Shown here in pieces: positions 1-64,000 of a stretch of 64,000 bases of DNA. The notes under the pieces were generated by a model that had not been told where the DNA came from, made no database searches, and saw only the letters and a program-made list of their open reading frames with translations. Numbering within the stretch: position 1 is the first letter of the stretch; each line of letters begins with the position of its first letter. The stretch comes from a virus (lineage: Duplodnaviria; Caudoviricetes): the IMG/VR virus record IMGVR_UViG_3300048881_000780. The stretch is one strand, 5' to 3'. Both the position numbers and the translations under genes were made by a program.

Positions 1-1548
1 CTCATTGGCAACTGCTTGTTGCTTGTTTGCAATCATTTGCAGATCAGTAACATTTGTACTCTGCTGACAAGTAACTTCCTCTCTAACAAAAGCAGGCTGA
101 TACTTGGTTTTTACATTCTTTGTTTCAATCTTGTAGTAATTACCAAAGTACTTAGACCCAAAAGTAAAAATTTTCTTTTCACCATTTTTAATCTTTCTAT
201 TTAGCTCAAAAATACGATCGGCATACATAGCTAGTAATCCATTGGCATTTTCAACCTTTTCTCCTGCATTATCTAAACAAGCATCCATCTTCTTTTTGTA
301 CTTTAAATCAAACTTAGGATCTTCAATATCTAACCCCTTCTTCATCTGCTCTGGAGGACAGAACATACTGGTATTGCTAAACTCACTCTCAATCGCACGC
401 TCAGGTGCACTCCCCGCACCAAATGCGCCACCAGCTAAGTTAAAAGATGATGAGTACTTCATCTTTGTTACATACTCATTCCATCTCTCAGCATAATTTT
501 CTTTAAATTCCTTTAAATACTTCTTATCTTCAGTAACCTTAAAATTTTGATACTTTTGATCAATCTTTGTATCTACGGCCTTGTATTTATCATCCATTGG
601 ATCGTCAGATTTAGTTTTGATCTCTTTAATAGTTTGAGACTTAACCTTTCTAGTCTTTGGATCCTCTTCAGTTAATACAACTGCATTAACAAGTAGGTCA
701 TTTAACCTAGTTGAAAATAAATTATAGGCCCTATCAAAACTACTCTTTCTAGCTACAACACCATCTGTTTCCACATCATGTTTATTAACAATTCTCACAC
801 CCATGTCTAAGAGATATCTATAAATGACATCCCTTTCGTCTCTACTGTCTTCAACAATAACTTGTTGCTTCTGGTAAACCTCTTCGTACTCTTTTAAAGC
901 ATCTGGCGGTAAATCATTATATCCAGGTTGAGGACACTTATTTAAATTAGAGTACTTCTTTTGAGAGTACGCAATTTGAGCGAGTCTCCCAACATCTGAC
1001 TCAATTTCATTTCTACTTCTAACATCCACAGGGTCATCTTGAGTAACATACTTATTAGACCACTCCCCAATATCTCTAACTGAATTATTTAAGCGAGATG
1101 CAAGCATCTGAGCATCAACTCCATCTTTTAGAGATGGTTTACCGTCTCTAAAAGTGAAGGTTGAAGTTCCCGTGTCATATAAACTTCTAGAAAGATATAA
1201 GTGATCATCCCACTTATTTCCTGTTAACTTATTTAAATACTCTGCTGACCTAAAAAGAGCTTCAGCTGTACTTAGTTGACTAATGTCATAGAGCAATGAG
1301 CAAAAATCTAAGATAACATTGGGATTTGTCGCAATACCCAAAGTGAAACCAACACTACCTTGTAGTGGCCAGTTGATAGTCGTTAAACTAGTCATAATGC
1401 TAGATAAATATTGGACATCTTCACAAAATCCAAGATTTACATTTACTGGCCCAATTTGAGCACTTTGATCTTGAGCATAAGCTTGTTGTCCTAAAAATAA
1501 ATTTAGAATCAATGAGCTGTAGACAATAAGGTGTTTCACTAGTTTCAT
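1..1548 (-). CDS. Large secreted protein, paralog of 8570..10198 (T4SS-associated); 3' end runs off window
   Basis: Absent from ORF track. Segments translated by hand from ATG at 1548 (MKLVKHLIVYSSLILNLFLGQQAYAQ, signal peptide) and at 1-180 are open and in the same frame. They align with the 8570 protein (AEYLNKLTGNKWDD vs AEQFNHITGKKFDD; EEVTCQQS vs QEVSCSNS). Confidence 0.85.
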   Translation of the reverse strand, partial: MKLVKHLIVYSSLILNLFLGQQAYAQDQSAQIGPVNVNLGFCEDVQYLSSIMTSLTTINWPLQGSVGFTLGIATNPNVILDFCSLLYDISQLSTAEALFRSAEYLNKLTGNKWDDHLYLSRSLYDTGTSTFTFRDGKPSLKDGVDAQMLASRLNNSVRDIGEWSNKYVTQDDPVDVRSRNEIESDVGRLAQIAYSQKKYSNLNKCPQPGYNDLPPDALKEYEEVYQKQQVIVEDSRDERDVIYRYLLDMGVRIVNKHDVETDGVVARKSSFDRAYNLFSTRLNDLLVNAVVLTEEDPKTRKVKSQTIKEIKTKSDDPMDDKYKAVDTKIDQKYQNFKVTEDKKYLKEFKENYAERWNEYVTKMKYSSSFNLAGGAFGAGSAPERAIESEFSNTSMFCPPEQMKKGLDIEDPKFDLKYKKKMDACLDNAGEKVENANGLLAMYADRIFELNRKIKNGEKKIFTFGSKYFGNYYKIETKNVKTKYQPAFVREEVTCQQSTNVTDLQMIANKQQAVANE

Positions 1549-1643
1549 ATATACATTTTAATAAATCTGAGGTGATACTCATCGTTTCTATTACTATATT
1601 TATCGCTATTTCTGACCCTAAATAAATTAATTAGTTGAATATA

Positions 1644-1660
1644 TTGACGGAAGGTGTTAA
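1644..1660. promoter_or_regulatory. Palindromic operator copy (TTGACGGAAGGTGTTAA) inside TTGAAT-17-TAATAT promoter
   Basis: Matches recurrent WTRAC-N7-GTYAW motif. Confidence 0.6.
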
Positions 1661-1690
1661 TATTTGAATATTAACCAGATGGAGGCATAA

Positions 1691-1975
1691 ATGAAGCTAT
1701 TTGCACTAGAAAAAATGCTACATTTTAAGCAGGAATTTGACCAAGATGCTAAATTACCCAAGACTGAAGAGGAGTTTAGAACATGGTTTATCCAGCTAGT
1801 TAAAGAACTGGAGCCTGAAAAACTATCCAGTGGTGGAGAGGCCACTAGAGCTGAGATGAGAGAGCGAAAGAAGGAGTTAGATTCCGCTTGGACAGAACTC
1901 GAGTTCCTAAGAGGTAAGAAAGTGAGCTTTAATGAGGCCGAGTCATGGCTCTTTGAAAGTGTAAAATCTACTTAG
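1691..1975 (+). CDS. Hypothetical protein
   Basis: ORF with GGAGG SD. Confidence 0.7.
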   Translation: MKLFALEKMLHFKQEFDQDAKLPKTEEEFRTWFIQLVKELEPEKLSSGGEATRAEMRERKKELDSAWTELEFLRGKKVSFNEAESWLFESVKST

Positions 1976-2255
1976 TAATCGCTTTTCTATAGTTAATCAC
2001 CATATCTTCATAAGAAGTGTAGTTTCCAAAATGACATTCTCCATTTGGATCTGGAATTGGTATTCTAAATTTGTAATCACAAATATCCCAAGAATCTAAG
2101 CCAACTCCCTTTTTAAAATATGAACCATCAGAAATTTCATATTCAATATTCTTTAATTTCTTTCTAATTTTAGAATTTGAATACCTCTTTGCGGATTTTC
2201 TCCACTTAGATCCATAACCTTCAGTTACAAACGCTTTTCTTCTACTCTTTCCCAT
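1968..2255 (-). CDS. Small basic conserved hypothetical protein (phage/plasmid type)
   Basis: AAGGAG SD; KR..N.KIR...G..FKK...WDICDY pattern recalled from phage small proteins. Confidence 0.7.
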   Translation of the reverse strand: MGKSRRKAFVTEGYGSKWRKSAKRYSNSKIRKKLKNIEYEISDGSYFKKGVGLDSWDICDYKFRIPIPDPNGECHFGNYTSYEDMVINYRKAITK

Positions 2256-2290
2256 ATAAAAACTCCTTAAAGCTCTCTATTATAAGAAAT

Positions 2291-2698
2291 TTAAATCAAA
2301 GACTTTAACCACGAATTATTCTTGGTAACGGGAATCTTCTTAATATCCTCTTTCTTACTCAAATCTTCCATCTCTCCATCAAATATCCCATTCGGAGGTA
2401 ATCTCTCCTCTAGTGTATGAATATCTACTTCTTTAATTACTGGATCACTATTAATTGGATACGTTACAAGATATGAGGTTTTAGACTTAAGAAAAGTTGA
2501 TCTGGTATCACAGACCTTATCTTTAAGGTCTATAAAATCAGCTGTTTTTAATTTTGAAAATAGCATGGTTCTAGAATCTAGAGCAATTGTTAGATAGCTT
2601 GAAGTTTCTCTTTCCTTATCATGGTAAACACCCAGTCCTGAAACTTGATCAAGAAAGCTACCCATTGTAAGTTCATTTAAATTCAACATATTAATCAC
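2291..2698 (-). CDS. Hypothetical protein
   Basis: 135-aa ORF. Confidence 0.6.
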   Translation of the reverse strand: MINMLNLNELTMGSFLDQVSGLGVYHDKERETSSYLTIALDSRTMLFSKLKTADFIDLKDKVCDTRSTFLKSKTSYLVTYPINSDPVIKEVDIHTLEERLPPNGIFDGEMEDLSKKEDIKKIPVTKNNSWLKSLI

Positions 2699-2747
2699 CC
2701 ATTACTATTATAATTAAATTACGATAAGCACTTTAGGAGACAAAATT

Positions 2748-3116
2748 ATGATAGAAATTAAAAAAGTAAGCGTTGATAACTATAAAATAGATCTAAAGAA
2801 TTCTAGAAAAAAAGAAAGGCCCACAATGACTGATCCTGGATCTCCTGCATCACTAGCGATTGATATCTATAGAATTAGCGTTGAAGATAAGAGCGCTCTT
2901 TTAAAAACATTAAGTGTAGGTAAAACGATTCGTTTTAAAATTGATCAAGACTTACTACTTACTCATCCTAAAAAAGATATCGATATGGAACACTATGCAA
3001 ATGGATGGGGAGAGGGAGAAATCTCTTCTATTGAAAATTTTGATAAAAATTGCGAAGATGATGAAACCCAAGAAATCACAATTAACTTAGAGAGTGGATA
3101 CGCTGAAGAGCTATGA
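2748..3116 (+). CDS. Hypothetical protein
   Basis: ORF with AGGAG SD. Confidence 0.7.
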   Translation: MIEIKKVSVDNYKIDLKNSRKKERPTMTDPGSPASLAIDIYRISVEDKSALLKTLSVGKTIRFKIDQDLLLTHPKKDIDMEHYANGWGEGEISSIENFDKNCEDDETQEITINLESGYAEEL

Positions 3117-4550
3117 TTTAAAAGATCCCTTCTTCTTTAACCACGTCAATCGATCTAACCCTTGAAGGTGAGGTGGAATATCAAAGATTCTCTCCTCTAT
3201 TGTTTGTGCCAGGTAATAGCAAAAATATTGAACTGTCTTAGTTGTTGAAATTCTCTGAAATCTACCAATTAGTTGATTTCTCTTTTCTTGCTCAAAACTT
3301 AGAGAAAAATCCAGACAAATATCACAGTAATCTAAATTAAGACCTCTAGAGTCTACCTTTGCATTAAAAAGGAGTATTTGATAAGCGTGATTCTCACCTA
3401 TAAAGTGCGGGTGACTAAAACTCTTAGAAAATTCCTTCATTGTGAGATCGCTTGGGAAAATCACAGCAATTCTAGCGCTTGGAAACTCCTTAATCTTTTT
3501 TAATAATTCGCTCTTTACTTTAGAGATTCTTATATTTGCAAGGCCCTTTAACTCAAGACTCAAGTCATCGGACTTTTGATAATTTCCAGCCTTTAATGGT
3601 GTTTTAATAACTTTAGAAACATTTTTAAAAAGACCTTTAGCGGTTCTTCTTAGGTAGTACTTCTTTACATCAGTCAGTAAATTCCCCTTGGCCTGATGAG
3701 TATTTGTATCTTTTTCAAAGTAAAAATACCTTTTAAGGAATTCTGTCTTTAATAAATCTTTTTGAATAAGCGACAATTCCCCATAGAATCTCAATTGATC
3801 GAGTTCCAAATCAAAGGCATTTAGAAAAGTTATCTTATCAGTATGAGATAGGCCCTTCTTAAATAGTTTATACTTCTTTGTTGTCGTATTTCTAAGGCAT
3901 TGTGATTCATCAATAACTACATAATGATAGTCACTAAAATGATCAATATCTTTTTTTAACTTTTCTAGATAATTCTTATGTGAACATAGCAGTATTGGGG
4001 TATTTTTACTCTCATCACTGCTAATAATAGTGGCAAATCTTCTACCATAAACAAGAGAGGCCTCAGTCTCCCAAGTTTTAATGAGATGTTCTGGTGCGAG
4101 AATTAACGCCCTTTTAGAGGAGTTTACTAATACTAAGAGAGCGCAGAGAGAAATTGTTGTCTTCCCCATACCTGGATCATCTCTAAGAAAGGCCTTTCCG
4201 TCGTTTTTCACAATAAAACTAACTCCCTTTTCTTGAAAGGGGTATAACTTTCTCTTGATTGGATATTCAGAGAGGTTGACCACTCGCTTTTTAAATTCAT
4301 TATTATTTAAATAATCTTCTAAATCTGAATCGGCCTTAAATTGATAATTTAAATGAGAAGCAAACTCAAGGAAGTTATATAAATGATCGCGATTCACTGG
4401 AAAATCCCAATAAAACTTACCCTTTATTTTCTTACCGACAACTTCCTTATATTTTTTTACTTCTTTTAGTAGGATTGCATCATAGGGGAAAGATAACCTA
4501 AAAATAGGTTCTTGTGTGTTATTAAAATATTCACACTTAATTAACTTCAA
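3111..4550 (-). CDS. SNF2-family helicase-like protein (divergent)
   Basis: LYPFQEKGV Q-motif, DDPGMGKT Walker A, VIDESQ Walker B, GLNL and QLIGRFQRI motifs V/VI. Confidence 0.8.
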   Translation of the reverse strand: MKLIKCEYFNNTQEPIFRLSFPYDAILLKEVKKYKEVVGKKIKGKFYWDFPVNRDHLYNFLEFASHLNYQFKADSDLEDYLNNNEFKKRVVNLSEYPIKRKLYPFQEKGVSFIVKNDGKAFLRDDPGMGKTTISLCALLVLVNSSKRALILAPEHLIKTWETEASLVYGRRFATIISSDESKNTPILLCSHKNYLEKLKKDIDHFSDYHYVVIDESQCLRNTTTKKYKLFKKGLSHTDKITFLNAFDLELDQLRFYGELSLIQKDLLKTEFLKRYFYFEKDTNTHQAKGNLLTDVKKYYLRRTAKGLFKNVSKVIKTPLKAGNYQKSDDLSLELKGLANIRISKVKSELLKKIKEFPSARIAVIFPSDLTMKEFSKSFSHPHFIGENHAYQILLFNAKVDSRGLNLDYCDICLDFSLSFEQEKRNQLIGRFQRISTTKTVQYFCYYLAQTIEERIFDIPPHLQGLDRLTWLKKKGSFKS

Positions 4551-5509
4551 CCTACTCGCTCCTTAAGATTATCTAACAACTCGATCAGTATCTTAAACCT
4601 CTCAACCATCCCTGAATAGATTATAGAATCCATCTCATCTAGACCCTCGTCATCATCGTATTTAACGAAACTTCTATCTTTTACCCCATCTACACCAAGA
4701 GAAGATTGAGATAGTTTGATCTTAGATATCTGTTCACTCATTTTCATTAATTGAGGATTAAAACTAATGGAATCGACCTCAAATTTTTCTTCGGCCATTC
4801 CTTCATAGACAAAATTATCAAGTTTACTAAAACTACCCCTATAATCAATTTTTTCACTCTTAATTAAATTTTCTCTACTTTTAAAAGTGATACTCACCTT
4901 CTCATCCTTCATATCTGGAGAGTCTGATAATAGAAAAAATAATGAATTTAAGATATCTGCTCTTTGATAAGTTTTATTTTCTTCATCAAAGAAGCAATAT
5001 GTTAAACAAGATAATTCAATATCAATACCAAGATATTGCTTTAAATAGAGCATGAAAGAATAATTATAGTCCTTTCGAATAATACTTGAAGCAAAGAGAT
5101 TATCCTTAGTTGAAATAAAGAAAGTAACTTCCTTTTCTTTAATTGGAGAAGTTAATAGACACTCTTTTCTTGCTTGGGCCTCAATAGTGTACCTATCATC
5201 ACGATACTCTCTTTTTCTCCACCATTTATTTGGAAAACCATTTTTTAAGATGGCCTGTTGATATAGATCCTTTTTTCTCTTTTTTACATCAGATTCTTTA
5301 ACAACCACTTCTTTACAAATAAAAGTTAAATAACAAATATCTAAATCATCTAGATACCTTGATTTCTTTTCCTTAAATACCCAAGATCTTCCATATTCTC
5401 TAACATTTAAAGGTTTTGAATCTATTAGAGAATAAAATAGAAAAGATAAGTCAACCTGGTTGTCTATATTGAATATTTGCGCACTATACGTTTGCGTCAA
5501 CATAGACAT
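4547..5509 (-). CDS. Hypothetical protein, weak resemblance to RdgC
   Basis: 320-aa ORF in operon with SNF2; the segment KEVVVKESDVKK...ARKECLL resembles the RdgC N-terminal pattern (by eye only). Confidence 0.5.
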   Translation of the reverse strand: MSMLTQTYSAQIFNIDNQVDLSFLFYSLIDSKPLNVREYGRSWVFKEKKSRYLDDLDICYLTFICKEVVVKESDVKKRKKDLYQQAILKNGFPNKWWRKREYRDDRYTIEAQARKECLLTSPIKEKEVTFFISTKDNLFASSIIRKDYNYSFMLYLKQYLGIDIELSCLTYCFFDEENKTYQRADILNSLFFLLSDSPDMKDEKVSITFKSRENLIKSEKIDYRGSFSKLDNFVYEGMAEEKFEVDSISFNPQLMKMSEQISKIKLSQSSLGVDGVKDRSFVKYDDDEGLDEMDSIIYSGMVERFKILIELLDNLKERVG

Positions 5510-5735
5510 CAGTTAACTCCTGTAAGGTAGTAATAACTTCGTTAAAAACCTTTTCATCATTAAATGAAAGACTGTAGTTTTGGGAACATTGTCCAAAGAA
5601 CTTAAAATCTTCTTTGAATTTAAGGTCAAATTTATTCTCAATAAGTTCAATTAGATCTTTTGAGCTTAAACCTGTATTCTTCTCTTTAAAGAATATAGAA
5701 AAATCCTTGAACGTCAGTCCAATTGTAAACTTCAT
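5484..5735 (-). CDS. Hypothetical protein
   Basis: AGGAG SD, first gene of operon. Confidence 0.65.
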   Translation of the reverse strand: MKFTIGLTFKDFSIFFKEKNTGLSSKDLIELIENKFDLKFKEDFKFFGQCSQNYSLSFNDEKVFNEVITTLQELTDVYVDANV

Positions 5736-5762
5736 AAAAACTCCTAATGGTGTGTTATGCGA

Positions 5763-5966
5763 TTAAGGAACCATTAAATAGATAACGCCACTTGTGTATT
5801 TTAAGGCGCCATTAACTCCATCCTTAGATTCACTTTCTTGAATATCTAATTCCCTTTGCTTGTCTTTGATAAATGAATTGACATCACTACTCTCGACCTT
5901 ACCTTTAGAAGATCCGGCGCAAGAAGCGAAAACAAATAAAGTGAACAATAATACAAATATTTTCAT
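5763..5966 (-). CDS. Small lipoprotein
   Basis: Likely start MKIFVLLFTLFVFASC (lipobox) at 5966. Confidence 0.7.
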   Translation of the reverse strand: MKIFVLLFTLFVFASCAGSSKGKVESSDVNSFIKDKQRELDIQESESKDGVNGALKYTSGVIYLMVP

Positions 5967-5975
5967 AAATATATT

Positions 5976-5992
5976 ATAACAGATTGTGTTAA
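5976..5992. promoter_or_regulatory. Palindromic operator copy (ATAACAGATTGTGTTAA)
   Basis: Abuts minus-strand TATAAT of the lipoprotein gene. Confidence 0.7.
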
Positions 5993-6109
5993 CTATAAAA
6001 AGCATCATAAGTACCTAAAAAAGCTTAGATGTGTAATGTTTTTCTCATTCTTAACCTTTAGTTGACGATATTTAGGCCCGCACACTACTCATTAAATTAA
6101 AATAGATAT

Positions 6110-6598
6110 ATGAGATTATTAATTCTAGCTCTATTTTTTTCTATGACATCAAGTGCTTATGATTTAATTATTCCAAGCCCTCTGATTTCTTGTTACAAAG
6201 AAAATAAAGACTTTATTAAGGAAAGGGCCTTAGTTACCATTAGGGCCAAGTTAAAAGATGAAATAAAGGAAAAGATGAGAGCTAAGAATTTAAATGATAC
6301 AGATATATATAGATTTATCACAAATCCCTATCTCGATTTAAATGTAAAGATTAACAAAATTAAAGAATACGTCGAATTTAGCTTTTCACCAAATTCATCT
6401 ATTTACGAACAGGATTTTCAAAAAAGACTTCACAATTTTTCAAATCATCCATTCTTAGAGATTAAAAGTATTACTAAAAGTCGAGTTAATGATATAAAAC
6501 GGGTACATGATTTTTCTATAGGTTGTCAGGCCCATTATTTTCACGACACAAAGAATGATGATCACAGAATACAATTTCTATTTAAATGGTCATTTTAA
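6110..6598 (+). CDS. Secreted hypothetical protein
   Basis: Signal peptide MRLLILALFFSMTSSA; ATG 6 nt after TAAAAT. Confidence 0.75.
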   Translation: MRLLILALFFSMTSSAYDLIIPSPLISCYKENKDFIKERALVTIRAKLKDEIKEKMRAKNLNDTDIYRFITNPYLDLNVKINKIKEYVEFSFSPNSSIYEQDFQKRLHNFSNHPFLEIKSITKSRVNDIKRVHDFSIGCQAHYFHDTKNDDHRIQFLFKWSF

Positions 6599-8235
6599 AC
6601 TCTTTTAATATCCGATAGAATCATCTCGCCACTTGAAGTAACACCATAAGTAATTTCAACACGTTTATTTAAAAACAAAGATAGATTATCTCTGTTTAAG
6701 AGTTTCATGATCTTATCAGAGTATTTCCAGAAAAATAAAAGCCCAGTAGATGTAGTAGACTTATCCTTTAAGATTAATTTGAAATGATCTCCGTTTTTTC
6801 CCAAAGACTCTATATCTAGTAATGTGGCCCTACTTTTAAACTCGGGCGCTTCTCTTTTTTCTCCAAATGGAAAGAGGGTTTTATATTGATCTTGAAAATC
6901 ACTACTAAAAACTTCACTTAGTTCTATCTTAAGAGACTTATCAATTATGCATGGTTTTCTTTTTTGTAAGTTTTCCTGTAAATACTCAAGCTCACTTTCT
7001 CTCAAACTCATACCACAGGCCATTTTGTGACCACCAAAAGATATAAATAGATCTCGTCCCTTTTCCTCTCGATGCTTAGAGTTAATTTGAGATAAGTGAT
7101 CATACAAGTTAAAGTCTTCAGTGGAGCGAGCACTACCTTTATAACAGTCCTTTTCTTTATTGTAAGTAAGACAAATACAAGGATAATGAAGCGACCTAAC
7201 TAAACTTCCGGCCACTAACCCTGCTACTCCCTCATGAATAGAACTATCAACATAGAGAAACACGCCACTTGGTGACTTATCACTAAGTGCTTCAAGCGCC
7301 CTATGAGTATTTTCTCTTTGAATATCTTTTCTATTTTTATTTTCATTTTGTAGAAACTTAATTGCTGAGAAATCATAATTTCCCAAAAGAAACTTAAGCG
7401 ATAGATCCATATCACCCAATCTTCCTTTGGCATTTAAAATGGGACATATTTGAAACCCCACCTTTTCAAAATCTATGGATTCATTACCTTTTAAGTAAAC
7501 TAGAGTCTTAAGATGTGAATACATCTTCATACTATTTAAACTTACAAGGCCTTTTTTACAAAGTTCAATATTTACTCCCTGCATGGGAACTCGATCACCA
7601 ATCGTTGCAAGACATACAAAGCCAGTTAAGGCCTTCAAGCTGATTCCTACTTTTTCACTCTTTTTTAACTGATCGTTAATTGCCCATGATAAGTAAAATG
7701 CGACTGCACAACCGCAAAGTATAGATAATTCATTCTCTTTGGAGTCAAATCTCTTAGGGTTTACAACACTGTGAGCATATGGAAGTTCTAAGCTACCGTT
7801 CTCGTGATGATCTGTAATAATTAATTCCAAACCAATTTCTTTAGCAAAAACAGCACTGGAGATTGCGGTGATTCCACAGTCCACAGTGATTAACAGATCT
7901 ACTTTATCTTCTTGCTTGGCCTTTTTAATAATATCTTTATGTAGGCCATAACCATCTATAAAACGATCCGGTTGATAAGTTGAAATCTTGGATTTAAACC
8001 CATTATGCTTTATTATTTCGGATAGATAGATATAGAGAGTTGCTATACTAGTGGTACCATCGACGTCATAGTCTCCATAGATACCAATATTCTCTCCATT
8101 CTCTAGGGCCTGAAATACTCGCTTTGAGGCCTTTTCACAGTCAATTAGCTTGGAGTAGTGAGGAATGGATATTTCTTCATTAGGATCAATATTTGACCTT
8201 CTTAGATATTCTTTTAAGATTTCATTTGTTATCAT
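6595..8235 (-). CDS. recJ: Single-stranded DNA-specific exonuclease RecJ (DHH family)
   Basis: GDYDVDG, TVDCG, TDHH, GSARS, GGHKMACG motifs. Confidence 0.93.
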   Translation of the reverse strand: MITNEILKEYLRRSNIDPNEEISIPHYSKLIDCEKASKRVFQALENGENIGIYGDYDVDGTTSIATLYIYLSEIIKHNGFKSKISTYQPDRFIDGYGLHKDIIKKAKQEDKVDLLITVDCGITAISSAVFAKEIGLELIITDHHENGSLELPYAHSVVNPKRFDSKENELSILCGCAVAFYLSWAINDQLKKSEKVGISLKALTGFVCLATIGDRVPMQGVNIELCKKGLVSLNSMKMYSHLKTLVYLKGNESIDFEKVGFQICPILNAKGRLGDMDLSLKFLLGNYDFSAIKFLQNENKNRKDIQRENTHRALEALSDKSPSGVFLYVDSSIHEGVAGLVAGSLVRSLHYPCICLTYNKEKDCYKGSARSTEDFNLYDHLSQINSKHREEKGRDLFISFGGHKMACGMSLRESELEYLQENLQKRKPCIIDKSLKIELSEVFSSDFQDQYKTLFPFGEKREAPEFKSRATLLDIESLGKNGDHFKLILKDKSTTSTGLLFFWKYSDKIMKLLNRDNLSLFLNKRVEITYGVTSSGEMILSDIKRV

Positions 8236-8333
8236 CTATTCCTCACATAATTAATTATAACACAAATCATATCTTAACGCAAGCTGTCAGCTTTTATTAA
8301 AATTTCCACTCTGTTTTCTCATATAATCCCTGT

Positions 8334-8573
8334 ATGAGAAAAATTAAATATGCGCGACAATTACCAAGTGATAATCAAAAAAAGTATAGAGTTAGAGAAT
8401 ACCTTAAAGAAGTTAATGAGGTGATGAAGGATATGGTCTTAGCAAAGAAGTCCAAAAGAGAAATATTGCTCTATATTCAATCAAAGAGAGATCACGTTAA
8501 AAAACTTCCATCAACAGAAGTAAATAGATTGATTTTAAATAGTTTAAATACTTTACTTAGATTAAAATCTTAA
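8334..8573 (+). CDS. Small basic hypothetical protein
   Basis: ORF preceded by CCACT-N11-TATAAT-6nt-ATG. Confidence 0.6.
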   Translation: MRKIKYARQLPSDNQKKYRVREYLKEVNEVMKDMVLAKKSKREILLYIQSKRDHVKKLPSTEVNRLILNSLNTLLRLKS

Positions 8574-10198
8574 AAGGTCTTAGGGGCACTAGGTATTTGA
8601 GGAATTATTAGAGATTCATTTTCTATTTCAACCTCTTTTTCTCGCCTCTCAAGCTTTCTTCTTAAATCTCTCTCTTGCTCATTCTTTTTTTCAGCTTGTA
8701 GAGCTCTCCTTTTACTAATAACTCTCTTAGTATACTCACTGGCCAATATAGATTTTAGATGAACCTCTTGAGCAACTAATTGATTATTTAAAAGCTTCAT
8801 TTCTGATTTATTCATTGAATTTGAGCAACTTACCTCTTGAGAAGCAAAGGTCTTAGAAGATGAATCTGAAAAATGTCTCTTTCTACCGTAATGAAAAGAC
8901 TCTTGAGTCCAAACCCCGGCCTGATTATCTCTTTCAATTTTCATTTGTTTATAATACTCGTTAGCAGTAGCGTTTAAAATATCATATGGATCAATCTTGC
9001 TATCACTAACACATTTTTGATATTCTCTTTCTATAAATTGATTTCTTGCGTTCTCATCATATCCAAATTTATCTAGATTACCTTTATTATAGTGGTCATC
9101 TTCAATTTTTGAGTAATTACAATCTGGATTAAAAGTTTGATAAGAGTCAGTTTGTTGTTCAATCAATGTCCCAGATGCCAATCCATAAGTATTAGTATAG
9201 CGAATTCTATTTAAGAAGGCCGTCCATTCTTCATTGTATAATTCTAGAAACTTATTTAATTGAGATCTATCGGCATTAACTGAAACCCTTTGATATTCTT
9301 TATTAACAAAGCCCATTTTACCTGGAGCACTTTCGGATTTTCTTTTTCTCACTTTCATCTTAGTTTTATAACTAAATGAATTGTTAGATAAACTATTTAA
9401 AGTGGAAATATACTTTTTAAACTTCTTAATATCTTGAGCGTACATCTCCTTTCCCATATCAACTAAATGGTATCTAAGTTCAGTTTGCCTATCTTTAGCG
9501 ACAACTATGCTATTCTTCTTAGGTTCCACAATCTTAGAATAGTATTCATTATAGTCCTGATTGAATAATTCTCTTTGATTATCGTCGGGACAACTAATCT
9601 CTTTCTTTAATGAATTCATATTATAAGCAACTGATGCCAATTCATTTACTCTAGCTTCACGCTCATAAACTGTTGAAAAGATCTTATCTTCTGTCTTTTG
9701 ACCTGGATTATAATTTTCATTGTAATAAGATTGTGCATCTAATAGTAAATCTGTTGTTTGATTAATAGTGTTAGCAGTCTTGAAAAACTCTGGATCACTA
9801 GGATTTAAGCTATGTCTACCAGTTGTTTGAGAGATTGAATTCGCCTTTAAAAATAGATTGATCTCATCGTCAAACTTCTTACCAGTTATATGATTAAATT
9901 GCTCCGCAGCGAAGGCCCTCAGTTCAGCATTTTTAAGCTCTCTAGCTTTCATTACGACATTGCAAACCATCATCATTGCACCATCATTTTCCATGGCCGC
10001 AAAGAAAGTTACCACTGGAGTTACAACAGGTCCCTTTATCTCTAAACCAGCATGGGGTAGTAAGTTTGGCATAGATTGAATTACTGCCAATATGGCCTCT
10101 GCCTGCTCACAAAGTGCCTCAAATTTAGTTTTCTTTGGGGCCTCATAAGCACCTACAGAAAGTATTATAAATAGAAAACTCAATAATATCTTACGCAC
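8570..10198 (-). CDS. Large secreted protein downstream of VirB4 (T4SS-associated)
   Basis: Probable GTG start at 10198 overlapping the VirB4 stop (VRKILLSFLFIILSVGA signal peptide); C-terminal coiled coil; paralog at 1..1548. Confidence 0.75.
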   Translation of the reverse strand: MRKILLSFLFIILSVGAYEAPKKTKFEALCEQAEAILAVIQSMPNLLPHAGLEIKGPVVTPVVTFFAAMENDGAMMMVCNVVMKARELKNAELRAFAAEQFNHITGKKFDDEINLFLKANSISQTTGRHSLNPSDPEFFKTANTINQTTDLLLDAQSYYNENYNPGQKTEDKIFSTVYEREARVNELASVAYNMNSLKKEISCPDDNQRELFNQDYNEYYSKIVEPKKNSIVVAKDRQTELRYHLVDMGKEMYAQDIKKFKKYISTLNSLSNNSFSYKTKMKVRKRKSESAPGKMGFVNKEYQRVSVNADRSQLNKFLELYNEEWTAFLNRIRYTNTYGLASGTLIEQQTDSYQTFNPDCNYSKIEDDHYNKGNLDKFGYDENARNQFIEREYQKCVSDSKIDPYDILNATANEYYKQMKIERDNQAGVWTQESFHYGRKRHFSDSSSKTFASQEVSCSNSMNKSEMKLLNNQLVAQEVHLKSILASEYTKRVISKRRALQAEKKNEQERDLRRKLERREKEVEIENESLIIPQIPSAPKTF

Positions 10199-13100
10199 TC
10201 TTATAACCAGTTTTTCTAAATGAGTTAATTTTCCCAAGTATTTCTTCATAGTGAGAATTAATCTCTGAAACTTTAGAAAATCCAATCTCTGCTTTTATGT
10301 TGAAAATTTCATTGCTTAAATTTTCATCCGGAGATGTTTCAAATCTAGATTCAAGCTTTTTTAAGGTTTTGAGCTTTTGAATCCTCTCATCTCTTTTTTC
10401 ACTTAAATAATCTAGTAATTCATGATCATCTTGATAAACTTCCCTATTGAATACCTTTTCTATAGACTCAAGATAATCTAAACCTCTGACCTTATAAAAG
10501 AATTCACATATGTCATATCCAGTGTTATTAAAATTTGAGACTATCTTATGTGCTTTATCGTCTACTCTTAAGTGTGACATCAATTTGTGATCATCTTTAA
10601 ATAACCACTCTTTTGCAAATATATATACAGCATCTTCTTTTAGCATCTTCATATTCTTCTCTAGATACTTCTTAATGAAATTATCAGACTTATCTGAAGA
10701 ACTTATCGCAATTTCAGTTGAACACATTACGTTTTGCAGTAGAACACACTTTTCTTTTTCTGATTCTTTTACCTTAGAGAGAAGAAAGAAGTTATTAAAT
10801 ACTTTCTTATTCTTAGAAAATGGATCTCTTCTGAGTCCAACCTTAGTTAAAGCATGTGCAGACGATGGAGTTAGCTCGAAGTAACTAGCTATTCTCTTTC
10901 TATCATTGGCATCCGCAACTCCAGCTATAAAGAATTGAGTAATTAGACCCAAGATCGCATCACCTTGAGTGGGGGAAATTCTTTGAAGATCAAAGAGATT
11001 TTGACTCGCTAATCCTAAGATTGCCTGATACTTTCTTGCAATTCTTACGAACTCCTCTAAGAACGGAAGGAGACCTCCATCCATTGTCTTATGAATCTCA
11101 TCGGCCATAATAAATCTTTTCTTATCTTGATTATAGTAAGTGTCCCTTGATATGATTTTCATAATGATGATCGTATACAATTTTTCTAGTGCCGGATCTT
11201 CTTCTAGTCCATAGAGGTCAAATAAAATTGCTCTATTGCTAGTATCGATATCCCCTCTTTTAGTATCAAAACTATCGTATACGCCACCTCTTTTTACAGA
11301 GTACCTAGATAGCTTTCTAATTAATGATTCAACTGCATTGGTCGCACCACGTTTTCTTGCCTGAGCTTCAATTGTGTCTATAACATCGGAAATAATAGGA
11401 AAGCCATCATCAACTCTCTCGTATGTTTCTTTAATAAAGTAAGCTATCTCATCTCTATCAAATAATCTAAATCCATCCAAACCATTGTCTGGATTACTAC
11501 TTAGAAATATTTCAAATATCTTAAGAATGAAATTTTCACCATTTAGGTTTGGAATGACTTCACCAGGCAATAGATCTAGCTGTTCGATATGATCTGCGCC
11601 GTTTTCAACTTCAAAAATCTCATTAAAGATTTCTACCTTGGCATCTCTAGTTAGATTAGTTTCTAAAAGTGAAAACTTATTATAGTAGGCCTCGATATAA
11701 AGATCGACTTCTCTTTCTTCCTCATCAAGTTTTCTTTCTATTTTATGATAAACTTCTCTTTCCTCTCTTAATAGATTATCTAGTGAAGTTACCTTTACTC
11801 TAAGTAAGTCTTTTTCCACGTCTGACTTAACTTCACTAATTTCTCTTTCAAGTACTCTAATTTCATTCTCTAATTCTGATACTCTTTTAAATTTTGATGA
11901 ATACTCCTCGTAGGTATCAAAGAGATGTCCAAATCTATCTGGAAAAATATTCATTAGATATTTTCTAATTTTCATCTTTTTTTCTTTCTTTGGTCTTTGA
12001 GTTAAATCATCTAAACTAAGGGGATTAAATTTTGGTTTTTGAACACCATTGAATTTAATAATTTGCCCACCCATCATTTCAATACGAGTAAAGAATGATC
12101 CAGCAGGACCAGCATAATCTATCCCTCTAACTAAAATACTGTCTAAATTCCCAGTTTTTAAGACTGTTTCTTCCATAAAGGAGATAACTTTATTTAGTAA
12201 AATCGATTTACCACTACCCATTGGGCCAGTACAATACATACTCCATGAAGATAGTGAAGGTGAAAGGCTATCGTAAGGGAATATAGTTCCCTCTTCTGAG
12301 TAGAAGTGGTTAATATAACCATGATCATCAACAGATCTTTGCTCCCAAATTGGAAACATTGTTACACAAGCATCTACCAGTTGGATAAAGTAGTCATACA
12401 TCTTTGAATGAATAGAAAATTGTCCAAATGCTAAATCACAAAATAATGGATATTGGCCATATCTAACCGCTCTCCATTTAGAATTACAAAATTTTGAAAA
12501 GAAATTACTTTCTAAGAAATAGTCCATTTTTTTAACATAATCTTTTGTAGTTAAATTCTCTCTTTTTGCATTCTTTCTTAAATTTCCATTAGATATTCTA
12601 ATATTCATGAATGCTGTCATTTTAACGACACCATTTCTAGAGAGTGCTGTTTCATGGAAATTTTCCTCAACAGTCTCTAACTCTTTCTGCTTTCTAGGAT
12701 CATCTTCTAGCTCTTTTTCATCCCCTGCAACAAAGCGAGCCCATCTCTTAGCATTTTTCATTTCTTTGAAGCCCTCTTCATTATCCATATTTCTAAAGAC
12801 AATATGATAATCAAGCTCAAATGGGGCCTTTAGAATATCCTTAATCTCTCCACCAGTAATCTCTTCATTACTTTCAATTTCATCAATTTGATAAATTCTG
12901 TTGAAGTAATTTTCCATATTAATTCCAAATGGAACCTCTTTTACGTTAAGACCATCTAATATCTGCTCTCTTAAAGAAGTATCTTCAGATCTTCCATCTG
13001 GCTTAATATCAAAGCTTTTTAAACTACTTGTATTTTGCCTGAAGTATTGAACGAATAAGTTAGATAAGTTAACTCTCCCTTCTATTTCTTCAATTCCAAT

Positions 13101-13685
13101 ACCTACAGAAGTAAGACTCTGTTTCATTACTCCCGCAAATTCATTAACAGTTCGTGCTCTATCAACGACTCCTTCAAACTTCTTTGATAAAAAAGAAGTA
13201 TCTGTAGTTTTTTTAATAAATTGCTCTAATCTCTTATAACTAGACTTCACTTTTTCTTTAAAAGGTTGTTTATCAAATTTAGGATAAATATTTACAGATA
13301 GATAAATTTCGATATCGTAACACTCACCATCCTCTCTTAATTTGTTATAGAATGCTCTTGACGCTTTGGCCTCCATTGAAGCAATCACTGGAAGAGCTGG
13401 AAGTTCCTTTGCCTTCTTTTTAAAAAAGGAAGTTGTTACCGTGATATCCCTTGGTGCACCTGAAAATAATTCACTAAGAGCTTTAAATACATTTGCATAA
13501 TCTGAGTCAATAAAGGTAGAAGAATCTATACCCTGCAATTTAAAAATTTTAGCAATTGATCCATCATCATTTATGATAAACCATCCCTGCTGGTCAATTT
13601 GAACAATATCTCTTAACCCTAGATGGGAAAAGTTATTAGATTCAAAATCTAAATACCTTTTTTGATTATTTATACTCTTTTTCAT
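10191..13685 (-). CDS. virB4: VirB4/TraC-family type IV secretion ATPase
   Basis: GPMGSGKS Walker A, FNPL, ILFDL, IMADEIH Walker B, ARKYQAILGLASQ; located after pilin-like and VirB3-like genes. Confidence 0.88.
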   Translation of the reverse strand: MKKSINNQKRYLDFESNNFSHLGLRDIVQIDQQGWFIINDDGSIAKIFKLQGIDSSTFIDSDYANVFKALSELFSGAPRDITVTTSFFKKKAKELPALPVIASMEAKASRAFYNKLREDGECYDIEIYLSVNIYPKFDKQPFKEKVKSSYKRLEQFIKKTTDTSFLSKKFEGVVDRARTVNEFAGVMKQSLTSVGIGIEEIEGRVNLSNLFVQYFRQNTSSLKSFDIKPDGRSEDTSLREQILDGLNVKEVPFGINMENYFNRIYQIDEIESNEEITGGEIKDILKAPFELDYHIVFRNMDNEEGFKEMKNAKRWARFVAGDEKELEDDPRKQKELETVEENFHETALSRNGVVKMTAFMNIRISNGNLRKNAKRENLTTKDYVKKMDYFLESNFFSKFCNSKWRAVRYGQYPLFCDLAFGQFSIHSKMYDYFIQLVDACVTMFPIWEQRSVDDHGYINHFYSEEGTIFPYDSLSPSLSSWSMYCTGPMGSGKSILLNKVISFMEETVLKTGNLDSILVRGIDYAGPAGSFFTRIEMMGGQIIKFNGVQKPKFNPLSLDDLTQRPKKEKKMKIRKYLMNIFPDRFGHLFDTYEEYSSKFKRVSELENEIRVLEREISEVKSDVEKDLLRVKVTSLDNLLREEREVYHKIERKLDEEEREVDLYIEAYYNKFSLLETNLTRDAKVEIFNEIFEVENGADHIEQLDLLPGEVIPNLNGENFILKIFEIFLSSNPDNGLDGFRLFDRDEIAYFIKETYERVDDGFPIISDVIDTIEAQARKRGATNAVESLIRKLSRYSVKRGGVYDSFDTKRGDIDTSNRAILFDLYGLEEDPALEKLYTIIIMKIISRDTYYNQDKKRFIMADEIHKTMDGGLLPFLEEFVRIARKYQAILGLASQNLFDLQRISPTQGDAILGLITQFFIAGVADANDRKRIASYFELTPSSAHALTKVGLRRDPFSKNKKVFNNFFLLSKVKESEKEKCVLLQNVMCSTEIAISSSDKSDNFIKKYLEKNMKMLKEDAVYIFAKEWLFKDDHKLMSHLRVDDKAHKIVSNFNNTGYDICEFFYKVRGLDYLESIEKVFNREVYQDDHELLDYLSEKRDERIQKLKTLKKLESRFETSPDENLSNEIFNIKAEIGFSKVSEINSHYEEILGKINSFRKTGYKSA

Positions 13686-14497
13686 TATTTCATTCCTATT
13701 AATTTAAAAATAATCTTCTCACACTCACTCTTACTAACTTTCATAACACTTAGCGAATGATCACTAATTCCAACCGAACCTGGAATAAAGTTACTTAAAA
13801 AAGGAGAGCCAAAATCTACGAGACTCTGATGTAGAGACCAATTTGGTAAAATATTTTTAAATAGATAATTTTTAAATACATATTGAGTGTATCTTTCGAA
13901 TAAATCATCCGGACTTAAGTCAAAGATTTTCAAATCTTCCATCATTTTAAATTTATCTTCAACTAGACATAAGTTAACTGAGATATAAAATTCTTCTTGC
14001 TCTTTTTTTAAGTTAATTAATTTAAGCATCTTTTTTGGAATTACTTTTTCATTGTCTATATTAATTAAGCTAGAATCCATCCTAAAGAATGTGTATAAAT
14101 CATCACCATGAAAGAACCAATTATTATAGGATTTGATATTTTTAAAATCCAGGCCATTTGATAGTAATAAATCTCTTACTTCGCTAAAAGTGATTGACTC
14201 TAAATTAAGATCTTTTTGCAGAACCTTTAAGTTTTCTATATCTTGCTCGAGCTCATCAGAATTAATTCTCTCTTCTAACATTCTCTTTATAAGTTTCTTT
14301 TTAGGATAAAACTTTGAAAGACTAATTATAGAACAATCATTAACATTAAAGATGTGCACTTCTACCCATGGTGGTAATTGTTCTAAATTTTCAGCAATCA
14401 ACTCACCGTGAACAAGAAAGAATGTTGACACTCTGTCGTCAAATAAAGTTATATCTTCTCTTTCTTTAACTATGTTTAATGATAAAAAATTATCCAT
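13685..14497 (-). CDS. Hypothetical protein resembling a degenerate VirB4 N-terminal domain
   Basis: Translationally coupled between VirB3-like and VirB4; weak by-eye similarity to the VirB4 N-terminus. Confidence 0.6.
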   Translation of the reverse strand: MDNFLSLNIVKEREDITLFDDRVSTFFLVHGELIAENLEQLPPWVEVHIFNVNDCSIISLSKFYPKKKLIKRMLEERINSDELEQDIENLKVLQKDLNLESITFSEVRDLLLSNGLDFKNIKSYNNWFFHGDDLYTFFRMDSSLINIDNEKVIPKKMLKLINLKKEQEEFYISVNLCLVEDKFKMMEDLKIFDLSPDDLFERYTQYVFKNYLFKNILPNWSLHQSLVDFGSPFLSNFIPGSVGISDHSLSVMKVSKSECEKIIFKLIGMK

Positions 14498-14850
14498 TAT
14501 TCACCCTTAACCTTGTCGAATTCATCCCAGCCATCAATATTTGCTTTAGGTGACTCTGTCCACCAGGCCACATCTTTTAGACTATCCAATTCTTGAATAT
14601 TTCTTACGTGATATGTATCGACAGAATGTGAGTTTAAAAATGTTCTTCTTAAGCTATAAAATATTCTTCTAATTTCAGTTCTTGGATTTTGAGAAAACAT
14701 AAAGTATAGAACGATGACCGTTGGCCCCATATACCAAAAGTAATTATCAAAGAAATAGGCCTCTAAAATTAGAACGATTAGTGAAACGGGAAAGAATACA
14801 GGTGATACTGTATTTTTAAGTTTTGACTTAACTTGCATGAATCGAATCAT
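14497..14850 (-). CDS. VirB3/TraL-like membrane protein
   Basis: 117 aa, two TM helices, position between pilin and VirB4. Confidence 0.55.
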   Translation of the reverse strand: MIRFMQVKSKLKNTVSPVFFPVSLIVLILEAYFFDNYFWYMGPTVIVLYFMFSQNPRTEIRRIFYSLRRTFLNSHSVDTYHVRNIQELDSLKDVAWWTESPKANIDGWDEFDKVKGE

Positions 14851-14938
14851 TTTAAACTCCTATATATATATTTTAAATTATTAAGGAGTGGTTCTTAAAA
14901 ATGATTCAATATAAGAGGGCCTAACGGCCCACTTTATA

Positions 14939-15235
14939 TTAGCTAAATACGCCTTTAATCATATTAATCAGAAGCTCTGGTTTGAAGTATAAACCAACGC
15001 AAAGAGCGATACCTAGAATCTTAACTACAGGATTTGTAACCTTTAGATCTTTATCTAGGGCCTCCTGAACGATTCTTCCAAATAGCGCACCACCAATTAG
15101 AGCAAATACGAATTTAAATAATCCTTTACCCTTTGTTGCTGCATCTCCAATCATTTGTCCAAAAGAAGCAAATGCAGGATGTGTTAATAAGAATGCCGCT
15201 AGTGCAATTTGTAGGTGTGTAATCTTTTTTAACAT
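14939..15235 (-). CDS. VirB2/TrbC-like pilin
   Basis: Start after GGAG SD at 15235; leader ending PAFA, then two hydrophobic helices; 98 aa; upstream of VirB3/VirB4. Confidence 0.65.
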   Translation of the reverse strand: MLKKITHLQIALAAFLLTHPAFASFGQMIGDAATKGKGLFKFVFALIGGALFGRIVQEALDKDLKVTNPVVKILGIALCVGLYFKPELLINMIKGVFS

Positions 15236-15338
15236 TATAGTCTCCATATTTTTTATTCTTATGTATTCTTTATAAATTTTTTGGAGTAATAATTTATAAA
15301 AAGAGGAGACGATAAAAGTGGAGAGTAAGATACCGGAA

Positions 15339-16073
15339 TTACTTAAGAAATCTAAAGTAAATGGCCCTAAAGAAACCAGGTGGGTGACGATAAGAACAAA
15401 AAGGTGTTCCATTTCTAATACTGTCGGCCATATCAACAGAAGAGTGCATAATGTCGCTTAAATATATTGGAAGTGCGTAAATTAAAAATTCATTTTTCCA
15501 AAAGAATTCTTTTTCACTAAAATCAAAAGAGATGATCATTTCACTTAAGTAAGTTAGTTTTACTCTGACATACTCAAGATCTACACCAATACTCTTTTCT
15601 ATAATTAAACTTAAAACGAGAGAAATAAATAGTAAGTACAGGGTCCTTACCCATACACCAATCACAGGCCAGTGTGATATCCCTCTGTGAGTTACTAAAT
15701 ACGTAAAAGGTGCCCAAGTGTAGTACCAAACTCTATTTATGATAAGAAAGAATAACATTGGAAAGCTTCTTACATGTGGGCCAAATAGCATGATTAATAG
15801 GTTTCTACCAATTGGCATCAGATGTCCCAGATCAAAACTTAGAGCATTCCAAAGCTTTTGACCCAATGGAAAATACTTTTTACCTGGTCTATTCCCTCTA
15901 ACATCTAAATCAGGTTGAAAGAAGGTAGAACAAAATAAGTAGATACCTACAAAGATTAATCCCTCTTTTAAAGAAGGAGTCATCCATTTGAAAGAAATAT
16001 AGCAGTACACTCCAATTATTAGAGGAGTGGCCATGGCATTAAACTTAACATTATCTGTATAGGTATTCTTCAT
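15339..16073 (-). CDS. Membrane-bound metal-binding protein (DUF2227-like)
   Basis: PDLD, HRGISHWPVIG, H..D motifs with TM helices. Confidence 0.75.
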   Translation of the reverse strand: MKNTYTDNVKFNAMATPLIIGVYCYISFKWMTPSLKEGLIFVGIYLFCSTFFQPDLDVRGNRPGKKYFPLGQKLWNALSFDLGHLMPIGRNLLIMLFGPHVRSFPMLFFLIINRVWYYTWAPFTYLVTHRGISHWPVIGVWVRTLYLLFISLVLSLIIEKSIGVDLEYVRVKLTYLSEMIISFDFSEKEFFWKNEFLIYALPIYLSDIMHSSVDMADSIRNGTPFCSYRHPPGFFRAIYFRFLK

Positions 16074-16083
16074 TGCCTATATT

Positions 16084-16100
16084 TTAACACAACGTGTTAT
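16084..16100. promoter_or_regulatory. Palindromic operator copy (TTAACACAACGTGTTAT)
   Basis: Near-perfect palindrome overlapping minus-strand TAAAAT. Confidence 0.75.
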
Positions 16101-16330
16101 GGTTTAAATTTCTTAATTATGGATTAATAAATATATTAGTTAGTAAATATGAACCAAAAAGTAGCCAAGCATTGGATTTGACAATCGATATCCCTTCTCA
16201 ATATCCCACTGGAGTTTTTTTGAATGTAAGGTATTAATTATATTACTTGTAGTCTTTGGAATTAGATTTATGGTAACAAGTTTACGGTAATAGTGTTACC
16301 GCAACAATATCCATCATTTCGAATACTTAA

Positions 16331-16972
16331 CTATCGCCCCTTGGATTTTTCTGTTAATCTACATAGAAAACTAGGATCCTTTTCCATTGCGTAATATGCA
16401 AACAAGAAGGCATCGTTTAAATCATCGGTAATGAAACTCATACCTGTTATATGCCTAACAACTGCCTCTAATTGTTCTTTACTAGCGTGACCATTGCCCG
16501 AAACCAATTTCTTTAAAGTCGTTGGTGTATATCCGTAAATATCCATATTTAGATCGTTCATGGCATTCTCGAGTCCCCCGAAGGCCCTAGATATACTCAT
16601 TAACTTATTTGTAGAGCCAGTACTTGGTAATTCAATGATTCCATACGTTAGTTTATTTTTAATTTTATCCTTTAAAAACTTATAGAGATACTCGCCCATC
16701 ATCTCTCCTCTTAGCGAGGACGATAATTTAGACTTACTCTCAGCTGGCAATATTCTGCGTTTCTTTTTAGCTGGTATCTCATCAATGCTAAAGGGCTCTT
16801 CCTTTCCGAGTCTATAGTGAGAGACTTTTAGATATTCCCCCTTTTTCTTTGAGTTTTTAAATTCAAACTGAAGACCTAGAATATCATTTCCTTCAATAAT
16901 ACAAACCCCGCCCTTAACTACAGAGATATCTAATCCAATTGTTAATTTAGAGGCTTTCTTTTTCTTGATCAT
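16331..16972 (-). CDS. ruvC: RuvC-like Holliday junction resolvase
   Basis: IGLDIS, IIELP, PTTLKKLVSGNGHASKE, DDLNDA motifs. Confidence 0.8.
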   Translation of the reverse strand: MIKKKKASKLTIGLDISVVKGGVCIIEGNDILGLQFEFKNSKKKGEYLKVSHYRLGKEEPFSIDEIPAKKKRRILPAESKSKLSSSLRGEMMGEYLYKFLKDKIKNKLTYGIIELPSTGSTNKLMSISRAFGGLENAMNDLNMDIYGYTPTTLKKLVSGNGHASKEQLEAVVRHITGMSFITDDLNDAFLFAYYAMEKDPSFLCRLTEKSKGR

Positions 16973-17007
16973 AATTTAATATATACCACATCGCGTTAAA
17001 ATACAAT

Positions 17008-17033
17008 AAAAAAGGGTCAGCATATACTGACCC
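17008..17033 (-). terminator. Rho-independent terminator
   Basis: GGGTCAG-loop-CTGACCC then U-tract on minus strand, downstream of 17059..19002. Confidence 0.75.
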
Positions 17034-17058
17034 ATTTATTAAATTTCAATAGCTTAAA

Positions 17059-19002
17059 TTAAGGATTATTAAAAAGAGCACTTGCTCCAGTAACATCATT
17101 TGACTCACCAATCACACCTTTATAGTCTTTATCATCTGTAGGATACCCAGTTCCTTTATTTAAAAGAAAGAATCCTCTAGATGCTGGAATAATCTTTGTG
17201 TAATCATTACTAGTTATATCAACATCTATCCCAGTCTCTACAACAATATGCCCCTGAGTCCCCTCTCCATATCTCCAAAACCCAAGTGAATCAGCAATCA
17301 TAAAACTACCTTTATAGTAACCATACTCTTTTTTCATTGCTTTCATTTGTTGGATTCCAATTACTGCTTGTGATGAAAAATCGTGAGACCCACCATATGA
17401 TGCCATACCAAAAGTCATTGCATCTCCAAGATCACTTTTAACCATGTAGGCACCACCGTTAGCAATAAGGCCATCTAGATTTCCAGCAACCGTGAGAATC
17501 CTCGTTGAAACGTTTGAAAACTCTTGAGACCAAGTTCCTTTACAATCAATTGTTCCAGAAGTTGTAATAATACAAGTTGAGTGTCCTGCCGAGGCCAGAT
17601 GAGCAACATCACTCCTGCCATTAAAATTATATTGATTAGCTGTAGTCGCAACTACGTTATTACCCGTTTTAAAGTGAGCTCCATCTGATGTTTGAGTAAA
17701 TTGCTCTACACCTGGACCAGTTAAAACTTCGTTCCCAAAAGCATTAGGTGCCCAAGTTAAGTAAGATTTATCATCAAACTCAATAACTGGATAAAGCTCG
17801 GAGCCACAATGAACGTCAGTAATAGATCTACCATTACTAACATGATTAGAGATAAATGTTCCAGAAGCTTGATAATTAAGATTACTAGTTTTACTTTTCT
17901 TTGCTCTTATTTGACTAGAGTTGGCAACCATTACGAGTTCACCACCACAAATCATAGTGGCTCCAATACCACTTAAATGAGCATCCTCTAAAACAATTGT
18001 CGCTCCACTAGTGCTAGACATATCAATTCTAAAAACTTTTCCATTTGAACCCAGAGCAAAAACGCCATCGTTCTTTAATCTAACAATATCTAAAATTGAA
18101 GGAAGTGCATTAGAGTTAATATCTTCACTAATTAAATTGTATGTTCCAAGAGCTCCAGATCCTCCAGGTATTCTCCAGTGAATTTGACCAGTATTATTTA
18201 ACTTAACTAGAGTTGAATTAACTCCAACCATCTTTTTTAAGTCACTTGTATCTGCCGCAATTGCCTGTGAACCAAATGCACTATAAGATCTTGGAGAACC
18301 TTCTGTCTCTCTGTAAGAAAGAATAGAAACTGTTCCAAATGTATCGTACTCATATTGTTCAAATGTCTCAGATCCACTACCCTGATCTCCTGATCCACCT
18401 TGGTCACCGCCAGCATCTTCAATAACTGCTGAAGTTGAAGATTTTGTAATTGTCACACTTCCACTAGGAGTACCGTCAACTAAAATCTCTAGAATACCAT
18501 CTTGACTTGCTCCAACTAGAGCATATCTATCAACAACAGGAAGTGATTGAGTATCAATCTCCGCTGTTACTGAACCATTACCGCTAACAGGAAGTTTAAC
18601 CCATTGAGAAATTCCAACTGGTAATTCAAGAGTTACTCCTGACTCGACACTTGCTGAAACTCCAGGGAAGATAAAAGCGAAAATAACACCTTGGATATTT
18701 TCATAAACAATAGACTCTTTCTTTGGTGCAGTAGGAAGGATTTCTGCTTGGTGATTCTCTCCAACAAGAGAGAAGCTTAAAAATTGAGATAATCTGACCG
18801 GAACTGAAAGCTCTGAATTTCCAAGTAAGGCAGAGCTTCCCAGCAAAACTTGACCACTTTCTAATAGTCTAATTTCATGAACTTTTTCTACAACTTCTCG
18901 TCTCTCGATATTATTATCAGGATTTTGTTGATCAACCATATTCTTTGAGCAACCAGACAAAAATAGAGTACTAAGTAAAATGAGGGCAAGTTTATTTTTC
19001 AT
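17059..19002 (-). CDS. Large lipoprotein with RCC1-like beta-propeller region
   Basis: LSGC lipobox; SAGHSTCIITTSGTIDCKG and G.AMTFG..SYGG RCC1-like repeats; Gly/Ser linker. Confidence 0.7.
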   Translation of the reverse strand: MKNKLALILLSTLFLSGCSKNMVDQQNPDNNIERREVVEKVHEIRLLESGQVLLGSSALLGNSELSVPVRLSQFLSFSLVGENHQAEILPTAPKKESIVYENIQGVIFAFIFPGVSASVESGVTLELPVGISQWVKLPVSGNGSVTAEIDTQSLPVVDRYALVGASQDGILEILVDGTPSGSVTITKSSTSAVIEDAGGDQGGSGDQGSGSETFEQYEYDTFGTVSILSYRETEGSPRSYSAFGSQAIAADTSDLKKMVGVNSTLVKLNNTGQIHWRIPGGSGALGTYNLISEDINSNALPSILDIVRLKNDGVFALGSNGKVFRIDMSSTSGATIVLEDAHLSGIGATMICGGELVMVANSSQIRAKKSKTSNLNYQASGTFISNHVSNGRSITDVHCGSELYPVIEFDDKSYLTWAPNAFGNEVLTGPGVEQFTQTSDGAHFKTGNNVVATTANQYNFNGRSDVAHLASAGHSTCIITTSGTIDCKGTWSQEFSNVSTRILTVAGNLDGLIANGGAYMVKSDLGDAMTFGMASYGGSHDFSSQAVIGIQQMKAMKKEYGYYKGSFMIADSLGFWRYGEGTQGHIVVETGIDVDITSNDYTKIIPASRGFFLLNKGTGYPTDDKDYKGVIGESNDVTGASALFNNP

Positions 19003-19055
19003 TATATCTCCTTAATTTAACTAATACTTCCATTATAAGGAAATTACATGAAAAA

Positions 19056-19367
19056 TTACTGAACACCACCTAGAAACTCATCTCTATTGCAAACCCATTT
19101 ATAAGATGATTTTCCTTCAAATTTTACTAAATTCAACTTTTCACTAAAATATGATTCAATAAGTTTCATATGAGTGGCACCACAACTTCTACAAGTTTCA
19201 AGCTCTGTTGCACCCATACAGTGTTCGCATAGATATACTTCAAAGAAATCGTCAGAATTCTCTAACTCTTCCTCTAATTTTTTAGATACTTCTTCATTTG
19301 AGTTTAACTCATTAATTAGAGCTTCTCTCTGTTCTTTGTTCGCCTTTTGAAACTTTTGTAGCATCAT
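19056..19367 (-). CDS. Hypothetical zinc-ribbon protein
   Basis: CEHC...CRSC; likely start after GGAGAG SD. Confidence 0.65.
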   Translation of the reverse strand: MMLQKFQKANKEQREALINELNSNEEVSKKLEEELENSDDFFEVYLCEHCMGATELETCRSCGATHMKLIESYFSEKLNLVKFEGKSSYKWVCNRDEFLGGVQ

Positions 19368-19746
19368 CTTTACTCTCCCTGTCAAATGCCATAAAAACAA
19401 TATTGCTTTCATCACACTTATCGTTTTCTGCGATCTTACGTAGATAGAATTCTGTAAACTCTATAACTTCCGTAGCAAATTCAGGTCGAAGATTAAATGT
19501 AGTCTCGTCAAGATTGGAGAATAACTCTCCTAGATTTTTTAAATAAGTGATTTCTGACAACTCAAGATTCTTTTTTGATACCACTGTTTTAATTGTTAAA
19601 AGTAGTAAATTTCTAATGGATTTAAAATTTCTATCATTAACACATAACTGATACTGAGCGGCCAACATTCGATAATCCATAAATAACTCCTTATTCTTAT
19701 TATATTTATAAATAAGTGGGAATATCTCACCTGAGTGCCTTTTCAT
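19312..19746 (-). CDS. Hypothetical protein
   Basis: 144-aa ORF. Confidence 0.6.
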   Translation of the reverse strand: MKRHSGEIFPLIYKYNKNKELFMDYRMLAAQYQLCVNDRNFKSIRNLLLLTIKTVVSKKNLELSEITYLKNLGELFSNLDETTFNLRPEFATEVIEFTEFYLRKIAENDKCDESNIVFMAFDRESKDDATKVSKGEQRTERSSN

Positions 19747-19754
19747 TGCATTTT

Positions 19755-19771
19755 ATAACGTACTGTGTTAA
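19755..19771. promoter_or_regulatory. Palindromic operator copy (ATAACGTACTGTGTTAA)
   Basis: In divergent intergenic gap before the RecE-like gene. Confidence 0.7.
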
Positions 19772-19809
19772 TATTTAGATGTATTAATTTAATAAAAGGA
19801 TGTAAATTA

Positions 19810-21900
19810 ATGAAATCACTAAAATCTCCCCAAAAAGTAACTAGAGCTTGCAATAATTTCGAGACCTTAATTAATGACGCCAAAAAAGGAAATTTACTTA
19901 CCAAGGTAACTGTCGAAAGCAAGAAAGTTGAAACAGTGATGGAATTATCTACTCTAGAGGTCATTAAAAAACTATTAAATAATAAAACTATTAGGCCATA
20001 CTCAAAAGAATTTGAAATCATAAAGATGGTTAGTGATGAGGCCAAAGTTCAGGCCTTTGATAGTGATTTTAAAACCCTGGTAAATAGATGTCACTTAATT
20101 AGTGAAAATACACTGGGGATTTTAGAGAAAAGTGCCACTGAAGCAAGGCTTGAGATTAAAAATAAGGCCATTCAAACTTTTTTAAAAGCACTTGAGAAAA
20201 AGAATAAGGTTGGCGAGAAGACTCAAAGCCTGGCCACGAGCTTAATTGGAAAAGGCATCTTGACCAACGTAAAGCTTGAGCGCGACAAAGGATTAGATTA
20301 TATAAAAATCAGCTTTTCAAAATCAATGAAATCTAAAATTGAAAATGAAAGCTTTCTAACTAAAACCCAAAAGAAAACTAAAACTAGAACGTTTAATGCA
20401 AAATTATATATCTCTGAGATAAAAGAAAAAACTAGTGTTTCTCAAGATGTTGAAACTGATGAAAATGGGAAGATTTTAAAAGTTGTCGGAAATAAGAAGA
20501 TAGACTCATCGATTGTTGTAACAATGGAGCTACATAGAGAGAAAGTTAAACTTCCTCTATTTAAAAAAGATCTTACACTAACTGGTTACAATATCTTATC
20601 AAATATTAGCGAGAGTATAGAGTACTTCTCTGACTCTCTTGAAAATAAAACTCCACTAATTACTCTCTTAACTAAGCATTTATTTGTGGGACTATATGAT
20701 CAAGTAAAAGAGTATCAAGAAAAAGAGCTCCAACGACTTGATCTTGGTAATGTTGAAAAAAAGCTCAAAGAAATTATTTTAAGCTCTAAAAGTCTTGAAC
20801 CCCAAGGTTTCTTCTGTCATGAGAAAAAAGATACTCAAGTAGGAGAAATTGCTTACAGAAACCATGATTCTTACAATCAATCAAAAGTCTCTAAGGCCAT
20901 AAGAAGTAGAACTGAGTACGAAAACCACAAAGATTTGGGTGTAAAAGTAACCAAGAAAATGGAGCAAGGAACTAAACTACACCAATTCTTGCTTGAGAGA
21001 GTGAAATTTAAAAACGAAATGATTATTGAAGAAGATTACTCTTTTTCAAAACACCAACTTGAAGTTTTAAAATTATTTAAAAATGTTATTAAAAGAGATG
21101 ATTTAAATAAATTTGAAAATATCCATAAAACAATTACAGAAAGGTATCCCGTTGTATCTCAAATTTTAAAAGAATCACTAAATGAAATTACATTCTTTCA
21201 TCATGACAAAGTTAAATTAACTAAAAATTCAATCAAATCTGGATTATATGATTTAACAGATCATGGTAGACAGGCCGAGTTAACAAACGTAAATGTTGTC
21301 TGTAAAGGAAAGTTAGATATTTACGTTGATAAACCATCAAAGAAGTTAAGAGATCTAATTAATGAGCATCTCGCACCTGAGGGACTAAGACCTCTAGCTG
21401 AAGATGACGTGATCATGGCCGATATAAAGTATACTGCTGATTATATCCCTGAAGATTTTCACTCTAAGAACTTTAAAAACAATCAATTCTACCCGATTCA
21501 GGTAGGACATTACTCCAGGGCCATAGAGGTTATTGATAATAAGAAACTTGCTGACATTAGAGTTTTCTATATTCTAATTGACAGTAAAACTGAGGTTAAC
21601 CCTGAAGTAAATATTTTAGAGATTCCTTATGGTGATGTTGAGTTTTTTGCAAGAAACTATAGAGATCATGTCCTATCTAAGGCCGCACTATTTGACGGAC
21701 TTTTTGACGACTACTTAAAGAAGAAGAAAATTAAAGTTGAATGGTCTAACAAGGGTCGCTTAATCCAATCAATCCCTCTATTTGGTGAACCAGGGGGAGG
21801 TTTTTTAAAGCACGGCAACAATATGGGCCTTGATATAAATGGCACGAATTTAAAAGATAAGAACAACTCGAAGAAAAAAGATCTTAAAAAGGCGAGCTAA
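19810..21900 (+). CDS. RecE/exonuclease VIII-like PD-(D/E)XK nuclease with long N-terminal extension
   Basis: NQSKV, GTKLHQFLLE, CKGKLD, ADIK, YPIQVGHY motifs; start after AAAGGA. Confidence 0.75.
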   Translation: MKSLKSPQKVTRACNNFETLINDAKKGNLLTKVTVESKKVETVMELSTLEVIKKLLNNKTIRPYSKEFEIIKMVSDEAKVQAFDSDFKTLVNRCHLISENTLGILEKSATEARLEIKNKAIQTFLKALEKKNKVGEKTQSLATSLIGKGILTNVKLERDKGLDYIKISFSKSMKSKIENESFLTKTQKKTKTRTFNAKLYISEIKEKTSVSQDVETDENGKILKVVGNKKIDSSIVVTMELHREKVKLPLFKKDLTLTGYNILSNISESIEYFSDSLENKTPLITLLTKHLFVGLYDQVKEYQEKELQRLDLGNVEKKLKEIILSSKSLEPQGFFCHEKKDTQVGEIAYRNHDSYNQSKVSKAIRSRTEYENHKDLGVKVTKKMEQGTKLHQFLLERVKFKNEMIIEEDYSFSKHQLEVLKLFKNVIKRDDLNKFENIHKTITERYPVVSQILKESLNEITFFHHDKVKLTKNSIKSGLYDLTDHGRQAELTNVNVVCKGKLDIYVDKPSKKLRDLINEHLAPEGLRPLAEDDVIMADIKYTADYIPEDFHSKNFKNNQFYPIQVGHYSRAIEVIDNKKLADIRVFYILIDSKTEVNPEVNILEIPYGDVEFFARNYRDHVLSKAALFDGLFDDYLKKKKIKVEWSNKGRLIQSIPLFGEPGGGFLKHGNNMGLDINGTNLKDKNNSKKKDLKKAS

Positions 21901-22316
21901 TGGAATATATTAAGCACGCCGCGATTAGGTCAGTAAATGGACTTATTATAAAAGGAAAGAGTCACTCTAAATGTTTTAAAAACATGAATAAATCATTTGG
22001 TGAAGTTGAATCGTCAGGCTTTTTAACTAGTGATAATCGCTATGTTAATAGAAAAGAAGGCGCCGTCATTGCTTTTAAAGCAAATCAAATTAGAAAGGAG
22101 ATAAAAATTCTCTCATCTGAGCACCTATGGTGTCCAACTTATCAAGGTGAATTTAACTATTGTCACGAAAATGGATATGTAAAGAGAGGAAATCTACAAG
22201 AAGAGATTGAATCGATCCTACATCCTTGTAATTCTACTTATAAGTGTAGTCGAGAAAAAACGGCCAAGAGAATTATAATGAAGCTACAAGAATTAAATAT
22301 TTTAAATAGAGAGTAG
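21900..22316 (+). CDS. Phage-type conserved hypothetical protein
   Basis: GFLT..RYV.R.E...IA...NQ....L.SE.LW pattern recalled from phage proteins. Confidence 0.7.
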   Translation: MEYIKHAAIRSVNGLIIKGKSHSKCFKNMNKSFGEVESSGFLTSDNRYVNRKEGAVIAFKANQIRKEIKILSSEHLWCPTYQGEFNYCHENGYVKRGNLQEEIESILHPCNSTYKCSREKTAKRIIMKLQELNILNRE

Positions 22317-22318
22317 TT

Positions 22319-22816
22319 ATGAGTTTTAAAGATTATCCAATTGGTTCTCACTGGGCAAATGAATCTGGACTCATTTATGAGTTAATTTTAAATGGTGAAA
22401 TTACCGATTTTAGAGATGGTCATCCATTCATTTATCCATCATGCACCCTAAGAGAGCTTAATGGCAAAAAAACTATAACCGTTCCTTGCGCTAATATGGA
22501 ATCAATTCTATTTAGAACTGTTCTTCCAAAGCTACCTGATGATCACCAAGAGATGCTCAAAAGTAGCCTTGAATTATTCTCAAAGGCGCTAGATATGGCC
22601 AGCGAGGGGAAGTATACATCCAATAAGGAAATGCAATATAAAATAGAAGTGGCCGCAGAAAATCTAAGCTCATCTTACTTGGATCTTACATTTAGAGGTG
22701 ACGATAGTGGTTATTGTCATGAACAAACGATGGATTTTCTTAAATCATATACTAAGTACATCATCATACATTTAGAAGTTCTCAAATCTATAAAAAAGGA
22801 TGATAAGAGCGCCTAG
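22319..22816 (+). CDS. Hypothetical protein
   Basis: 165-aa ORF in operon. Confidence 0.65.
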   Translation: MSFKDYPIGSHWANESGLIYELILNGEITDFRDGHPFIYPSCTLRELNGKKTITVPCANMESILFRTVLPKLPDDHQEMLKSSLELFSKALDMASEGKYTSNKEMQYKIEVAAENLSSSYLDLTFRGDDSGYCHEQTMDFLKSYTKYIIIHLEVLKSIKKDDKSA

Positions 22817-24705
22817 AAGTCTAATTTAGGAGCCTCTCCCTCTTCTTTATTTTCAATCTGGTCTTCTTCACTAGATTCAGAGCTACCTTTTATTAAGTCA
22901 TCAGCAAGAGAACCAGAAGGATTCTCTTCTTTCTTTATCTGATCAAGTACCTCTGGGTCAGCTAGTACTAGGTCTTTATATAAACTATTGTAAAAGTTCT
23001 CTTTTCTATTTTCTTTCTCATTATCTATAAATCTAGCATGAGTAAGTAAGTCATCTAATCTTAAATCAAAGAAATTAGATGCCTCTTCTCCTTTAGGAGT
23101 GGTATTTCTCTTAAGAGGGGAAATATCTTGAAAAGAAACAGATACTAGACCTTTAATAGTAATATCTTTATCAGCGTGCATTTCTCGTACATATGACTGA
23201 GCTTGGTTTACTAGTTTTTTATAATCAAAGGTTTTTTCTTCAAAGAAACTACTGGCCTTCATTCTTGGTTTAAGAGTTATATAAGCGTAGTATTCTCCTC
23301 CTCTAGAGCAAATACCATTTATATCAAAACTGGCATTAGGAATTTCTTCTGTTTCAAAGCCAAAGTAGTTAATTAGTCTCTTGGCCATAAATGGGATATC
23401 TTCCAAGAAGATTTTAGAGTTATTTAATACCCCTTCAAAAGGGAAGTTATTAATTAAATACTCTAATCCTTCACTGGCCATGGCCTCTTTATATTCATTT
23501 GCTTTGTGACTTAGAAGCATTCCTCTAAACTTTGGTACATCTTTATTTAGTTTATAAAATAATTCATCAGTAATAAATGGAAACTGAAATAATCCCTCAC
23601 GACTGTAACCTCTTCCTTTAATTGGGCCCAACTCAGCCGCAACCTCAAGATTAAAACCTGAAGATAGAGAAGCATTTGTCACTCTGTGAGACAAAGGATT
23701 TAAAAGTCCGGCCTTAAGATCTGTTGGTATCTCAGCGCTGGATGCACTCTGAGTAATTATAATAAGATCCATCATTGCAGATCTTCCCTCTTTGGCAACA
23801 CGCTTTAAAATATTAGCGATTGTACCAACACGGTCTTTATTGTCTATAAATGACATTTCATCAGAGTTAATTATCGCGTGAAACTCTTCCATCACTACAA
23901 CAAATAAGGCCACGGGAGGAAGAGGCTCTAGATTTCTCATTCTTTCAATACTTTCAGAATGAACGCTTCGGCCCTTTTTTATATCTTTAAAAGAATCGTG
24001 AATATCTTCATCCCACTCAAGTACATTGGCATCAATTTGAATATTGAAAAGCTCAAGTAAATTAGATTCAACTAAGATCGTATTCTTAGTTGTATCTGGT
24101 CTACTCTTGGAGTAGTGCATTTTTTCACTTTGATTATCCTTGTATACGTAGAGCTCTTCACCTTCAAGAGATTTAAGATCTAGAGATTCACTACTCAGTT
24201 TTGGGTATAGGTGTTCATTAAATGCTTGTCTATAGATCTCTAGATTCTTCTCGTAAGTGTACACATTATTAGAAGACCAAAGAGTAAAGAATTTATGACC
24301 TCTGGCGTTCATCTCATTTTCAATCATATAGAACATTGAAAATAATTTTCTCTTATCTCTAACCGCCGCCGCCGCGTTATCTAAATTTAAAACTTTATTG
24401 TAATCACCCATTGCCTTATCTGACATATCAATCATAGCAAAGAAAGTGGCCTCTCCACTTGTCAGCTGTAATGTATCAACAATTCCTCTACCAGTAATAG
24501 ACTTACCAGAACCCATACTACCAACAATACCAATACCAGGCTCTTCCACCGGATCTTTTGTCACAAAACCATTGGCACTCTCCCCAATTCCCAGAAAGAA
24601 TGTTCTAAAGTGTTTCGGATTTTTTACATATTCTATAAACGCACTCTTATCGATTCGATTCGGTTGATATTTTCCCTCAAAGAGAAACTTAAATGGATTT
24701 TTCAT
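22813..24705 (-). CDS. FtsK/SpoIIIE-like (coupling-protein-like) ATPase
   Basis: GSMGSGKS, VVVMEEFH, EGRSAMMDLIIITQ, GRG motifs; no N-terminal TM. Confidence 0.78.
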   Translation of the reverse strand: MKNPFKFLFEGKYQPNRIDKSAFIEYVKNPKHFRTFFLGIGESANGFVTKDPVEEPGIGIVGSMGSGKSITGRGIVDTLQLTSGEATFFAMIDMSDKAMGDYNKVLNLDNAAAAVRDKRKLFSMFYMIENEMNARGHKFFTLWSSNNVYTYEKNLEIYRQAFNEHLYPKLSSESLDLKSLEGEELYVYKDNQSEKMHYSKSRPDTTKNTILVESNLLELFNIQIDANVLEWDEDIHDSFKDIKKGRSVHSESIERMRNLEPLPPVALFVVVMEEFHAIINSDEMSFIDNKDRVGTIANILKRVAKEGRSAMMDLIIITQSASSAEIPTDLKAGLLNPLSHRVTNASLSSGFNLEVAAELGPIKGRGYSREGLFQFPFITDELFYKLNKDVPKFRGMLLSHKANEYKEAMASEGLEYLINNFPFEGVLNNSKIFLEDIPFMAKRLINYFGFETEEIPNASFDINGICSRGGEYYAYITLKPRMKASSFFEEKTFDYKKLVNQAQSYVREMHADKDITIKGLVSVSFQDISPLKRNTTPKGEEASNFFDLRLDDLLTHARFIDNEKENRKENFYNSLYKDLVLADPEVLDQIKKEENPSGSLADDLIKGSSESSEEDQIENKEEGEAPKLDF

Positions 24706-24831
24706 AATTTACCTCATTATTATTATATTTTTTTTGAGGTAATGATTTTGTTAGCTAAGTAGCTTAAATATGGTGAATTATTTTTCTAGATATTTGAAAG
24801 AAACCACTCGAGGTTAGACTATAATATAATT

Positions 24832-24904
24832 ACAGAGAGACAATAACGTCTCCTCCTGTCTTGTTGTTTTACTAAATCCCTCTTATTTTAAGAGGGATTT
24901 TTTT
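24832..24904 (+). ncRNA. Candidate sRNA with anti-SD motif GUCUCCUCCU
   Basis: CCACT-N11-TATAAT promoter 24804-24825; 5' hairpin; terminator 24874-24904 with + strand U-tract; no ORF; flanking genes both on minus strand. Confidence 0.6.
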
Positions 24905-24907
24905 GGA

Positions 24908-25486
24908 CTAGATATCAAAAATATCTCTTCTTAGAAGTTTTAAATAATTAAAGCAGAAACTAAGTGGATCTCTTCTCTCTTCAATTAATTTAAATGAATC
25001 CTTTTTTTTGAAAATCATCAATGGATGAAGTAATTCTTTAAATTCTTTTAAATAGAGAGATGAGAAATCTATTATATTGTAGTGAAACTTAGGATGAGAA
25101 GAAATGTGATTCATCCCATGTCTTGATAATTCCTTAAAGCAGAATCTAGATAGCGAGCGCCCTAGTAGGTAAATGCCTTCATTGTCACAACTATTAATAT
25201 CTTCATTACTCATAAAGTCACTAAATCTAGTTTTTAACTCTTCTGGAGCAATTAGCTCATAAGTTCTTTGCTCACCTTTTAAAATCTTCTGGTACCAATT
25301 GTAATGCATTTTATGGGCCTTATCTTCCCAGTTAATATCCTCATCGTACTTAAAGGCCAAACAAAGACGAGGTTGATCAGTAAGTTTACCAACTCCAGTA
25401 TCAAATACCATCGATAGACCTAGAATCCTAGATTCACTTGATAGTCCTGAGGTTGCAATTTTTAATACCATAACTGGTTTTCTCAT
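24908..25486 (-). CDS. DEDDh 3'-5' exonuclease-like protein, probably inactive
   Basis: VLKIATSGL in place of xxDxETTGL. Confidence 0.6.
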   Translation of the reverse strand: MRKPVMVLKIATSGLSSESRILGLSMVFDTGVGKLTDQPRLCLAFKYDEDINWEDKAHKMHYNWYQKILKGEQRTYELIAPEELKTRFSDFMSNEDINSCDNEGIYLLGRSLSRFCFKELSRHGMNHISSHPKFHYNIIDFSSLYLKEFKELLHPLMIFKKKDSFKLIEERRDPLSFCFNYLKLLRRDIFDI

Positions 25487-26088
25487 TAACTGGCCTTCTT
25501 AACTTCGAATAATTCGCGATTTAAATTCTCTGCTAAATCATCATTAACATCACCATCGCTAATTATTTTTATATTTATATTATCTTTTTTAAAGTCGCCT
25601 CGATTATACATTTCCATAAATGTTTTTCGAGTATCAGCTCTTTGGTCTCGAAGAGAGTCATTGCCAGCTCCATGAGATCTAAGAAGATCATCTGATACTG
25701 CAAAATAAACAACACTCATATCGACACTAATCCCTCTAGTTTTTAACATATCGATCGTGTCATTAATGGCCTCTGGGGTTGCTACAAAAATTCCAGTGGT
25801 CTCACTATTGATTAAATCTTCATAGAGATGCATTTCAGTACCATAGATATTTCCACCATATTCAACAGATTGAAGGAATCTATCGTTTTCAAGTTTTTTG
25901 AGCATTTCAATTCTATCTCTGAAAAAGTAGTGAATACCATCTTTCTCTCCTTCCCTCATTTTTCTAGAAGTTGAAGAAATGATTCTCTTAAAGTTTCCTA
26001 TTTTTAAAAGTCTTTCCTGTAAATGTGTTTTCCCACAATAAGAAGGACCTACTAGAATTAACATTTTTATTAGATTTTCTGTGTGCAT
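25486..26088 (-). CDS. gmk: Guanylate kinase-like protein
   Basis: GPSYCGKT, SSTSRKMREGEKDGIHYFF, GNIYGT. Confidence 0.85.
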   Translation of the reverse strand: MHTENLIKMLILVGPSYCGKTHLQERLLKIGNFKRIISSTSRKMREGEKDGIHYFFRDRIEMLKKLENDRFLQSVEYGGNIYGTEMHLYEDLINSETTGIFVATPEAINDTIDMLKTRGISVDMSVVYFAVSDDLLRSHGAGNDSLRDQRADTRKTFMEMYNRGDFKKDNINIKIISDGDVNDDLAENLNRELFEVKKAS

Positions 26089-26110
26089 AAATGCTCCTTT
26101 ATTTACAATT

Positions 26111-26127
26111 ATAACACACGGCGTTAA
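26111..26127. promoter_or_regulatory. Palindromic operator copy (ATAACACACGGCGTTAA)
   Basis: Upstream of gmk-like gene. Confidence 0.7.
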
Positions 26128-26177
26128 TAAATAGAAGCACTATTAAATAACTTAAAATAGTAAAAATAGGAGCATTT

Positions 26178-26492
26178 ATGAAATTTGAAATTACAGATAT
26201 CGAGAACTTTCTAAGTAACCAAAAATTCAACAAGAAAGATGACAATTTCTTCTTTAAGGGAGAGTTAAGCGGATATCTCATTAAGGTAGAAATTTTAAAT
26301 AATCTAATATCAGTGCAATTCAACCTAAGAGAACATGAGTTTTCAAAAACTTATAACTTAAATGATGCTAAATCTATTAGAAACTTCTATATTAACACTA
26401 CAGAAGTCGTTAGAATGTCTCATGTAATAGAAGGATCATTTACTACTATGGCAAATGCTATTTTTTCAATTGAAGATATCTTAAGGAAGTAA
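26178..26492 (+). CDS. Hypothetical protein
   Basis: AGGAG SD; GCACT-N11-TAAAAT promoter. Confidence 0.7.
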   Translation: MKFEITDIENFLSNQKFNKKDDNFFFKGELSGYLIKVEILNNLISVQFNLREHEFSKTYNLNDAKSIRNFYINTTEVVRMSHVIEGSFTTMANAIFSIEDILRK

Positions 26493-26518
26493 AAAATGGC
26501 CTCAGAGAGAGGCCATTT
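26491..26518. terminator. Bidirectional terminator
   Basis: AAATGGCCTC-loop-GAGGCCATTT between convergent genes. Confidence 0.75.
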
Positions 26519-26525
26519 ATAGATT

Positions 26526-27122
26526 CTAAGCTCTTAATTCGTTAAATATACTAGTTAGGACTTTATAACTTAAGTTAACGTCATATTCTTCCATCAGAAG
26601 GCCAGGCTCATATCTTACGACTCCTACAACGGCCTTAACAATGCGATCTTCCGCATCTTGAGTAAGCGTAACTCCAGCTAGCTCAAAAATATCAGAAAAG
26701 TACTCTCTTCTAAAAGTTGTCTCGTAATCATGTAGGTTAATATTTTCAGAGATGATTCGCTCCCTTCCCACTACTCGAGAAAGAACTTCAATACTTAGCT
26801 CATCAACACTTCTATCTCTATTCTTAGATGGAACGACTACTCTACCCTTTACTGGCATTACTCTTTTTGAACTATTGGCCACAGGAAGCTTAACTCCGTC
26901 CTCTGGCTTAACTCTTGGGTCAATTGTCCCCATAGCAGACGCTTTTCTTAATTTGTTGAATTTTTCACTCTTATCTACTGAAAGACATTTAGTCTTACCT
27001 GTTAGTAGCTTATGAATTCCCGTATGGTGAAAACCTAGGTGTCTAGCAACCATAGCTCCTGAAACATCATACTCATTCATAAATGCTTTAATTTCTTCTT
27101 TTGTTGTTCTTGGTGTTTCCAT
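26526..27122 (-). CDS. HTH (XRE-like) DNA-binding protein; candidate master repressor
   Basis: VSGAMVARHLGFHHTGIHKLLTGK helix-turn-helix; operator in its own promoter. Confidence 0.7.
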   Translation of the reverse strand: METPRTTKEEIKAFMNEYDVSGAMVARHLGFHHTGIHKLLTGKTKCLSVDKSEKFNKLRKASAMGTIDPRVKPEDGVKLPVANSSKRVMPVKGRVVVPSKNRDRSVDELSIEVLSRVVGRERIISENINLHDYETTFRREYFSDIFELAGVTLTQDAEDRIVKAVVGVVRYEPGLLMEEYDVNLSYKVLTSIFNELRA

Positions 27123-27168
27123 TGTTTTCTCCGTTAAGTGTGTGTTATATTTAATGTGTATTTAAATA

Positions 27169-27185
27169 ATAACACCTTGCGTTAA
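27169..27185. promoter_or_regulatory. Palindromic operator copy (ATAACACCTTGCGTTAA)
   Basis: Upstream of HTH gene. Confidence 0.7.
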
Positions 27186-27204
27186 CTTTGCCAACAACAG
27201 GAAA

Positions 27205-29448
27205 TTATTTCAGATAAAAACCTTCATTATCTGTGTAATTTAAGGTCATTACATCACTTAATTTCGCACTTTCTTCCATTTTTGAAATAATTGCTTCACT
27301 TAGAACACGAGAGACCGCCTTTTCAATATCGCGCCCCCCATAGTTGATAAAATTACTACTCTTTAAAATCTCATCTACTGCAATATCTGTTGGATTAATC
27401 TGCCATTTACCATTAGTTAATTTCTTAATTTTTGAAAATAGAATCTCTCTGGCCACATCTTCATCAATACCATTAAAGTAAACAATCTTATCGATTCTAC
27501 CCATGACTTCAGGTTTAAAGTACTTGTAAATCTCAGAGCTATCTACCTCGTGAGAGCTCTTTTCTTTATTTTCTGCAAGAGATATAGAGTTTCTCTTCTT
27601 TTTACCTGTTCCTAAATTTGTAGTTAGAAAAACCATACAATTAGAAAAATCTGTAACCTTTCCTGTTGAACTTGTTAGTCTGGCCGATCCTAAAATCTGT
27701 AATAGTATATTTTGAAAGTCTGGATGGGCCTTTTCTACTTCATCAAATAAAATAATGGATCTTGGGTGTTTTTCTATTTCATTAGTTAGAATACCACCCT
27801 GATCAAATCCTGCGTAACCTGGAGGAGCACCAATTAACTTGGATATACTGTGTTTTTCCTCATATTCTGATAAATCAAATCTTACGAAATGAAAATCATC
27901 CATTTTTGATAATTCTAATACTGTGGCAGTTTTACCAACCCCTGATTTTCCTGCAAGAATAAAATTACCCAAAGTTGTATTTTCAACGTCACCAAGACCA
28001 ACTTCTTTAACCATTATGGACTTAGTTATCTCATCAATATTTAGATCTTGACCTTTTATTACATCTTTTAAATGATTTGAACGTAAATCTCTTTTCTCGC
28101 TAAGTGAAAGGTTGTGGTCTTTTATTTTCTTGTTAGAAAGTTTTTCAATACAAGAGTTTATATGCTCAATCTGAACTGCTTCTTCATTTTTTAATTTTGC
28201 CATAGCGAAACTATTATCTAATACATCAATAGCAACATCTGGCATCACTCTATCTAAAAAGTATTTTGGAGTGGTTTTAATTATATATTCAATATTTTCA
28301 TCTGAGCATTTAAGGGAGTGAAAGTTAGATAAATCTGTACTTCTATCATTAATAATATTCTTTACCACACTTTCACCCGGTGGATTTAGACTAAGCATAG
28401 AGAAACGCCTTTTAAACGCCTCGTCTTTATTAAAGTGCTTTAGATACTCATCTTCCGTCGTACATCCAATAATGATCAAATCACTCTCTTTTAAATGCGG
28501 TTTAAATAAATCCATTAAAGGTGGTGAATTAACTCCCCCTACAGAAGTAAGTGAGTGAATCTCATCAATAAAGAGAATGATCTTTCCATGAGTCTTAGTC
28601 ATTTCATTTAATTCTTTAAATAATGACTCTACTCTACCTTCAATTTCACCTCTCATCATAGTTCCGGCCATAAATGAGGCCATACTAAATTCAAATATTT
28701 TAGTATTAGCATCAAGACTTGTTTTAGAATCTCTCACTTTATTAAAGAATCCATAACAAAAACTAGTCTTACCAATTCCCGCTTGACCAACCACAATCGC
28801 GTTTTTCTTATATTTTCTAAGGCAGATAAACTCAAGTTCACTCTCCTCTTCCCTAGAAGTAAATTCTTGATGTCTAGTGTACTCTGTTAGAAACGACAAT
28901 TTCTTATCACTTTTTTCTTGAGCATCTCCACTATTTGAGCTTTTATTGACCCTCTTATTAAGTTCAATTGCCAATTGATTCGCTCTATCTAGAACTTTTT
29001 TATTATTTAATAAACGACCAAGAACAGTCATATCGCTAATAAGTCTTGCATGAGTGGCAACTGATATAATATTAATATTTTTTGGATCACCAAATTTAAG
29101 AATTGTATTCATTAAATAAGAGGACTCTGTATTCATAGAAGCGATATACTTCATACCTTTCTCTTTTCTTAAACTATCTGGATAGACAGGGTCACTCTTA
29201 GTGGCCTCAATCTTAGCTTCCATTTCTTCTAACGTAAGAATCTTCTTAGCTGAGTTTTCAATTCTTTCTTGAATAATTTTTCTAACACTAGTCAGATCAA
29301 CACCCGTTAATAGATAATCTTGAACAAAGGCACTCTCTAAAAAGGCCATGCCTATTACATCTATATCAATATTTGCAAAATAGTACTTATTGCAAATTTC
29401 ATGGGATCTTACTAGTAGGTCATAAATTGTTGTAATATCTTTTCTCAT
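27205..29448 (-). CDS. ClpA-like AAA+ ATPase (two AAA modules, no ClpB M-domain)
   Basis: GQAGIGKT/FIDEIH and GKSGVGKT/LFDEVEKAHP; SKLIGAPPGYAG. Confidence 0.9.
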   Translation of the reverse strand: MRKDITTIYDLLVRSHEICNKYYFANIDIDVIGMAFLESAFVQDYLLTGVDLTSVRKIIQERIENSAKKILTLEEMEAKIEATKSDPVYPDSLRKEKGMKYIASMNTESSYLMNTILKFGDPKNINIISVATHARLISDMTVLGRLLNNKKVLDRANQLAIELNKRVNKSSNSGDAQEKSDKKLSFLTEYTRHQEFTSREEESELEFICLRKYKKNAIVVGQAGIGKTSFCYGFFNKVRDSKTSLDANTKIFEFSMASFMAGTMMRGEIEGRVESLFKELNEMTKTHGKIILFIDEIHSLTSVGGVNSPPLMDLFKPHLKESDLIIIGCTTEDEYLKHFNKDEAFKRRFSMLSLNPPGESVVKNIINDRSTDLSNFHSLKCSDENIEYIIKTTPKYFLDRVMPDVAIDVLDNSFAMAKLKNEEAVQIEHINSCIEKLSNKKIKDHNLSLSEKRDLRSNHLKDVIKGQDLNIDEITKSIMVKEVGLGDVENTTLGNFILAGKSGVGKTATVLELSKMDDFHFVRFDLSEYEEKHSISKLIGAPPGYAGFDQGGILTNEIEKHPRSIILFDEVEKAHPDFQNILLQILGSARLTSSTGKVTDFSNCMVFLTTNLGTGKKKRNSISLAENKEKSSHEVDSSEIYKYFKPEVMGRIDKIVYFNGIDEDVAREILFSKIKKLTNGKWQINPTDIAVDEILKSSNFINYGGRDIEKAVSRVLSEAIISKMEESAKLSDVMTLNYTDNEGFYLK

Positions 29449-29643
29449 ACCCCTATTTTAAAAATCCAAGAGTGGGAATATTAAAAAATTAAAACGTAAA
29501 GCACTGATAATTCATAATATAAAAATTATTTTTTTTAAAATAAAGGCCAAAACTCTCTCTATTGAGTCCCAAAGACAACAATGGAGAGTTTTATGAAATT
29601 GAAAATTAACGTAGTGATCAAAGTGACAATTAGAGTTGAGGTG

Positions 29644-29883
29644 CTAATCTCTATCTTCTTTGTGCATTTGGTAGAACTCTTCTCTATCCTCATTAGTTAG
29701 AGGGTGAGAACCTTTGTCAATATTTAGCAATTGGGTATAGAACTCTAAACAAGTTAATATGCGTGAGTGCTCTGGTTTAGATGAGTCTAGTTGATGATCC
29801 AGAAGTTCTCTTATATGAGATTCATCTACTTTACTTATCTTCGCATACATTTTTATGAATTTGTTTTTTTGAGACTTATTCAT
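29644..29883 (-). CDS. Hypothetical protein
   Basis: 79-aa ORF. Confidence 0.55.
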   Translation of the reverse strand: MNKSQKNKFIKMYAKISKVDESHIRELLDHQLDSSKPEHSRILTCLEFYTQLLNIDKGSHPLTNEDREEFYQMHKEDRD

Positions 29884-29900
29884 GATTAAGAAAGATATAT

Positions 29901-29928
29901 AAAGGGGATAATTTTGTTATCCCCTTTT
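29901..29928 (-). terminator. Terminator after ssb copy 1
   Basis: AAAGGGGATA-loop-TATCCCCTTT. Confidence 0.7.
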
Positions 29929-29939
29929 AACTATTTAAG

Positions 29940-30374
29940 TTACCAATCTACTGGGCCATTACCACCTTCATCTTGAGCTGGCATATCAGAAGAATAATCT
30001 GGTGCCTGCTCTGGTGCTTGAGAATTAGACTTTTCACCATTAGCACTTGCCCCACTAAGAAATTGGATATTTCTAGCGTTTATTTCAGTGGTATATCTCT
30101 TACTTCCATCTTGACCTTCCCAAGATCTAGTTTGCAAAGACCCCTCGACAAAGGCCTGTTTTCCTTTACTTAAATATTGATTACAAAGCTCTGCAAGCTT
30201 TCCCCAAACAACCACTCTGTGCCATTCCGTCTTTTCTTGCTTTTGACCACTTTTATCGGCCCAAGATTCACTCGTAGCTAGGGAGAAATTACAAACCGCC
30301 GCACCAGATGGTGTGTACTTAAGTTCAGGGTCAGTTCCCAGTCTTCCTAGAATCATTACTTTATTTACAGACAT
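29940..30374 (-). CDS. ssb: Single-stranded DNA-binding protein (copy 1, tail GPVDW)
   Basis: [18 protein letters not shown]...[14 protein letters not shown]...EGSLQTRSW. Confidence 0.95.
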
Positions 30375-30472
30375 TTAGATACTCCTTGATAACGGGTACA
30401 ACTTGAGAAACCCGCTAAATTAATATTGTGTCTATTAGATTATAACACAATTGTCACATTATACATAATTAT

Positions 30473-30489
30473 TTAACACATTTCGTTAA
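30473..30489. promoter_or_regulatory. Palindromic operator copy (TTAACACATTTCGTTAA)
   Basis: Upstream of ssb copy 1. Confidence 0.7.
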
Positions 30490-30497
30490 CATCTACA

Positions 30498-30863
30498 CTA
30501 ACCAAGAGTTAGAATAAAGTCAGTAATATCTTTCCAGGCCCCGTCTCCTTCCTCAAAACGAATCCCTTTATCGTCAATATAGAAGAGGGCCACCACCTTA
30601 CCTTGGGAGCCATCATCGATAGCGTCATATGGAAAATCTACACTATCTAAGAATTTAACCATCTCATCGTGTTTCTCCCTCGGGGTAAATTTATTACTGC
30701 GACAACTAGAAACAATGATATAAAACTTCTCTCTAAGTCTCTTTACTTGTTCAACGACTCCATCTTGAAGCTCTCCAATTAACGGGTAGCCTTGAGTAAC
30801 AATCGTGCCATCAAAGTCAATTACAATCGGGAATTTACCTTCAATCTTATCGCTCTCATCCAT
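30498..30863 (-). CDS. Capless HAD-family phosphatase
   Basis: IDFDGTIV, SSCR, GK, YIDDK motifs. Confidence 0.8.
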   Translation of the reverse strand: MDESDKIEGKFPIVIDFDGTIVTQGYPLIGELQDGVVEQVKRLREKFYIIVSSCRSNKFTPREKHDEMVKFLDSVDFPYDAIDDGSQGKVVALFYIDDKGIRFEEGDGAWKDITDFILTLG

Positions 30864-31061
30864 AAATCACTCCAGTTAATTTGTTAAGACTGTTTATATT
30901 TTACCACCTAACTAAGTACTTAATCGAGTGCGAGATACAACTCTTCATAATCTTTACGCAATCCTGTGTAATATTTTTAAATTTTACGCAAGTTTGCGTA
31001 ATTTAAATCTAGAGATAAATAGTACTTATAAGTACGTATAATAATATTAAGGAATATATTT

Positions 31062-31391
31062 ATGACTAACTACTTAGAAGAGATACTTTATTTAACTAGA
31101 TCATTGATTTTAAAAGATCGAAAAAGAAGTGATTATCTATCTAAATTTTCTTCCTTTCACTTTTACAGTTGTGATATTTGCAAAGGGTCAAATCAACCAT
31201 ATATGTTAAAGGATAAACTCTTTAAAGAAGTTATAAATTATTACCAAGAGAAAGACACTTCTATGATCTGCTTAAATTGTGTAGAAAAATCCATTGATAG
31301 AAATTTGAGATACCGAGACTTTAATATATCTAGAATAAATAGAGAGAATGGTTTAGATAAATTGAGATACCTGAAAGAATATAAAAGATGA
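31062..31391 (+). CDS. Hypothetical zinc-binding protein
   Basis: CDIC...YML...CLNC. Confidence 0.65.
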   Translation: MTNYLEEILYLTRSLILKDRKRSDYLSKFSSFHFYSCDICKGSNQPYMLKDKLFKEVINYYQEKDTSMICLNCVEKSIDRNLRYRDFNISRINRENGLDKLRYLKEYKR

Positions 31392-31482
31392 TAACCCTCT
31401 CAAATCTCTTATATTAAAATTAACAAAAAAATGTGCAATCCCTGTTTTTCACAAAAAAATGTGAAACCCAGACTAGAAATTC

Positions 31483-31899
31483 TCAGTTTAATTCTAAGAT
31501 ATCACCACTTATATACATATCTAATACTCTTCTAATTGTAGCGAGAGCAAACTGACTATGCAGAGGATTTTCTCTAGTGAGCTCTAAAGCTGAATTACCC
31601 TTAAAAATATTTCTTTTTACGTGTAACCAATTACCTATTACTTCTGGATTCCTCGAGTAAATAGTATTTAAATTTCTAACTATTCCTAAGATGATGGACA
31701 CTCGACGAAATAAATCCCACGTTTGCCCAATCGTTTGCATACGCGCCCATTCCTTAATTTGTTTAGAATCTTTTTGACCAAGAATGACCACTTGATCATC
31801 TAGATTAATATTTAGATCCTCACAAACCTTAAAGAAATTCTTCCCAAGAAGATTTGCAGACTCAGAATCTAGGGATGGAGTAAAATCATTATTCATCAT
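31483..31899 (-). CDS. Xre/MbcA/ParS-type antitoxin (orphan)
   Basis: RVSIILGI...L...Y......WL....F.G.SALE pattern; start after GAGG SD. Confidence 0.7.
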   Translation of the reverse strand: MMNNDFTPSLDSESANLLGKNFFKVCEDLNINLDDQVVILGQKDSKQIKEWARMQTIGQTWDLFRRVSIILGIVRNLNTIYSRNPEVIGNWLHVKRNIFKGNSALELTRENPLHSQFALATIRRVLDMYISGDILELN

Positions 31900-32040
31900 G
31901 TAAATACCTCTATCTATATTATATATTGTTTTAAACTTTATCCCCCTCTGAGACAACTGAAAGAAGTGATCAGAGTATTTTCACTGTCTATATATTTATC
32001 ACTACTTACTCTCTATCTACCTGAATTTACAAAATTGAAC

Positions 32041-32056
32041 TGGCACATCTCTTGCT
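32041..32056 (+). promoter_or_regulatory. Sigma-54 (-24/-12) promoter
   Basis: TGGCAC-ATCTC-TTGCT matches TGGCAC-N5-TTGCW, upstream of 32090. Confidence 0.7.
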
Positions 32057-32089
32057 CTTAAATAGGTATCAATAACTCGAGGGGGACTT

Positions 32090-32578
32090 GTGGAAAATAG
32101 AATTGATATTTATGATTTTTTAAAATTCTGCTTAACTATTATTGTAGCTTATGTAACAACTAACTTCTTTACTGATGAGCTTGGTTTACAAATATTTCTC
32201 GGATTAGTTCTATATAAAGTCTTCGAGCATATTGCACTATTTTCAATCCTGCCAATTATTCTAACAGTAAACTATTTAAAGGCCGTCTTTTCTATTGAAT
32301 CAGAACTGCACAAATCATTAACTACATTAGAAGAGATCAAATTACTTTGTGTTAGTAAGAATGTAGATATAATTGTCGACAATTTTGCGGAATCAATAAA
32401 GAGTAATCCAGGCTTAGTTTCAAAATTAAATGATGAGTCTAGGTCTCCTATTCTAGCTCAAGTAATTCTCTACCAAGTAGAAGAATATATGAAAAATGGT
32501 ATGGATATAAGTCATACCGAATTTCAATTTATTGATTACAAAATTAAAACACACATCTTTAGAGATATGGTGGCCTAA
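32090..32578 (+). CDS. Membrane protein
   Basis: N-terminal TM helices; GAGGGG SD. Confidence 0.7.
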   Translation: MENRIDIYDFLKFCLTIIVAYVTTNFFTDELGLQIFLGLVLYKVFEHIALFSILPIILTVNYLKAVFSIESELHKSLTTLEEIKLLCVSKNVDIIVDNFAESIKSNPGLVSKLNDESRSPILAQVILYQVEEYMKNGMDISHTEFQFIDYKIKTHIFRDMVA

Positions 32579-32588
32579 GGAAGTAGTT

Positions 32589-32954
32589 ATGAAGTACTTT
32601 ATATTAATAACAATATTCATCACTACTTCCTGTGCAACACCAAAGAGAAGAAGTATTAGTAATTCAAAGACACCTAAAAGTATATATTGGGCCAAGGGAA
32701 ATAAAAAGTGTATGAAATCCAGCTTAGAAAACTTAAGAGTTTTCTTTCATAGTATCGGTCAATTTGAAGTTAATGAAGTATATGATGAAAATATGTATGA
32801 GACAATGAATGAAGTTAGTGAAATTGTACCTAACTATAAACCAAACATTCTCTTGAAGGTCGAATTTTACAACAACACTCCAACTCAACTTCTATTCACT
32901 TCAAAAGAGCACTGTGTAAATTTTGTATCTCTTATTAAAAAGTATCGCAAATAA
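32589..32954 (+). CDS. Lipoprotein
   Basis: MKYFILITIFITTSC lipobox. Confidence 0.7.
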   Translation: MKYFILITIFITTSCATPKRRSISNSKTPKSIYWAKGNKKCMKSSLENLRVFFHSIGQFEVNEVYDENMYETMNEVSEIVPNYKPNILLKVEFYNNTPTQLLFTSKEHCVNFVSLIKKYRK

Positions 32955-33000
32955 CCTCAATCACTAAAAATTCTTACACTCGTCGAAGGTGTATAATATA

Positions 33001-33028
33001 TGTAACAAAATAACGGTATTTTGTTGCA
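33001..33028. promoter_or_regulatory. Inverted repeat, probable autoregulatory operator
   Basis: TGTAACAAAATA-acgg-TATTTTGTTGCA just after TATAAT of the XRE gene. Confidence 0.55.
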
Positions 33029-33055
33029 TGTGTAATACATTTCAAGGCGTAAACG

Positions 33056-33427
33056 ATGAAAAGCTCGGCAATCTTATCACTTACAACAGAGAGAGAAATT
33101 AAGAAATTGGCATCAAATATAAGAATAGCCAGAAAAAGAAGAAGTATTTCTATTTCGGAAATGGCCAAGAGATTAAATGTATCTAGACAAACTATCTATA
33201 GATTAGAAGATGGTAATTTAAACGTAAGTCTTGGTCTATATTTAGAGACCTTGAATCAATTGAATTTGCTAAAAGGGTTAAGTGTGGCCACTGATCCAAA
33301 TTTGGATATTGAGGCAATTGAATTAGAAGTAACAAGAGCTAGAAAGAAAAAGAGAGTTAAAGCTTCAATTGCAAAAGATATTAATCTTAATTTTTACATA
33401 AAAAAAGAGGAGCAAAAGCTCCTCTAA
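33056..33427 (+). CDS. XRE/HipB-like HTH regulator
   Basis: NIRIARKRRSISISEMAKRLNVSRQTIYRLEDG. Confidence 0.85.
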   Translation: MKSSAILSLTTEREIKKLASNIRIARKRRSISISEMAKRLNVSRQTIYRLEDGNLNVSLGLYLETLNQLNLLKGLSVATDPNLDIEAIELEVTRARKKKRVKASIAKDINLNFYIKKEEQKLL

Positions 33428-33527
33428 TCAATAACTTAAATATCTTTTTCTATATTCTATTTAACATAAAAAGATGTCCCTTTTACAAGCAATAAGGCCT
33501 TAAGATTACATTAATCTTTTGACAACT

Positions 33528-33550
33528 AAAAAAGGGGCTTTCGCCCCTTT
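33528..33550 (-). terminator. Terminator after ssb copy 2
   Basis: AAAGGGGC-tttc-GCCCCTTT with A-tract. Confidence 0.75.
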
Positions 33551-33683
33551 AATATTATCGTTTTGAATTTATTGGAATCAGTTATTTAACGATACTGAAG
33601 ATGTCCCGACTAGAATGGATCTAAGTACATCTTTTGTTAAATAAACGCCTCAACTCACTGTTTTTGCGTTTTGACACAGCGCA

Positions 33684-34118
33684 TCAAAATGGAATATCAT
33701 CACTTGTGAAATTTGAATCTGTTGCAATTTCATAATCCTGTGAGAACTCTTCATTAGAAGGACCACTTTGTTTTGAATTATTGCTTTTACTTGCTCCACC
33801 TAGAAATTGAATATTTCTGGCATTGATTTCAGTAGTATATCTCTTCGTTCCATCTTGTCCTTCCCAAGATCTAGTCTGTAGAGATCCCTCAATAAAGGCC
33901 TGACGTCCTTTAACTAAGTACTGATTACAGAGTTCTGCCAGTTTTCCCCAAACAACAATTCTGTGCCATTCGGTCTTTTCTTGCTTTTGACCACTCTTAT
34001 CATTCCACGATTCACTCGTTGCCACAGAGAAATTACAAACAGCCACTCCACTTGGCGTATACTTAAGTTCTGGATCAGTGCCAAGTCTTCCTAATATCAC
34101 TACTTTGTTTACAGACAT
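33684..34118 (-). CDS. ssb: Single-stranded DNA-binding protein (copy 2, tail DDIPF)
   Basis: OB fold nearly identical to copy 1; canonical acidic tail. Confidence 0.95.
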
Positions 34119-34175
34119 TCCGTACTCCTTATCAATACTTTATTACCTCATTGCCATTATACACTATATTAATAT

Positions 34176-34192
34176 TTAACACAAATCGTTAA
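34176..34192. promoter_or_regulatory. Palindromic operator copy (TTAACACAAATCGTTAA)
   Basis: Between ssb copy 2 and the paralog triplet. Confidence 0.7.
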
Positions 34193-34245
34193 CTTTACAA
34201 AGTATGTGCACCTGTAATATCATTAATTCAACAAAGGAAAAGCAA

Positions 34246-34875
34246 ATGGATTCAATACTAATTGAAATAAAGACATATCTGGTATCACTCCTTGGCACCA
34301 ATAGTTCAGTGTTTTGTGTATTATTAGTATGCGTAACATTATTCTGCTTGGGTTATTTAAAAATAGTCGAAAAAAAATCAGAATATATAGCACTTCCCTT
34401 TTCCATTGTGATAACCTTTTGTGTTATTTTGGCTCATTTTTTCTATTCATCATCTGTTCCCTTAAAAAAGGGTATTTGCCTTACTATAAAAACAAACACT
34501 CTACCTAACTACAAACGCCTAATTAGCAAGCTGGCACTACTGAACGATGAGATTGACGAACATAAGTCGCTTAAGTCAAGTTGGATAAAAGCTTTAAACT
34601 TGAACCATAAAAGAGTTTCTCAACTTAAAGAAAGAGAGAGAATAATTAGAGAGTTAGAGTCTATGAAGTCTAAGCCGTATACATTCGTAGTCTTAGATAA
34701 CTTTAAATCCAAAGGTCTCTACTATATTACTCATAAAAATATGTACACCACTGAGATACCCGAGCTTGGTAATTACTTTATACAAAAGTGCAAAAAAAGT
34801 GATCAAGAAATAATAAAGAAATATTCTAATAACAAAGAAGAAACTTTAGCTAGAGTCAAATTTGTATCTAATTAG
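34246..34875 (+). CDS. Membrane-anchored coiled-coil protein, tandem paralog 1
   Basis: 2 TM, KGIC, VLDNFK..LYY, KC..SD..I...YS.NKE. Confidence 0.75.
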   Translation: MDSILIEIKTYLVSLLGTNSSVFCVLLVCVTLFCLGYLKIVEKKSEYIALPFSIVITFCVILAHFFYSSSVPLKKGICLTIKTNTLPNYKRLISKLALLNDEIDEHKSLKSSWIKALNLNHKRVSQLKERERIIRELESMKSKPYTFVVLDNFKSKGLYYITHKNMYTTEIPELGNYFIQKCKKSDQEIIKKYSNNKEETLARVKFVSN

Positions 34876-34894
34876 AAGCTAAGGAGAAATAATT

Positions 34895-35518
34895 ATGAAT
34901 TCTATGGCTGGAACACATGTAACTTCCTCAATAATAGGTCTACTATCATTAGGAATCCCCTCTCTTATTATGATAACGTTTTATCATATTTCAAACTTAG
35001 ATGATAAGTCACCTTTATCATTAATATCTAACCCCCTCATAATTTTTAATATAGCTTACTTGTCTATTCTTGTTTTAATAGTAAATATTACTAAGCTTCC
35101 ACCAAAGATTGGAACTTGTATCACGACTAGACCGCACTACGAATTTCCCGAATATAAAAAAACAAAAAAACAGCTTAAAGAAATTGATGAAAAACTAGAA
35201 AAGTTTAAGTCATTTCGATCAAGCTGGAGTGAACTACCAAGTATCAAACTAAGAAAAGATGAATTACTTAAAGAAAAGAAAGACGTAGAAGGAAAATTAA
35301 AAGCTTTAATGGATAAAAAAGTTAAACTCATTGTTTTAGATAATTTCAAAGGTCACACTTTATATTACTCTTCATCTACAGATACATATACAACAGAAGT
35401 AACAAAACAAAAGAACTACTTTACCGAAAGATGTAGCAATAGTGATCAAGAAATTTTAAAGAACTATTCTAGCAATAAAGAAGAAATTTTAAATAATATT
35501 AAATTTGTTTCAAAATAA
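34895..35518 (+). CDS. Membrane-anchored coiled-coil protein, tandem paralog 2
   Basis: Same motifs; AAGGAG SD. Confidence 0.75.
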   Translation: MNSMAGTHVTSSIIGLLSLGIPSLIMITFYHISNLDDKSPLSLISNPLIIFNIAYLSILVLIVNITKLPPKIGTCITTRPHYEFPEYKKTKKQLKEIDEKLEKFKSFRSSWSELPSIKLRKDELLKEKKDVEGKLKALMDKKVKLIVLDNFKGHTLYYSSSTDTYTTEVTKQKNYFTERCSNSDQEILKNYSSNKEEILNNIKFVSK

Positions 35519-35531
35519 AAAAGGAGAGATT

Positions 35532-36158
35532 ATGGAATTCTTATATTCAATATTAACGTCAATGAAAATGTTTACAATTCAAGTGCTTGGAACTAATAAT
35601 TCCGACCCAATAATGTACATGATCGCCTTAATGTTAATTCCAGCATTGGCATCGTTTCTACACGGACTAGATAAAGAGAATGAAACCGCTGGTCTCTTCT
35701 TAATCGCTTTTATTGTAATGGGATCATTTAACTACCTTAGATTTTCAACATCTATTCATTTAAAAAAGGGTACTTGTTTAATTACAAAATCTCAAAAGCA
35801 TTCTAATAGATTAAATAGTTTATACGTTCTAGAAAACAACTTAAAGAAGTACCCAGGTCTTAAATCCGACTGGAGTGGAGTCCTACAAAAAGAAAAACGC
35901 TTACTCGTAAACAAAATAAAGAATTTAAAATCGGAGATTAAAACTCTAGAAAAAAGAGAGTCTAAATATATTGTCTTGGATAACTTTAAAGATAAGGGAC
36001 TCTACTACATGAGAAATAAAGAGAGTTATACAATCAATAGACCTACTGATGAAGTATATTTTAAAACTAAATGCAATACAAGTGATCACAGTATTATTGA
36101 GATGTACTCCAAGAATAAAGAGAGTATTTTAAATAACTTAAAAGTTGTATCTAACTAG
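35532..36158 (+). CDS. Membrane-anchored coiled-coil protein, tandem paralog 3
   Basis: Same motifs; AAGGAG SD. Confidence 0.75.
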   Translation: MEFLYSILTSMKMFTIQVLGTNNSDPIMYMIALMLIPALASFLHGLDKENETAGLFLIAFIVMGSFNYLRFSTSIHLKKGTCLITKSQKHSNRLNSLYVLENNLKKYPGLKSDWSGVLQKEKRLLVNKIKNLKSEIKTLEKRESKYIVLDNFKDKGLYYMRNKESYTINRPTDEVYFKTKCNTSDHSIIEMYSKNKESILNNLKVVSN

Positions 36159-36259
36159 AGATATAAGATAAAAGGTTTAACATATAAAACGAGAGAAACA
36201 CTAGAGGAAGAATGGATATAATACTTAAAAATAATTTCAGCAGATTGTAGAAATTTTAG

Positions 36260-36706
36260 ATGTATTTTTATAAAAATATAAATTTGGAAAATTACCGTTC
36301 ATCATACTGTACATACTATAATATGTTAACAAACTATGCGAACTATGAAGAGTCGAGAGCAACAATAGAATCTGATATATTTAAAAAGAAATACAAAGAT
36401 GAAAGAAGCTTTAAAGTACTAACTAAGAATATCTCAAACCTCTATCCAGATCTTTTAACGCTTCACGATGATATATTTATATGGCCATATAATTATGCAA
36501 GTGAGTCTCATCTAATGAATGCAACCATCACAATTGCAAGAGACCCCAGATCAGGAGTTTCAGTAGTTATAGATGGAACTCACCGACTTAACTTACTAAG
36601 AACTTATTTTTCTCACAGATTATTGACAATAAAGGAAGTAATTTGCTTTGTCCCATTTCAAATAAAGGCACAAATTAATAGAAAAGAAACTCCCCTCTCT
36701 AGATAG
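36260..36706 (+). CDS. ParB/Srx-like domain protein
   Basis: VVIDGTHRL motif. Confidence 0.5.
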   Translation: MYFYKNINLENYRSSYCTYYNMLTNYANYEESRATIESDIFKKKYKDERSFKVLTKNISNLYPDLLTLHDDIFIWPYNYASESHLMNATITIARDPRSGVSVVIDGTHRLNLLRTYFSHRLLTIKEVICFVPFQIKAQINRKETPLSR

Positions 36707-36720
36707 AGAGGGTGTAATAA

Positions 36721-37365
36721 TTAATCGTAGTGATATCTTCTGATTAACTCAGCAACTTCCTCTACAAATTCGTCTTGATCTTCTTGAGAAGCGAATTTTA
36801 AGTATTCAAATACTCTTCCAATATAACTTCCAGAGACATCTTGAAGATCATATCTAACGCCACTTCTTGGAGAGAGAGAAATTCTTCTAACTCCTTGCTT
36901 ATCGATCTCGTCTTCTAGTTTTTGAACTTTCTTATCCACATTTTCAATAAAATCAACATTATCTTCAAGTTCTCTACCTAAAGTATCACATTGCTTTGCT
37001 GAAAGCGCCAATCCATTCATTTTCTTATTCTTAATACCTTTTTTTATTTCAGAGTTTCTAACTCCTAATTTCTTGGCCTTATCCTCTATATCTTTGATTT
37101 TCTTTTGAAGATCCTTTCTAATACTAGTCTTTCTATCAAATTCCAGTTTATCCTCTTCGTTAATTAATCTCTCATATACTCTAATAGGATATCCTTCCAT
37201 AACCCAGTCTAAGACGTGAACAGGTCTAACACTCATTTTAGAACCTTTAGTAATTATCTCTCCCGTAGAAGGAATCTGGACTGGTTGAGGCACTTTAGCA
37301 TGAAAGTGCGATGAAGATGCTCTCGTTATAATGATCTCTTCTTTATTCTTTGTTCTTGCGTTCAT
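36721..37365 (-). CDS. Coiled-coil hypothetical protein
   Basis: AAGGAG SD; central heptads. Confidence 0.7.
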   Translation of the reverse strand: MNARTKNKEEIIITRASSSHFHAKVPQPVQIPSTGEIITKGSKMSVRPVHVLDWVMEGYPIRVYERLINEEDKLEFDRKTSIRKDLQKKIKDIEDKAKKLGVRNSEIKKGIKNKKMNGLALSAKQCDTLGRELEDNVDFIENVDKKVQKLEDEIDKQGVRRISLSPRSGVRYDLQDVSGSYIGRVFEYLKFASQEDQDEFVEEVAELIRRYHYD

Positions 37366-37524
37366 AAATATCTCCTTTCATTTATCTAAGATTAGGATAA
37401 CTCAAGGTTTTTATATTTCAAGCTTTTTTTGACATTTTATGTCAAGTCTTAACAAATTTCGGTAAATAGCACTCCTTCCTGCGATATAATTAGAAGTAAA
37501 GATAAACCAAAAACGGACAAAGAT

Positions 37525-38223
37525 ATGAAAAAAATCGCTGCATTATTAGTAATATTTGGAATTATGGGATTCGTATCCTCAACCACAAATAATGAAAAAA
37601 AGACCAAGAAGATAGTTGAAAGAAGACCCGCTTCAATAAAGAGAGAAGCTCCTAGGTTACACAATATCATAAAAATTGATAAATCTAAGATCTGGAATAA
37701 TAGACTTAAAATAAAGGCCATGAGGAACTTAAACTTAGAATTTAGAAATGGCGATGGAAAGAAAGTTAGCAGGGATTCTTATACTGTTAACACTTCAGCT
37801 ACAGACTTCTTTGCTAAGGGCGACTACTCTAGCTGGAAAATCGCCGATACTGGAAATGTTGAATATCTAGAGATTGGAAAATGGGGAATTCAAGGAGAGT
37901 TAGGAGATGACTTCACCTTGTATATATTCACTCTGCTAGATTACAAAGGTAGAAAGAGAGAGATTTCCATTAGAAGAGTTTCAAATGAAATTAAATTCCA
38001 AGTAACACTAGATGTTGATTATGAAGACGTATTAAAAACACAAATAAATTTAACAGATGAAGATAGTAGAACGAAATGTACAATAGAAAAGGACTCTGTT
38101 GCTTATTGCTCTCTCGACTATTATGGCAAGAATAATGAGAAAGAAATCACTGCTAAAGTAGCTTATCGATCTGACGATGGAGAAATCAAGGAGTCCATTT
38201 TTTCTCATTTTATAGCATTTTAA
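37525..38223 (+). CDS. Exported beta-rich protein
   Basis: Signal/anchor MKKIAALLVIFGIMG; RRPAS motif. Confidence 0.7.
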   Translation: MKKIAALLVIFGIMGFVSSTTNNEKKTKKIVERRPASIKREAPRLHNIIKIDKSKIWNNRLKIKAMRNLNLEFRNGDGKKVSRDSYTVNTSATDFFAKGDYSSWKIADTGNVEYLEIGKWGIQGELGDDFTLYIFTLLDYKGRKREISIRRVSNEIKFQVTLDVDYEDVLKTQINLTDEDSRTKCTIEKDSVAYCSLDYYGKNNEKEITAKVAYRSDDGEIKESIFSHFIAF

Positions 38224-38249
38224 ACTTAAAATAGAAGGGAGGTAATATA

Positions 38250-38654
38250 ATGTTTTCAGCTTTAATTCTCCCTATGGTTTTTGTTGCGCCAAATGCGGTC
38301 TACAATCAAGATATACAAGAGATATCTATAAAAGAAGATGATTACATCCTAGTTAAAGAGTTTTCGCCGAAAGAGATGTCTGGAAAGTGGAAGGCTAAGA
38401 TAAATTTCAAAAATAATTCTCTAAAGAGTAAGAAAGATAAAATCAAGTACAAGTACTACTTCTCCCCTGCTGATTCCAATTATAAGCGAGAGGTTTTTAA
38501 TAACTCCGTTATTATGTCAGATCTAGACTGTCATATCCCAAAAGACTGTAAATTTTATGGAAAATTATTCATAAAGAGAAAATCATCTAATTCAAGACTT
38601 AAGTCTGGCGAATATACAGAAAAAATCAGAGTAACTTTTTCAAGTGAGAGATAA
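38250..38654 (+). CDS. Exported protein, possible fimbrial/Ig-like fold
   Basis: GGAGG SD; C-terminal SGEYTEKIRVTF strand reminiscent of Csu-type subunits. Confidence 0.55.
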   Translation: MFSALILPMVFVAPNAVYNQDIQEISIKEDDYILVKEFSPKEMSGKWKAKINFKNNSLKSKKDKIKYKYYFSPADSNYKREVFNNSVIMSDLDCHIPKDCKFYGKLFIKRKSSNSRLKSGEYTEKIRVTFSSER

Positions 38655-38657
38655 CCC

Positions 38658-38984
38658 ATGAGAAATATAGATTTAATAGCAAAGTCATACCTACAATACT
38701 GTCTAAAAGGACTTAATTTACCGGGAGGATTCACGCTTACTGAAGGTATTTTAGAGGCCATAAAAGAAGAGCTAAGATGCCTACTCCTTAGAATAGAGAG
38801 TCTTGAAGTTATCCTCGATGATGATGAGTTTGCACACCAATTATATAATTGTAGAAACTTAGACAATCACACTAATTGTAAGAACTCAAAGCTGTGTCAC
38901 TTCTTTAAGAGAGTTGGCCCTCAAAAGCTATATCTTGGAAAAGATAATAAGGTTTACCTAACTGATATTTGTGACTTCAAATAG
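38658..38984 (+). CDS. Hypothetical Cys-containing protein
   Basis: 108-aa ORF in operon. Confidence 0.55.
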   Translation: MRNIDLIAKSYLQYCLKGLNLPGGFTLTEGILEAIKEELRCLLLRIESLEVILDDDEFAHQLYNCRNLDNHTNCKNSKLCHFFKRVGPQKLYLGKDNKVYLTDICDFK

Positions 38985-38996
38985 AAATTATACTTA

Positions 38997-40394
38997 TTAA
39001 CAAATCTTTTTAAATCTCTTAGCAGTTGTCTTCTTGTTGTGGAAATTTTCAATTACTTCATGAAACTTCTTAAAATTTGATCTCTTCCACTTTGAATCAG
39101 TTGCAATTTCTTTTACAATATCTAAGAATCCTCTTCCTAGAATTAACTGACTAGATATATAGTTACACATGATCATTAAAGAAGTTGTAAAACTCATTCT
39201 AACGGCCTTGTTACCAGTTGGGTAACCTGTTCCATCTGGCATTTCATGGTGATTTTTGATCATATCACAAACCTGGTCGCAGAATATCCCTTTATCTAGA
39301 TTCCTAGCAACTCTCTCACTTAAGTGAGGGTGATTCTTTATGATCTTCATGTCATCTTCATCATAAGTCTTAGAAAGCTCCACAGGGTGGCGACATTCGT
39401 TCTTCTTATCTTCAGTTAAGTCTTCTCTTTGCATTACGCTATAAGATACATCTTTTAGCATAGAAGCAAGACTAAGTTTTTTAATAATACTTTTTTTAAT
39501 CTCTGAGTTAACATCAATCTTATCAAGTAGCCATATTCCAATTGAGAGAGTTGCTACTGCGTGAGTTAAATTCTCTCTATTTTCCTTACTGAATACCTTC
39601 CCAAGCATCTTAGATGCCTTCTTATCCTGCAAAAGAGTATTCATCGTCATTTCAATAGATGAAACAACTTGTTTTTGCACCTGATCTTCACCTAGGATAT
39701 CTTTGCTTAAGTTACCAATTGTTCCAACCAGAAAGTTAACTTTATCTGTTTCAGATTGAATTAAACCAACAGACTTACTAGACTCAACCTGACCTAATGC
39801 TCTATGAACTAAATCATCATAAATAGATTTATAGTAGAATTTCTCAACTCCATTATCCATATATCTAACAATTTGATCATTACAAAAAGAACAATTATCA
39901 TCATTCTCATTTAAGATTTTAAGAAAGCGCTTACCTACTTTACAATAGAAATCTACTGGAAATTTATCCACTTCAAGAAGCTTAGTTAATTCAACAGAAC
40001 TATGCTTATTATTCTGAAGAGTAGTCTCTCTTTCTAGAAATAGATCCAACATTTCTGAAGACTGATAGTAATGTTCATCAAACTTAGAAAAATCCGTGGA
40101 TCCATCTTTTAAGTTCTTATAAACATATAAACCTTTCCTGTAGCTTCTATCCCCAACTAAACTCTCCGTTGAGACAATAACATCAGGCATAAAGACTAGA
40201 GCATCTTTAACTTTGTTAATATTTTCAACAAATACACTTTTTCCAAATTTAGAACAAACCTGGGCCAATTCTCTTTCAAAAGGATTGAAATCATTTGGAT
40301 TTATATCTCTTAACTTATTACTCTTTGGCCCATCCTGAGTGTTTGGACAATAATCATAAGTTACAAATAGGATGCTTAATACTTTCTTATTCAC
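38997..40394 (-). CDS. HD-GYP domain protein (degenerate HD)
   Basis: HP..S, NHHEMPDGTGYP present; HD motif reads LKDV. Confidence 0.8.
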   Translation of the reverse strand: MNKKVLSILFVTYDYCPNTQDGPKSNKLRDINPNDFNPFERELAQVCSKFGKSVFVENINKVKDALVFMPDVIVSTESLVGDRSYRKGLYVYKNLKDGSTDFSKFDEHYYQSSEMLDLFLERETTLQNNKHSSVELTKLLEVDKFPVDFYCKVGKRFLKILNENDDNCSFCNDQIVRYMDNGVEKFYYKSIYDDLVHRALGQVESSKSVGLIQSETDKVNFLVGTIGNLSKDILGEDQVQKQVVSSIEMTMNTLLQDKKASKMLGKVFSKENRENLTHAVATLSIGIWLLDKIDVNSEIKKSIIKKLSLASMLKDVSYSVMQREDLTEDKKNECRHPVELSKTYDEDDMKIIKNHPHLSERVARNLDKGIFCDQVCDMIKNHHEMPDGTGYPTGNKAVRMSFTTSLMIMCNYISSQLILGRGFLDIVKEIATDSKWKRSNFKKFHEVIENFHNKKTTAKRFKKIC

Positions 40395-40395
40395 A

Positions 40396-41103
40396 CTAAG
40401 ACACCTTGAAAATATTTGGATATAACTTTAAAAGCTTTTGGATTATTTTATCTTTACTAAGCTTTGATAGATTGTTTCTTGCGATTAAAGCTGAAACTAG
40501 AGCTGTAGCAAAAGAGCTATCAATTATACTTGTATCTGGATCTACCCATATGTCTGCCTTAACTGTCAGACAGTTGTAGTAAGTTTTAATATAATTACCA
40601 ACGAGAATTGTTCTATTTGAATTAATCGACCTTGGAATAGATCTAAAATCCTTACACTCATTTGGAGTAGCTGAAACTAATAATGTTCCTGAATTAAATA
40701 AACTTGTATAGGCCTTTACTACATTACTAGAAAAATAGGTAGACATGTCAGAGTCATATATACTCAGGTTTAAAATATCCACATTCAATTTTGAAACACT
40801 TTCAATTTCACTATAAAATTTTTCATTATCAGAAACAGTCGAACTTTTCATAACTTTAATAGTGCTAGTTGCTAGTTTCGAAATTACAGACTGAACTCTT
40901 TTGGCGTGATTAATTCTCTCTGAATCTAAAATATGTAGAGTCTCTTTTTGAACTTTATTGAAATTTGACTTAACAATTTTTTTTAATAACTTATTACTAA
41001 AATCATTTCTAATTTCATAACCATTAACATACTCGCGCGACTCAACACTTGTTATTCCAATCATTAATAGCGCTATAAATATACTCTTCATTAAAGTATT
41101 CAT
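40396..41103 (-). CDS. Secreted subtilase (S8)-like protein, degenerate
   Basis: Signal peptide; ILDS, NHAKRV, ILNLS, LVSATPN, SSFATALVSA echo S8 motifs. Confidence 0.55.
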   Translation of the reverse strand: MNTLMKSIFIALLMIGITSVESREYVNGYEIRNDFSNKLLKKIVKSNFNKVQKETLHILDSERINHAKRVQSVISKLATSTIKVMKSSTVSDNEKFYSEIESVSKLNVDILNLSIYDSDMSTYFSSNVVKAYTSLFNSGTLLVSATPNECKDFRSIPRSINSNRTILVGNYIKTYYNCLTVKADIWVDPDTSIIDSSFATALVSALIARNNLSKLSKDKIIQKLLKLYPNIFKVS

Positions 41104-41220
41104 ATTACTATTTTAAGTGGAAAAGGAGTGGTATTGATAACTATCAGCATATTTAGACTTCTCAACATAGATGATAGATAGACAGAGCCTATTTGCTGAC
41201 ACCTTGTGTCAAAAAATACA

Positions 41221-43146
41221 TTATATTCTCTTGTCAAAGTTTAATAAGTAATTGATTCCACTATTTAAATCTTGAATATAAAGTCTCTTTTGACCTGGGT
41301 TCCAATAGATATTCCCTAACTCCTTCAAATCAGGTAAAATGACTTCTCCCCCTGAACTTCTCTCCCCATTTGGGTTTTGAACTCTAGAATCATAGAAAAC
41401 TAAATCATAACTTAACTGATTCCCAACGATCTGATCCCAAATTAGAATGTCTCCACTGTGAGATTCTGCTGCGATGATCTTGTCATCCATTTGAGTAATT
41501 CGAATATTCTTAAAACTAATGCCATTATCCTTATAGGAATCTCCAATAAGTGACGGAGAATCCTCGCTAACTTGTCCAAGAGATAGTGAACTTTGACATC
41601 TCGGTTCCGTATAGAAGTTACTCAATGTTCCAAGACCAGGGTTTGAAATAAAACAAGCTGGAAACGATCCTGATATAGGAATGGTTTCCCACATTTGAAT
41701 TCGATGCTCAAGTAGAGATACTTTATCAGCTATCGGCTGGGAGAATTCTTCATTACAAAGTGCAAAGAATCTTCCACTATTTAAAAAACCAATTTGAGTT
41801 GGAGAGCTACAAATTTTGGATAACATCCCACTTGGAGAAAAAGAGTTTGTTGCAATATCGTAATTCATTTTTGCAGGATCGATATCGTCAAGAGAAAGTC
41901 TATCTTGTAACGAATAGTTTTCAAATGCGCTTGCTTGACCTAGAACATTATCAAATCTACATTTAGATGTTCCCCATGTGGTAAAAAGACATTCAAACTT
42001 TGCCCCTTGAGAAACAAAAACATTCTTTGCTATAACAATTCGGTTATTACACTTTTCAGAGATATATAAATCATTATCTCTGGCCGCTAGTCCAGTAGCG
42101 CAAAATAGTGCGCGATCTCCATGCGTATCAATTGAGTAAGTACTATTATCTGAAAAATCTGCCTTACCAATAACTCGATCTTGTTCACATTCATAATCGG
42201 TTAGTCTTCCGGTCTCATTAGATAGATGCCTACATCCATACCGAGGTAAGGAATCATAGATTCTTACTCCATCATCAGTGGCAACAACGAGTGATCCATT
42301 ATGCACTAGGATATCTCTAGGTGATGTTAAACACTCTCTTTCATTTAGGGTGTTTTCAGGGTCCTGGCATGAATACGAAGAACTTAGCGATGCTTGTCCC
42401 AATACAGCAACAGGTGACAGTGGAAAGTTTCTAACTGAATCTAAGCAAAACTCACGCAGATCACCTTCAAACTGAAAACAAGATAATGCCTGCGAATTTT
42501 CAAGTATTATAATTCGATTTCTAAAAGTATCAGCATAATAGGCCCTAAAACCATCGTCAGTAAAGGCCATTGCAGAGTTCTGATCACTTAGAATTGAATC
42601 TGTATATCTAGTATTAACAAAGATCGTATCATTTTGTTCTTTAGCAAAGTCTTGATATTTAATATGAGTCCAAAAGTCCATCGTTCTTGGAATCTCGCTC
42701 ACTAGCTCGTAACTATCTACATTCACTGTTGATGTTACTTTATCTGACCATTTTTCATTTAATTCAATATACCCATAGTATGTATAAACACTACCTCTAG
42801 GAAGTATTTTTAAATCACTAAATGACGTATCAGAACCTTCACCTATCTTACTTAAGTAAGCAGACGAATAAGGTTCCGCCGGATCTGGCAACTGGTAATC
42901 AACTCCGTCACCACTCACTCTGTAAATATGAACTTTATAATCCTGCCCCTTATAAAGAGCTGGGATTCGATAGGTAATATCAACCCCACCAATATCGTTT
43001 AAAGACGCATTAAAATCTATTAAATTGAATAAGTAGCCTCCAGGTCGATCACTTGGAGCATCGGGATCAAAGATATTCACGTCCTCTTTCTTTGATTGAG
43101 AACAAGAAATTAATAACATGGAGAGTATGATAATTAAGTACTTCAT
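41221..43146 (-). CDS. Lipoprotein with NHL-like beta-propeller repeats
   Basis: LISC lipobox; YADTFRNRII, LYISEKCNNRIV, VLGQ repeats. Confidence 0.75.
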   Translation of the reverse strand: MKYLIIILSMLLISCSQSKKEDVNIFDPDAPSDRPGGYLFNLIDFNASLNDIGGVDITYRIPALYKGQDYKVHIYRVSGDGVDYQLPDPAEPYSSAYLSKIGEGSDTSFSDLKILPRGSVYTYYGYIELNEKWSDKVTSTVNVDSYELVSEIPRTMDFWTHIKYQDFAKEQNDTIFVNTRYTDSILSDQNSAMAFTDDGFRAYYADTFRNRIIILENSQALSCFQFEGDLREFCLDSVRNFPLSPVAVLGQASLSSSYSCQDPENTLNERECLTSPRDILVHNGSLVVATDDGVRIYDSLPRYGCRHLSNETGRLTDYECEQDRVIGKADFSDNSTYSIDTHGDRALFCATGLAARDNDLYISEKCNNRIVIAKNVFVSQGAKFECLFTTWGTSKCRFDNVLGQASAFENYSLQDRLSLDDIDPAKMNYDIATNSFSPSGMLSKICSSPTQIGFLNSGRFFALCNEEFSQPIADKVSLLEHRIQMWETIPISGSFPACFISNPGLGTLSNFYTEPRCQSSLSLGQVSEDSPSLIGDSYKDNGISFKNIRITQMDDKIIAAESHSGDILIWDQIVGNQLSYDLVFYDSRVQNPNGERSSGGEVILPDLKELGNIYWNPGQKRLYIQDLNSGINYLLNFDKRI

Positions 43147-43179
43147 AACTCTATTTTAAATTATTTGAAGTACTCTAAA

Positions 43180-43512
43180 TTAATACCTATGAGAGAGCTT
43201 TAATTGGATGGCCATATCTTCATGAACCTCTCTAAGTATAAGAAAATTAACTTTAGTATTCTTTTTTAGCTCACTTAAAATGTCTGAGCAAATATCCAAT
43301 TTATCACACTTAAGCTCTCTACCATTCTTTGTTACAATATGGACAAAATCACTATCAATCATGTGAACAAATCCATTACAAATTAAATCTTCATCATTTT
43401 TATCAAAACTTTTATAAATGGAGTAAGCCGAAGAATCATACTTTAATGAGTTTTCCTCTCTTATTAAAAATACACAATCGGTCTTCCAGTCTCTTACTTT
43501 ATAATAATTCAT
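43180..43512 (-). CDS. Hypothetical protein
   Basis: GGGAG SD. Confidence 0.65.
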   Translation of the reverse strand: MNYYKVRDWKTDCVFLIREENSLKYDSSAYSIYKSFDKNDEDLICNGFVHMIDSDFVHIVTKNGRELKCDKLDICSDILSELKKNTKVNFLILREVHEDMAIQLKLSHRY

Positions 43513-43535
43513 GCGTGGACTCCCTTACATTCTAT

Positions 43536-43931
43536 CTAAGATGCTCTTTCAATTTCAAAACCTGTAGACTCTTCAATGGCCTCTGCCACCCTGTTATAAT
43601 CTTCACGATCTTCTTTATTGATCATTGCTATCTTTAAACTGTGTATAAAATCTAAACTAGGATCGATAGACTCCCCTTGTTTATTAGTTTTGCAAATCAC
43701 TGCTTTCCCAACTAGAGGATTTTGATAATGCTCCTTAATCATAAAGAATCCAACTTGCAAATCTCTATTTAACAAACCTTCGTCTGCAACATATAAAGTA
43801 TGATCTTCATCAAGTCTTATAGCTGTAATCATTCCACCAATAAAACCTCTAATAAACTTATAAGAATCGTCATTTTCAACATTCATCATTTTCAGTGTTT
43901 TAGTCTCTGGATTTATAGTAAAGAACATCAT
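43536..43931 (-). CDS. DUF3846-like protein
   Basis: IGG.I......LYVADEGL....LVG pattern. Confidence 0.65.
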   Translation of the reverse strand: MMFFTINPETKTLKMMNVENDDSYKFIRGFIGGMITAIRLDEDHTLYVADEGLLNRDLQVGFFMIKEHYQNPLVGKAVICKTNKQGESIDPSLDFIHSLKIAMINKEDREDYNRVAEAIEESTGFEIERAS

Positions 43932-44040
43932 TTTTAACTCCTATTTATTAACCTAATACACTTATCGTAATATCATTAGGCAATATTAATACTTGACAAG
44001 ACTAACGCAACACGTTAACATATATAAAAAAGGAGTTTCT

Positions 44041-44223
44041 ATGGACTACTATCTAATGATCTATATGGTTTTCTTTATTATTACCTTTTCTCTTTGTTGG
44101 AAATATCTAGAAAGTAAATCTCATAAAAACTCAAAAAAGGACAATCTTAACAAAATTGAAGATTTAAAAATTGAATTTGACCTAATGTTAAATGGTAAAT
44201 TATCAAGGAAGTTCTTTGAATAA
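44041..44223 (+). CDS. Small membrane protein
   Basis: AGGAG SD; single TM; TTGACA promoter with operator 44002-44018. Confidence 0.6.
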   Translation: MDYYLMIYMVFFIITFSLCWKYLESKSHKNSKKDNLNKIEDLKIEFDLMLNGKLSRKFFE

Positions 44224-44527
44224 GTTAGATCGATTAAAAAGACAAATTTCCAACCGTCTTAAACTAAATACTACTATTAATACAAGAGATACTAAGAAGA
44301 AGTATAATCATGCTTTCTCTATAGCTTTTTCTGTCAATACAGACAATGAAGGAAAAAGTGTTACAGAGGAAGAACTTCTCTGTGCGCTAGTCGGTAGAAT
44401 TAAGGATATCTCCGAGGGAAAGGACTGTGAAATGATTGAGGCATGTGGCCTTCCTCATGATACTTACTTAAATGATGAAAATGAGTCCTCCAAGTCGGAG
44501 AACCCTTGGTTAGCATCTCTTAAGTAA
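44192..44527 (+). CDS. Hypothetical protein
   Basis: 111-aa ORF. Confidence 0.55.
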   Translation: MVNYQGSSLNKLDRLKRQISNRLKLNTTINTRDTKKKYNHAFSIAFSVNTDNEGKSVTEEELLCALVGRIKDISEGKDCEMIEACGLPHDTYLNDENESSKSENPWLASLK

Positions 44528-46670
44528 CTGAACACCTCTTCATTTTTTTAACGGCCTTAGCTTTAATTATTTTTTGAATAACTTTTCTTATGCCACGGCC
44601 ACCCATTTCAGAAATCTCTAAATCTGATATTTTCTCTAATTCCTTTTCAATGGTTAATTTTACAGTGATTCCTTTTTTCTTTAATTCACTTTTTAACATT
44701 TCATATTCATAGTTAGCTATTTTTAAAGCTATCTCTCTGTCCATAGAGTTAAAAGAAATAACCTCATCTAATCTATTTAAAAATTCTGGAGCAAAGCTTA
44801 ATGACAGCTCTTTCTCAACAGCTCCTTTATTAGAATATGATCCCCCAAGGGAGATATTCTTCTTTCTCTCAACAACGGCACCTACATTTGAAGTAAATAT
44901 AATTATTGAGTTGTTAAAATCAACTTTCATTCCTCTTGAATCTGTCAATTGCCCGTAATCCATGACTTGTAAAAGCGTCTGATGAATCTTTGGGTGTGCT
45001 TTTTCAATTTCGTCAAAAACAATAATAGATTGAGGATACTTCTTAATTTCTTCAGTAAGTCGACCACCCTCTTCGTACCCAACATAACCTGGTTCTGAAC
45101 CAATTAATTTAGAGAGACTTTCACTCTTACTATATTCAGACATATCAAATCTTGAAACTTTGTATCCAAGGTATTTTGCAATCTGAAGACAGAGTTCTGT
45201 CTTACCAACTCCAGTTGGGCCTCTAAAAAATAATTTAGCAAGTGGCCCTTTATTTCTTATTCCTAAGAATGATTCTTGTAACTTTTCGATAGTATGATCA
45301 ATAGCGTGATCTTGACCAAAAATTACGCTCTTAACTTGATTTCTAACACTCTCTAGAACGATAATTTCAGAGTCTCTACTTATCTTTCGACCTAACTGAA
45401 TCTCTAAATTCTCGTGAATATCATCAATGCTAGCTACCTTCTTAGATTTTATTTTCAATAAAACCCCTAGAGTATCGACAAAGTCTACCATTTTATCAGG
45501 AAAGTTCCTCTCCCTTTGGTGTTTATCTAAAAGATCATAAATTTGTTCATGTAACTTAGCTGGTAGCTCGAATTGGTGAAACTCTTCGTAGAGAGGTACT
45601 CTTTGTTCAGTAAGGAGTAGTACTTCTTTTTTATCCATAAGAGGAATATTTACTTTTGTAACTCTTCTTTTGATTGGGGATGATTTTTCAAAGAATTGAT
45701 TATATTCTTTAAAAGTAGTTGCTCCCAAGAACTTAAGCTTAGGATTTTCTAAGTATGGCTTTAAAATCGATGCTAAGTCATTGCTCTCAGAAGATCCACC
45801 AAGGCCAAAGATTGAATGCATCTCATCGATAAAGACAATCACTTTATTTCCCATCTTTAATAGATAGAATATCTCATCCATACAACCTTTAAATCTCTTT
45901 TCAAACTCTCCTCTATGAATTGATCCGGCCAACATTGAATGAATGTCTAGAGAAATCACCATGGAGTCGAATAGAGACTCATGAGAAGTTTTATTTATAA
46001 TTCTTTCAGTAAGAGAGTAAACTAAACTAGTTTTGCCACAACCGGACTCACCCACAAGTAGTGGATTGGCCTTTTCTTTTTTTAGTAAAACCTTTTCAAT
46101 ATTATCTATTACATCTACCCTCTCGTACATATTAGAGCGAATACCATTACTGATCTCTTTATTGATAACCGAAGAATAGTGATACAGATTTTCGCACTCA
46201 CTAAGGTGATCCTTTTTTAAAGGAGTTATTTCATTTTCTTTCGTTGCTATACTACTTAGTATTTTATTTACTTCTTCTTTAGAAAAAACATTGAATTCGT
46301 TATTATCTACAATATTTTCAAACAACACCATAACACTAGTTTCATCATAACTTAGAGATAGTGCGTCCTTTCGGGCCTTACAGAAAACTTCTTCTAAAGT
46401 AACATCTACCTTAACTCCAACGGCCTGACTCTTTAAGCGATCTGGAAAGAGTGATAAATCATATAGGTTCTTATATATACCTTCATAAATGTGAGACTTC
46501 GTTTTTATCTTTTTGTGAACCTTATCTAGATCAATATTATTTTCTTTTAATAAAGATATGATCTCAGGATATTCTAAGATAACCTGATAAATGTGAAATA
46601 TATTCACTCTTTTAATTGGTTGATTCTTAACTTTATCAATACTCTTTTCTATAACTTTATCTAAATTCAT
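44520..46670 (-). CDS. ClpA-like AAA+ ATPase (second copy)
   Basis: GESGCGKT/FIDEMH; GPTGVGKT/FDEIEKAHP; RFDMSEY, SKLIGSEPGYVG. Confidence 0.9.
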   Translation of the reverse strand: MNLDKVIEKSIDKVKNQPIKRVNIFHIYQVILEYPEIISLLKENNIDLDKVHKKIKTKSHIYEGIYKNLYDLSLFPDRLKSQAVGVKVDVTLEEVFCKARKDALSLSYDETSVMVLFENIVDNNEFNVFSKEEVNKILSSIATKENEITPLKKDHLSECENLYHYSSVINKEISNGIRSNMYERVDVIDNIEKVLLKKEKANPLLVGESGCGKTSLVYSLTERIINKTSHESLFDSMVISLDIHSMLAGSIHRGEFEKRFKGCMDEIFYLLKMGNKVIVFIDEMHSIFGLGGSSESNDLASILKPYLENPKLKFLGATTFKEYNQFFEKSSPIKRRVTKVNIPLMDKKEVLLLTEQRVPLYEEFHQFELPAKLHEQIYDLLDKHQRERNFPDKMVDFVDTLGVLLKIKSKKVASIDDIHENLEIQLGRKISRDSEIIVLESVRNQVKSVIFGQDHAIDHTIEKLQESFLGIRNKGPLAKLFFRGPTGVGKTELCLQIAKYLGYKVSRFDMSEYSKSESLSKLIGSEPGYVGYEEGGRLTEEIKKYPQSIIVFDEIEKAHPKIHQTLLQVMDYGQLTDSRGMKVDFNNSIIIFTSNVGAVVERKKNISLGGSYSNKGAVEKELSLSFAPEFLNRLDEVISFNSMDREIALKIANYEYEMLKSELKKKGITVKLTIEKELEKISDLEISEMGGRGIRKVIQKIIKAKAVKKMKRCSVT

Positions 46671-46883
46671 ATTAAATCCTTTTATCCATTTTATTTTTTA
46701 AGTAAGTGAAAAATAAAAAAATCTTTAGTTAAATAAAGTTAAAATAGATAAGAGTCCGTTTAAAAACGGATAATATTCGAGCTAAATAAATATCACTTAA
46801 TTACAATAATTAGTTGGCCCTTATGTGCGCAAAGCATCAAGTGAAAGACTAGACATAAGCAATCAAAATGCTACTATTTAAGG

Positions 46884-47534
46884 GTGTCAAATAATCGCTA
46901 CGAATTCATTATTCCAATCATAGAAGCACTCCTATTTGAGAAGGGAAAAATTCACTACAATGACATAATCAAGGCCATGAATCTTGAGATGACTCCCGAG
47001 ATGAAGGGTAATTTAACGCATATCATAGCTACCGATATTATTCCAAAAATGGTTAACTCATATCAATCACCGACTCATGGGATTGAAATACTGCACTTAG
47101 TTGAATTTCAAACACTAGAATTTGTAAGTAAGTCTAGATACTCTAGATTCTTAAGTCTAGATAAGACTACAATTGAGATGACTGATCGAACCAGAACAGT
47201 GTTGGCCTGCATTATCTTCAAAGGTCCAATTACAATGGGAGAGTTAACTAAGTATGTTGGTGAATGCTCTCACTTTGTTAGAATTCTCTGTCAGTTAAAT
47301 TATGTGAACTTTAAGTTAAATGGTAAGTGTAATTATATTTATTCCATTTCATCTAAATGTTTAGAGCTATTTAATGCTAATAGTACTAAACATCTAAAGG
47401 AAATGTTACTTGGGTTATCAAATGAAGTACCCTCTGATTATACTAGTAAAGACAGAGAAATCAAAAGCTTAAGTCGTATCAGCTCTAAGCTTAGAGACAA
47501 AAGAAGCAATATAAACATTAACACTATACGTTAA
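46884..47534 (+). CDS. scpB: ScpB-like (SMC-Scp subunit) winged-helix protein
   Basis: IIEALLF, VLACIIFKGPITMGEL, Y..S..CLELF patterns. Confidence 0.65.
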   Translation: MSNNRYEFIIPIIEALLFEKGKIHYNDIIKAMNLEMTPEMKGNLTHIIATDIIPKMVNSYQSPTHGIEILHLVEFQTLEFVSKSRYSRFLSLDKTTIEMTDRTRTVLACIIFKGPITMGELTKYVGECSHFVRILCQLNYVNFKLNGKCNYIYSISSKCLELFNANSTKHLKEMLLGLSNEVPSDYTSKDREIKSLSRISSKLRDKRSNININTIR

Positions 47535-47716
47535 TATATACATATGATCTCATTATATGGGTATAAAAATACAGAAAAACCCTTTAAATTCAATTAGATA
47601 ATAAAACGGCCTTCGAGAATCCCTTGTGAGCCACTTTCCCCTCTACTCGAATCGATACTCCAATATTTAGTTTAAGAGGCCCATTTCCCCTTATCTGGCC
47701 TCGAGCATGTTCATTT

Positions 47717-47733
47717 ATAACACCTCGTGTTAT
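47717..47733. promoter_or_regulatory. Palindromic operator copy (ATAACACCTCGTGTTAT)
   Basis: Perfect-arm palindrome overlapping TATAAT. Confidence 0.75.
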
Positions 47734-47766
47734 AATATATTACACAACACTAGGAGTTGCATAGAT

Positions 47767-48000
47767 ATGAAAACATTTTTAGGATTTTGCGGAGCAACCT
47801 TTTTGGTTTCTTTTGGTTTTGTATTATATACGTCGTTTACAATCGTACAAACCTCAGATTTAGAGAATGGGGTTATAAAAATTGATGATTATAAGAGCTA
47901 TGAGTGTAAACTCACTGCAAGTAGTGAAAGAAAGATAAAATTAAAAGAGGATCTTGATAGATTAATAAAAAAAGATAAACTTAAAAAAAGTAGGCTTTAA
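47767..48000 (+). CDS. Small membrane-anchored protein
   Basis: AGGAG SD; N-terminal TM. Confidence 0.6.
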   Translation: MKTFLGFCGATFLVSFGFVLYTSFTIVQTSDLENGVIKIDDYKSYECKLTASSERKIKLKEDLDRLIKKDKLKKSRL

Positions 48001-48251
48001 GAGGCACTACTTATTAAGTTATTAGTTTTATTGATGATTCTTAGTTCTCCATCCTTACTCTCAGTAAAAATAGTCCCATCTCTTTTCGCGAAAACGAGTA
48101 CCGTTTCATCTTCTTTATTTCTTTTTAAATGAAAGGCAGGCCATTTTTCTAGAGGCATATCTACTTCAAAAATATTTGAGACATGGTAGATGCTATAGTC
48201 TCTAATACATGTTTCTCTAAATTCCGTAATGTAATCAAGTCTTGATTTCAT
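47997..48251 (-). CDS. Hypothetical protein
   Basis: AAGGA SD; operator at 48276-48292. Confidence 0.65.
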   Translation of the reverse strand: MKSRLDYITEFRETCIRDYSIYHVSNIFEVDMPLEKWPAFHLKRNKEDETVLVFAKRDGTIFTESKDGELRIINKTNNLISSAS

Positions 48252-48378
48252 AATTCCTTCCTTGTGTAATTATTTTTAACAGTCCGTGTTAAATTAAATG
48301 ATACTAAAACACTCGGGCATAGCGTGAGGGGTTTCTTTATTTAAGTTTGATTTTACAACTTTTTCAGATACTTGAGAG

Positions 48379-48954
48379 TTATCTCTTCATTGCAAACTTA
48401 GGATGTTTCTTTAGAAATTTAGATTTTTTATAACTAAGAGAGAAGTGTTTTCTTAAAATTCTTCTTTTTGAGAGAAATCTATTTGGATAAAATATGGCCT
48501 TACTGATCACTTGATTCTTTTTCTTGAGCCTTCTATAGGCGGTTGGCCCCTGGTTGTACATCATTAAAGATTCAAGTAGATCGTTTGTGTAATTTTTTTG
48601 TAAGTACTTTAAGTAATAGGTTCCCAAAATGATATTTAGTCTTGGTTTTTTCCAAGGGCACATTTTCTTTCCAAGATTCTTTTCACATAATTCCACAGCT
48701 GTTCTTGGCATAATTTGAGTTAAACCATAGGCCCCAACATTAGATTTAGCATTCTTCTTAAAACCTGACTCAATCCAAATTAAGCTCGCTATATCATATG
48801 GATCTAATTTAAACTTGATGGCCGCTTCAAAGATATACTTTTCATATAAGAATAGGCCTTCAACAACACTGGAAGGTAATTCTTTCTGTAGTTCGTTATT
48901 GGCAAAAGAACTTTTCAAATTAATCAATAATAGTAATGCTATAAGTATTTTCAT
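48379..48954 (-). CDS. Lytic transglycosylase (SLT, VirB1-like)
   Basis: Signal peptide; IESGF, GAYGLTQIMPRTA, YNQG. Confidence 0.9.
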   Translation of the reverse strand: MKILIALLLLINLKSSFANNELQKELPSSVVEGLFLYEKYIFEAAIKFKLDPYDIASLIWIESGFKKNAKSNVGAYGLTQIMPRTAVELCEKNLGKKMCPWKKPRLNIILGTYYLKYLQKNYTNDLLESLMMYNQGPTAYRRLKKKNQVISKAIFYPNRFLSKRRILRKHFSLSYKKSKFLKKHPKFAMKR

Positions 48955-48970
48955 GGTTATATTTTAATAA

Positions 48971-49189
48971 TTAAAAAGTGGTTTCAATATTTCCAAAATT
49001 AATTTTAAAGTGCCTAATTATATCTTCTCTAGTTAATTTAGACTCTGCTCTTCTTTTCTTGTTTTTTCGTCTTGCTCTATTTTTAAATTTCTCTTTATTT
49101 TCTTTTCTACAGAGAGACTCTTTTTCGTTAAATTCTTTTCTCTGCTTTTTACTTTTAAACTTTTTACAATGATTCAAAGTAACCTCCAT
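48971..49189 (-). CDS. Small highly basic hypothetical protein
   Basis: K/R-rich ORF behind TTGACA promoter with operator 49210-49226; exact start uncertain. Confidence 0.45.
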   Translation of the reverse strand: MEVTLNHCKKFKSKKQRKEFNEKESLCRKENKEKFKNRARRKNKKRRAESKLTREDIIRHFKINFGNIETTF

Positions 49190-49357
49190 TGATAATATTA
49201 TAAATAAATATAACATCTAGTGTCAAGACGTAACAAACAGAACCACGTAATTCCAGAAGCTTATCCACTTTTAAACTTTTTTCTATTTTATATTTTGACA
49301 AAGTACGACAATATTTATAACCTAAAACTAACACACTGCAACACACAGTAGGAATTT

Positions 49358-50086
49358 ATGAAATTAATAGTTTTAATAACGCTTCTTGGAACAATTGTTT
49401 CATGTGGGCAACAAGTAAAGGTAAATAAAAGATTTAGTCTTCCAAAGACCGACGAAGTGTTTTCGACATATCTAGAAACCTATTCGGATAATTACGCTCA
49501 GACCTATGGTCAAGCTCCAAGCTTACATAATATCCATATCGTATTTGCAGAGTTCTCAAAAGAGGACTCTCAGTATGCAGGAATCTGTTACACCATCGAA
49601 AATCAGGTTGCCCGGCTCATTGAGATAAACCCAGAACATTGGGCAAAGTACTCAGAGGCCAAGAGGGAAAGTTTAATCTTTCACGAACTAGGACATTGTC
49701 ACCTTAATTTAAAGCATGTGAATGAACATAGAACATACTTTGATCAAACTGATGACTCTCGAGTTAGTAATATCATGTACCCATACATCAACTCTAACTG
49801 GGGCATTAGTCACGAAGTCGTTGATGAAGAAAAGAGAGATTTGGCCCTGGAGATGCTATTTGATCTCGACTTAAATCCAGAAGATAGCGTCTTTATTAGC
49901 TATTTTGAATATTACAATCTTCCTGTTCCGGTAAGCAATATCGGCGTTATGAATGCATTAATGATTAATGAGGAAGATGACTGCGAAAGAGATATTGAGA
50001 ACTCATTAAATAGTTATGAGATCGAAGAAGATACATATACACACGAACATGAAACAGAAGGAGACTCTCATGGAATCGAAAGTTAA
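49358..50086 (+). CDS. Lipoprotein zinc metallopeptidase (metzincin-like)
   Basis: VSCG lipobox; HELGHCHLNLKH and Met-turn (NIMYP). Confidence 0.8.
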   Translation: MKLIVLITLLGTIVSCGQQVKVNKRFSLPKTDEVFSTYLETYSDNYAQTYGQAPSLHNIHIVFAEFSKEDSQYAGICYTIENQVARLIEINPEHWAKYSEAKRESLIFHELGHCHLNLKHVNEHRTYFDQTDDSRVSNIMYPYINSNWGISHEVVDEEKRDLALEMLFDLDLNPEDSVFISYFEYYNLPVPVSNIGVMNALMINEEDDCERDIENSLNSYEIEEDTYTHEHETEGDSHGIES

Positions 50087-50390
50087 TAACGAAGATACAA
50101 TTATGGATTCAACTAATAAAGTCCCGGCGATGACTTCAACTAAAGAAGTTCCAACCTTGAATATTCTAAAATATGATAGTAATCGTAAACTCTACAATAG
50201 AGATCAAGCTGTCTACACGAATATCGAAAAAATTGCCAAAGCACTTATGGATAATCCTCATGTGAATCTTAAAATTGAAGATCAAGATAAGAAAGATATT
50301 TCAAAAGATGTTGTATACGCATGTTTGAAATATAAACTAGCAGATGAAAGTCTTACTACAGAAATGTTACTAGAGCTTTTTAAGGCATAA
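50070..50390 (+). CDS. PhaR-like (PHB_acc_N) DNA-binding domain protein
   Basis: ILKY..NRKLY....Y..IE.I...D...DI pattern; AGGAG SD. Confidence 0.65.
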   Translation: MESKVNNEDTIMDSTNKVPAMTSTKEVPTLNILKYDSNRKLYNRDQAVYTNIEKIAKALMDNPHVNLKIEDQDKKDISKDVVYACLKYKLADESLTTEMLLELFKA

Positions 50391-50391
50391 T

Positions 50392-50420
50392 AAAAAAAGG
50401 ACTCTTACGAGTCCTTTTTT
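50392..50420. terminator. Bidirectional terminator
   Basis: A7-GGACTC-ttac-GAGTCC-T6. Confidence 0.85.
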
Positions 50421-50481
50421 ACACACACATACACACACACATAAGGAGTAGGAGATTTGATCTAGAGATGATCGTTCCTAC
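50392..50481 (-). ncRNA. Candidate sRNA with anti-SD plus (GU)n seed
   Basis: TTGACG-17-TATTAT promoter (50516-50488) containing an operator; 5' GUAGGA/UCCUAC hairpin; CUCCUUAUGUGUGUGUGUAUGUGUGUGU; terminator with U7. Confidence 0.68.
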
Positions 50482-50565
50482 AAATTCATAATATCGGCCA
50501 TAACGCAGGCCGTCAAGATATTTATTAATAAAAATTAAAAAATATTAAACCTTATAATATTTGAA

Positions 50566-50883
50566 ATGAGAATTTATATGAAATTATTTACTTCAATATT
50601 ATTAGTAATGTTATCTATCTCCTCTTATGGAGATGATCATGTTGACATGAACTCTAAAATATTAAAGGCCTTGACTAAAACTAAGTCAGTGAAAAGAATA
50701 AAGAAACCTTTAAAAAGAAAGTTCAAAAGTATCCCAGTAGTAGGACAGGCGTACCCTACTCTTGGTCTTGCCATGATTGGAGTTACTAAGAAAGTTAAAG
50801 GAAAATTTGTTATCTTAGGTAATGATCTACGATATGAAGTAGGTCTTAAGAAAGTAAAAATCGAATATAAAATACAATTTTAA
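50566..50883 (+). CDS. Secreted hypothetical protein
   Basis: Signal peptide. Confidence 0.65.
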   Translation: MRIYMKLFTSILLVMLSISSYGDDHVDMNSKILKALTKTKSVKRIKKPLKRKFKSIPVVGQAYPTLGLAMIGVTKKVKGKFVILGNDLRYEVGLKKVKIEYKIQF

Positions 50884-51374
50884 GATGAAACTGGTATTTT
50901 TAGATTGTGAATGTTGAGTTCATCAAAGTTAAATAATTCAAAAGTTTTCTGAGCACATTTTAAGGCCTCATTATTTAATTTCAAGGAAATTAAGTTAGAG
51001 AATTGAGCACGGTATGGAGATAACAAGAAGTCAATCTCACCTTCAAGAGAGAGTTCGTCTCCCTTATTTAAAGATACCATTCCTTCTTTTTCTCGGTCTT
51101 TATATATGCAATAGAATCCGTCCTTTTGAGACGCTGTTTCGTGACTATAGTATGAGACTGTATACATAGTTATTTTATTAACAGCACAAAAAAGTTTTAA
51201 ATATGTTTCGGCCATAATGAATCGATCTGGACAATCTATTGATAAAACTTTGAAGACCTCATTTCCCTCTTCATCAATCGCTAAGAATAGCAACTTATCT
51301 TCGAGATCTAATTCGTGGGCCTCTCCAATTCTTAGAGAAATATTTCTATGAATTTCTTTTTTTACTGATTCCAC
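50880..51374 (-). CDS. Hypothetical protein
   Basis: 164-aa ORF, GAGG SD. Confidence 0.65.
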   Translation of the reverse strand: MESVKKEIHRNISLRIGEAHELDLEDKLLFLAIDEEGNEVFKVLSIDCPDRFIMAETYLKLFCAVNKITMYTVSYYSHETASQKDGFYCIYKDREKEGMVSLNKGDELSLEGEIDFLLSPYRAQFSNLISLKLNNEALKCAQKTFELFNFDELNIHNLKIPVSS

Positions 51375-51497
51375 AATGCCTCATTTTTTAATTCTACTTA
51401 GATACTCTAACATGGCGCCCCATCCTATTCAATTTATTTTTTAACGCTTTGTGAAATATTATTGAAGCATATGTTAAAATCAACAATAGAGGTACTT

Positions 51498-52124
51498 ATG
51501 AAGTTAGTTTTCCTATCTGACACACATTCAAAACACCGAGCTGTGGAAAATATTTCCGGAGATATCGTTATTCACTGTGGGGACTTTACAAGAAGAGGGA
51601 AAAACTCTGAAATTATTGAGTTTTTAGACTGGTTCTCATCTCTTGATTTTAAGTATCACATTCTGGTTGCAGGAAATCATGACTTTGGATTAGAGGATTC
51701 AGGGGTATTTGATTACAGTAAAATACTCAAAGATAAAGGTGTTATATACTTAGAAGATTCCGGTGTTAACATAAATGGTCTAAATTTTTGGGGATCTCCC
51801 TATCAACCAGAGTTTAATAATTGGGCATTTAACTTAAAGAGAGGAGAGGAGCTTAAAAAACATTGGGATATGATTCCAGATGATACCGATATTCTAATTA
51901 CACATGGACCGCCACATAAGATTTTAGATCTATGTCCAAGTGGAAATGTAGGTTGTGAGGAATTACTTAAGAGAGTTAGTAGTTTAAATTTAAAAATTCA
52001 TGCTTTTGGACATATTCACGAAGGGTATGGATCTAGAGATATTGATGGAACTTACTTTATTAATTGTTCCATTTTAGATGAATATTACCGAATTAAAAAT
52101 AAACCTGTTGTTATCGAATTGTAG
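51498..52124 (+). CDS. Calcineurin-like metallophosphoesterase (MPPED type)
   Basis: SDTH, HCGD, GNHD, THGPP, FGHIHE. Confidence 0.9.
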   Translation: MKLVFLSDTHSKHRAVENISGDIVIHCGDFTRRGKNSEIIEFLDWFSSLDFKYHILVAGNHDFGLEDSGVFDYSKILKDKGVIYLEDSGVNINGLNFWGSPYQPEFNNWAFNLKRGEELKKHWDMIPDDTDILITHGPPHKILDLCPSGNVGCEELLKRVSSLNLKIHAFGHIHEGYGSRDIDGTYFINCSILDEYYRIKNKPVVIEL

Positions 52125-52132
52125 TGTTAGGT

Positions 52133-53851
52133 CTAAGCACTTTTTGAGTATGATCTGACTTCCTTAGAAAATGACTTTTTAAGTTTTTCAGTTAAATTAT
52201 TTTCTCTGGCAAATCTGTAAAATTTAGCGTTATTACCTTTAGTGAATTCAGACCAACTGGAACACTTTAAAAGGGCCTCTAGTGTAGTTTCTTCGTTAAC
52301 GACTATATTCATATGTTCGCAAACAATATCAAGCCAATTCATTCTTTGAGCACGTTTGTAATAACTTGAGTGGATACTATTCTTAAACTCTCCTCTCTTT
52401 TTATATAACTTTGCTTTCTCTATACAATCTTCGATAGTTCTTCCCTTTTTATTCGATAGAGATACGATATTTGCCATTTTAAAAACTCTCTCAAGTTCAC
52501 CTCTATCTTGAGCTATTTTATAGAATTTCTTTCCGGTTGGACAATCACGCATGTCGATTCTCTTTTTATATCTTTTAGCGACTTCAACTATTTGATCTAT
52601 TGAGATGAATTCTTTCTCGCTATAGTAGGCACTTTTAATCTCACTTAGAGACGTCATTACGTACTCACCATTCTTACTTTCATTTATTCTTTTAAATACA
52701 TCAAGATCAAATTCAAGAGGAATGGAATTTTTACTCTTATAGCAATTAAGACCTCTGATAATATTCTTATTCATTGCTACTTTAAATTGAGAACTACCTT
52801 CGTAGCTTAAGTAGTATTCTTTTATTATTAATGAGCACGCCACTGACATGGCCGCGTAATAGATTGATAATCTTGAGTCGTCGCAAACTTTTATAAACTT
52901 CTTACCAGTTAATCCCAACCTGGTAACTCTATTAATTGCCTGGTATAGAAAATCTACATTCATACTTCCTGAAAAATCTATGATATATCGAAGTGAATTT
53001 AGATCGTAACCAAGAACTCCCCTTCTAACTACGAGTAAAACTTTTTCTTTGCTTGATTTAAAGTTGGATAGATTTTCTGATTTCTTGTCCGTTTTATAAT
53101 TTGTAATTAATGAAGAGATACCCATTTTACTTAATGCTTTTTGACACTGTCTCTGATGAGCAACATCATTACATATGATCATTGTTTTAGATCTAAAACA
53201 ATTTTGATGTTCTTTGAGTACCTTTCTAATAAACTTGTCTTCAAAAATAGTATCCTGTCTTACAAAGTCATTTCGGGTATAATCACTATCTTTTAAGTCC
53301 CAATTAAATTTTGATATTGTAATCTTGGGATTACAGATTACTTTATTAGCAAGTAATTCTTCGGTTGAAATACTCACTATTGGGTATTCAGTGTTTCTAA
53401 TAAAACCACTTATAGATCCAGTCATAGGTAGTACGTACTTTGGTTTTATATCTTTTAATATTGTTTGAACCATATTTTCAAAAAAGAAGTGATGGGCCTC
53501 ATCGATAACAATTAAATCAAACTTAAACTTCTTGAGCTTTCTATAGGACTGAGGAAGTGAAATGCAAATATCATCACTATTTTTGTATTCATCAATGTAT
53601 TTAACACTTAGCTTTTTATTTAAACCTAGTTTAGTGAATCTAGAGTAAAATTGCTCTTTTAAAATATTTTGTCCATGGGTAAGAACTAGAATTTTTTTAA
53701 TTAACTTCTTTTGTTTCATCTTCTTTATTAGAGAGATAGATATATTTGTCTTACCAGAAGCAGGCGCCGCTCCAAGGACTACAAACTTGTTGTTCTTAAA
53801 AAGGTTTATGCATTCGTTTACTTTTTTATCTTGATAACTGTAGTCGGGAAT
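52133..53851 (-). CDS. SF2 (DEAH) helicase with three C-terminal repeats; probable ATT start
   Basis: Frame extends 44 codons upstream of the tracked ATG and includes Walker A (AAPASGKT); IDEAH, MTGS, QAINRVTR. Confidence 0.8.
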   Translation of the reverse strand: MPDYSYQDKKVNECINLFKNNKFVVLGAAPASGKTNISISLIKKMKQKKLIKKILVLTHGQNILKEQFYSRFTKLGLNKKLSVKYIDEYKNSDDICISLPQSYRKLKKFKFDLIVIDEAHHFFFENMVQTILKDIKPKYVLPMTGSISGFIRNTEYPIVSISTEELLANKVICNPKITISKFNWDLKDSDYTRNDFVRQDTIFEDKFIRKVLKEHQNCFRSKTMIICNDVAHQRQCQKALSKMGISSLITNYKTDKKSENLSNFKSSKEKVLLVVRRGVLGYDLNSLRYIIDFSGSMNVDFLYQAINRVTRLGLTGKKFIKVCDDSRLSIYYAAMSVACSLIIKEYYLSYEGSSQFKVAMNKNIIRGLNCYKSKNSIPLEFDLDVFKRINESKNGEYVMTSLSEIKSAYYSEKEFISIDQIVEVAKRYKKRIDMRDCPTGKKFYKIAQDRGELERVFKMANIVSLSNKKGRTIEDCIEKAKLYKKRGEFKNSIHSSYYKRAQRMNWLDIVCEHMNIVVNEETTLEALLKCSSWSEFTKGNNAKFYRFARENNLTEKLKKSFSKEVRSYSKSA

Positions 53852-53956
53852 TTATGTTCCTTAAGTTGTGTAGAACAATATTAACATACCTCCTTTCTTG
53901 ACACAAGCCGTTAACTTATCTTTTTATTGGCGCTACAAAAAGTCTTATAATGTAAG

Positions 53957-54059
53957 CATAGGATCTTTGATCCTGGAAAACCCATGAGGGAGGTGATCTT
54001 AAATCTCGAAGGTAAATTTTATTTACTGGGACTTAGACCCTCTGATTAGAGGGTTTTTT
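53957..54059 (+). ncRNA. Candidate structured sRNA or attenuator leader
   Basis: TATAAT 53946-53951; several hairpins; GGAGGTGATC; terminator 54035-54059. Confidence 0.5.
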
Positions 54060-54076
54060 ATTCTAAGGACATTGTT

Positions 54077-54751
54077 TTGAATAAGTTAGTTATAGGATTA
54101 GTCGGATATAAGGGTGCTGGAAAATCAACTTTTGCATCATTTGTAAAGTCGATAGTATCAGACGCAGAGGAAATTAGAATCGCTGATAAAATCAAACTAA
54201 CTTGTGCCCAATTACTTAATGTAGATGTCTCAAAGTTTGAAGATCTTAATTTTAAAGAAACTCCATTTGATCACCCACATAAGTTATCAATAACAGATAT
54301 TAAGTACTTACTAGAAGCTTACGACGTTCCCGATTATTTACACAATAAAATCATATCTCGACATAGAGGAGTTTTACTAGAAACTCCTAGGAAGTTTATA
54401 GTTTATCTTGCCACAAATATCCTAAGAGATGAAATAGACCAAGATATACATTTAATTGAGTTAAACAAGAGAATTGAAAATTCTAAATCTAATACATTGA
54501 TTATTTCTGACATTAGGTTTGTAAATGAATTTGAGTTCTTGGCAGAGAGCTTTGGATTAAACTTTAAAGGCATTTACCTTAAAAACGTTAAAGCATATTC
54601 CAATATGATTAAAAATGGCGAAATTGAAAAAAGTGAGTCATTTGTTCCTGAATTAGGTAGAAGGTGTCAGCTAAAAATCAATAATAATTCAACTATCGAA
54701 TCTTTTAAAAAGCGCTCTAAATCAGCACTAGAACCGTTAATAGCACTCTAA
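54077..54751 (+). CDS. Deoxynucleoside monophosphate kinase (phage type)
   Basis: IGLVGYKGAGKST, ADKIK, TPR, ISDIRFVNE. Confidence 0.8.
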   Translation: MNKLVIGLVGYKGAGKSTFASFVKSIVSDAEEIRIADKIKLTCAQLLNVDVSKFEDLNFKETPFDHPHKLSITDIKYLLEAYDVPDYLHNKIISRHRGVLLETPRKFIVYLATNILRDEIDQDIHLIELNKRIENSKSNTLIISDIRFVNEFEFLAESFGLNFKGIYLKNVKAYSNMIKNGEIEKSESFVPELGRRCQLKINNNSTIESFKKRSKSALEPLIAL

Positions 54752-54791
54752 ATAACGTTATAATAAATAAAAGTTATTTAACGAGGAAATC

Positions 54792-55946
54792 ATGAAGAAT
54801 CTAAGAGTAGGTGTATTTTTTAGCGGAATTGACGGTGGCGGAAGCAAGTTAAAAGATAATTATCAAGTAGTCTTTTTAAGTGAAAAAGAAGAGTCCATTC
54901 AAAATTTATTAAAGCTAAATTATAAAGACTGTCCCATTGCTGGAGACTTGAACTCTTTGAAGGTCAAGGATCTGCCAGAGATGGATATTGCGATCATGTC
55001 TCCCCCTTGTCAACCCTACTCCAGTCAGGGAAAACAAAAGGGAAGAGGGGAATCTAAAGGTAGGGTAGCAGATACTTGTATTAAACTTCTAGCAAAGAAA
55101 AAAGTGAATTTTATACTTCTTGAAAATGTGGATAACTTACTTCGCTTAAATGATGGTTATGATTTTATGTGCCTGGTTAAGGTATTTTATAAATATGGAT
55201 ATAAGATTGATTTTAATTTTATAAACTCATCTCATTATGGATCTAAACAGGCCCGAGTAAGGACGTTCTTAGTAGCTATAAGAGAGGGGTCTCCATTAAA
55301 AAAGAGAAGTGATATCCCTGCTTATAATATTGCATTAAATAAAACTGTAGCTAAGTTGAAATCATCAATGAATAAGAAGTATCTAATAAAAGATGGTCAT
55401 GAAAATTTTTTACAAATGCCCAAGAAGTTTAAGGTTCCAAGTGGAGATTTCTTAAAGTTTAAGGCCTCTAGAGATAAACAAAGTATTATTTTATCACCAA
55501 GTGTTTATCAGATCACAAAACTTAAAATTCCTAAAGAATTAAAGAAAGTATTAATAACTTCGCCAAAGAAAAAAAGAGAGAAGTTCTTTTTAGACTTAAT
55601 TCAAAAAAATGTCTCAGAACAAAAAGATATGAAAATTTTAGCGATTATTCCACATTCTAGATCTACTCGGGCCCATCATATAGACGGCAGAATTAGATTT
55701 GATGGAACATTGAATACGTTTACAACTGGTGTGGGGTGCCAGGGACAATCTACTGGAAATTACGTTGTTTACGAAGATTTGTCAATTAGATTACTTACTC
55801 CTTTAGAAGTAGAGAAGTATATGAGATGGCCTAAGAATTGGGTTCATCACGACAAAACCAGTGAACATTTAAGATATAAGCTCTTGGGTAACGGTATTGA
55901 TGGCGAGTTAATTCCGATGATTCTTAGTATGTTTGAGAGGGTTTAA
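54792..55946 (+). CDS. DNA cytosine-C5 methyltransferase (orphan)
   Basis: FSGIDG, SPPCQ, LENV, Q.R.R, RLLTPLE, LGNG. Confidence 0.92.
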   Translation: MKNLRVGVFFSGIDGGGSKLKDNYQVVFLSEKEESIQNLLKLNYKDCPIAGDLNSLKVKDLPEMDIAIMSPPCQPYSSQGKQKGRGESKGRVADTCIKLLAKKKVNFILLENVDNLLRLNDGYDFMCLVKVFYKYGYKIDFNFINSSHYGSKQARVRTFLVAIREGSPLKKRSDIPAYNIALNKTVAKLKSSMNKKYLIKDGHENFLQMPKKFKVPSGDFLKFKASRDKQSIILSPSVYQITKLKIPKELKKVLITSPKKKREKFFLDLIQKNVSEQKDMKILAIIPHSRSTRAHHIDGRIRFDGTLNTFTTGVGCQGQSTGNYVVYEDLSIRLLTPLEVEKYMRWPKNWVHHDKTSEHLRYKLLGNGIDGELIPMILSMFERV

Positions 55947-56012
55947 GTGTCTAGAAATATTTCAATATATTAAATAATTTAAAGCTATGGGTAAAAAATA
56001 CCGATTTACTTG

Positions 56013-56029
56013 TTGACACGTCGTGTTAA
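56013..56029. promoter_or_regulatory. Palindromic operator copy (TTGACACGTCGTGTTAA) overlapping -35
   Basis: Motif match; TTGACA is part of the left arm. Confidence 0.75.
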
Positions 56030-56114
56030 CTAATATACCCTTTAATTACACAGCACCAAAGAGTTCACACCTCTTTAGCATATATTGAGTAGTTAATGAA
56101 AATGGAGATTTCCT

Positions 56115-56495
56115 ATGCAAAAAGGTACAAAGGCCAACGAAAAGACCGTTGAAAGAGTTGATAAAGTTTCAAGTACAATCACGGAAGCAAGACATTCTAT
56201 TAATTTAAAGAGACATGATTTTTACGACAATATTGAAAGAGTTTTGTTAACTTTGAATTTAATTTACTTAAAATCTAAAACTAGAGTTGAATGTGAAATC
56301 GATTCTCTTGAAGAAATGATTGAAGAGTTAGTTCCAATTCTTAAACCAATGAAGTGCGAGTATGAGGTGGAGTTTCTCTATGAGAGATGTGAAGAGCTAC
56401 AACTTGATCCAGAGTGCGTAGAGCCAATTGCTAGCACCATCTTTAGAGTTGAAGTTGAAGAAGAGAGCGAAGATGAAGAATTAGTGGCCGCATAA
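56115..56495 (+). CDS. Acidic hypothetical protein
   Basis: GGAG SD; Glu-rich C-terminal half. Confidence 0.7.
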   Translation: MQKGTKANEKTVERVDKVSSTITEARHSINLKRHDFYDNIERVLLTLNLIYLKSKTRVECEIDSLEEMIEELVPILKPMKCEYEVEFLYERCEELQLDPECVEPIASTIFRVEVEEESEDEELVAA

Positions 56496-56510
56496 AGGCC
56501 AGGAGTAGTA

Positions 56511-57074
56511 ATGAACGAGCTTATATATAATTTTAAAAATGAAGTATTTAAATTACCCTACCCTATTACAGCTATTGTGTCTGCCGTTATGTTATTATTT
56601 TTTGTGGGCCTTTTTTGTTACATTTTATGGCACTTATTTACTCGTCCAAAGAAAGAAAATGTAGAGACATTGGGGAGTGTTCAATCTTTAGACTTTTTTA
56701 AAAGTAATGAGATTGATTTTCTAAAAAAAGAAGTTGTCCAGCTAATCAAAGATAAAATTAAAGTTGAAGAGCTGTTGAGTACTCTTTGTGATCAGGGTAA
56801 ATATTGCTATTTCTCATATCATTATCACTCTACTCAGACAAAGGCCGATACTTATGGCGATGGATATTTCTTTCATGAAAAGTATATATCGGTAGAGGGA
56901 ATAAAAGGCTATTTAAAAGATTCAATAAGTGATTGCAGGGATCTTGTTATTCTAAATTTACATGAGTTAGATCGCGACTCTTATGTCGTTTGTATGAATG
57001 ATAGATTATTTCAATTAAAAAATAATATCAAAGAAAAAGAAGATAAGATATTAGAACTTAAAAATGCTGGATAA
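56511..57074 (+). CDS. Membrane-anchored hypothetical protein
   Basis: AGGAG SD; one TM. Confidence 0.7.
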   Translation: MNELIYNFKNEVFKLPYPITAIVSAVMLLFFVGLFCYILWHLFTRPKKENVETLGSVQSLDFFKSNEIDFLKKEVVQLIKDKIKVEELLSTLCDQGKYCYFSYHYHSTQTKADTYGDGYFFHEKYISVEGIKGYLKDSISDCRDLVILNLHELDRDSYVVCMNDRLFQLKNNIKEKEDKILELKNAG

Positions 57075-57075
57075 A

Positions 57076-57258
57076 TTACTTATTCCAGCTCTTCATTTCA
57101 TCAGTAACCATATCTAAGATTTTAAATCGGCAAGTAGTTCCAACATTTATTTTTCTCTTTAAAATAAGATCTCTAATTTCATTAGGTTTTACGGGTTTTC
57201 CTTTATAGAGCTCAAATGCAATATCTTTAATAATCGTTGAAATATTCGAATTTCTCAT
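57076..57258 (-). CDS. Small hypothetical protein
   Basis: GGAGG SD; CCACT-N11-TAAAAT promoter. Confidence 0.6.
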   Translation of the reverse strand: MRNSNISTIIKDIAFELYKGKPVKPNEIRDLILKRKINVGTTCRFKILDMVTDEMKSWNK

Positions 57259-57301
57259 AAATCCTCCATTTCTTATATTTTACCACCTCTTTAAGTGGTT
57301 C

Positions 57302-58384
57302 TTAAGAAATTAACTTGGTGTCTTGGTCGTTTGATTTAAGGGCCGGATTTATAGACATTGATCTTCCAGCTTGCTCTCCTAGATTTCGAGAGTGGGTATT
57401 GTTACCACTTTTAGATACTGAGGACTTTATTTTAGAAAAGGCACTATCGATTAAATCTTGTTGAATCTTATCTATTTGCTTTTGCGAGAGAACTAAATCT
57501 GTAGAGTTATTGATAGTCTCTGGAGACATTTTTTTAGTAAATCCGTCAGCTAGGCCACGAAAGAATGAGTTTTTAGCCGAAATTCCTTTGAGTTTCTGTT
57601 CTTTTTTTGTTTTTAACCACAGTCTATCAAGCTCGTGATCAAGAAAACTTGTAATATATTTGGCCATCTCCATTTCTTCTCTATCCTTTACCACTACAAG
57701 TAATTCATTGTACTTAAGTCCACTTGAAAATATTGGAGCAATGAATGGAAACGATTTTAAAATAAAGTAAATTGCTGAAGTCTTTGAATTTCTTCTACTG
57801 CTAGAAATTACAACGTCTGAATAGACTTGCTCATTACTTACTTTCTCTACACTTTCTAGGTGGTATTTACAAATTAGATCATTTGCTTTTTTTAGTGCCA
57901 CTTGAGATTCATTAATATTAGAACTATCTGCCATGGCGAGAAGTTTCTTTACTTTTTTAAATACTTTTAGCTCTGGGTTTGAACTCTCATCAGTTTTAAG
58001 CTTCATTTTAGACTTGGCCTCTGATTGCCAATTATATCTCTTGGCGATGGCCTTAAATTCAGTGCCGTGAGATTTAACATTATCTCCATTCTCAAGATAA
58101 TTTACCAGGTGAATTATTTCATGCCTAATTACTTCTATTAAATCTTCATGAGCAAATTGGTAAGAAAATTGTTTATTTATCCCAATAGAGAATCTATTTG
58201 GATCAAAATGACCTAGGGTTTTAGAGCTTTCAATGATTTCAACAGATAACTTCGTATAGCGATTATTAAAGAGAATGTATTGCTTGGATCTATTTACATT
58301 CAATCCGACACTTTCCATCTCAGAGAATATTAAATTCAGAACCTTAATCGAAAAAATAGACATTGCTTCGCTATGTATTCTCAT
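57302..58384 (-). CDS. SprT-like zinc metalloprotease fused to DUF2786-like domain
   Basis: HEIIH...HGTEF; KVKKLLAMADSSNINES. Confidence 0.8.
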   Translation of the reverse strand: MRIHSEAMSIFSIKVLNLIFSEMESVGLNVNRSKQYILFNNRYTKLSVEIIESSKTLGHFDPNRFSIGINKQFSYQFAHEDLIEVIRHEIIHLVNYLENGDNVKSHGTEFKAIAKRYNWQSEAKSKMKLKTDESSNPELKVFKKVKKLLAMADSSNINESQVALKKANDLICKYHLESVEKVSNEQVYSDVVISSSRRNSKTSAIYFILKSFPFIAPIFSSGLKYNELLVVVKDREEMEMAKYITSFLDHELDRLWLKTKKEQKLKGISAKNSFFRGLADGFTKKMSPETINNSTDLVLSQKQIDKIQQDLIDSAFSKIKSSVSKSGNNTHSRNLGEQAGRSMSINPALKSNDQDTKLIS

Positions 58385-58416
58385 GACCCCTCCTCACTTT
58401 GATTATTTTAGCACAA

Positions 58417-58453
58417 AAGACACGCTACGTCAAAACTTAACACGATTCGTTAA
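58417..58453. promoter_or_regulatory. Tandem operator copies (AAGACACGCTACGTCAA; TTAACACGATTCGTTAA)
   Basis: Two motif matches in a divergent promoter region. Confidence 0.65.
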
Positions 58454-58508
58454 ATTATAGATTACAAAGTCAACAACAGGTATTATAATACTACTAAATG
58501 GAGATATT

Positions 58509-58883
58509 ATGAAAAATGAAGAGTTTAAGATTGCATTTGAAGAGTTTAGAAAGAATCTACCAAGCGGTGAATGCCCTATTTGTAGTGATCTTTATCGTGG
58601 ATTCGTTGCTGGCTTCAATAGAAATCTTAGGCTAATTGAAAAAATGCATACAGAAAATAGTGAATTAAAAGAATGGATAGTCGAAAGCAAGAAGGAAGAT
58701 CTTTTTAGAAATCGAATTCACAAGATTGATAAACTAAAAAGAGATATCGATTCATTAAGTGAAAGAATAATTGTAGCAACCGATATTATGAAAATTGTTT
58801 GTGCTGATGACTCAAGTAAGAAAAAAGTAGTCGATGATTTTCTAGAGTGCCCCGTTATCAAAGAAGTAAGAGGATTAAAATGA
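58509..58883 (+). CDS. Hypothetical coiled-coil protein
   Basis: GGAG SD. Confidence 0.65.
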   Translation: MKNEEFKIAFEEFRKNLPSGECPICSDLYRGFVAGFNRNLRLIEKMHTENSELKEWIVESKKEDLFRNRIHKIDKLKRDIDSLSERIIVATDIMKIVCADDSSKKKVVDDFLECPVIKEVRGLK

Positions 58884-59377
58884 AGAAAATTTTATTAATA
58901 GTAACCTTAGTGTTATCTCATTCAGTTCTATCTTGTTCTAAATCTTACTGGAAGAAAGCTCAATTTCAGGATGATCTAACAGAGTCAAAATACCGAAGAG
59001 TTGGTAAGTCAATAGCCCAACTTGTAGATAACAATGCTTACGGTATAAAAGAAAAGGATTTAAACTTTGTTAAAAGAAGGTTTATTTCCCTTTTAAAAGA
59101 CAAGGAAGAGGCAAGACTTCAAATCAGAAAGACTATAAATATGTGGTCTCACTTAAGAAGTAATTGCACTGGAAAGAATAGACGAAATGCCAAGAAAGCT
59201 CATATAAGACTTAAAAACTATAGATCCAGGGTAACTAGAGTTATCAATGAGAATACTAAAAAAGTAGAAACTTTAATTAAGAGAGCAGAGAAAAAAAGAA
59301 TAGAAAAATTAAATAATCAAGAAGGTAGTAATTCTAAAAGTAATTCATCCTCAGTCTGGGAGGAAATACAGTGGTAA
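58880..59377 (+). CDS. Secreted basic protein
   Basis: MKKILLIVTLVLSHSVLSC signal. Confidence 0.65.
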   Translation: MKKILLIVTLVLSHSVLSCSKSYWKKAQFQDDLTESKYRRVGKSIAQLVDNNAYGIKEKDLNFVKRRFISLLKDKEEARLQIRKTINMWSHLRSNCTGKNRRNAKKAHIRLKNYRSRVTRVINENTKKVETLIKRAEKKRIEKLNNQEGSNSKSNSSSVWEEIQW

Positions 59378-59787
59378 GTTGTAAAAAGTGCCTAGAAACT
59401 GTTAGAAATAAAAAACCTTCTCCTATCGGAGTGATGATTAGTGAAATGGGTTTTTGTAGTATGTATTGCTTGGGTTCCAAAGGAATGAAATCAATATTTA
59501 AAAAATTTGATAAAAATAAAGAAATTGAGGAAAAGAGTATGAAGGCCAATAATCGAGCATTTATTAGAAGAGATACAGAAGTTACAAATAAATTAAAATC
59601 CTTAGTTAAAAGTAACATGATTATTCTGAATCCAGATTGCTACTTTAATCAGGAAAAGTGGTTATTTGAAAGCGGAGAATCTTTTCATGTATATAGTGAT
59701 GGGGTAAAGGTAACCTTTTTAGATAATCGCCTCCCTAGGTTTTCACTTTGTATCAAACTCGTTGAATTAGAGTTTGAGGAAAAATAG
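59371..59787 (+). CDS. Hypothetical protein with Cys motifs
   Basis: CKKC...FCSMYC; GGAGG SD. Confidence 0.65.
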   Translation: MVSCKKCLETVRNKKPSPIGVMISEMGFCSMYCLGSKGMKSIFKKFDKNKEIEEKSMKANNRAFIRRDTEVTNKLKSLVKSNMIILNPDCYFNQEKWLFESGESFHVYSDGVKVTFLDNRLPRFSLCIKLVELEFEEK

Positions 59788-60078
59788 ATGAATTTGTCCC
59801 CACCATTAAATATTGGACAGAGATATAGGATCGAAAGACCTTCAAAGGGAAACAAAAAGAGAGTTCTCTCTGGGATTTATGAGGTGTCAGCTGTTTATGC
59901 CCAGGTTACCTGGTCAAAAAAAGGTCTTCGGGAACCAAAAGATTATCTTGTTGAATTCTCTATGATCGATGAGAATGATATTACATATACTCTCACTGCG
60001 AGATGGAGGAGTGGGGCCTTTTACCACCCTTATAATCATAAGGAATTACTGAATTGGAGAATTTCTAAGATCCAGTAG
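59788..60078 (+). CDS. Hypothetical protein
   Basis: GAGG SD. Confidence 0.6.
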   Translation: MNLSPPLNIGQRYRIERPSKGNKKRVLSGIYEVSAVYAQVTWSKKGLREPKDYLVEFSMIDENDITYTLTARWRSGAFYHPYNHKELLNWRISKIQ

Positions 60079-60176
60079 CTTTAAGGATTAAATATTGAAT
60101 CAATATAGATCTACGTAACTAAATTCTTCCATTAATTTATAAGAAAGTTTTCAATGTATAATTTCATTTTTGACAA

Positions 60177-60467
60177 CTAATGTATTTTATATATGTCTAT
60201 TTGTTGATCATTTTTTATTATCTTACAAGGAATACCTTTTACTTTTAATTGAATTTCATTTCCTTTGTTTAATTCTTCTTTGATATAACTTTTAAGGGTA
60301 ATATCATTTTTAAATTCTTCAGCCGTCACTTTGATAGTTAATTTATCTGTAATAATAGAAGATAATTTTAACTTCTCTTTTTTTATCATAAACTTTATTA
60401 ATATATATACTCCAACAAGGGCGACACTCATTAGAAAAATCATTGAAAAAGTATCTAAGCTAAACAT
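60177..60467 (-). CDS. Small membrane protein
   Basis: N-terminal TM; AAGGAG SD. Confidence 0.6.
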   Translation of the reverse strand: MFSLDTFSMIFLMSVALVGVYILIKFMIKKEKLKLSSIITDKLTIKVTAEEFKNDITLKSYIKEELNKGNEIQLKVKGIPCKIIKNDQQIDIYKIH

Positions 60468-60531
60468 TTTTAAACATACTCCTTTTTAAGTTCCTGTTAT
60501 TACGTACATTATAATTTTTCCACTTGAGTTT

Positions 60532-60548
60532 TTAACACAATGTGTTAA
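60532..60548. promoter_or_regulatory. Perfect operator copy (TTAACACAATGTGTTAA)
   Basis: Perfect 7-3-7 palindrome upstream of RNase H. Confidence 0.8.
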
Positions 60549-60569
60549 GATACTTTTACTGGAGTTTTC

Positions 60570-61034
60570 TTGAAAGATGAATTTGTTACCATTTATAGTG
60601 ATGCTTCTTTTTGTCCAAATCAAAAAATTATGGGTTGGGCCTTCTATTCTAGGTGTTCAAGTGGGAAAATGAAGAAGTATGGTTTATTAAACGAAAAGAC
60701 AAATTGCTCAACAACTGCTGAAATGGAAGCTATTTTAATCGCAGTTAAGAGAACTATCCGTAGATGGCCTCACTTAAAGGGTGTATTTGTTAATTGTGAC
60801 TCTTTAACGAGTTGTGAGCTACTTTGGCCTTCAAACTTAAAAGAAACTGATCACTATAATTTACCAAGAGCTCAAAAAATCAAAGATGAAATTATTAGCT
60901 TGTTAGAAAGTAAAGGTATGTGGCTGAGAGTGAAACATGTAAAAGGGCATCAAGTTAGTGATAATGTGAGAAGTTATTTAAATAACTTTTGCGACAAGAA
61001 GGCCAAAGAAAAACTTCTAAAGGCCTCCTCTTAA
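60570..61034 (+). CDS. rnhA: Ribonuclease HI-like
   Basis: YSDAS, AEMEAI, NCDS, HVKGH, NNFCDKKAK. Confidence 0.85.
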   Translation: MKDEFVTIYSDASFCPNQKIMGWAFYSRCSSGKMKKYGLLNEKTNCSTTAEMEAILIAVKRTIRRWPHLKGVFVNCDSLTSCELLWPSNLKETDHYNLPRAQKIKDEIISLLESKGMWLRVKHVKGHQVSDNVRSYLNNFCDKKAKEKLLKASS

Positions 61035-61036
61035 TA

Positions 61037-61663
61037 TTAGGCCACTGCTTTATTCCCAGTACAACTACTACATATTCCATCAGTCATAGAACTCTCCAAT
61101 CCCTTAGTATTGCACTCGTCACACTCTGAAACCCTTCTCTCTCCAATTATTTTCAAACAATCTCCACTGAAATCAAAGCAAACATAGATATTACCTAGTG
61201 TTTTATGAAAACTGTGATGAACTGGATATCTCTTTACCAGCGAGTGTAGCACAGATACGATCTCAGTATTTTCAGTAATAGTGTACAATCCTTCATCATT
61301 ATCTAATACTTTTGAGATACTATAAGAGAATTCAGATAGCGCTGAGTCTCCATCTAAAACTTTTTGACATGCATCAATAATTTTTTCACCCTTTTCTAGT
61401 TCATGACTAATTTCGCACATCTCTCTGGCGCTTGAAATTAGCCCCTGGAGTACTTCTAACTTAGTTCCATCTAAGATATCACTATCATCGATTTGAACCT
61501 CGTAAACGCTCTTTGTTGCATACTCATAAGCAAGTAGCCAGTTAGAAGTTAGATAGATCCCCTCACCTTCAACTCTTTTGAGTGTTTCCACTCTTTCGCA
61601 ATATTCTGCCTTGTAAACCAACTTTTTTAATCCAGATTTACTGGATCCATGAAAAACTTCCAT
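61037..61663 (-). CDS. Protein with ADP-ribosyltransferase-like N-terminus and C-terminal CxxC pair
   Basis: VFHGS...GEGIYLT....AYEYA; start after GGAGG. Confidence 0.55.
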   Translation of the reverse strand: MEVFHGSSKSGLKKLVYKAEYCERVETLKRVEGEGIYLTSNWLLAYEYATKSVYEVQIDDSDILDGTKLEVLQGLISSAREMCEISHELEKGEKIIDACQKVLDGDSALSEFSYSISKVLDNDEGLYTITENTEIVSVLHSLVKRYPVHHSFHKTLGNIYVCFDFSGDCLKIIGERRVSECDECNTKGLESSMTDGICSSCTGNKAVA

Positions 61664-61778
61664 AATTACCTCCAAAATACATATCGTAAATATCCAATAA
61701 AAGGGGAAAATATGAAAAAATGAGCACTTAGTTAAAATATTTATTGACATGACACGTTAACTAATATATTATTTAATT

Positions 61779-62070
61779 AACAAAGGGTTCAACTCTAACC
61801 GCCAAGATGGCCAGCTTAGGAATCCAACTGTTAATATTCCAAATAGCTTCTAAGTATTAGAGGTAATGTTCAGGAAGAACGACTAGGAAGGAATAATTAA
61901 GAGGGAAAGTTTGTGATTAAATTAGACTTCTTTTAGAACTTTAATTTGTCAAAAACAAATCATTACATTAAGTGATGTCTCGCGTTTGAAAATTTGCTAA
62001 TGTCTCAACATCTCCTCGCTTCGTTTGAGCATATGACAATTGAATAACTAAAGATTTTCCTCTTGTTTTT
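61779..62070 (+). ncRNA. Candidate ~290-nt structured ncRNA
   Basis: TTGACA-17-TATTAT promoter (61744-61772) with operator; no ORF; long-range pairing of 61899-61912 with 62051-62064. Confidence 0.45.
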
Positions 62071-63828
62071 TTATCTAAATACCATCTTACATTCTGTTAT
62101 TTTTATTTCAGCTGAAGTGTAGGCCCCTTCTGCGGCCCATCCACCTGTGTGAATGTAGAAGTAAATCCCCCAGTTCTTCGAGTCTAGTTGCCTTATAATC
62201 GAGTGAGTTGGCCAACTTCTTCCAACTGGATGTTGAGGAATGACTGATCCTCCCATAATGCATTTTTGCTGATGAACATGGGCCGTCTCCGTCATATTTG
62301 AGTAAATCCAGTTATGTGTCCACACCTGATCTAATATCGTGATATTCTCTGCCGAATCAAACTTGTAATTGTATATTCTTCCAGCATGAGGTTGACACTC
62401 ATCACCACTACAGGTTGGTTGAGCAACGTAACCTGAGTAGGTAACTCTTTTTTGATTTTCTTTTATGTAAAATATTAAAGAATTTCCGTCTCTACCCATT
62501 TCATCAACAGCTGTAACTTTAATCTCTATTTTTTCAGAGGGATATCTTCTGCGACAAAATCTAGATGTTGAAGTTGAGTACTCTCCCGTTATTTGACCAT
62601 CGTTATCAATAATAGGTAGTCCTAAGCAATTATCTAATGGTGTCGCTAGTTTAAATTCGGAATTTCCATCTTCAAAATGTTTGACGTGATCAATTCTAAC
62701 AGTAGCACCTGGAGTGAGAGTAAATTCCGGTAAATAGAAGTACTGACCACTTGGTGATTCGAATGCGGCGCCTTCACTATCTAGAGAATACAATTTATTC
62801 ACTGTTGTACTGGCATTGTGAGAGAGCTTTATTTCCGCGGGAGTGACTCCCGAATTAAACCATTCATTACATACATTGGAGTGACCCTTTTCTAGAAGAT
62901 CATCTTCAGAAACTCTAATTACCTGATCAAAGTATGACCCAGAGTCTCTTAGTACTAATTCTCCTATTGAAAGCTCTTCATCTGAATAAAAGTCTGTACA
63001 TAGATTTTCATCACAAGTGAAATTACTTGGTCCTTTTGAGTGTACAAACTCCAGACCTGTGGTAGAAAAATTTTCAAAGCTATATCCAGTATATGTTGGA
63101 GACAATGACGCTCCCTCCATAGATGTTTTTTCATATATACCTGAACAACACTGTCTAGATCTGTGAAAGAATCTACAATTAATTTCTTTAGTCCTCTTTA
63201 TGCACATCCTTTGCCTAAGCTCTCCTCCACACTTTCTTCTTGAAGGATTTCTGGTAACATTGAACGTTGTATCATCTGTCTCAACGTACCCGAAGGGACA
63301 GCTAAATTTATTCGCTTCTAACCATAGAGAATCATCATCATTACAGACATCTCTACCAGTTGAGTTAAAATAGTTTCTAGCATCCTCTCCGTAAACGCCA
63401 CTTGAAAAATTTTGAGCGCAAATATCGGAACTATTCTTTCCAGGTACTCTTTGTAATCCCGACATCTTAATATCGACATTCTTGAGTATATTTGAAATCA
63501 GAGTAAAGCTGGATGCATCCTCATTTACTTTTGTCGGTGAGAAATCAACAGAAATATTTATATCATTATCAGCTGAGTAGAGCTTTGTTCTAAGGTTTGT
63601 TTTATAAGATTCTGGTAGCATCTTAAAGAAAATATTCTTATCTTCTCCCTCCATATTACCTGATATCGTGGCCGTAAAATTGCTACCATTATTTGAAATA
63701 TTTGGAGTATAGTCGTAAGGATAGTAACAAAATACTCCTTCGCAATTCACTTCAATTTCAATAGGAGGACTCTCCTCTTGGGCGAAAATATTCAACTGTA
63801 ATAATATTAATAAGATAACAATTCTCAT
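62071..63828 (-). CDS. Secreted cysteine-rich protein
   Basis: Signal peptide; many Cys (FSCPFGY, RQCCSG). Confidence 0.75.
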   Translation of the reverse strand: MRIVILLILLQLNIFAQEESPPIEIEVNCEGVFCYYPYDYTPNISNNGSNFTATISGNMEGEDKNIFFKMLPESYKTNLRTKLYSADNDINISVDFSPTKVNEDASSFTLISNILKNVDIKMSGLQRVPGKNSSDICAQNFSSGVYGEDARNYFNSTGRDVCNDDDSLWLEANKFSCPFGYVETDDTTFNVTRNPSRRKCGGELRQRMCIKRTKEINCRFFHRSRQCCSGIYEKTSMEGASLSPTYTGYSFENFSTTGLEFVHSKGPSNFTCDENLCTDFYSDEELSIGELVLRDSGSYFDQVIRVSEDDLLEKGHSNVCNEWFNSGVTPAEIKLSHNASTTVNKLYSLDSEGAAFESPSGQYFYLPEFTLTPGATVRIDHVKHFEDGNSEFKLATPLDNCLGLPIIDNDGQITGEYSTSTSRFCRRRYPSEKIEIKVTAVDEMGRDGNSLIFYIKENQKRVTYSGYVAQPTCSGDECQPHAGRIYNYKFDSAENITILDQVWTHNWIYSNMTETAHVHQQKCIMGGSVIPQHPVGRSWPTHSIIRQLDSKNWGIYFYIHTGGWAAEGAYTSAEIKITECKMVFR

Positions 63829-63924
63829 ATAACTATTATAAATCTTCTTTTAGTGATTTATTGAATTTTAAGTCTCTATCACCTAGGCCTAGGATATAAT
63901 AGATTTATCAGAAGTTGAGGTTAT

Positions 63925-64000
63925 ATGAAAGAAGTTGCGTTTGTTGTAAATTTAGAGTCTACTCCTGGCGTTAGTGGGTCTCATTACCTATTGTTTGAAA
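63925..64000 (+). CDS. Partial ORF running off window
   Basis: GAGG SD plus ATG; TCACC-N11-TATAAT promoter. Confidence 0.55.
   Translation, partial: MKEVAFVVNLESTPGVSGSHYLLFE

Follow-up and report, generated by a model that had tools for sequence, protein, structure and literature searches.

A CCACT box paired with a TAWAAT hexamer marks a second promoter set in a mobile element that encodes a type IV secretion system

Short CACT-like boxes stand 10-11 nucleotides before TAAAAT or TATAAT hexamers throughout the 64,000-nucleotide stretch of DNA analysed here (the window), which raises the question of whether they form a promoter class of their own and, if so, what reads them. The stretch is part of a large mobile element, found in a hydrothermal-vent metagenome, which encodes a type IV secretion system (T4SS) and comes from an uncultured vent bacterium. 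The original prediction held that the boxes lack a TTGACA, that they precede secretion, Clp and exported-protein genes, and that they are read by an element-encoded activator or alternative σ factor, in the manner of the MotA boxes of T4 middle promoters. About 137 kb of DNA was read (a 145-kb Logan contig, to 136.7 kb; the whole contig is 361 kb), and the pooled statistics refer to 19 exact sites, 15 of them in the window and four outside it. The element is also present, as near-identical short contigs, in a second vent sample; a plasmid search found no near-DNA match to any plasmid and a viral-contig search found no relatives.

The pairing of box and hexamer is confirmed as a real second promoter set in this element. 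The window contains 15 instances of CACT-N10/11-TAWAAT, whereas 100 dinucleotide shuffles gave 1.73 ± 1.32 (maximum 5); 12 sites are at N11 and three at N10, against about 1.3 at other spacings, so that the predicted enrichment of spacing is seen as a sharp N11 peak; over all 19 exact sites the spacing is N11 in 15 and N10 in four. In a comparison of every 4-mer at every offset ahead of TAWAAT, CACT at -15 ranks first (12 versus 1.1 expected, p 2.7e-9). The box accompanies 17 of 125 intergenic TAWAAT hexamers, where about 0.9 would be expected, and 2 of 371 coding ones. It pairs with TAWAAT only, weaker TANNNT hexamers showing no spacing peak, and there is no general enrichment of the word TAWAATAG. 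The position profile gives the box the consensus (a)CCACT(c), asymmetric and always in the same orientation, with no conserved inverted partner (AGT after the -10) or second half-site upstream or downstream. The 13 sites originally listed as exact NCACT are all exact at their coordinates. The six variants (GTACT at 31022, 30919 and 43173; TCACC at 1575 and 63879; GCGCT at 53930) are present as written, but their class membership is without statistical support, one-mismatch boxes at the correct offsets being only weakly above background (14 versus about 9).

An origin of the sites in base composition, in chance or in the copying of one duplicated promoter cassette is scarcely credible. The core of the box is only 4-5 bp long and the DNA is AT-rich, and the sites at 29474 and -36838 have a CTTGG spacer start in common; however, the observed count was never reached by the dinucleotide shuffles, the peak falls at a single spacing, and the enrichment persists when conditioned on intergenic DNA. 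The position profile holds almost no information in the flanks and spacer, outside the box and the hexamer, and the sites are therefore not duplicates of a single sequence.

An A lies exactly 7 nt past the hexamer in 18 of the 19 sites, against a background of 37% (p 2e-7), and this conserved A is the probable transcription start. In eight of the 19 it is the A of the ATG of a gene without an SD sequence, and in seven more it precedes the ATG by 11-21 nt and is closely followed by an SD. A leaderless layout, with 6-7 nt between the end of the -10 and an SD-less ATG, is thus predicted for those eight exact sites and for two variants in the window. Several of the SD-less genes encode unmistakable signal peptides, which fix the start codons of several leaderless genes. 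Most genes of the element carry strong SD sequences. Leaderless-mRNA promoters, in which 6-7 nt separate the -10 hexamer from the start codon, have been described in Actinobacteria and Deinococcus, and they resemble the present class in the TAWAAT-N6-ATG arrangement without SD and in an initiating A that is the A of the ATG. Here, in contrast, only a minority of genes are leaderless, these are linked to a specific box upstream, and the class also takes in the members with 11-21 nt leaders.

Table 1. Exact and variant box-hexamer pairs in the window, with neighbouring features; transcription starts, leaders and the leaderless state are predictions.
Feature	Coordinates	Strand	Start and leader	Gene or remark
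ACACT-N11-TAAAAT	6082..6103	+	+1 = A of ATG 6110, leaderless	162-aa protein with signal peptide
CCACT-N11-TATAAT	8306..8327	+	leaderless ATG 8334	79-aa ORF
CCACT-N11-TAAAAT	14870..14891	-	+1 14863; 13-nt leader, SD near its 5' end; ATG 14850	117-aa membrane protein heading operon with VirB4-like 1164-aa ATPase
CCACT-N10-TATAAT	19699..19719	-	12-nt leader; ATG 19680	122-aa ORF; absent from the original prediction
CCACT-N11-TATAAT	24804..24825	+	+1 24832	no ORF downstream
Predicted sRNA	from 24832	+		about 75 nt, carries CUCCUCCU; strong intrinsic terminator near 24905
GCACT-N11-TAAAAT	26137..26158	+	13-nt leader; ATG 26178	104-aa ORF
CCACT-N10-TAAAAT	29455..29475	-	leaderless ATG 29448	747-aa ClpA-like AAA+ ATPase
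Terminator-like hairpin	29927-29901			upstream of ClpA-like promoter 29455..29475
ACACT-N11-TATAAT	32976..32997	+	52-nt leader; ATG 33056	123-aa Xre-type HTH protein
GCACT-N11-TATAAT	37469..37490	+	sole site with T, not A, at +1; ATG 37525	232-aa protein, signal peptide
CCACT-N11-TAAAAT	41110..41131	-	leaderless ATG 41103	235-aa exported protein; second CCACT abuts -10
TCACT-N11-TAAAAT	46688..46709	-	11-nt leader; ATG 46670	second ClpA-like ATPase, 716 aa
CCACT-N10-TAAAAT	48961..48981	-	leaderless ATG 48954	exported SLT-domain transglycosylase
GCACT-N11-TATAAT	54743..54764	+	21-nt leader; ATG 54792	C5 DNA methylase; absent from the original prediction
CCACT-N11-TAAAAT	57277..57298	-	12-nt leader; ATG 57258	60-aa ORF
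TCACT-N11-TATAAT	63835..63856	-	leaderless ATG 63828	585-aa exported protein
Variant TCACC-N10-TAAAAT	1555..1575	-	leaderless ATG 1548	exported 578-aa protein; membership plausible, without statistical support
Variant GTACT-N11-TAAAAT	30898..30919	-		upstream of gene starting 30863
Variant GTACT-N10-TATAAT	31022..31042	+		upstream of gene starting 31062
Variant GTACT-N10-TAAAAT	43153..43173	-	leaderless ATG 43146	641-aa lipoprotein
Variant GCGCT-N11-TATAAT	53930..53951	+		adjoins operator copy at 53898
Variant TCACC-N11-TATAAT	63879..63900	+		divergent from promoter at 63855

The genes that follow the sites (Table 1) agree in part with the description of a secretion, Clp and exported-protein set. 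Both ClpA-like paralogues, which are 33% identical to each other, carry the class architecture, as do the SLT-domain protein and the operon of the VirB4-like ATPase, and exported or membrane proteins, as scored by a rough hydrophobicity criterion, are in modest excess (8 of 14 in the class versus 38 of 130, p 0.037). The class is nevertheless broader than that description, because the methylase, the HTH gene and the predicted sRNA are also driven from it.

The claim that these promoters have no TTGACA is borne out, the best -35 match at class sites averaging 2.84 of 6 against 2.59 at all other TAWAAT sites, and TGn, with a background frequency of 6.5%, is found at 2 of the 19 sites. Canonical TTGACN-N16-18-TANNNT promoters occur in the same element with an intergenic bias (11 of 21 lie within the approximately 11.5% of the DNA that is non-coding), and its canonical TTGACA-N17 promoters often overlap the palindromic operator. 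Since these canonical, often operator-overlapping promoters coexist with it, the CCACT class is a separate one, as had been proposed. It has in common with canonical σ70 and extended -10 promoters the -10 hexamer and its distance to +1, but no TTGACA-like hexamer is present at 16-18 bp, TGn is missing, and the distance from the conserved element to the -10 is about 6 bp less than that from a -35 hexamer. A spacing of 10-11 bp is about 6 bp shorter than any -35/-10 arrangement of the σ70 family, which argues against an ordinary reading by region 4. The features of σ54 promoters (GG at -24 and TGC at -12) are likewise absent: the profile shows C-A-C-T at approximately -27 to -24 without a GG, and the -12 region is TAWAAT. 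Two further readings, by σ54 and by an ECF-type factor with a -10 placed farther downstream, were rejected, because the start would then fall inside SD-less ORFs.

The distribution of the motif bears on whether it could be an ordinary promoter of the host, in which the host holoenzyme alone would recognise CCACT as a basal element, of spacer or proximal type, that offsets the absent -35. A block of DNA-repair genes, 17.7 kb long, contains no class site at all; outside the window four sites occur in 72.7 kb versus about 1.7 expected, a weak held-out test. In five Bdellovibrionota genomes and the related plasmid pBdHM1, the nearest sampled although perhaps not those of the host, the motif is at chance level. 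This regional clustering and the chance level in the nearest sampled genomes support the conclusion that the class is not a general promoter. In a collection-wide scan the strict leaderless form, CCACT-N11-TAAAATAG-N4-ATG, gave one match per stretch among the matches listed. Relatives of the VirB4-like protein were found only in Bdellovibrionota genomes and on pBdHM1, the nearest being Bdellovibrionota proteins 21-28% identical to it, and neither it nor the orphan protein P0002 (see below) has close homologues among the sequences searched. An ordinary host promoter would fit the plain σ70-type -10 and the functionally mixed genes driven, and the comparison genomes may not be those of the host; set against the canonical TTGACA-N17 promoters in the same element, the clustering of the class and its absence from the repair block, the chance level elsewhere and the collection-wide result, it is an unlikely explanation.

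The box could instead be a negative site, at which a repressor bound in the spacer of strong '-10-only' promoters silences the regulon until induction. The interval between -35 and -10, in which the box lies, is a common operator location, and elsewhere the element represses through a 17-bp palindromic operator. However, this short and asymmetric box always faces the same way and its distance from the -10 varies by no more than 1 bp, as is typical of a contact inside the polymerase complex and not of a dimeric repressor; no second half-site accompanies it, and promoters that lack both a -35 and TGn should call for assistance and not for restraint. Repression through the box is, for these reasons, quite improbable. 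The box was also considered as a half-site of the palindromic operator and rejected, the likeness being weak and the spacing to the -10 off by 5 bp.

The sites are probably working promoters of one dedicated class, in which the CCACT box replaces -35 recognition by way of a dedicated protein. Each such promoter would combine a near-consensus σ70-type -10 (TAWAAT, often TAWAATAG) with (a)CCACT(c) placed 11 bp, or sometimes 10 bp, upstream, so that the box would occupy approximately -28 to -24, with neither a -35 hexamer nor TGn. Transcription would begin at the conserved A, in about half of the cases yielding a leaderless mRNA that starts on an SD-less ATG, and in most other members a leader of 11-21 nt with an SD near its 5' end. 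The box would serve as a docking site for the dedicated protein at a fixed distance from σ region 2, and that role may fall to a monomeric activator working in the manner of MotA at T4 middle promoters, or else to an element-encoded σ factor through its region-4-like domain. The outcome would be a regulon apart from the operator-controlled canonical promoters, taking in exported and envelope proteins, the VirB4-like ATPase operon, the SLT protein, the two Clp ATPases, the methylase, the HTH protein and the sRNA.

In T4 middle promoters the box and the -10 are 12 ± 1 bp apart, and the demands on the -10 sequence are stringent (PMC2988021). The proposed likeness to them holds for the geometry: in both cases an excellent σ70-type -10 is needed; the -35 gives way to a short box of fixed orientation, which lies roughly a helical turn upstream (10-11 bp here) and is read as a single asymmetric site; and canonical early-type promoters stand beside the class in one genome. 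It does not extend to the box itself, which is (a/t)(a/t)(a/t)TGCTTtA for MotA and CCACT here, with its centre at -30 in T4 and near -26 in this element. TGn is present in about half of T4 middle promoters and absent from the present class, and half of the transcripts here, unlike those of T4, would be leaderless. In T4 σ is appropriated by AsiA together with MotA; neither family appears among the Pfam entries of the called genes or in scans of the element, which covered most of the 137 kb read of the 361-kb contig.

A candidate reader is encoded within the T4SS operon. P0002 is an orphan protein (L007:12357-13259) whose gene lies immediately upstream of a CCACT leaderless promoter. It has no match in Pfam (σ families included), PHROG or PDB sequences and no homologue among 1.84 billion representative proteins, and σ70 regions 2 and 4 are undetected in it by sequence. 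Its structure was modelled by single-sequence AlphaFold in two attempts, both poor (pLDDT 41-43). Residues 233-300 of these models align with σ region-4 domains at Z 5-6 (about 64 residues, rmsd about 3.5 Å), and σ factors make up most of the weak matches at the head of the Foldseek list, in both cases with scores below the tool's meaningful level. The C-terminus of P0002 may thus be weakly similar to σ region 4, making it an unproven candidate for reading the box. Of the original interpretation, the separate promoter class is supported; no reader was found, the 'σ' of the T4SS operon lacks a sequence match to σ families, and its region-4-like fold is weak. The two-phase programme proposed with it, establishment versus transfer, is speculative.

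A bolder version of this idea is that the element encodes its own promoter-specificity device without detectable relatives, σ-like or MotA-like (P0002, for example), which reads the CCACT box at -26, at a spacing too short for region-4/-35 geometry, and switches on a largely leaderless secretion, envelope and Clp set after the operator-controlled genes; we put this forward tentatively, as a possibility that is somewhat more doubtful than not.

For the annotation of the element, the motif supplies predicted promoters, transcription starts and start codons for about 20 genes, and it offers a simple sequence handle for testing orphan candidate regulators. Were the reader of the box encoded by the element, this would be a second, unrelated case of a proximal box replacing -35 recognition, the best known so far being that of T4 MotA/AsiA, and leaderless translation would be tied to a defined regulon in which more than half of the first genes encode exported or membrane proteins. 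Should the element indeed have its own specificity device, this would represent a new solution to σ redirection outside the T4 phages.

The CACT motif is real. The window has 15 copies of CACT-N10/11-TAWAAT where shuffles give 1.73 (shuffle maximum 5), and the histogram of distances between the two elements, which peaks at N11 (12 sites) with N10 next (3) and is otherwise flat at ~1.3, bears out the spacing enrichment put forward in the original prediction. With no motif specified beforehand, a ranking of 4-mers by offset ahead of all 291 TAWAAT hexamers puts CACT at −15 first by far (p 2.7e-9). The tetramer stands at the right offset before 17 of 125 intergenic TAWAAT sites (~0.9 expected) and 2 of 371 coding ones; as its frequency is the same in coding and non-coding DNA but the pairing is intergenic, intergenic composition is not the source of the enrichment. 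All 13 exact sites originally listed are correct and two more were found, whilst the six one-mismatch variants, all of which occur as described, belong to a group that in general is only marginally above background (14 vs ~9).

The window (32% G+C) is part of a 361-kb contig, and its DNA is also present as a Logan contig of 145 kb that comes from the metagenome of a hydrothermal vent; a second vent run holds short contigs near-identical to the element. Exact-protein look-ups along the Logan contig yielded pieces that joined to the window to give 136,686 bp with 0 mismatches (window positions −62,857 to 73,828). The region carries genes for a VirB4-like ATPase with relatives in Bdellovibrionota alone (21–28% identity), an FtsK-like ATPase, SLT, three Clp/AAA+ paralogs, RecJ, RecD2, two SSBs, MutS and a DksA/TraR-like protein, together with numerous orphan ORFs. 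The nearest Atlas clusters of a RecA-like protein are 90–100% viral (Uroviricota), which, with the T4_Y16D and T4-type dNMP-kinase domains, points to a phage-like DNA-metabolism module beside the T4SS of the element. The DksA/TraR-type zinc-finger protein adjoining the recA and helicase genes is a possible RNAP secondary-channel modulator, and a histidine kinase/OmpR-type response regulator pair just past the window end may be another regulator of element promoters.

Alignment of the 19 exact sites in 137 kb reveals information only in (a)C-CACT-(c), in TAWAAT-A(G/T) and in one further column, an A at the 7th base past the hexamer (18/19 sites vs 37% background, p 2e-7). A σ70-type −10 element would place +1 at this same position. 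In 8 sites the conserved A begins an ATG lacking a Shine-Dalgarno sequence (SD), and most of the proteins there open with clear signal peptides that fix the start codon; in 7 sites it lies 11–21 nt ahead of the ATG, just upstream of the SD, and one site has a 52-nt leader. Neither a −35 hexamer (best match 2.84/6 vs background 2.59) nor TGn was found as a feature of these sites. The box pairs with near-consensus TAWAAT only, other TANNNT hexamers giving no spacing peak. In one contig of the second vent run, an extra A in an A-run would change the spacer of the 46708 promoter from N11 to N12, although depth is low and this may be an error. A CCACT-N10-TAGGAT sequence, two genes past the orphan gene P0002, has a spacer beginning CTTGG, like that of the 29474 Clp promoter. 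The CACT-class site without an ORF precedes a predicted RNA (folding z = −4.7) in which a 5' hairpin and an anti-SD-like stretch, CUCCUCCU, are accompanied by a strong terminator.

Positions of the features (window numbering, extending beyond the window on the same contig; L004, L006, L007 and L138 are adjoining pieces of DNA)
Feature	Position	Strand	Remark
Additional exact CACT-class site	19718	-	
Additional exact CACT-class site	54744	+	
CACT-class site without ORF	24805	+	predicted non-coding RNA, ~75 nt, 24832-24905
Extra A in promoter spacer	46689		
CCACT-N10-TAGGAT	gene start L007:14035 (-36863)		5 nt before ATG of exported-protein gene
TTGACA fused to operator left half	56013, 58433, 61744; also -40481, 67355		TTGACAC-N3-GTGTTAA
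TATAATAG promoters	-40527, -24907, -21083		L007, L006
TACGATAA/GCCGATAA	2720	+	
TACGATAA/GCCGATAA	43969	-	
TACGATAA/GCCGATAA	~65.6-73.6 kb		L004 region
P0002	L007:12357-13259		
RecA-like protein	L138:12703-13983	+	
DksA/TraR-type protein	L138:10916-11284	-	122 aa
Histidine kinase and response regulator	L004:2027-3830 (~70-72 kb)	-	

Exact TTGACN-N16-18-TANNNT promoters coexist in the same DNA with a strong intergenic bias, so a polymerase reading a normal −35 works on the element. They often overlap the 17-bp palindromic operator, and TTGACA is often fused to the operator left half, so that the repressor site overlaps the −35. The CACT sites, without a −35 and regionally uneven, are indeed set apart from these canonical and operator-bearing promoters: 15 lie in the 64-kb window and 4 in the other 72.7 kb (three with the full architecture, one of them directly following P0002 in the T4SS operon), whilst the 17.7-kb repair-gene stretch is free of them. 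They precede both of two Clp paralogs only 33% identical, the third having a variant CACC-N10-TATAAA, and exported/membrane N-termini are modestly enriched by a crude rule (8/14 vs 38/130, p 0.037). In several promoters that are leaderless or have a short leader, TATAATAG follows an A-tract and there is no CACT box, making the leaderless set broader than the CACT class. A third word recurring ahead of genes is TACGATAA or GCCGATAA; it has 13 intergenic copies in 119 kb, lies 15–35 nt before start codons and resembles the σ28 (FliA) −10 element.

The idea that the class is simply the promoter type of the host is made less probable but not eliminated by five Bdellovibrionota genomes, among them the two carrying the nearest VirB4-like relatives, and plasmid pBdHM1, in which the motif is no commoner than a reversed control; its density is ~2–17 sites per Mb by comparison genome against ~140 per Mb in the element. 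For the strict leaderless form, scanned for in 185,579 species genomes, the matches listed come singly, one per stretch.

The box is short, asymmetric and oriented, is held within 1 bp of the −10, lacks a −35, needs an excellent −10 and serves a gene subset only, a combination that argues for contact by a dedicated factor within the initiation complex and fits a dimeric repressor or basal element poorly. Normal region-4 reading is unlikely, the box being ~6 bp too near the −10, and ECF-like reading with a −10 shifted downstream was rejected since transcripts would start inside the SD-less ORFs. A candidate for the dedicated factor is P0002 (300 aa), encoded 7 nt past a VirB10-like gene, which has 0 homologs among 1.84 billion representative proteins and no match in Pfam, PHROG or PDB-sequence searches. 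Its models are poor (pLDDT 41–43), but the ~65 C-terminal residues, which are better modelled, match many sigma region-4 domains in alignment (Z 5–6), and the weak rows at the top of the Foldseek list are mostly sigma factors; the resemblance is suggestive only. A domain of the region-4 type would fit an asymmetric site of 5 bp, but nothing ties P0002 to CCACT.

In T4 middle promoters, the MotA box and an obligatorily excellent −10 are 12 ± 1 bp apart, and a monomeric activator works with remodelled sigma region 4 (PMC2988021). The proposed analogy holds for geometry, with the same logic of a spaced box and an excellent −10, but not for family membership, as the box differs in sequence, lies ~4 bp nearer the start, and the families listed for the called genes include neither MotA nor AsiA. 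The CACT motif is best read as a distinct predicted promoter class giving leaderless or very-short-leader transcripts.

Follow-up and report, generated by a model that had tools for sequence, protein, structure and literature searches.

A dispersed 17-bp palindrome as the predicted operator of one repressor in a giant plasmid-like element

The stretch of DNA analysed here (64 kb, hereafter the window) belongs to a plasmid-like element of at least 361 kb, and most of its promoter regions carry a 17-bp palindrome with the ideal form TTAACAC-N3-GTGTTAA. We interpret this palindrome as the predicted operator of one dimeric HTH repressor, probably encoded by the element, which would keep the greater part of the window at low expression. 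We consider this reading probable because the sites occupy fixed registers over core promoters, which is the geometry of a repressor. The motif is new; the strategy, global repression of a plasmid, is familiar. To our knowledge, the genes of giant extrachromosomal elements of uncultivated bacteria are almost all orphans, and their control is almost wholly obscure. Here, a single motif marks promoters, delimits transcription units and defines regulated versus unregulated promoter classes, and searching metagenomes for it can reveal further fragments of this element family. If the assignment to a Bacteriovoracia host holds, it would also offer a rare view of plasmid regulation in a predatory group. 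Global autorepression is a known principle in plasmid backbones; these findings carry it over to a much larger element and introduce no new principle.

The initial annotation had described more than 20 copies of the palindrome, almost all of them intergenic, and both statements held against shuffled and coding DNA. The exact degenerate pattern WTRAC-N7-GTYAW matched the window 20 times versus 1.46 expected (shuffle maximum 4, n=100), and the ideal palindrome with up to three mismatches matched 22 times versus 5.0 expected. Within intergenic DNA only (7.4 kb, 29% GC), there were 16 matches to the degenerate pattern versus 0.24 expected from 500 dinucleotide shuffles (maximum 2), and its density was 2.15 per kb in intergenic versus 0.07 per kb in coding DNA. 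Two sites that appeared to be coding (5976 and 47717) reflect over-called N-termini. A 23-nt PWM recovered 24 sites of at least 14 bits versus 0.37 expected (maximum 2) and 27 sites of at least 9 bits versus 4.6 expected, that is, 24 strong and three doubtful ones; these scores are circular, since the matrix was trained on the same sites, whereas the pattern counts and the half-site spacing test are free of circularity. Among the 24 coordinates listed originally, 23 are PWM sites, while 58417 is at best a half-site. Four PWM sites (33671, 37449, 49295 and 34411) were absent from that list.

The operator is a 7-3-7 dyad, composed of two 7-bp half-sites around a 3-bp centre, with half-site centres about 10 bp, or one helical turn, apart. 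Inverted half-site pairs numbered 13 at the 3-bp spacing and 0 or 1 at each other spacing from 0 to 15 bp, and this spacing test detected no everted or direct half-site arrays in the window. Half-sites facing no gene are as conserved as those facing a gene, and therefore the symmetry does not derive from the promoter consensus. No second enriched palindrome was found in the window.

Table 1. Operator sites and DNA-binding protein genes of the window, with PWM scores in bits; promoter registers are consensus predictions.
Feature	Position	Score (bits)	Context
Operator	1644..1660	20.8	Divergent gap; -26..-10 of plus-strand promoter of gene 1691-1975; also faces long minus-strand operon beginning at 1548
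Operator	5976..5992	20.1	-26..-10 (TGn + TATAAT) of leaderless lipoprotein gene (true start near 5955) heading an operon whose last gene is an SNF2-type helicase (3111-4550)
Operator	8274..8290	19.5	Divergent gap recJ (6595-8235, minus) / 8334-8573; about -43..-27 of recJ promoter
Operator	16084..16100	21.4	-26..-10 of DUF2227 gene 15339-16073, apparently leaderless, first in long minus-strand operon
Operator	16983..16999	18.8	On -10 of RuvC-like gene 16331-16972, apparently leaderless
Operator	19755..19771	19.1	Fills 18-bp divergent gap; -26..-10 of RecE/exonuclease VIII-like gene (plus, ends 21900); overlaps -10 of 19312-19746 (minus)
Operator	26111..26127	21.2	-26..-10 (TGn + TATAAT) of guanylate-kinase (gmk) operon 25486-26088 (minus); divergent from 26178-26492
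Candidate repressor gene P0001 (198 aa)	26526..27122, minus		HTH-like N-terminus
Operator	27169..27185	22.0	-26..-10, inside promoter of the HTH gene (TTGGCA, 17-bp spacer, TATTAT + TGn extension)
Operator	30473..30489	21.0	Upstream of operon: ssb (29940-30374), 79-aa gene, ClpA-like gene (27205-29448)
XRE gene	33056-33427		Other DNA-binding protein
Operator-like site	33671..33687	16.8	Convergent gap, 3' end of second ssb
Operator	34176..34192	17.9	Divergent gap second ssb (33684-34118, minus; about -43..-27) / gene 34204-34875
Weak match	34411..34427	11.2	Inside ORF; probably chance
Two sites 20 bp apart	37429..37465	37429: 14.6; 37449: 12.9 (doubtful)	Divergent gap 36721-37365 / 37525-38223
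Operator	41196..41212	20.8	Upstream of 40396-41103 (minus) and HD-domain gene 38997-40394
Operator	44002..44018	16.5	TTGACA, 3 bp, site; -26..-10 of small plus-strand ORF; divergent from DUF3846 gene 43536-43931
Operator	47518..47534	16.9	At stop codon of ScpB-like gene
Operator	47717..47733	20.7	-26..-10 (TGn + TATAAT) of plus-strand gene ending at 48000
Operator	48276..48292	18.5	24 nt upstream of 47997-48251 (minus)
Operator	49210..49226	16.1	About -36..-20 of minus-strand promoter; operon of small gene and SLT transglycosylase (48379-49216)
Weak site	49295..49311	12.4	-35..-19, promoter of metallopeptidase (49358-50086) and PhaR-like (50016-50390) operon
PhaR-like gene	50016-50390		Other DNA-binding protein (weak)
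Operator	50500..50516	17.1	-35..-19 of minus-strand TTGACG-17-TATTAT promoter (small-RNA candidate); also upstream of 50566-50883
Operator	53898..53914	21.2	Divergent gap SF2 helicase 52133-53719 (minus; about -43..-27) / dNMP-kinase-like and C5-methylase operon 54077-55946
Operator	56013..56029	22.9	Left half is TTGACA -35 box (-35..-19) of promoter of 56115-56495
Possible auxiliary half-site	58417	5.2	20 bp from 58437; at most auxiliary, doubling as -35 box
Operator	58437..58453	20.3	Divergent gap SprT-like/DUF2786 gene 57302-58384 (minus) / 58509-58883
Operator, perfect palindrome	60532..60548	24.8	-26..-10 (TGn + TAAGAT) of RNase H gene 60570-61034; divergent from 60177-60467
Operator	61744..61760	16.5	-35..-19 of plus-strand TTGACA-17-TATTAT promoter reading into 320-bp gap (small-RNA candidate)

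The overlap of sites with -35 or -10 boxes, noted from the outset, was borne out by consensus scans, which place the sites over core promoters in the registers -26 to -10, -35 to -19 or -43 to -27, although spurious -10 boxes are frequent in DNA as rich in AT as this. Two layouts recur: either the -10 hexamer starts at position 15 of the site, or the left half-site doubles as the TTGACA -35 box. Promoter spacers at the sites measure 16-18 bp, and every strong site lies within a core promoter except 33671 and 47518. The right half-site closely resembles the low-GC extended -10 consensus TRTGnTAWAAT (PMC5282649), and promoter and operator signals are thus entangled. In the window, 22 of the 32 promoter-capable gaps carry a site (~70%, or about two thirds of the transcription units). 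The remaining gaps all score below 9 bits, and the promoters therefore fall into two separate classes, with and without a site. As first described, operators precede DNA-metabolism genes, both ssb copies, helicases, SprT-like genes, RNase H and promoters of small-RNA type. The proposal of one repressor controlling a DNA-metabolism regulon was supported in its first part, insofar as the sites form a single operator family of the kind bound by one dimeric protein, but not in its second, since the regulon is not specific to DNA metabolism and its targets are mostly orphan genes.

We propose that a dimer on the palindrome would cover the extended -10, the -35 box plus spacer, or the -35 region, depending on the register, and would in each case keep RNA polymerase off. 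One protein could hold most of the window at a low, feedback-controlled level. The repressed set would include the two ssb copies, recJ, the ruvC-like and RecE-like genes, gmk, two helicases, SprT-like proteases, RNase H, small-RNA promoters and many orphan genes. We infer repression rather than activation, and entry into a repressor-free cell would be expected to cause a transient burst of expression. The regulon may thus be an establishment regulon derepressed on transfer, by analogy, because plasmid-borne autorepressed networks behave in this way. In R388 (IncW), strong promoters are under plasmid-borne negative feedback, and an expression burst on entry into a repressor-free cell was both predicted and measured (PMC3937220). 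This transcriptional overshoot is the mechanism behind the establishment idea for the present element; R388, however, uses six repressors with different operators, while here one operator dominates. The conjugation-related genes seen in the window are only the SLT transglycosylase and a weak FtsK-like ATPase.

The operator is not confined to the window. On the same contig, five to six further intergenic sites lie in the 10 kb past the right edge and two in the 18 kb past the left edge. A contig from another sample (L120), with proteins 25-33% identical to those of the window, keeps the synteny of a ClpA-like gene, the HTH gene and a small opposite gene. It carries sites of 17.6 and 16.5 bits, whose positions match those of window sites 27169 and 26111 and which display the same layout of -35 box, 3 bp and operator.

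An alternative explanation, which we judge improbable, is that the element has co-opted the binding site of a global regulator encoded on the host chromosome, a LexA-type SOS repressor or some other. Consistent with this, repair or recombination functions account for many targets (recJ, ruvC-like, ssb, RecE-like), and none of the window ORFs was recognised as an S24-peptidase or a LexA-type regulator. The element SSB is 60-85% identical to SSBs of Bacteriovoracaceae and Halobacteriovoraceae, and from this one gene Bacteriovoracia are the likely host lineage. In five Bacteriovoracia-type genomes (18.7 Mb) of the lineage closest by SSB, the motif occurs at control level with up to one mismatch (5 sites versus 4 for the reversed control), as compared to 4 in the 64-kb window alone. 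None of 80 chromosomal ssb loci of Bacteriovoracaceae/Halobacteriovoraceae type (472 kb) had a strong site nearby. The boxes upstream of lexA in these five genomes form a different, 8-3-8 palindrome, without any counterpart in the window even when three mismatches were allowed. Moreover, the targets are mostly orphan genes and do not amount to a repair set. Identity with a host chromosomal box had been raised as a possible objection to the regulon; the chance-level occurrence of the motif in the host lineage and its dissimilarity to the lexA boxes suggest instead that the regulator is probably encoded by the element itself.

We regard it as quite improbable that the site serves to switch transcription on, whether as the target of an activator or sigma-associated factor or as a component of a promoter specific to the element. 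This would fit the presence of a site at most promoters, the poor -35 box of many class A promoters and the coincidence of one half-site with the extended -10 (PMC5282649). Nevertheless, strict dyad symmetry is kept in half-sites facing no gene, and the three different registers include placement atop a good TTGACA -35 box that is followed, after a 17-bp spacer, by a good -10. In sigma70 promoters, a dimer at -26 to -10 would clash with regions 2 and 3 of sigma, which counts against an activator. Likewise, MerR-type activation involves promoter spacers of 19-20 bp, unlike those at the sites.

A role of the sites in partition or condensation, or in loading or anchoring a silencing protein of ParB/KorB-like or nucleoid type, with transcription affected secondarily, is very improbable. 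The N-terminus of the candidate repressor does have weak structural matches to HTH domains of KorB and ParB type (about 40 residues align to the KorB DNA-binding domain, Z 4.7-5.3), and a ScpB-like gene is present in the window. Against this, no ParB-type domain was found in any window ORF, and the position of the strong sites, with the two exceptions given above, means that direct occlusion would suffice without spreading. Finally, the notion that the pattern is non-functional, arising where an AT-rich extended -10 consensus happens to occur twice, is effectively refuted: although the half-site resembles TRTGnTAWAAT (PMC5282649) and TGnTAnnWT is abundant in the window (66 and 75 occurrences on the two strands), the half-site pairs concentrate at one spacing, the intergenic matches far exceed those in shuffled DNA, and two sites keep their positions in the divergent relative L120.

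Under our preferred reading of an element-encoded repressor, the orphan HTH protein P0001 is a credible, if tentative, candidate for the binder, at somewhat less than even odds. Other candidates are the XRE protein (33056-33427), the PhaR-like protein (50016-50390) and DNA-binding proteins encoded in the roughly 270 kb of the element that lie beyond the sequence analysed. It had been singled out as an HTH-like protein with a site in its own promoter, a description compatible with its AF2 model and with its operator. The model comprises an N-terminal three-helix HTH (residues 8-41; helices 8-18, 22-29 and 33-41 at pLDDT 65-76), a disordered linker (44-99) and a folded, conserved helical C-terminal domain (100-198). 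All structural matches to residues 2-44 are DNA-binding HTH domains (VIA; Z 4.3-5.7, weak and under the safe threshold), and Atlas rows indicate XRE families with scores below 0.9. Meanwhile, P0001 matched no Pfam family at E<=0.01, no PHROG and not the XRE/Cro-C1 HTH family profile, and the best hits of a PDB profile search (HigA-like proteins, 434 repressor) reached E ~0.6-0.7. The family has only two known members, P0001 and P0126, among ~15 billion predicted proteins. This sole homologue keeps the arrangement of gene and operator and sits on L120, a contig discovered through it, so that the co-occurrence of HTH gene and operator is biased by the discovery route. The promoter of P0001 is near consensus with its 22-bit operator embedded, which identifies the protein only weakly, most promoters here carrying a site. 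No Peptidase_M78 was found in the window, and P0001 is without an adjoining M78 protease or integrase; the SprT-like or phage-metallopeptidase genes (49358-50086 and 57302-58384) belong to other families, and only the former is followed by a PhaR-like gene. A more elaborate scenario, unlikely as a whole, would make the two-member family the master silencer of a giant plasmid-like element in predatory Bacteriovoracia, where it would shut down most promoters from a hundred or more operator copies. Its abundance would in turn depend on autorepression, on a CA-rich leader targeted by GU-rich small RNAs of the element, and on the adjacent N-domain-less ClpA-like unfoldase acting on the long disordered linker, three layers conserved beside it in a very distant relative.

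The closest parallels are found among plasmids and temperate phages. Four global repressors control IncP-1 plasmids (RK2/RP4; PMC4889941), and KorA has a 12-bp symmetric operator at seven promoters of the 60-kb RP4 (PMC2665229). KorA and KorB are plasmid-encoded dimeric HTH repressors with one short symmetric operator at many replication, transfer and maintenance promoters as well as their own, and here too one operator is repeated across most promoter-capable gaps and into both flanks. However, the motif is unrelated to theirs, no window ORF has a KorA or KorB/ParB Pfam match or any sequence-level family match to them, and no second co-repressor operator was detected. The scale is also larger, with 24 strong sites in only 64 kb of the element.

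XRE repressors of temperate phages and ICEs (cI, ImmR-type) resemble the present system in their 17-bp dyads, with half-sites one helical turn apart, lying between -35 and -10 and overlapping the extended -10. The features of lambda cI/Cro and XRE-type systems found here are the ~10-bp distance of half-site centres, the operator over -35/-10 and the operator in the candidate's own promoter. In ImmR/ImmA and DdrO/IrrE, by contrast, the XRE repressor sits beside an M78 (COG2856) metalloprotease. The XRE-type controller HsdC of Mollicutes binds GTGTTA repeats overlapping the extended -10 (TRTGNTAWAAT) and represses, and inverted-repeat variants exist (PMC5282649). It shares the GTGTTA core with our operator, but its validated site is a direct repeat, (GTGTTAN5)2, with a tiny regulon, and there is no evidence of homology between the two systems. 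An IMG/VR contig of enterococcal-phage type (L118) carries three PWM operators (21.7, 21.4 and 14.5 bits) in the divergent gap of a module of XRE repressor, M78 protease and integrase. These operators are clustered in one immunity switch, whereas those of the window are dispersed over dozens of operons, and the L118 proteins show no sequence resemblance to either candidate of the window. The relatives of the L118 repressor are Enterococcus and Streptococcus phage repressors, and its operators share with those of the window the register of -35 box, 3 bp and operator.

The palindrome TTAACAC-N3-GTGTTAA is a genuine feature of this DNA and occurs far above chance. Its degenerate form WTRAC-N7-GTYAW was found 20 times in the window against 1.46 expected (largest shuffle, 4), and a search for the ideal 7-3-7 form that allowed three mismatches gave 22 matches against 5.0 expected. 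As the window has a GC content of 32% and its intergenic segments (7.4 kb, 29% GC) are even more AT-rich, the enrichment test was rerun on these segments alone, where 16 matches were observed against 0.24 expected (500 dinucleotide shuffles, largest 2). A symmetrised, 23-nt position weight matrix (PWM) built from the exact matches converged on 27 sites of at least 9 bits, 24 of which scored at least 14 bits, a level at which chance would yield 0.37 (local-composition shuffles, largest 2). The score distribution is gapped: 24 sites lie at 14.6-24.8 bits, three at 11.2-12.9 bits, and the background extends from 8.9 bits down. The three intermediate sites are doubtful, since about four chance hits are expected in that range. 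The initial annotation had listed 24 operators, described as almost all intergenic. All except one were recovered as PWM sites, and motif density was about 30-fold higher in intergenic than in coding DNA; the exception, 58417, scored 5.2 bits and is an auxiliary half-site at most. No second enriched palindrome was detected in the intergenic DNA of the window, and a literature search with the motif strings returned no paper on this motif.

The architecture of the dyad is strict. Half-sites of the form TRACRY and their complements formed 13 inverted pairs at a spacing of 3 bp and none or one at each other spacing between 0 and 15, while everted or direct arrays were never found in the window. 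One helical turn separates the centres of the two half-sites, as is classical for the footprint of an HTH dimer. The most informative positions are T2, A4, C5 and their mirror images, with less information at position 3 (A or G). Some sites are themselves paired two helical turns apart, namely 37429 with 37449 and 58437 with the weak 58417.

The right half-site is close to the low-GC extended -10 consensus TRTGNTAWAAT, a mixing of signals also noted for controller-protein sites of the GTGTTA type in Mollicutes (PMC5282649), so that the symmetry might be read as a by-product of the promoters. The strict spacing argues against this reading, as do the half-sites that face no gene, which are as well conserved as the gene-facing ones, including T14, a position that is free in the promoter consensus. 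The same dyad also lies atop -35 boxes, in register B of the table, which points in the same direction. Other readings were set aside. The restriction-type hexamer GTTAAC is present at eight sites; an interpretation in terms of methylation or restriction was dropped because there is hardly any information at the flanking position. NikR boxes (7-N13/14-7) and KstR-type boxes have letters in common with the motif and a different architecture. An RNA hairpin or terminator was ruled out, as the sites are at promoters and mostly upstream of predicted transcription starts.

A gene map of ORFs of at least 60 aa yielded 32 gaps of 80 nt or more between divergent or tandem genes, and 22 of them carried a site. 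The best scores of the other ten were below 9 bits and mostly below 0, which separates the promoter regions into two clear classes, with and without a site. Each site was then read toward its downstream gene and sigma70-type elements were scored, revealing three recurrent registers, which derive from consensus scans of AT-rich DNA with predicted transcription starts. In register A a -35 box, where one is recognisable, precedes the site by 3 bp. All three registers fall within the footprint of RNA polymerase, and none is a typical activator position at sigma70 promoters. The dyad is probably the operator of a repressor that acts by occluding the promoters.

Several operator-controlled genes have a leaderless look (minus-strand starts 5955, 16073, 16972 and 19746), with an ATG 5-7 nt past the -10 hexamer and no Shine-Dalgarno sequence. 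The gene starting at 5955 opens with a lipoprotein-type signal peptide, which suggests that the database, with its start at 6008, probably places it too far upstream. The gene of the ScpB-like condensin subunit has a promoter gap without an operator and carries one exactly at its stop codon. A stretch of 2.5 kb that includes the only XRE gene of the window recognisable by Pfam is free of operators and contains four promoter-capable gaps.

Features of the operator system, with positions in the window unless a contig is named
Feature	Position	Description
Register A	site -26..-10	last three bases start the -10 hexamer; bases 12-13 are the TG of the extended -10; 1644, 5976, 16084, 19755, 26111, 27169, 44002, 47717, 60532 and others
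Register B	site -35..-19	left half-site is the TTGACA/TTGACG -35 box, then 17-bp spacer and good -10; 50500 (minus strand), 56013, 61744, 49295
Register C	site about -43..-27	recJ, second ssb, SF2 helicase
HTH gene (P0001)	26526-27122	minus strand; 198 aa; candidate repressor
P0001, N-terminal unit	residues 8-41	three helices (AF2 model)
P0001, middle	residues 44-99	disordered stretch (AF2 model)
P0001, C-terminal domain	residues 100-198	confident, helical (pLDDT 80-88); most conserved part
CA-repeat tracts	27123-27168; L120:3177-3210	leaders of both HTH genes
ClpA-like double-AAA ATPases	27205-29448; 44520-46670	Clp N-domain not detectable
ClpA-like gene of L120	L120:775-3123	
SSB genes	29940-30374; 33684-34118	first SSB compared with chromosomal loci L124-L203
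Operator-free stretch	30864-33427	
XRE gene	33056-33427	candidate alternative binder; operon in the operator-free stretch
ScpB-like gene	46884-47534	
PhaR-like gene	50016-50390	candidate alternative binder; behind metallopeptidase gene
Phage-type switch	L118:1380-4850	IMG/VR contig; three PWM operators at 1684, 1826, 1857
Flank modules	L121:2027-3830; L121:6905-7727; L122:2568-3172	just outside the window

Less probably, the dyad is a box of a chromosomal regulator of the host. The best 80 matches of the first SSB (one genome per prokaryotic species) came nearly all from Bacteriovoracaceae, Halobacteriovoraceae and other Bdellovibrionota, with identities of 60-85%, and predatory Bacteriovoracia are, judging from this one gene, the likely host lineage. 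Around those 80 chromosomal ssb genes (472 kb) there were no strong operator sites. Five genomes of the lineage (18.7 Mb) gave five matches with at most one mismatch versus four for a reversed control, and the 64-kb window alone contains four. All five encode lexA, and upstream of it four of them (L205-L208) carry a different 8-3-8 dyad or repeat on TTACG.AA, with no clear dyad in the fifth (L204). This dyad looks like the SOS box of the Bacteriovoracia-type lineage, and it has no match in the window; the LexA box of Bdellovibrio is reportedly likewise different from the window motif. Hence, no host chromosomal box identical to the operator, which by the initial annotation would have refuted the proposal, was found in the five genomes or at the 80 ssb loci.

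The operator was also found on a contig of a distant relative. HMMER, run exhaustively over 1.8 billion representative proteins, retrieved exactly one homologue of the candidate repressor P0001, named P0126 (E=4e-12, 25-29% identity), and no word-based homologue was found. P0126 is encoded on L120, a 4.5-kb contig from a different sample. Alignment A1 gave no further loci in metagenome or viral collections, and phylogenetic footprinting is confined to L120 because no other relatives were found by DNA or protein. Gene order on L120 follows that of the window: a ClpA-like gene (33% identical in protein), the HTH gene, a small gene of opposite orientation and a homologue of window gene 24908-25486. 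L120 has two PWM sites, of 17.6 and 16.5 bits. One of them is located 35 nt before the HTH gene and follows a -35-like hexamer after 3 bp, precisely the layout of window site 27169, and the other is in the divergent gap that matches that of site 26111. Position 3 is G in both (TTGAC...GTCAA), a variant that occurs in the window too. With proteins this divergent the DNA cannot be aligned, and a dyad that persists at both places is therefore good evidence for a functional site. Since L120 was found via the homologue of the candidate, it shows that motif and protein family travel together, which is not the same as binding. In both HTH-gene leaders, a CA-repeat tract lies just 5' of the ribosome-binding site.

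The initial annotation had proposed the HTH gene as the best repressor candidate. In favour of this choice are a near-consensus promoter with an operator between its boxes and an HTH-like N-terminus; membership in a named protein family found no support, with P0001 belonging to no Pfam or PHROG family. The protein was modelled with AF2 from a two-sequence alignment (mean pLDDT 65). All structural matches to residues 2-44 were DNA-binding HTH domains (mycobacteriophage immunity repressor, KorB, ParB, HigA and DeoR-type), with Z of 4.3-5.7, which is not decisive. The C-terminal domain gave weak ACP/EF-hand-like matches. Foldseek returned nothing for P0001 against the PDB at E<=0.001, and the Atlas leads (XRE, CI and CII families) were all sub-threshold. 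We regard P0001 as a tentative binder of the operator, somewhat short of an even chance. Candidate alternatives are the XRE protein, the PhaR-like protein and a regulator encoded elsewhere on the element.

Under the repressor reading, one protein would hold most promoters of the region down, probably including its own. Should the element transfer, a transient burst would follow in the repressor-free recipient, after which feedback would close the promoters again. Experiments on R388 have demonstrated such a burst (PMC3937220), and the KorA/KorB circuits of IncP-1 plasmids imply one (PMC2665229, PMC4889941); for the element studied here we infer it by analogy. Release triggered by damage, a protease or an sRNA is equally plausible. 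Features that may hint at it are the long disordered linker of P0001, the ClpA-like gene kept next to the HTH gene, and the CA-rich leader conserved between P0001 and P0126. The proposal of the initial annotation, a single repressor silencing a dispersed regulon until transfer, is thus partly upheld: one operator family in repressor-type registers supports it, while the assignment of P0001 as binder stays tentative.

Functionally, the regulon is of the same plasmid global-repressor type as those of KorA/KorB (IncP-1) and R388, and it joins a known class. The operator shares its design with cI/XRE-type dyads. An exact-motif scan of viral contigs returned mostly single chance matches among those listed, and L118 alone was informative. 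On this unrelated, enterococcal-phage-like contig, essentially the same dyad occurs in the same register within a classical repressor/protease/integrase switch. The L118 operators lie in the divergent gap between a small HTH gene and a module of XRE repressor, Peptidase_M78 (ImmA/IrrE-like) and tyrosine integrase. The relatives of this repressor are Enterococcus and Streptococcus phage repressors, and the L118 proteins have no similarity to the candidates of the window. The novelty lies in the motif itself, in the orphan family of the candidate, in the probable group of the host and in the scale, as about 70% of the promoter regions in the 64-kb window of a giant element share one operator.

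Megablast of 24 kb against plasmid and phage collections gave no match, and the window had no hits in scans for Rfam families or tRNAs. Most of the approximately 79 ORFs have no Pfam family. Those recognised include SNF2-type and SF2 helicases, RecJ, RuvC-like and RecE/exonuclease VIII-like proteins, two SSBs, guanylate kinase, a dNMP-kinase-like protein, a C5 methylase, RNase H, ScpB-like, SLT transglycosylase and FtsK-like proteins, two SprT-like or metallopeptidase proteins and, as DNA-binding proteins, one XRE and one weak PhaR-like protein. One of the two ClpA-like genes is directly upstream of the HTH gene both in the window and in L120. Nothing in the protein database was more than 35% identical to the ClpA-like protein, and locus scans in which either ClpA-like or RecJ was the only query recovered no relatives. 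The proteins of the window map to a 361-kb contig in the protein database, and a matching 145-kb Logan assembly supplied the flanks. The right flank (10 kb) carries five strong intergenic sites and a weak one, and the left flank (18 kb) has two sites, a single long operon transcribed from the 1644 gap taking up much of it. Three modules lie just outside the window. The flanks encode a histidine kinase with an OmpR-type response regulator, an XRE gene and, behind it, a GmrSD_C nuclease gene (operator 400 nt upstream), and a Gp49(HigB)-HTH_37 toxin-antitoxin pair.

Follow-up and report, generated by a model that had tools for sequence, protein, structure and literature searches.

The candidate unit lies on the minus strand at 50516-50392 of the window, by which we mean the whole analysed stretch of 64,000 nucleotides (GC content 32%), itself part of a 361,129-bp JGI contig. 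It runs over 125 bp from promoter to terminator without a reading frame, and occupies most of a 187-nt gap between two plus-strand genes (50070-50390 and 50578-50883; Table 1). No ORF of 30 aa or longer was found on either strand of 50391-50565, no tRNA or tmRNA was found at the unit, and neither the 106-aa nor the 101-aa neighbouring protein gave a significant family match. A coding gene was ruled out because there is no ORF, a MITE because terminal inverted repeats are absent, and a plus-strand leader with a real ORF because the only frames in that orientation have 2 and 7 codons. As would be asked of a generic trans-acting sRNA, the unit is intergenic and non-coding, and has its own promoter and intrinsic terminator.

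Table 1. Features of the candidate sRNA unit, its neighbouring genes and the leaders predicted to pair with its seed (window coordinates).
Feature	Position	Strand	Remarks
-35 hexamer TTGACG	50511-50516	-	Read directly and found by promoter scan; also the outer half-site of the palindrome; identical in copy B
-10 hexamer TATTAT	50488-50493	-	17 nt past the -35; identical in copy B
Palindrome-family site (17 bp) ATAACGCAGGCCGTCAA	50500-50516	.	Pattern WTRAC-N7-GTYAW; spans -35 and spacer of the minus-strand promoter
Predicted 5' end and 5' hairpin GUAGGA..GAUC..GAUC..UCCUAC	50448-50481	-	From fold; G at about 50481
Exposed seed CUCCUUAU + (GU)4 AU (GU)5	50421-50448	-	Anti-Shine-Dalgarno, then GU repeat; unpaired in MFE and centroid structures
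Intrinsic terminator A6-GGACUC-GUAA-GAGUCC-U7	50392-50420	-	Symmetric; also ends the plus-strand gene stopping at 50390
Convergent neighbour, 106-aa protein	50070-50390	+	Weak PHB_acc_N-like DNA-binding match; terminator in common with the unit
Divergent neighbour, 101-aa protein	50578-50883	+	Signal-peptide-like N-terminus; likely -10 TATAAT at 50553-50558
Leader AACACACUGCAACACACAGUAGGAA of metallopeptidase-like gene 49358-50086	49318-49357	+	Predicted target, -28.8 kcal/mol
Leader ACACACACUUAACGGAG of 198-aa HTH-like gene 26526-27122	27129-27145	-	15 bp with seed, -28.6 kcal/mol
Leader of 60-aa gene 44041-44223	44001-44040	+	Predicted target, -27.7 kcal/mol
Leader AUAACACACCAUUAGGAG of gene 5484-5735	5736-5775	-	Predicted target, -24.4 kcal/mol

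A reading made from the sequence alone had placed here a minus-strand promoter, TTGACG-17-TATTAT, and a transcript of about 90 nt with a 5' hairpin, an unpaired segment and a U7 terminator. Each of these elements is present: the promoter scored 10/12 in the promoter scan, and the predicted 90-nt RNA (50481-50392) folds at -25 kcal/mol (z = -4.7, with 0 of 200 shuffles as good), a score that is in part uninformative on minus-strand transcription, since the symmetric terminator also serves the gene ending at 50390. The putative start at a G was placed from the position of the -10 hexamer; when it is shifted by +3 or -2 nt, the 5' hairpin persists and the fold remains stable. The unpaired segment CUCCUUAUGUGUGUGUGUAUGUGUGUGU (50448-50421, 28 nt) has a mean unpaired probability of 0.71. 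It includes the 21-nt AC tract at 50421-50441, reported as a repeat by the tandem-repeat finder and unique in the window, while GTGTGTGT occurs four times in the window (0.5 expected) with sites only at the candidate sRNA locus and in the 27138 leader. The terminator was missed by our pattern scan, we would guess because its stem extends into the A/T runs.

The symmetry of this terminator, which begins 2 nt past the stop codon at 50390, would also suit an explanation by coincidence, in which the terminator of the 50070-50390 gene, a regulatory site of the 50578 gene, a neutral (AC)n microsatellite and a chance minus-strand promoter lie side by side and any transcript is functionless. Sigma70-like matches overall are not enriched in the AT-rich window (81 found against 83.5 expected), and promoter-like matches stand at chance level, with 42 of at least 10/12 in 128 kb. 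On the other hand, in this intergenic DNA a given hexamer has by chance a -10 with 5/6 matches at 16-18 nt in only 3.6% of cases, and the arrangement of the promoter recurs at genes elsewhere in the window, as described below.

The -35 of the putative sRNA promoter is simply the half-site of a palindrome. The window has 20 matches to the pattern WTRAC-N7-GTYAW where 1.5 would be expected, and nearly all of these copies are intergenic and adjoin gene starts. The site at 50500, which the sequence-only reading had taken for an operator embedded in the promoter, is a real member of this family: scored with a matrix built from the other 23 sites, it reaches 16.5 bits, a score that falls among those of the training sites and far exceeds background, and it ranks 20th among 63,983 positions. 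It may be a repressor site; an activator site would be equally possible, and a promoter element is another option.

Members of the family are found in two layouts. In the first, the -10 stands directly beside the distal half-site or overlaps with it, as in GTGTTATAAT at 47717. In the second, the -35 consists of a TTGAC[AG] half-site, and a good -10 comes at 17-18 nt. The second layout is found at 49210(-), 58417(-), 61744(+) and the candidate sRNA promoter; these are 4 of the 10 orientations of TTGAC type, where 0.36 would be expected. At 49210(-) and 58417(-) it precedes real genes by 33 nt. The layout of the sRNA promoter is therefore one that the element uses elsewhere, and the fact that the identical layout drives real genes argues against coincidence. 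The first layout could be claimed for the opposite strand, where the half-site GTCAA is directly followed by GATATT, a -10 abutting the palindrome as at other sites, which would be consistent with a regulatory site for the 50578 gene. The likely -10 of that gene nevertheless lies about 45 nt beyond the palindrome, whose centre precedes the likely start by about 57 nt; since the palindrome covers the minus-strand -35 and spacer, it appears placed for controlling the RNA and not the 50578 gene.

Other observations concern the same promoters. Within the promoter spacer, copy A (50495-50512) has CGGCC...GGCCG, and copy B, the second copy of the unit described below (L004:11313-11330), has CGACC...GACCG. 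The two G-to-A changes between the copies run in parallel and do not complement each other, as would be seen in a direct repeat with a spacing of about 12 nt. They may be fortuitous, or may mark a further protein-binding feature, for example a site for a response regulator. At 61744-62070 (+), a second orphan promoter (TTGACA-17-TATTAT, 11/12), again with a palindrome half-site as its -35, points into about 310 nt without an ORF longer than 23 aa, convergent with the 3' end of the gene 62071-63828. Another non-coding RNA may be transcribed from it; alternatively, the minus-strand gene starting at 61663 may be the only one that the palindrome serves.

The unit is present at least twice on the 361-kb element. 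A Logan assembly of SRR35531919 carries, in contig SRR35531919_968 (L004), a stretch identical to the window, and the first 49 nt of copy B lie 26 kb away at L004:11309-11357, or 76844-76892 (+) in window coordinates. Copy A reads TTGACG-GCCTGCGTTATGGCCGA-TATTAT-GAATTTG-TAGGAACGATCAT and copy B TTGACG-ACCTGCGTTAAGACCGA-TATTAT-AAACTTG-TAGGAACGACCAA, continuing after TATTAT as TAGGAACGA; the two are 89% identical over 45 nt (BLAST, E = 7e-9). Over the 49 nt compared, copy B keeps both hexamers, the 17-nt spacing and the start of the hairpin, and its palindrome scores 16.46 bits, equal to that of copy A. The similarity starts exactly at the -35, with unrelated DNA upstream; this puts the edge of the repeated unit at the promoter, where it should be for a duplicated gene. 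The contig terminates inside copy B, 49 nt in, which would fit an assembly break at the repeat. Retention of -35, -10, spacing and hairpin start next to unrelated upstream DNA is not what a chance promoter would predict; neither is a 21-nt AC tract that is unique in the window and whose complement matches leaders far above shuffled expectation (see below). We therefore consider coincidence fairly unlikely.

Repetition of the unit, with an assembly that breaks within it, would also be consistent with a dispersed DNA repeat (a REP- or MITE-like element, or else a module for recombination or binding) or with a duplicated relic of a (CA)n-Shine-Dalgarno leader lying on the opposite strand, possibly with a start-stop mini-ORF. 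The plus strand does read (AC)n-AUAAGGAGUAGGAG, identical 18-mers elsewhere are real leaders in that orientation, and a TTG stands 8 nt past AAGGAG, giving the frame TTG ATC TAG at 50457; a 7-codon ATG frame follows at 50468. A relic leader (AC)n-AUAAGGAG on the plus strand would moreover give the same complementarity to other leaders as a minus-strand seed. However, the lack of terminal inverted repeats speaks against a repeat of this kind, as does the extent of the unit, from TTGACG to the U-run. Against a relic, the plus-strand frames are confined to those of 2 and 7 codons, and four of the seven codons of the longer one are changed in copy B, always at position one or two of the codon, which gives no indication that the peptide is under selection. 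A leader would also not be expected to bear a conserved promoter pointing in the opposite direction at its far end. This explanation appears very unlikely to us.

The 18-mer CTCCTTATGTGTGTGTGT gave three chance matches in genome contigs, and two of the three lie antisense to a real leader of the form (CA)n-AUAAGGAG-ATG. In the unrelated genomes concerned (L009:128-145 and L010:7553-7570), it is the reverse complement of (CA)n-ATAAGGAG(G/A)-N7-9-ATG before real ORFs. Since the 18-mer falls in leaders of unrelated genomes, leaders with a CA repeat and a Shine-Dalgarno sequence exist in distant bacteria.

To identify potential targets, the seed was scanned against both strands of the 64-kb window in 55-nt windows. 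The four best non-self pairing sites on the two strands are all ribosome-binding regions. Because an anti-Shine-Dalgarno sequence favours such regions trivially, each region was shuffled with its dinucleotide content kept: five ribosome-binding regions pair at -24 kcal/mol or lower against 0.19 expected, the maximum in 100 shuffled sets being two, and for each of the five (50070, 49358, 27122, 44041 and 5735) none of 100 shuffles of its own was as good. The ribosome-binding region of 50070 is the best predicted target (-30.2 kcal/mol), although this value and those in Table 1 are inflated as absolute duplex energies, since GU repeats pair promiscuously. The leader of the HTH-like gene ranks third among 83 ribosome-binding regions, and the region of 5735 is likewise one of the best sites. 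A pairing of about 15 bp with this leader, proposed in the sequence-only reading, was recovered by hand alignment at 27129-27145 (-), where the seed and ACACACACUUAACGGAG form 4 bp, a C bulge, 3 bp, a U.U mismatch and 8 bp. These results support a complementarity of the seed to CA-rich leaders with a Shine-Dalgarno sequence that goes beyond chance.

Leaders of this type, which had been described at 5735, 47767 and 49358, have the stated composition, and the one at 53851 precedes an ATT codon that is the apparent true start of the helicase. The helicase ORF is called from the ATG at 53719 (-), with the Walker A motif GAAPASGKT upstream of that ATG; ATT at 53851 is the only codon available past the preceding stop, with AAGGAA 5 nt before it in the leader CUACACAAC, and a non-canonical ATT start is therefore probable. 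Across the window, the words ACACA and CACAC occur at 6.4 per kb in sense-strand leaders and at 0.94 per kb genome-wide (about 7-fold), and their GT complements at 2.2 per kb in leaders (2.4-fold enriched); 9 of the 15 other runs of (CA)3 or longer stand in sense orientation no more than about 45 nt from a start codon. The positions of these runs and the enrichment of the words imply that a CA run plus Shine-Dalgarno sequence is a real leader type of this element, and the seed is antisense to it. In the best cases, the CA run lies 1-5 nt from the Shine-Dalgarno sequence. The CA-rich leaders also resemble single palindrome half-sites (WTAACACA) and are positioned about where transcription should start, so they may have a role at the DNA level.

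From this sequence evidence, the unit at 50516-50392 (-) is probably a member of a new sibling family of trans-acting sRNAs of about 90 nt. The RNA would be transcribed from a sigma70-type promoter in which one 17-bp palindromic site occupies the -35 and spacer, and this site would place it under common regulation with most transcription units of the element. Between its 5' hairpin and terminator, the RNA would expose a single-stranded CUCCUU anti-Shine-Dalgarno sequence followed by a (GU)n tract, and this seed would pair with mRNA leaders in which AGGAG is preceded at 1-5 nt by a CA-rich run, blocking ribosome binding. We propose that a repeat seed offers several pairing registers, so differing distances between CA run and Shine-Dalgarno sequence would be tolerated.

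We regard as unlikely a more far-reaching version in which the uncharacterised 361-kb element would be extrachromosomal, a sibling sRNA family within its palindrome regulon would use a register-flexible seed to silence CA-enhancer leaders in part of that regulon, the mRNA of the regulator among them, and a feedback loop of transcription factor and sRNA would thereby set the element on or off. A still narrower version had been put forward from the sequence alone, with the 198-aa HTH-like protein as the palindrome repressor and the sRNA as a block to its translation, forming a double-negative, bistable switch. This would be consistent with the pairing of its leader, which includes GGAG and is the third best of 83, with the palindrome at 27169 in the spacer of its promoter (TTGGCA-17-TATTAT), as expected for an autoregulated repressor, and with the palindrome that the sRNA promoter likewise has. 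However, the ribosome-binding regions of two other genes pair better with the seed, and about 24 palindrome sites stand against about 83 genes, so that most transcription units have a palindrome and sharing one is unspecific. The part of the earlier reading that treated the locus as a self-contained minus-strand gene with a regulon site and complementarity to leaders has held; the part that made the 198-aa protein the palindrome repressor is not supported, since its sole family match is HTH_31 at E = 0.03, below the cut-off, and other proteins encoded in the vicinity are also DNA-binding candidates (the PHB_acc_N-like neighbour, a response regulator and an HTH_3 protein). The loop would thus depend on two putative links, the binding of the palindrome by this protein and the repressor nature of the site, and we judge the switch quite improbable. 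A post-transcriptional arm of the regulon, which the sequence-only reading had also offered, fits the data better than mutual inhibition.

Another stretch of the window has a comparable anatomy. At 24826-24906 (+), between two minus-strand genes and past a TATAAT, a hairpin is followed by GUCUCCUCCU, a U-rich stretch and a strong U7 terminator (-24.7 kcal/mol, z = -5.0), with CUCCUCC largely paired in the minimum-energy fold. We consider it a candidate for a second anti-Shine-Dalgarno sRNA.

Searches of several collections gave no relatives of the element itself. Proteins of the window include RecJ-, ClpA-, FtsK-, ScpB-, SLT-, helicase- and methylase-like ones besides many orphans, and the closest relative of the ClpA-like protein is about 40% identical. 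The region 48000-53800 had no match by blastn against plasmids and phages, the helicase loci had no relative in the genome and viral contig collections, and the 106-aa protein encoded at 50070-50390 had none either, being a singleton among 5.8 billion proteins. A 20-mer of the RNA had no match in viral contigs and one in metagenome contigs, which is unrelated and has 53% GC. With no relatives in these collections, no cross-organism comparison is available and the case for the sRNA rests on evidence from within the element.

All-against-all BLASTP indicated that paralogs are scarce: two 144-aa proteins, encoded at 33684-34118 (-) and 29940-30374 (-), are 81% identical, three tandem proteins of about 210 aa at 34204-36158 (+) are paralogs with 29-37% identity, and these two families together with two ClpA-like genes are the only paralog families in 77 kb. 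A 163-aa protein at L004:6287-6778 (+), or 71822-72313 in window coordinates, has 4,183 relatives at E <= 0.001, which are often parts of giant fusion proteins and all of which lack the C-terminal tag of the element; one of them, P0127, lies on unrelated contigs, and the protein's own record leads only to Logan contig SRR35531919_968. The protein P0123 (window 44192-44527) has NPWLASLK as its C-terminal end. A two-component pair is encoded at L004:4464-6267.

If the sRNA reading is true, a very large element without known relatives would run a post-transcriptional layer atop one element-wide DNA motif, with a seed that is essentially the idealised antisense of a leader made of CA enhancer and Shine-Dalgarno sequence. 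It would be a clean natural case of CA-rich enhancer silencing outside the GcvB lineage, and of a dinucleotide repeat acting as a spacing-tolerant seed. The design also supplies ready predicted targets in 27122, 49358, 50070, 44041 and 5735. If the RNA is not expressed, the locus would be a mere common terminator beside a regulatory site, of little interest.

The family search against Rfam that the sequence-only reading had suggested gave no match: at gathering thresholds, Rfam 15, which includes GcvB, csRNA and plasmid ctRNAs, had 0 matches in the whole window, and a permissive scan of 50350-50560 reached a maximum of 24 bits against thresholds of 45-124, most matches lying over the terminator hairpin. 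Duplicated promoter-to-terminator units with a common seed and a common transcriptional input are represented by Qrr1-5, LhrC1-5, OmrA/B and PrrF1/2. These differ from the candidate in their seeds, regulators and hosts, the LhrC/RsaE types being C-rich, and none of them is known to have a dinucleotide-repeat seed.

The csRNAs of Streptococcus would be the nearest known counterpart in both architecture and discovery logic. These cia-dependent small RNAs comprise several highly similar siblings of about 50-200 nt, in which two stem-loops flank an unpaired region complementary to the Shine-Dalgarno sequence; in their promoters a transcription-factor site replaces or overlaps the -35, and their genes were first predicted by the combination of site, -10 and terminator (PMC3091779). 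The candidate shares the presence of a second copy, similar over the 49 nt compared, a predicted length of about 90 nt, a regulator-type site at the -35 and a similar prediction logic, and its (C)UCCUU anti-Shine-Dalgarno sequence would likewise be exposed between 5' hairpin and terminator. In contrast to the CiaR direct repeat of the csRNA promoters (NTTAAG-N5-TTTAAG, also given as TTTAAG-N5-TTTAAG, 10 nt before the -10), the candidate promoter TTGACGGCCTGCGTTATGGCCGATATTAT has no TTTAAG repeat and instead a 17-bp palindrome. The unpaired UCCUUAUGUGUGUGUGUAUGUGUGUGU also lacks an anti-start (CAU), the only CAU being in the 5' hairpin loop, and the seed runs on into a GU dinucleotide repeat. 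The host of the candidate is an unrelated element of 32% GC, and the RNA has no Rfam match.

In seed chemistry, the closest known system would be GcvB (RF00022; enterobacteria and Pasteurellaceae). Its G/U-rich seed was reportedly found by Sharma et al. in 2007 to act on C/A-rich enhancers near the Shine-Dalgarno sequence. The candidate, with a G/U-rich seed set against C/A-rich sites near the Shine-Dalgarno sequence, would resemble it in mode and not by membership. A published account describes a G/U-rich single-stranded seed of GcvB that acts on C/A-rich translation enhancers at or just upstream of the Shine-Dalgarno sequence in many mRNAs (PMC3879156). Unlike GcvB, which is about 200 nt long and linked to the divergent gcvA, the candidate RNA is about 90 nt, multi-copy and unlinked to gcvA, has an explicit anti-Shine-Dalgarno hexamer beside the GU tract, and gives no sequence or structure match to GcvB. 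The candidate RNA, a member of neither family, resembles both the streptococcal csRNAs and GcvB in design.
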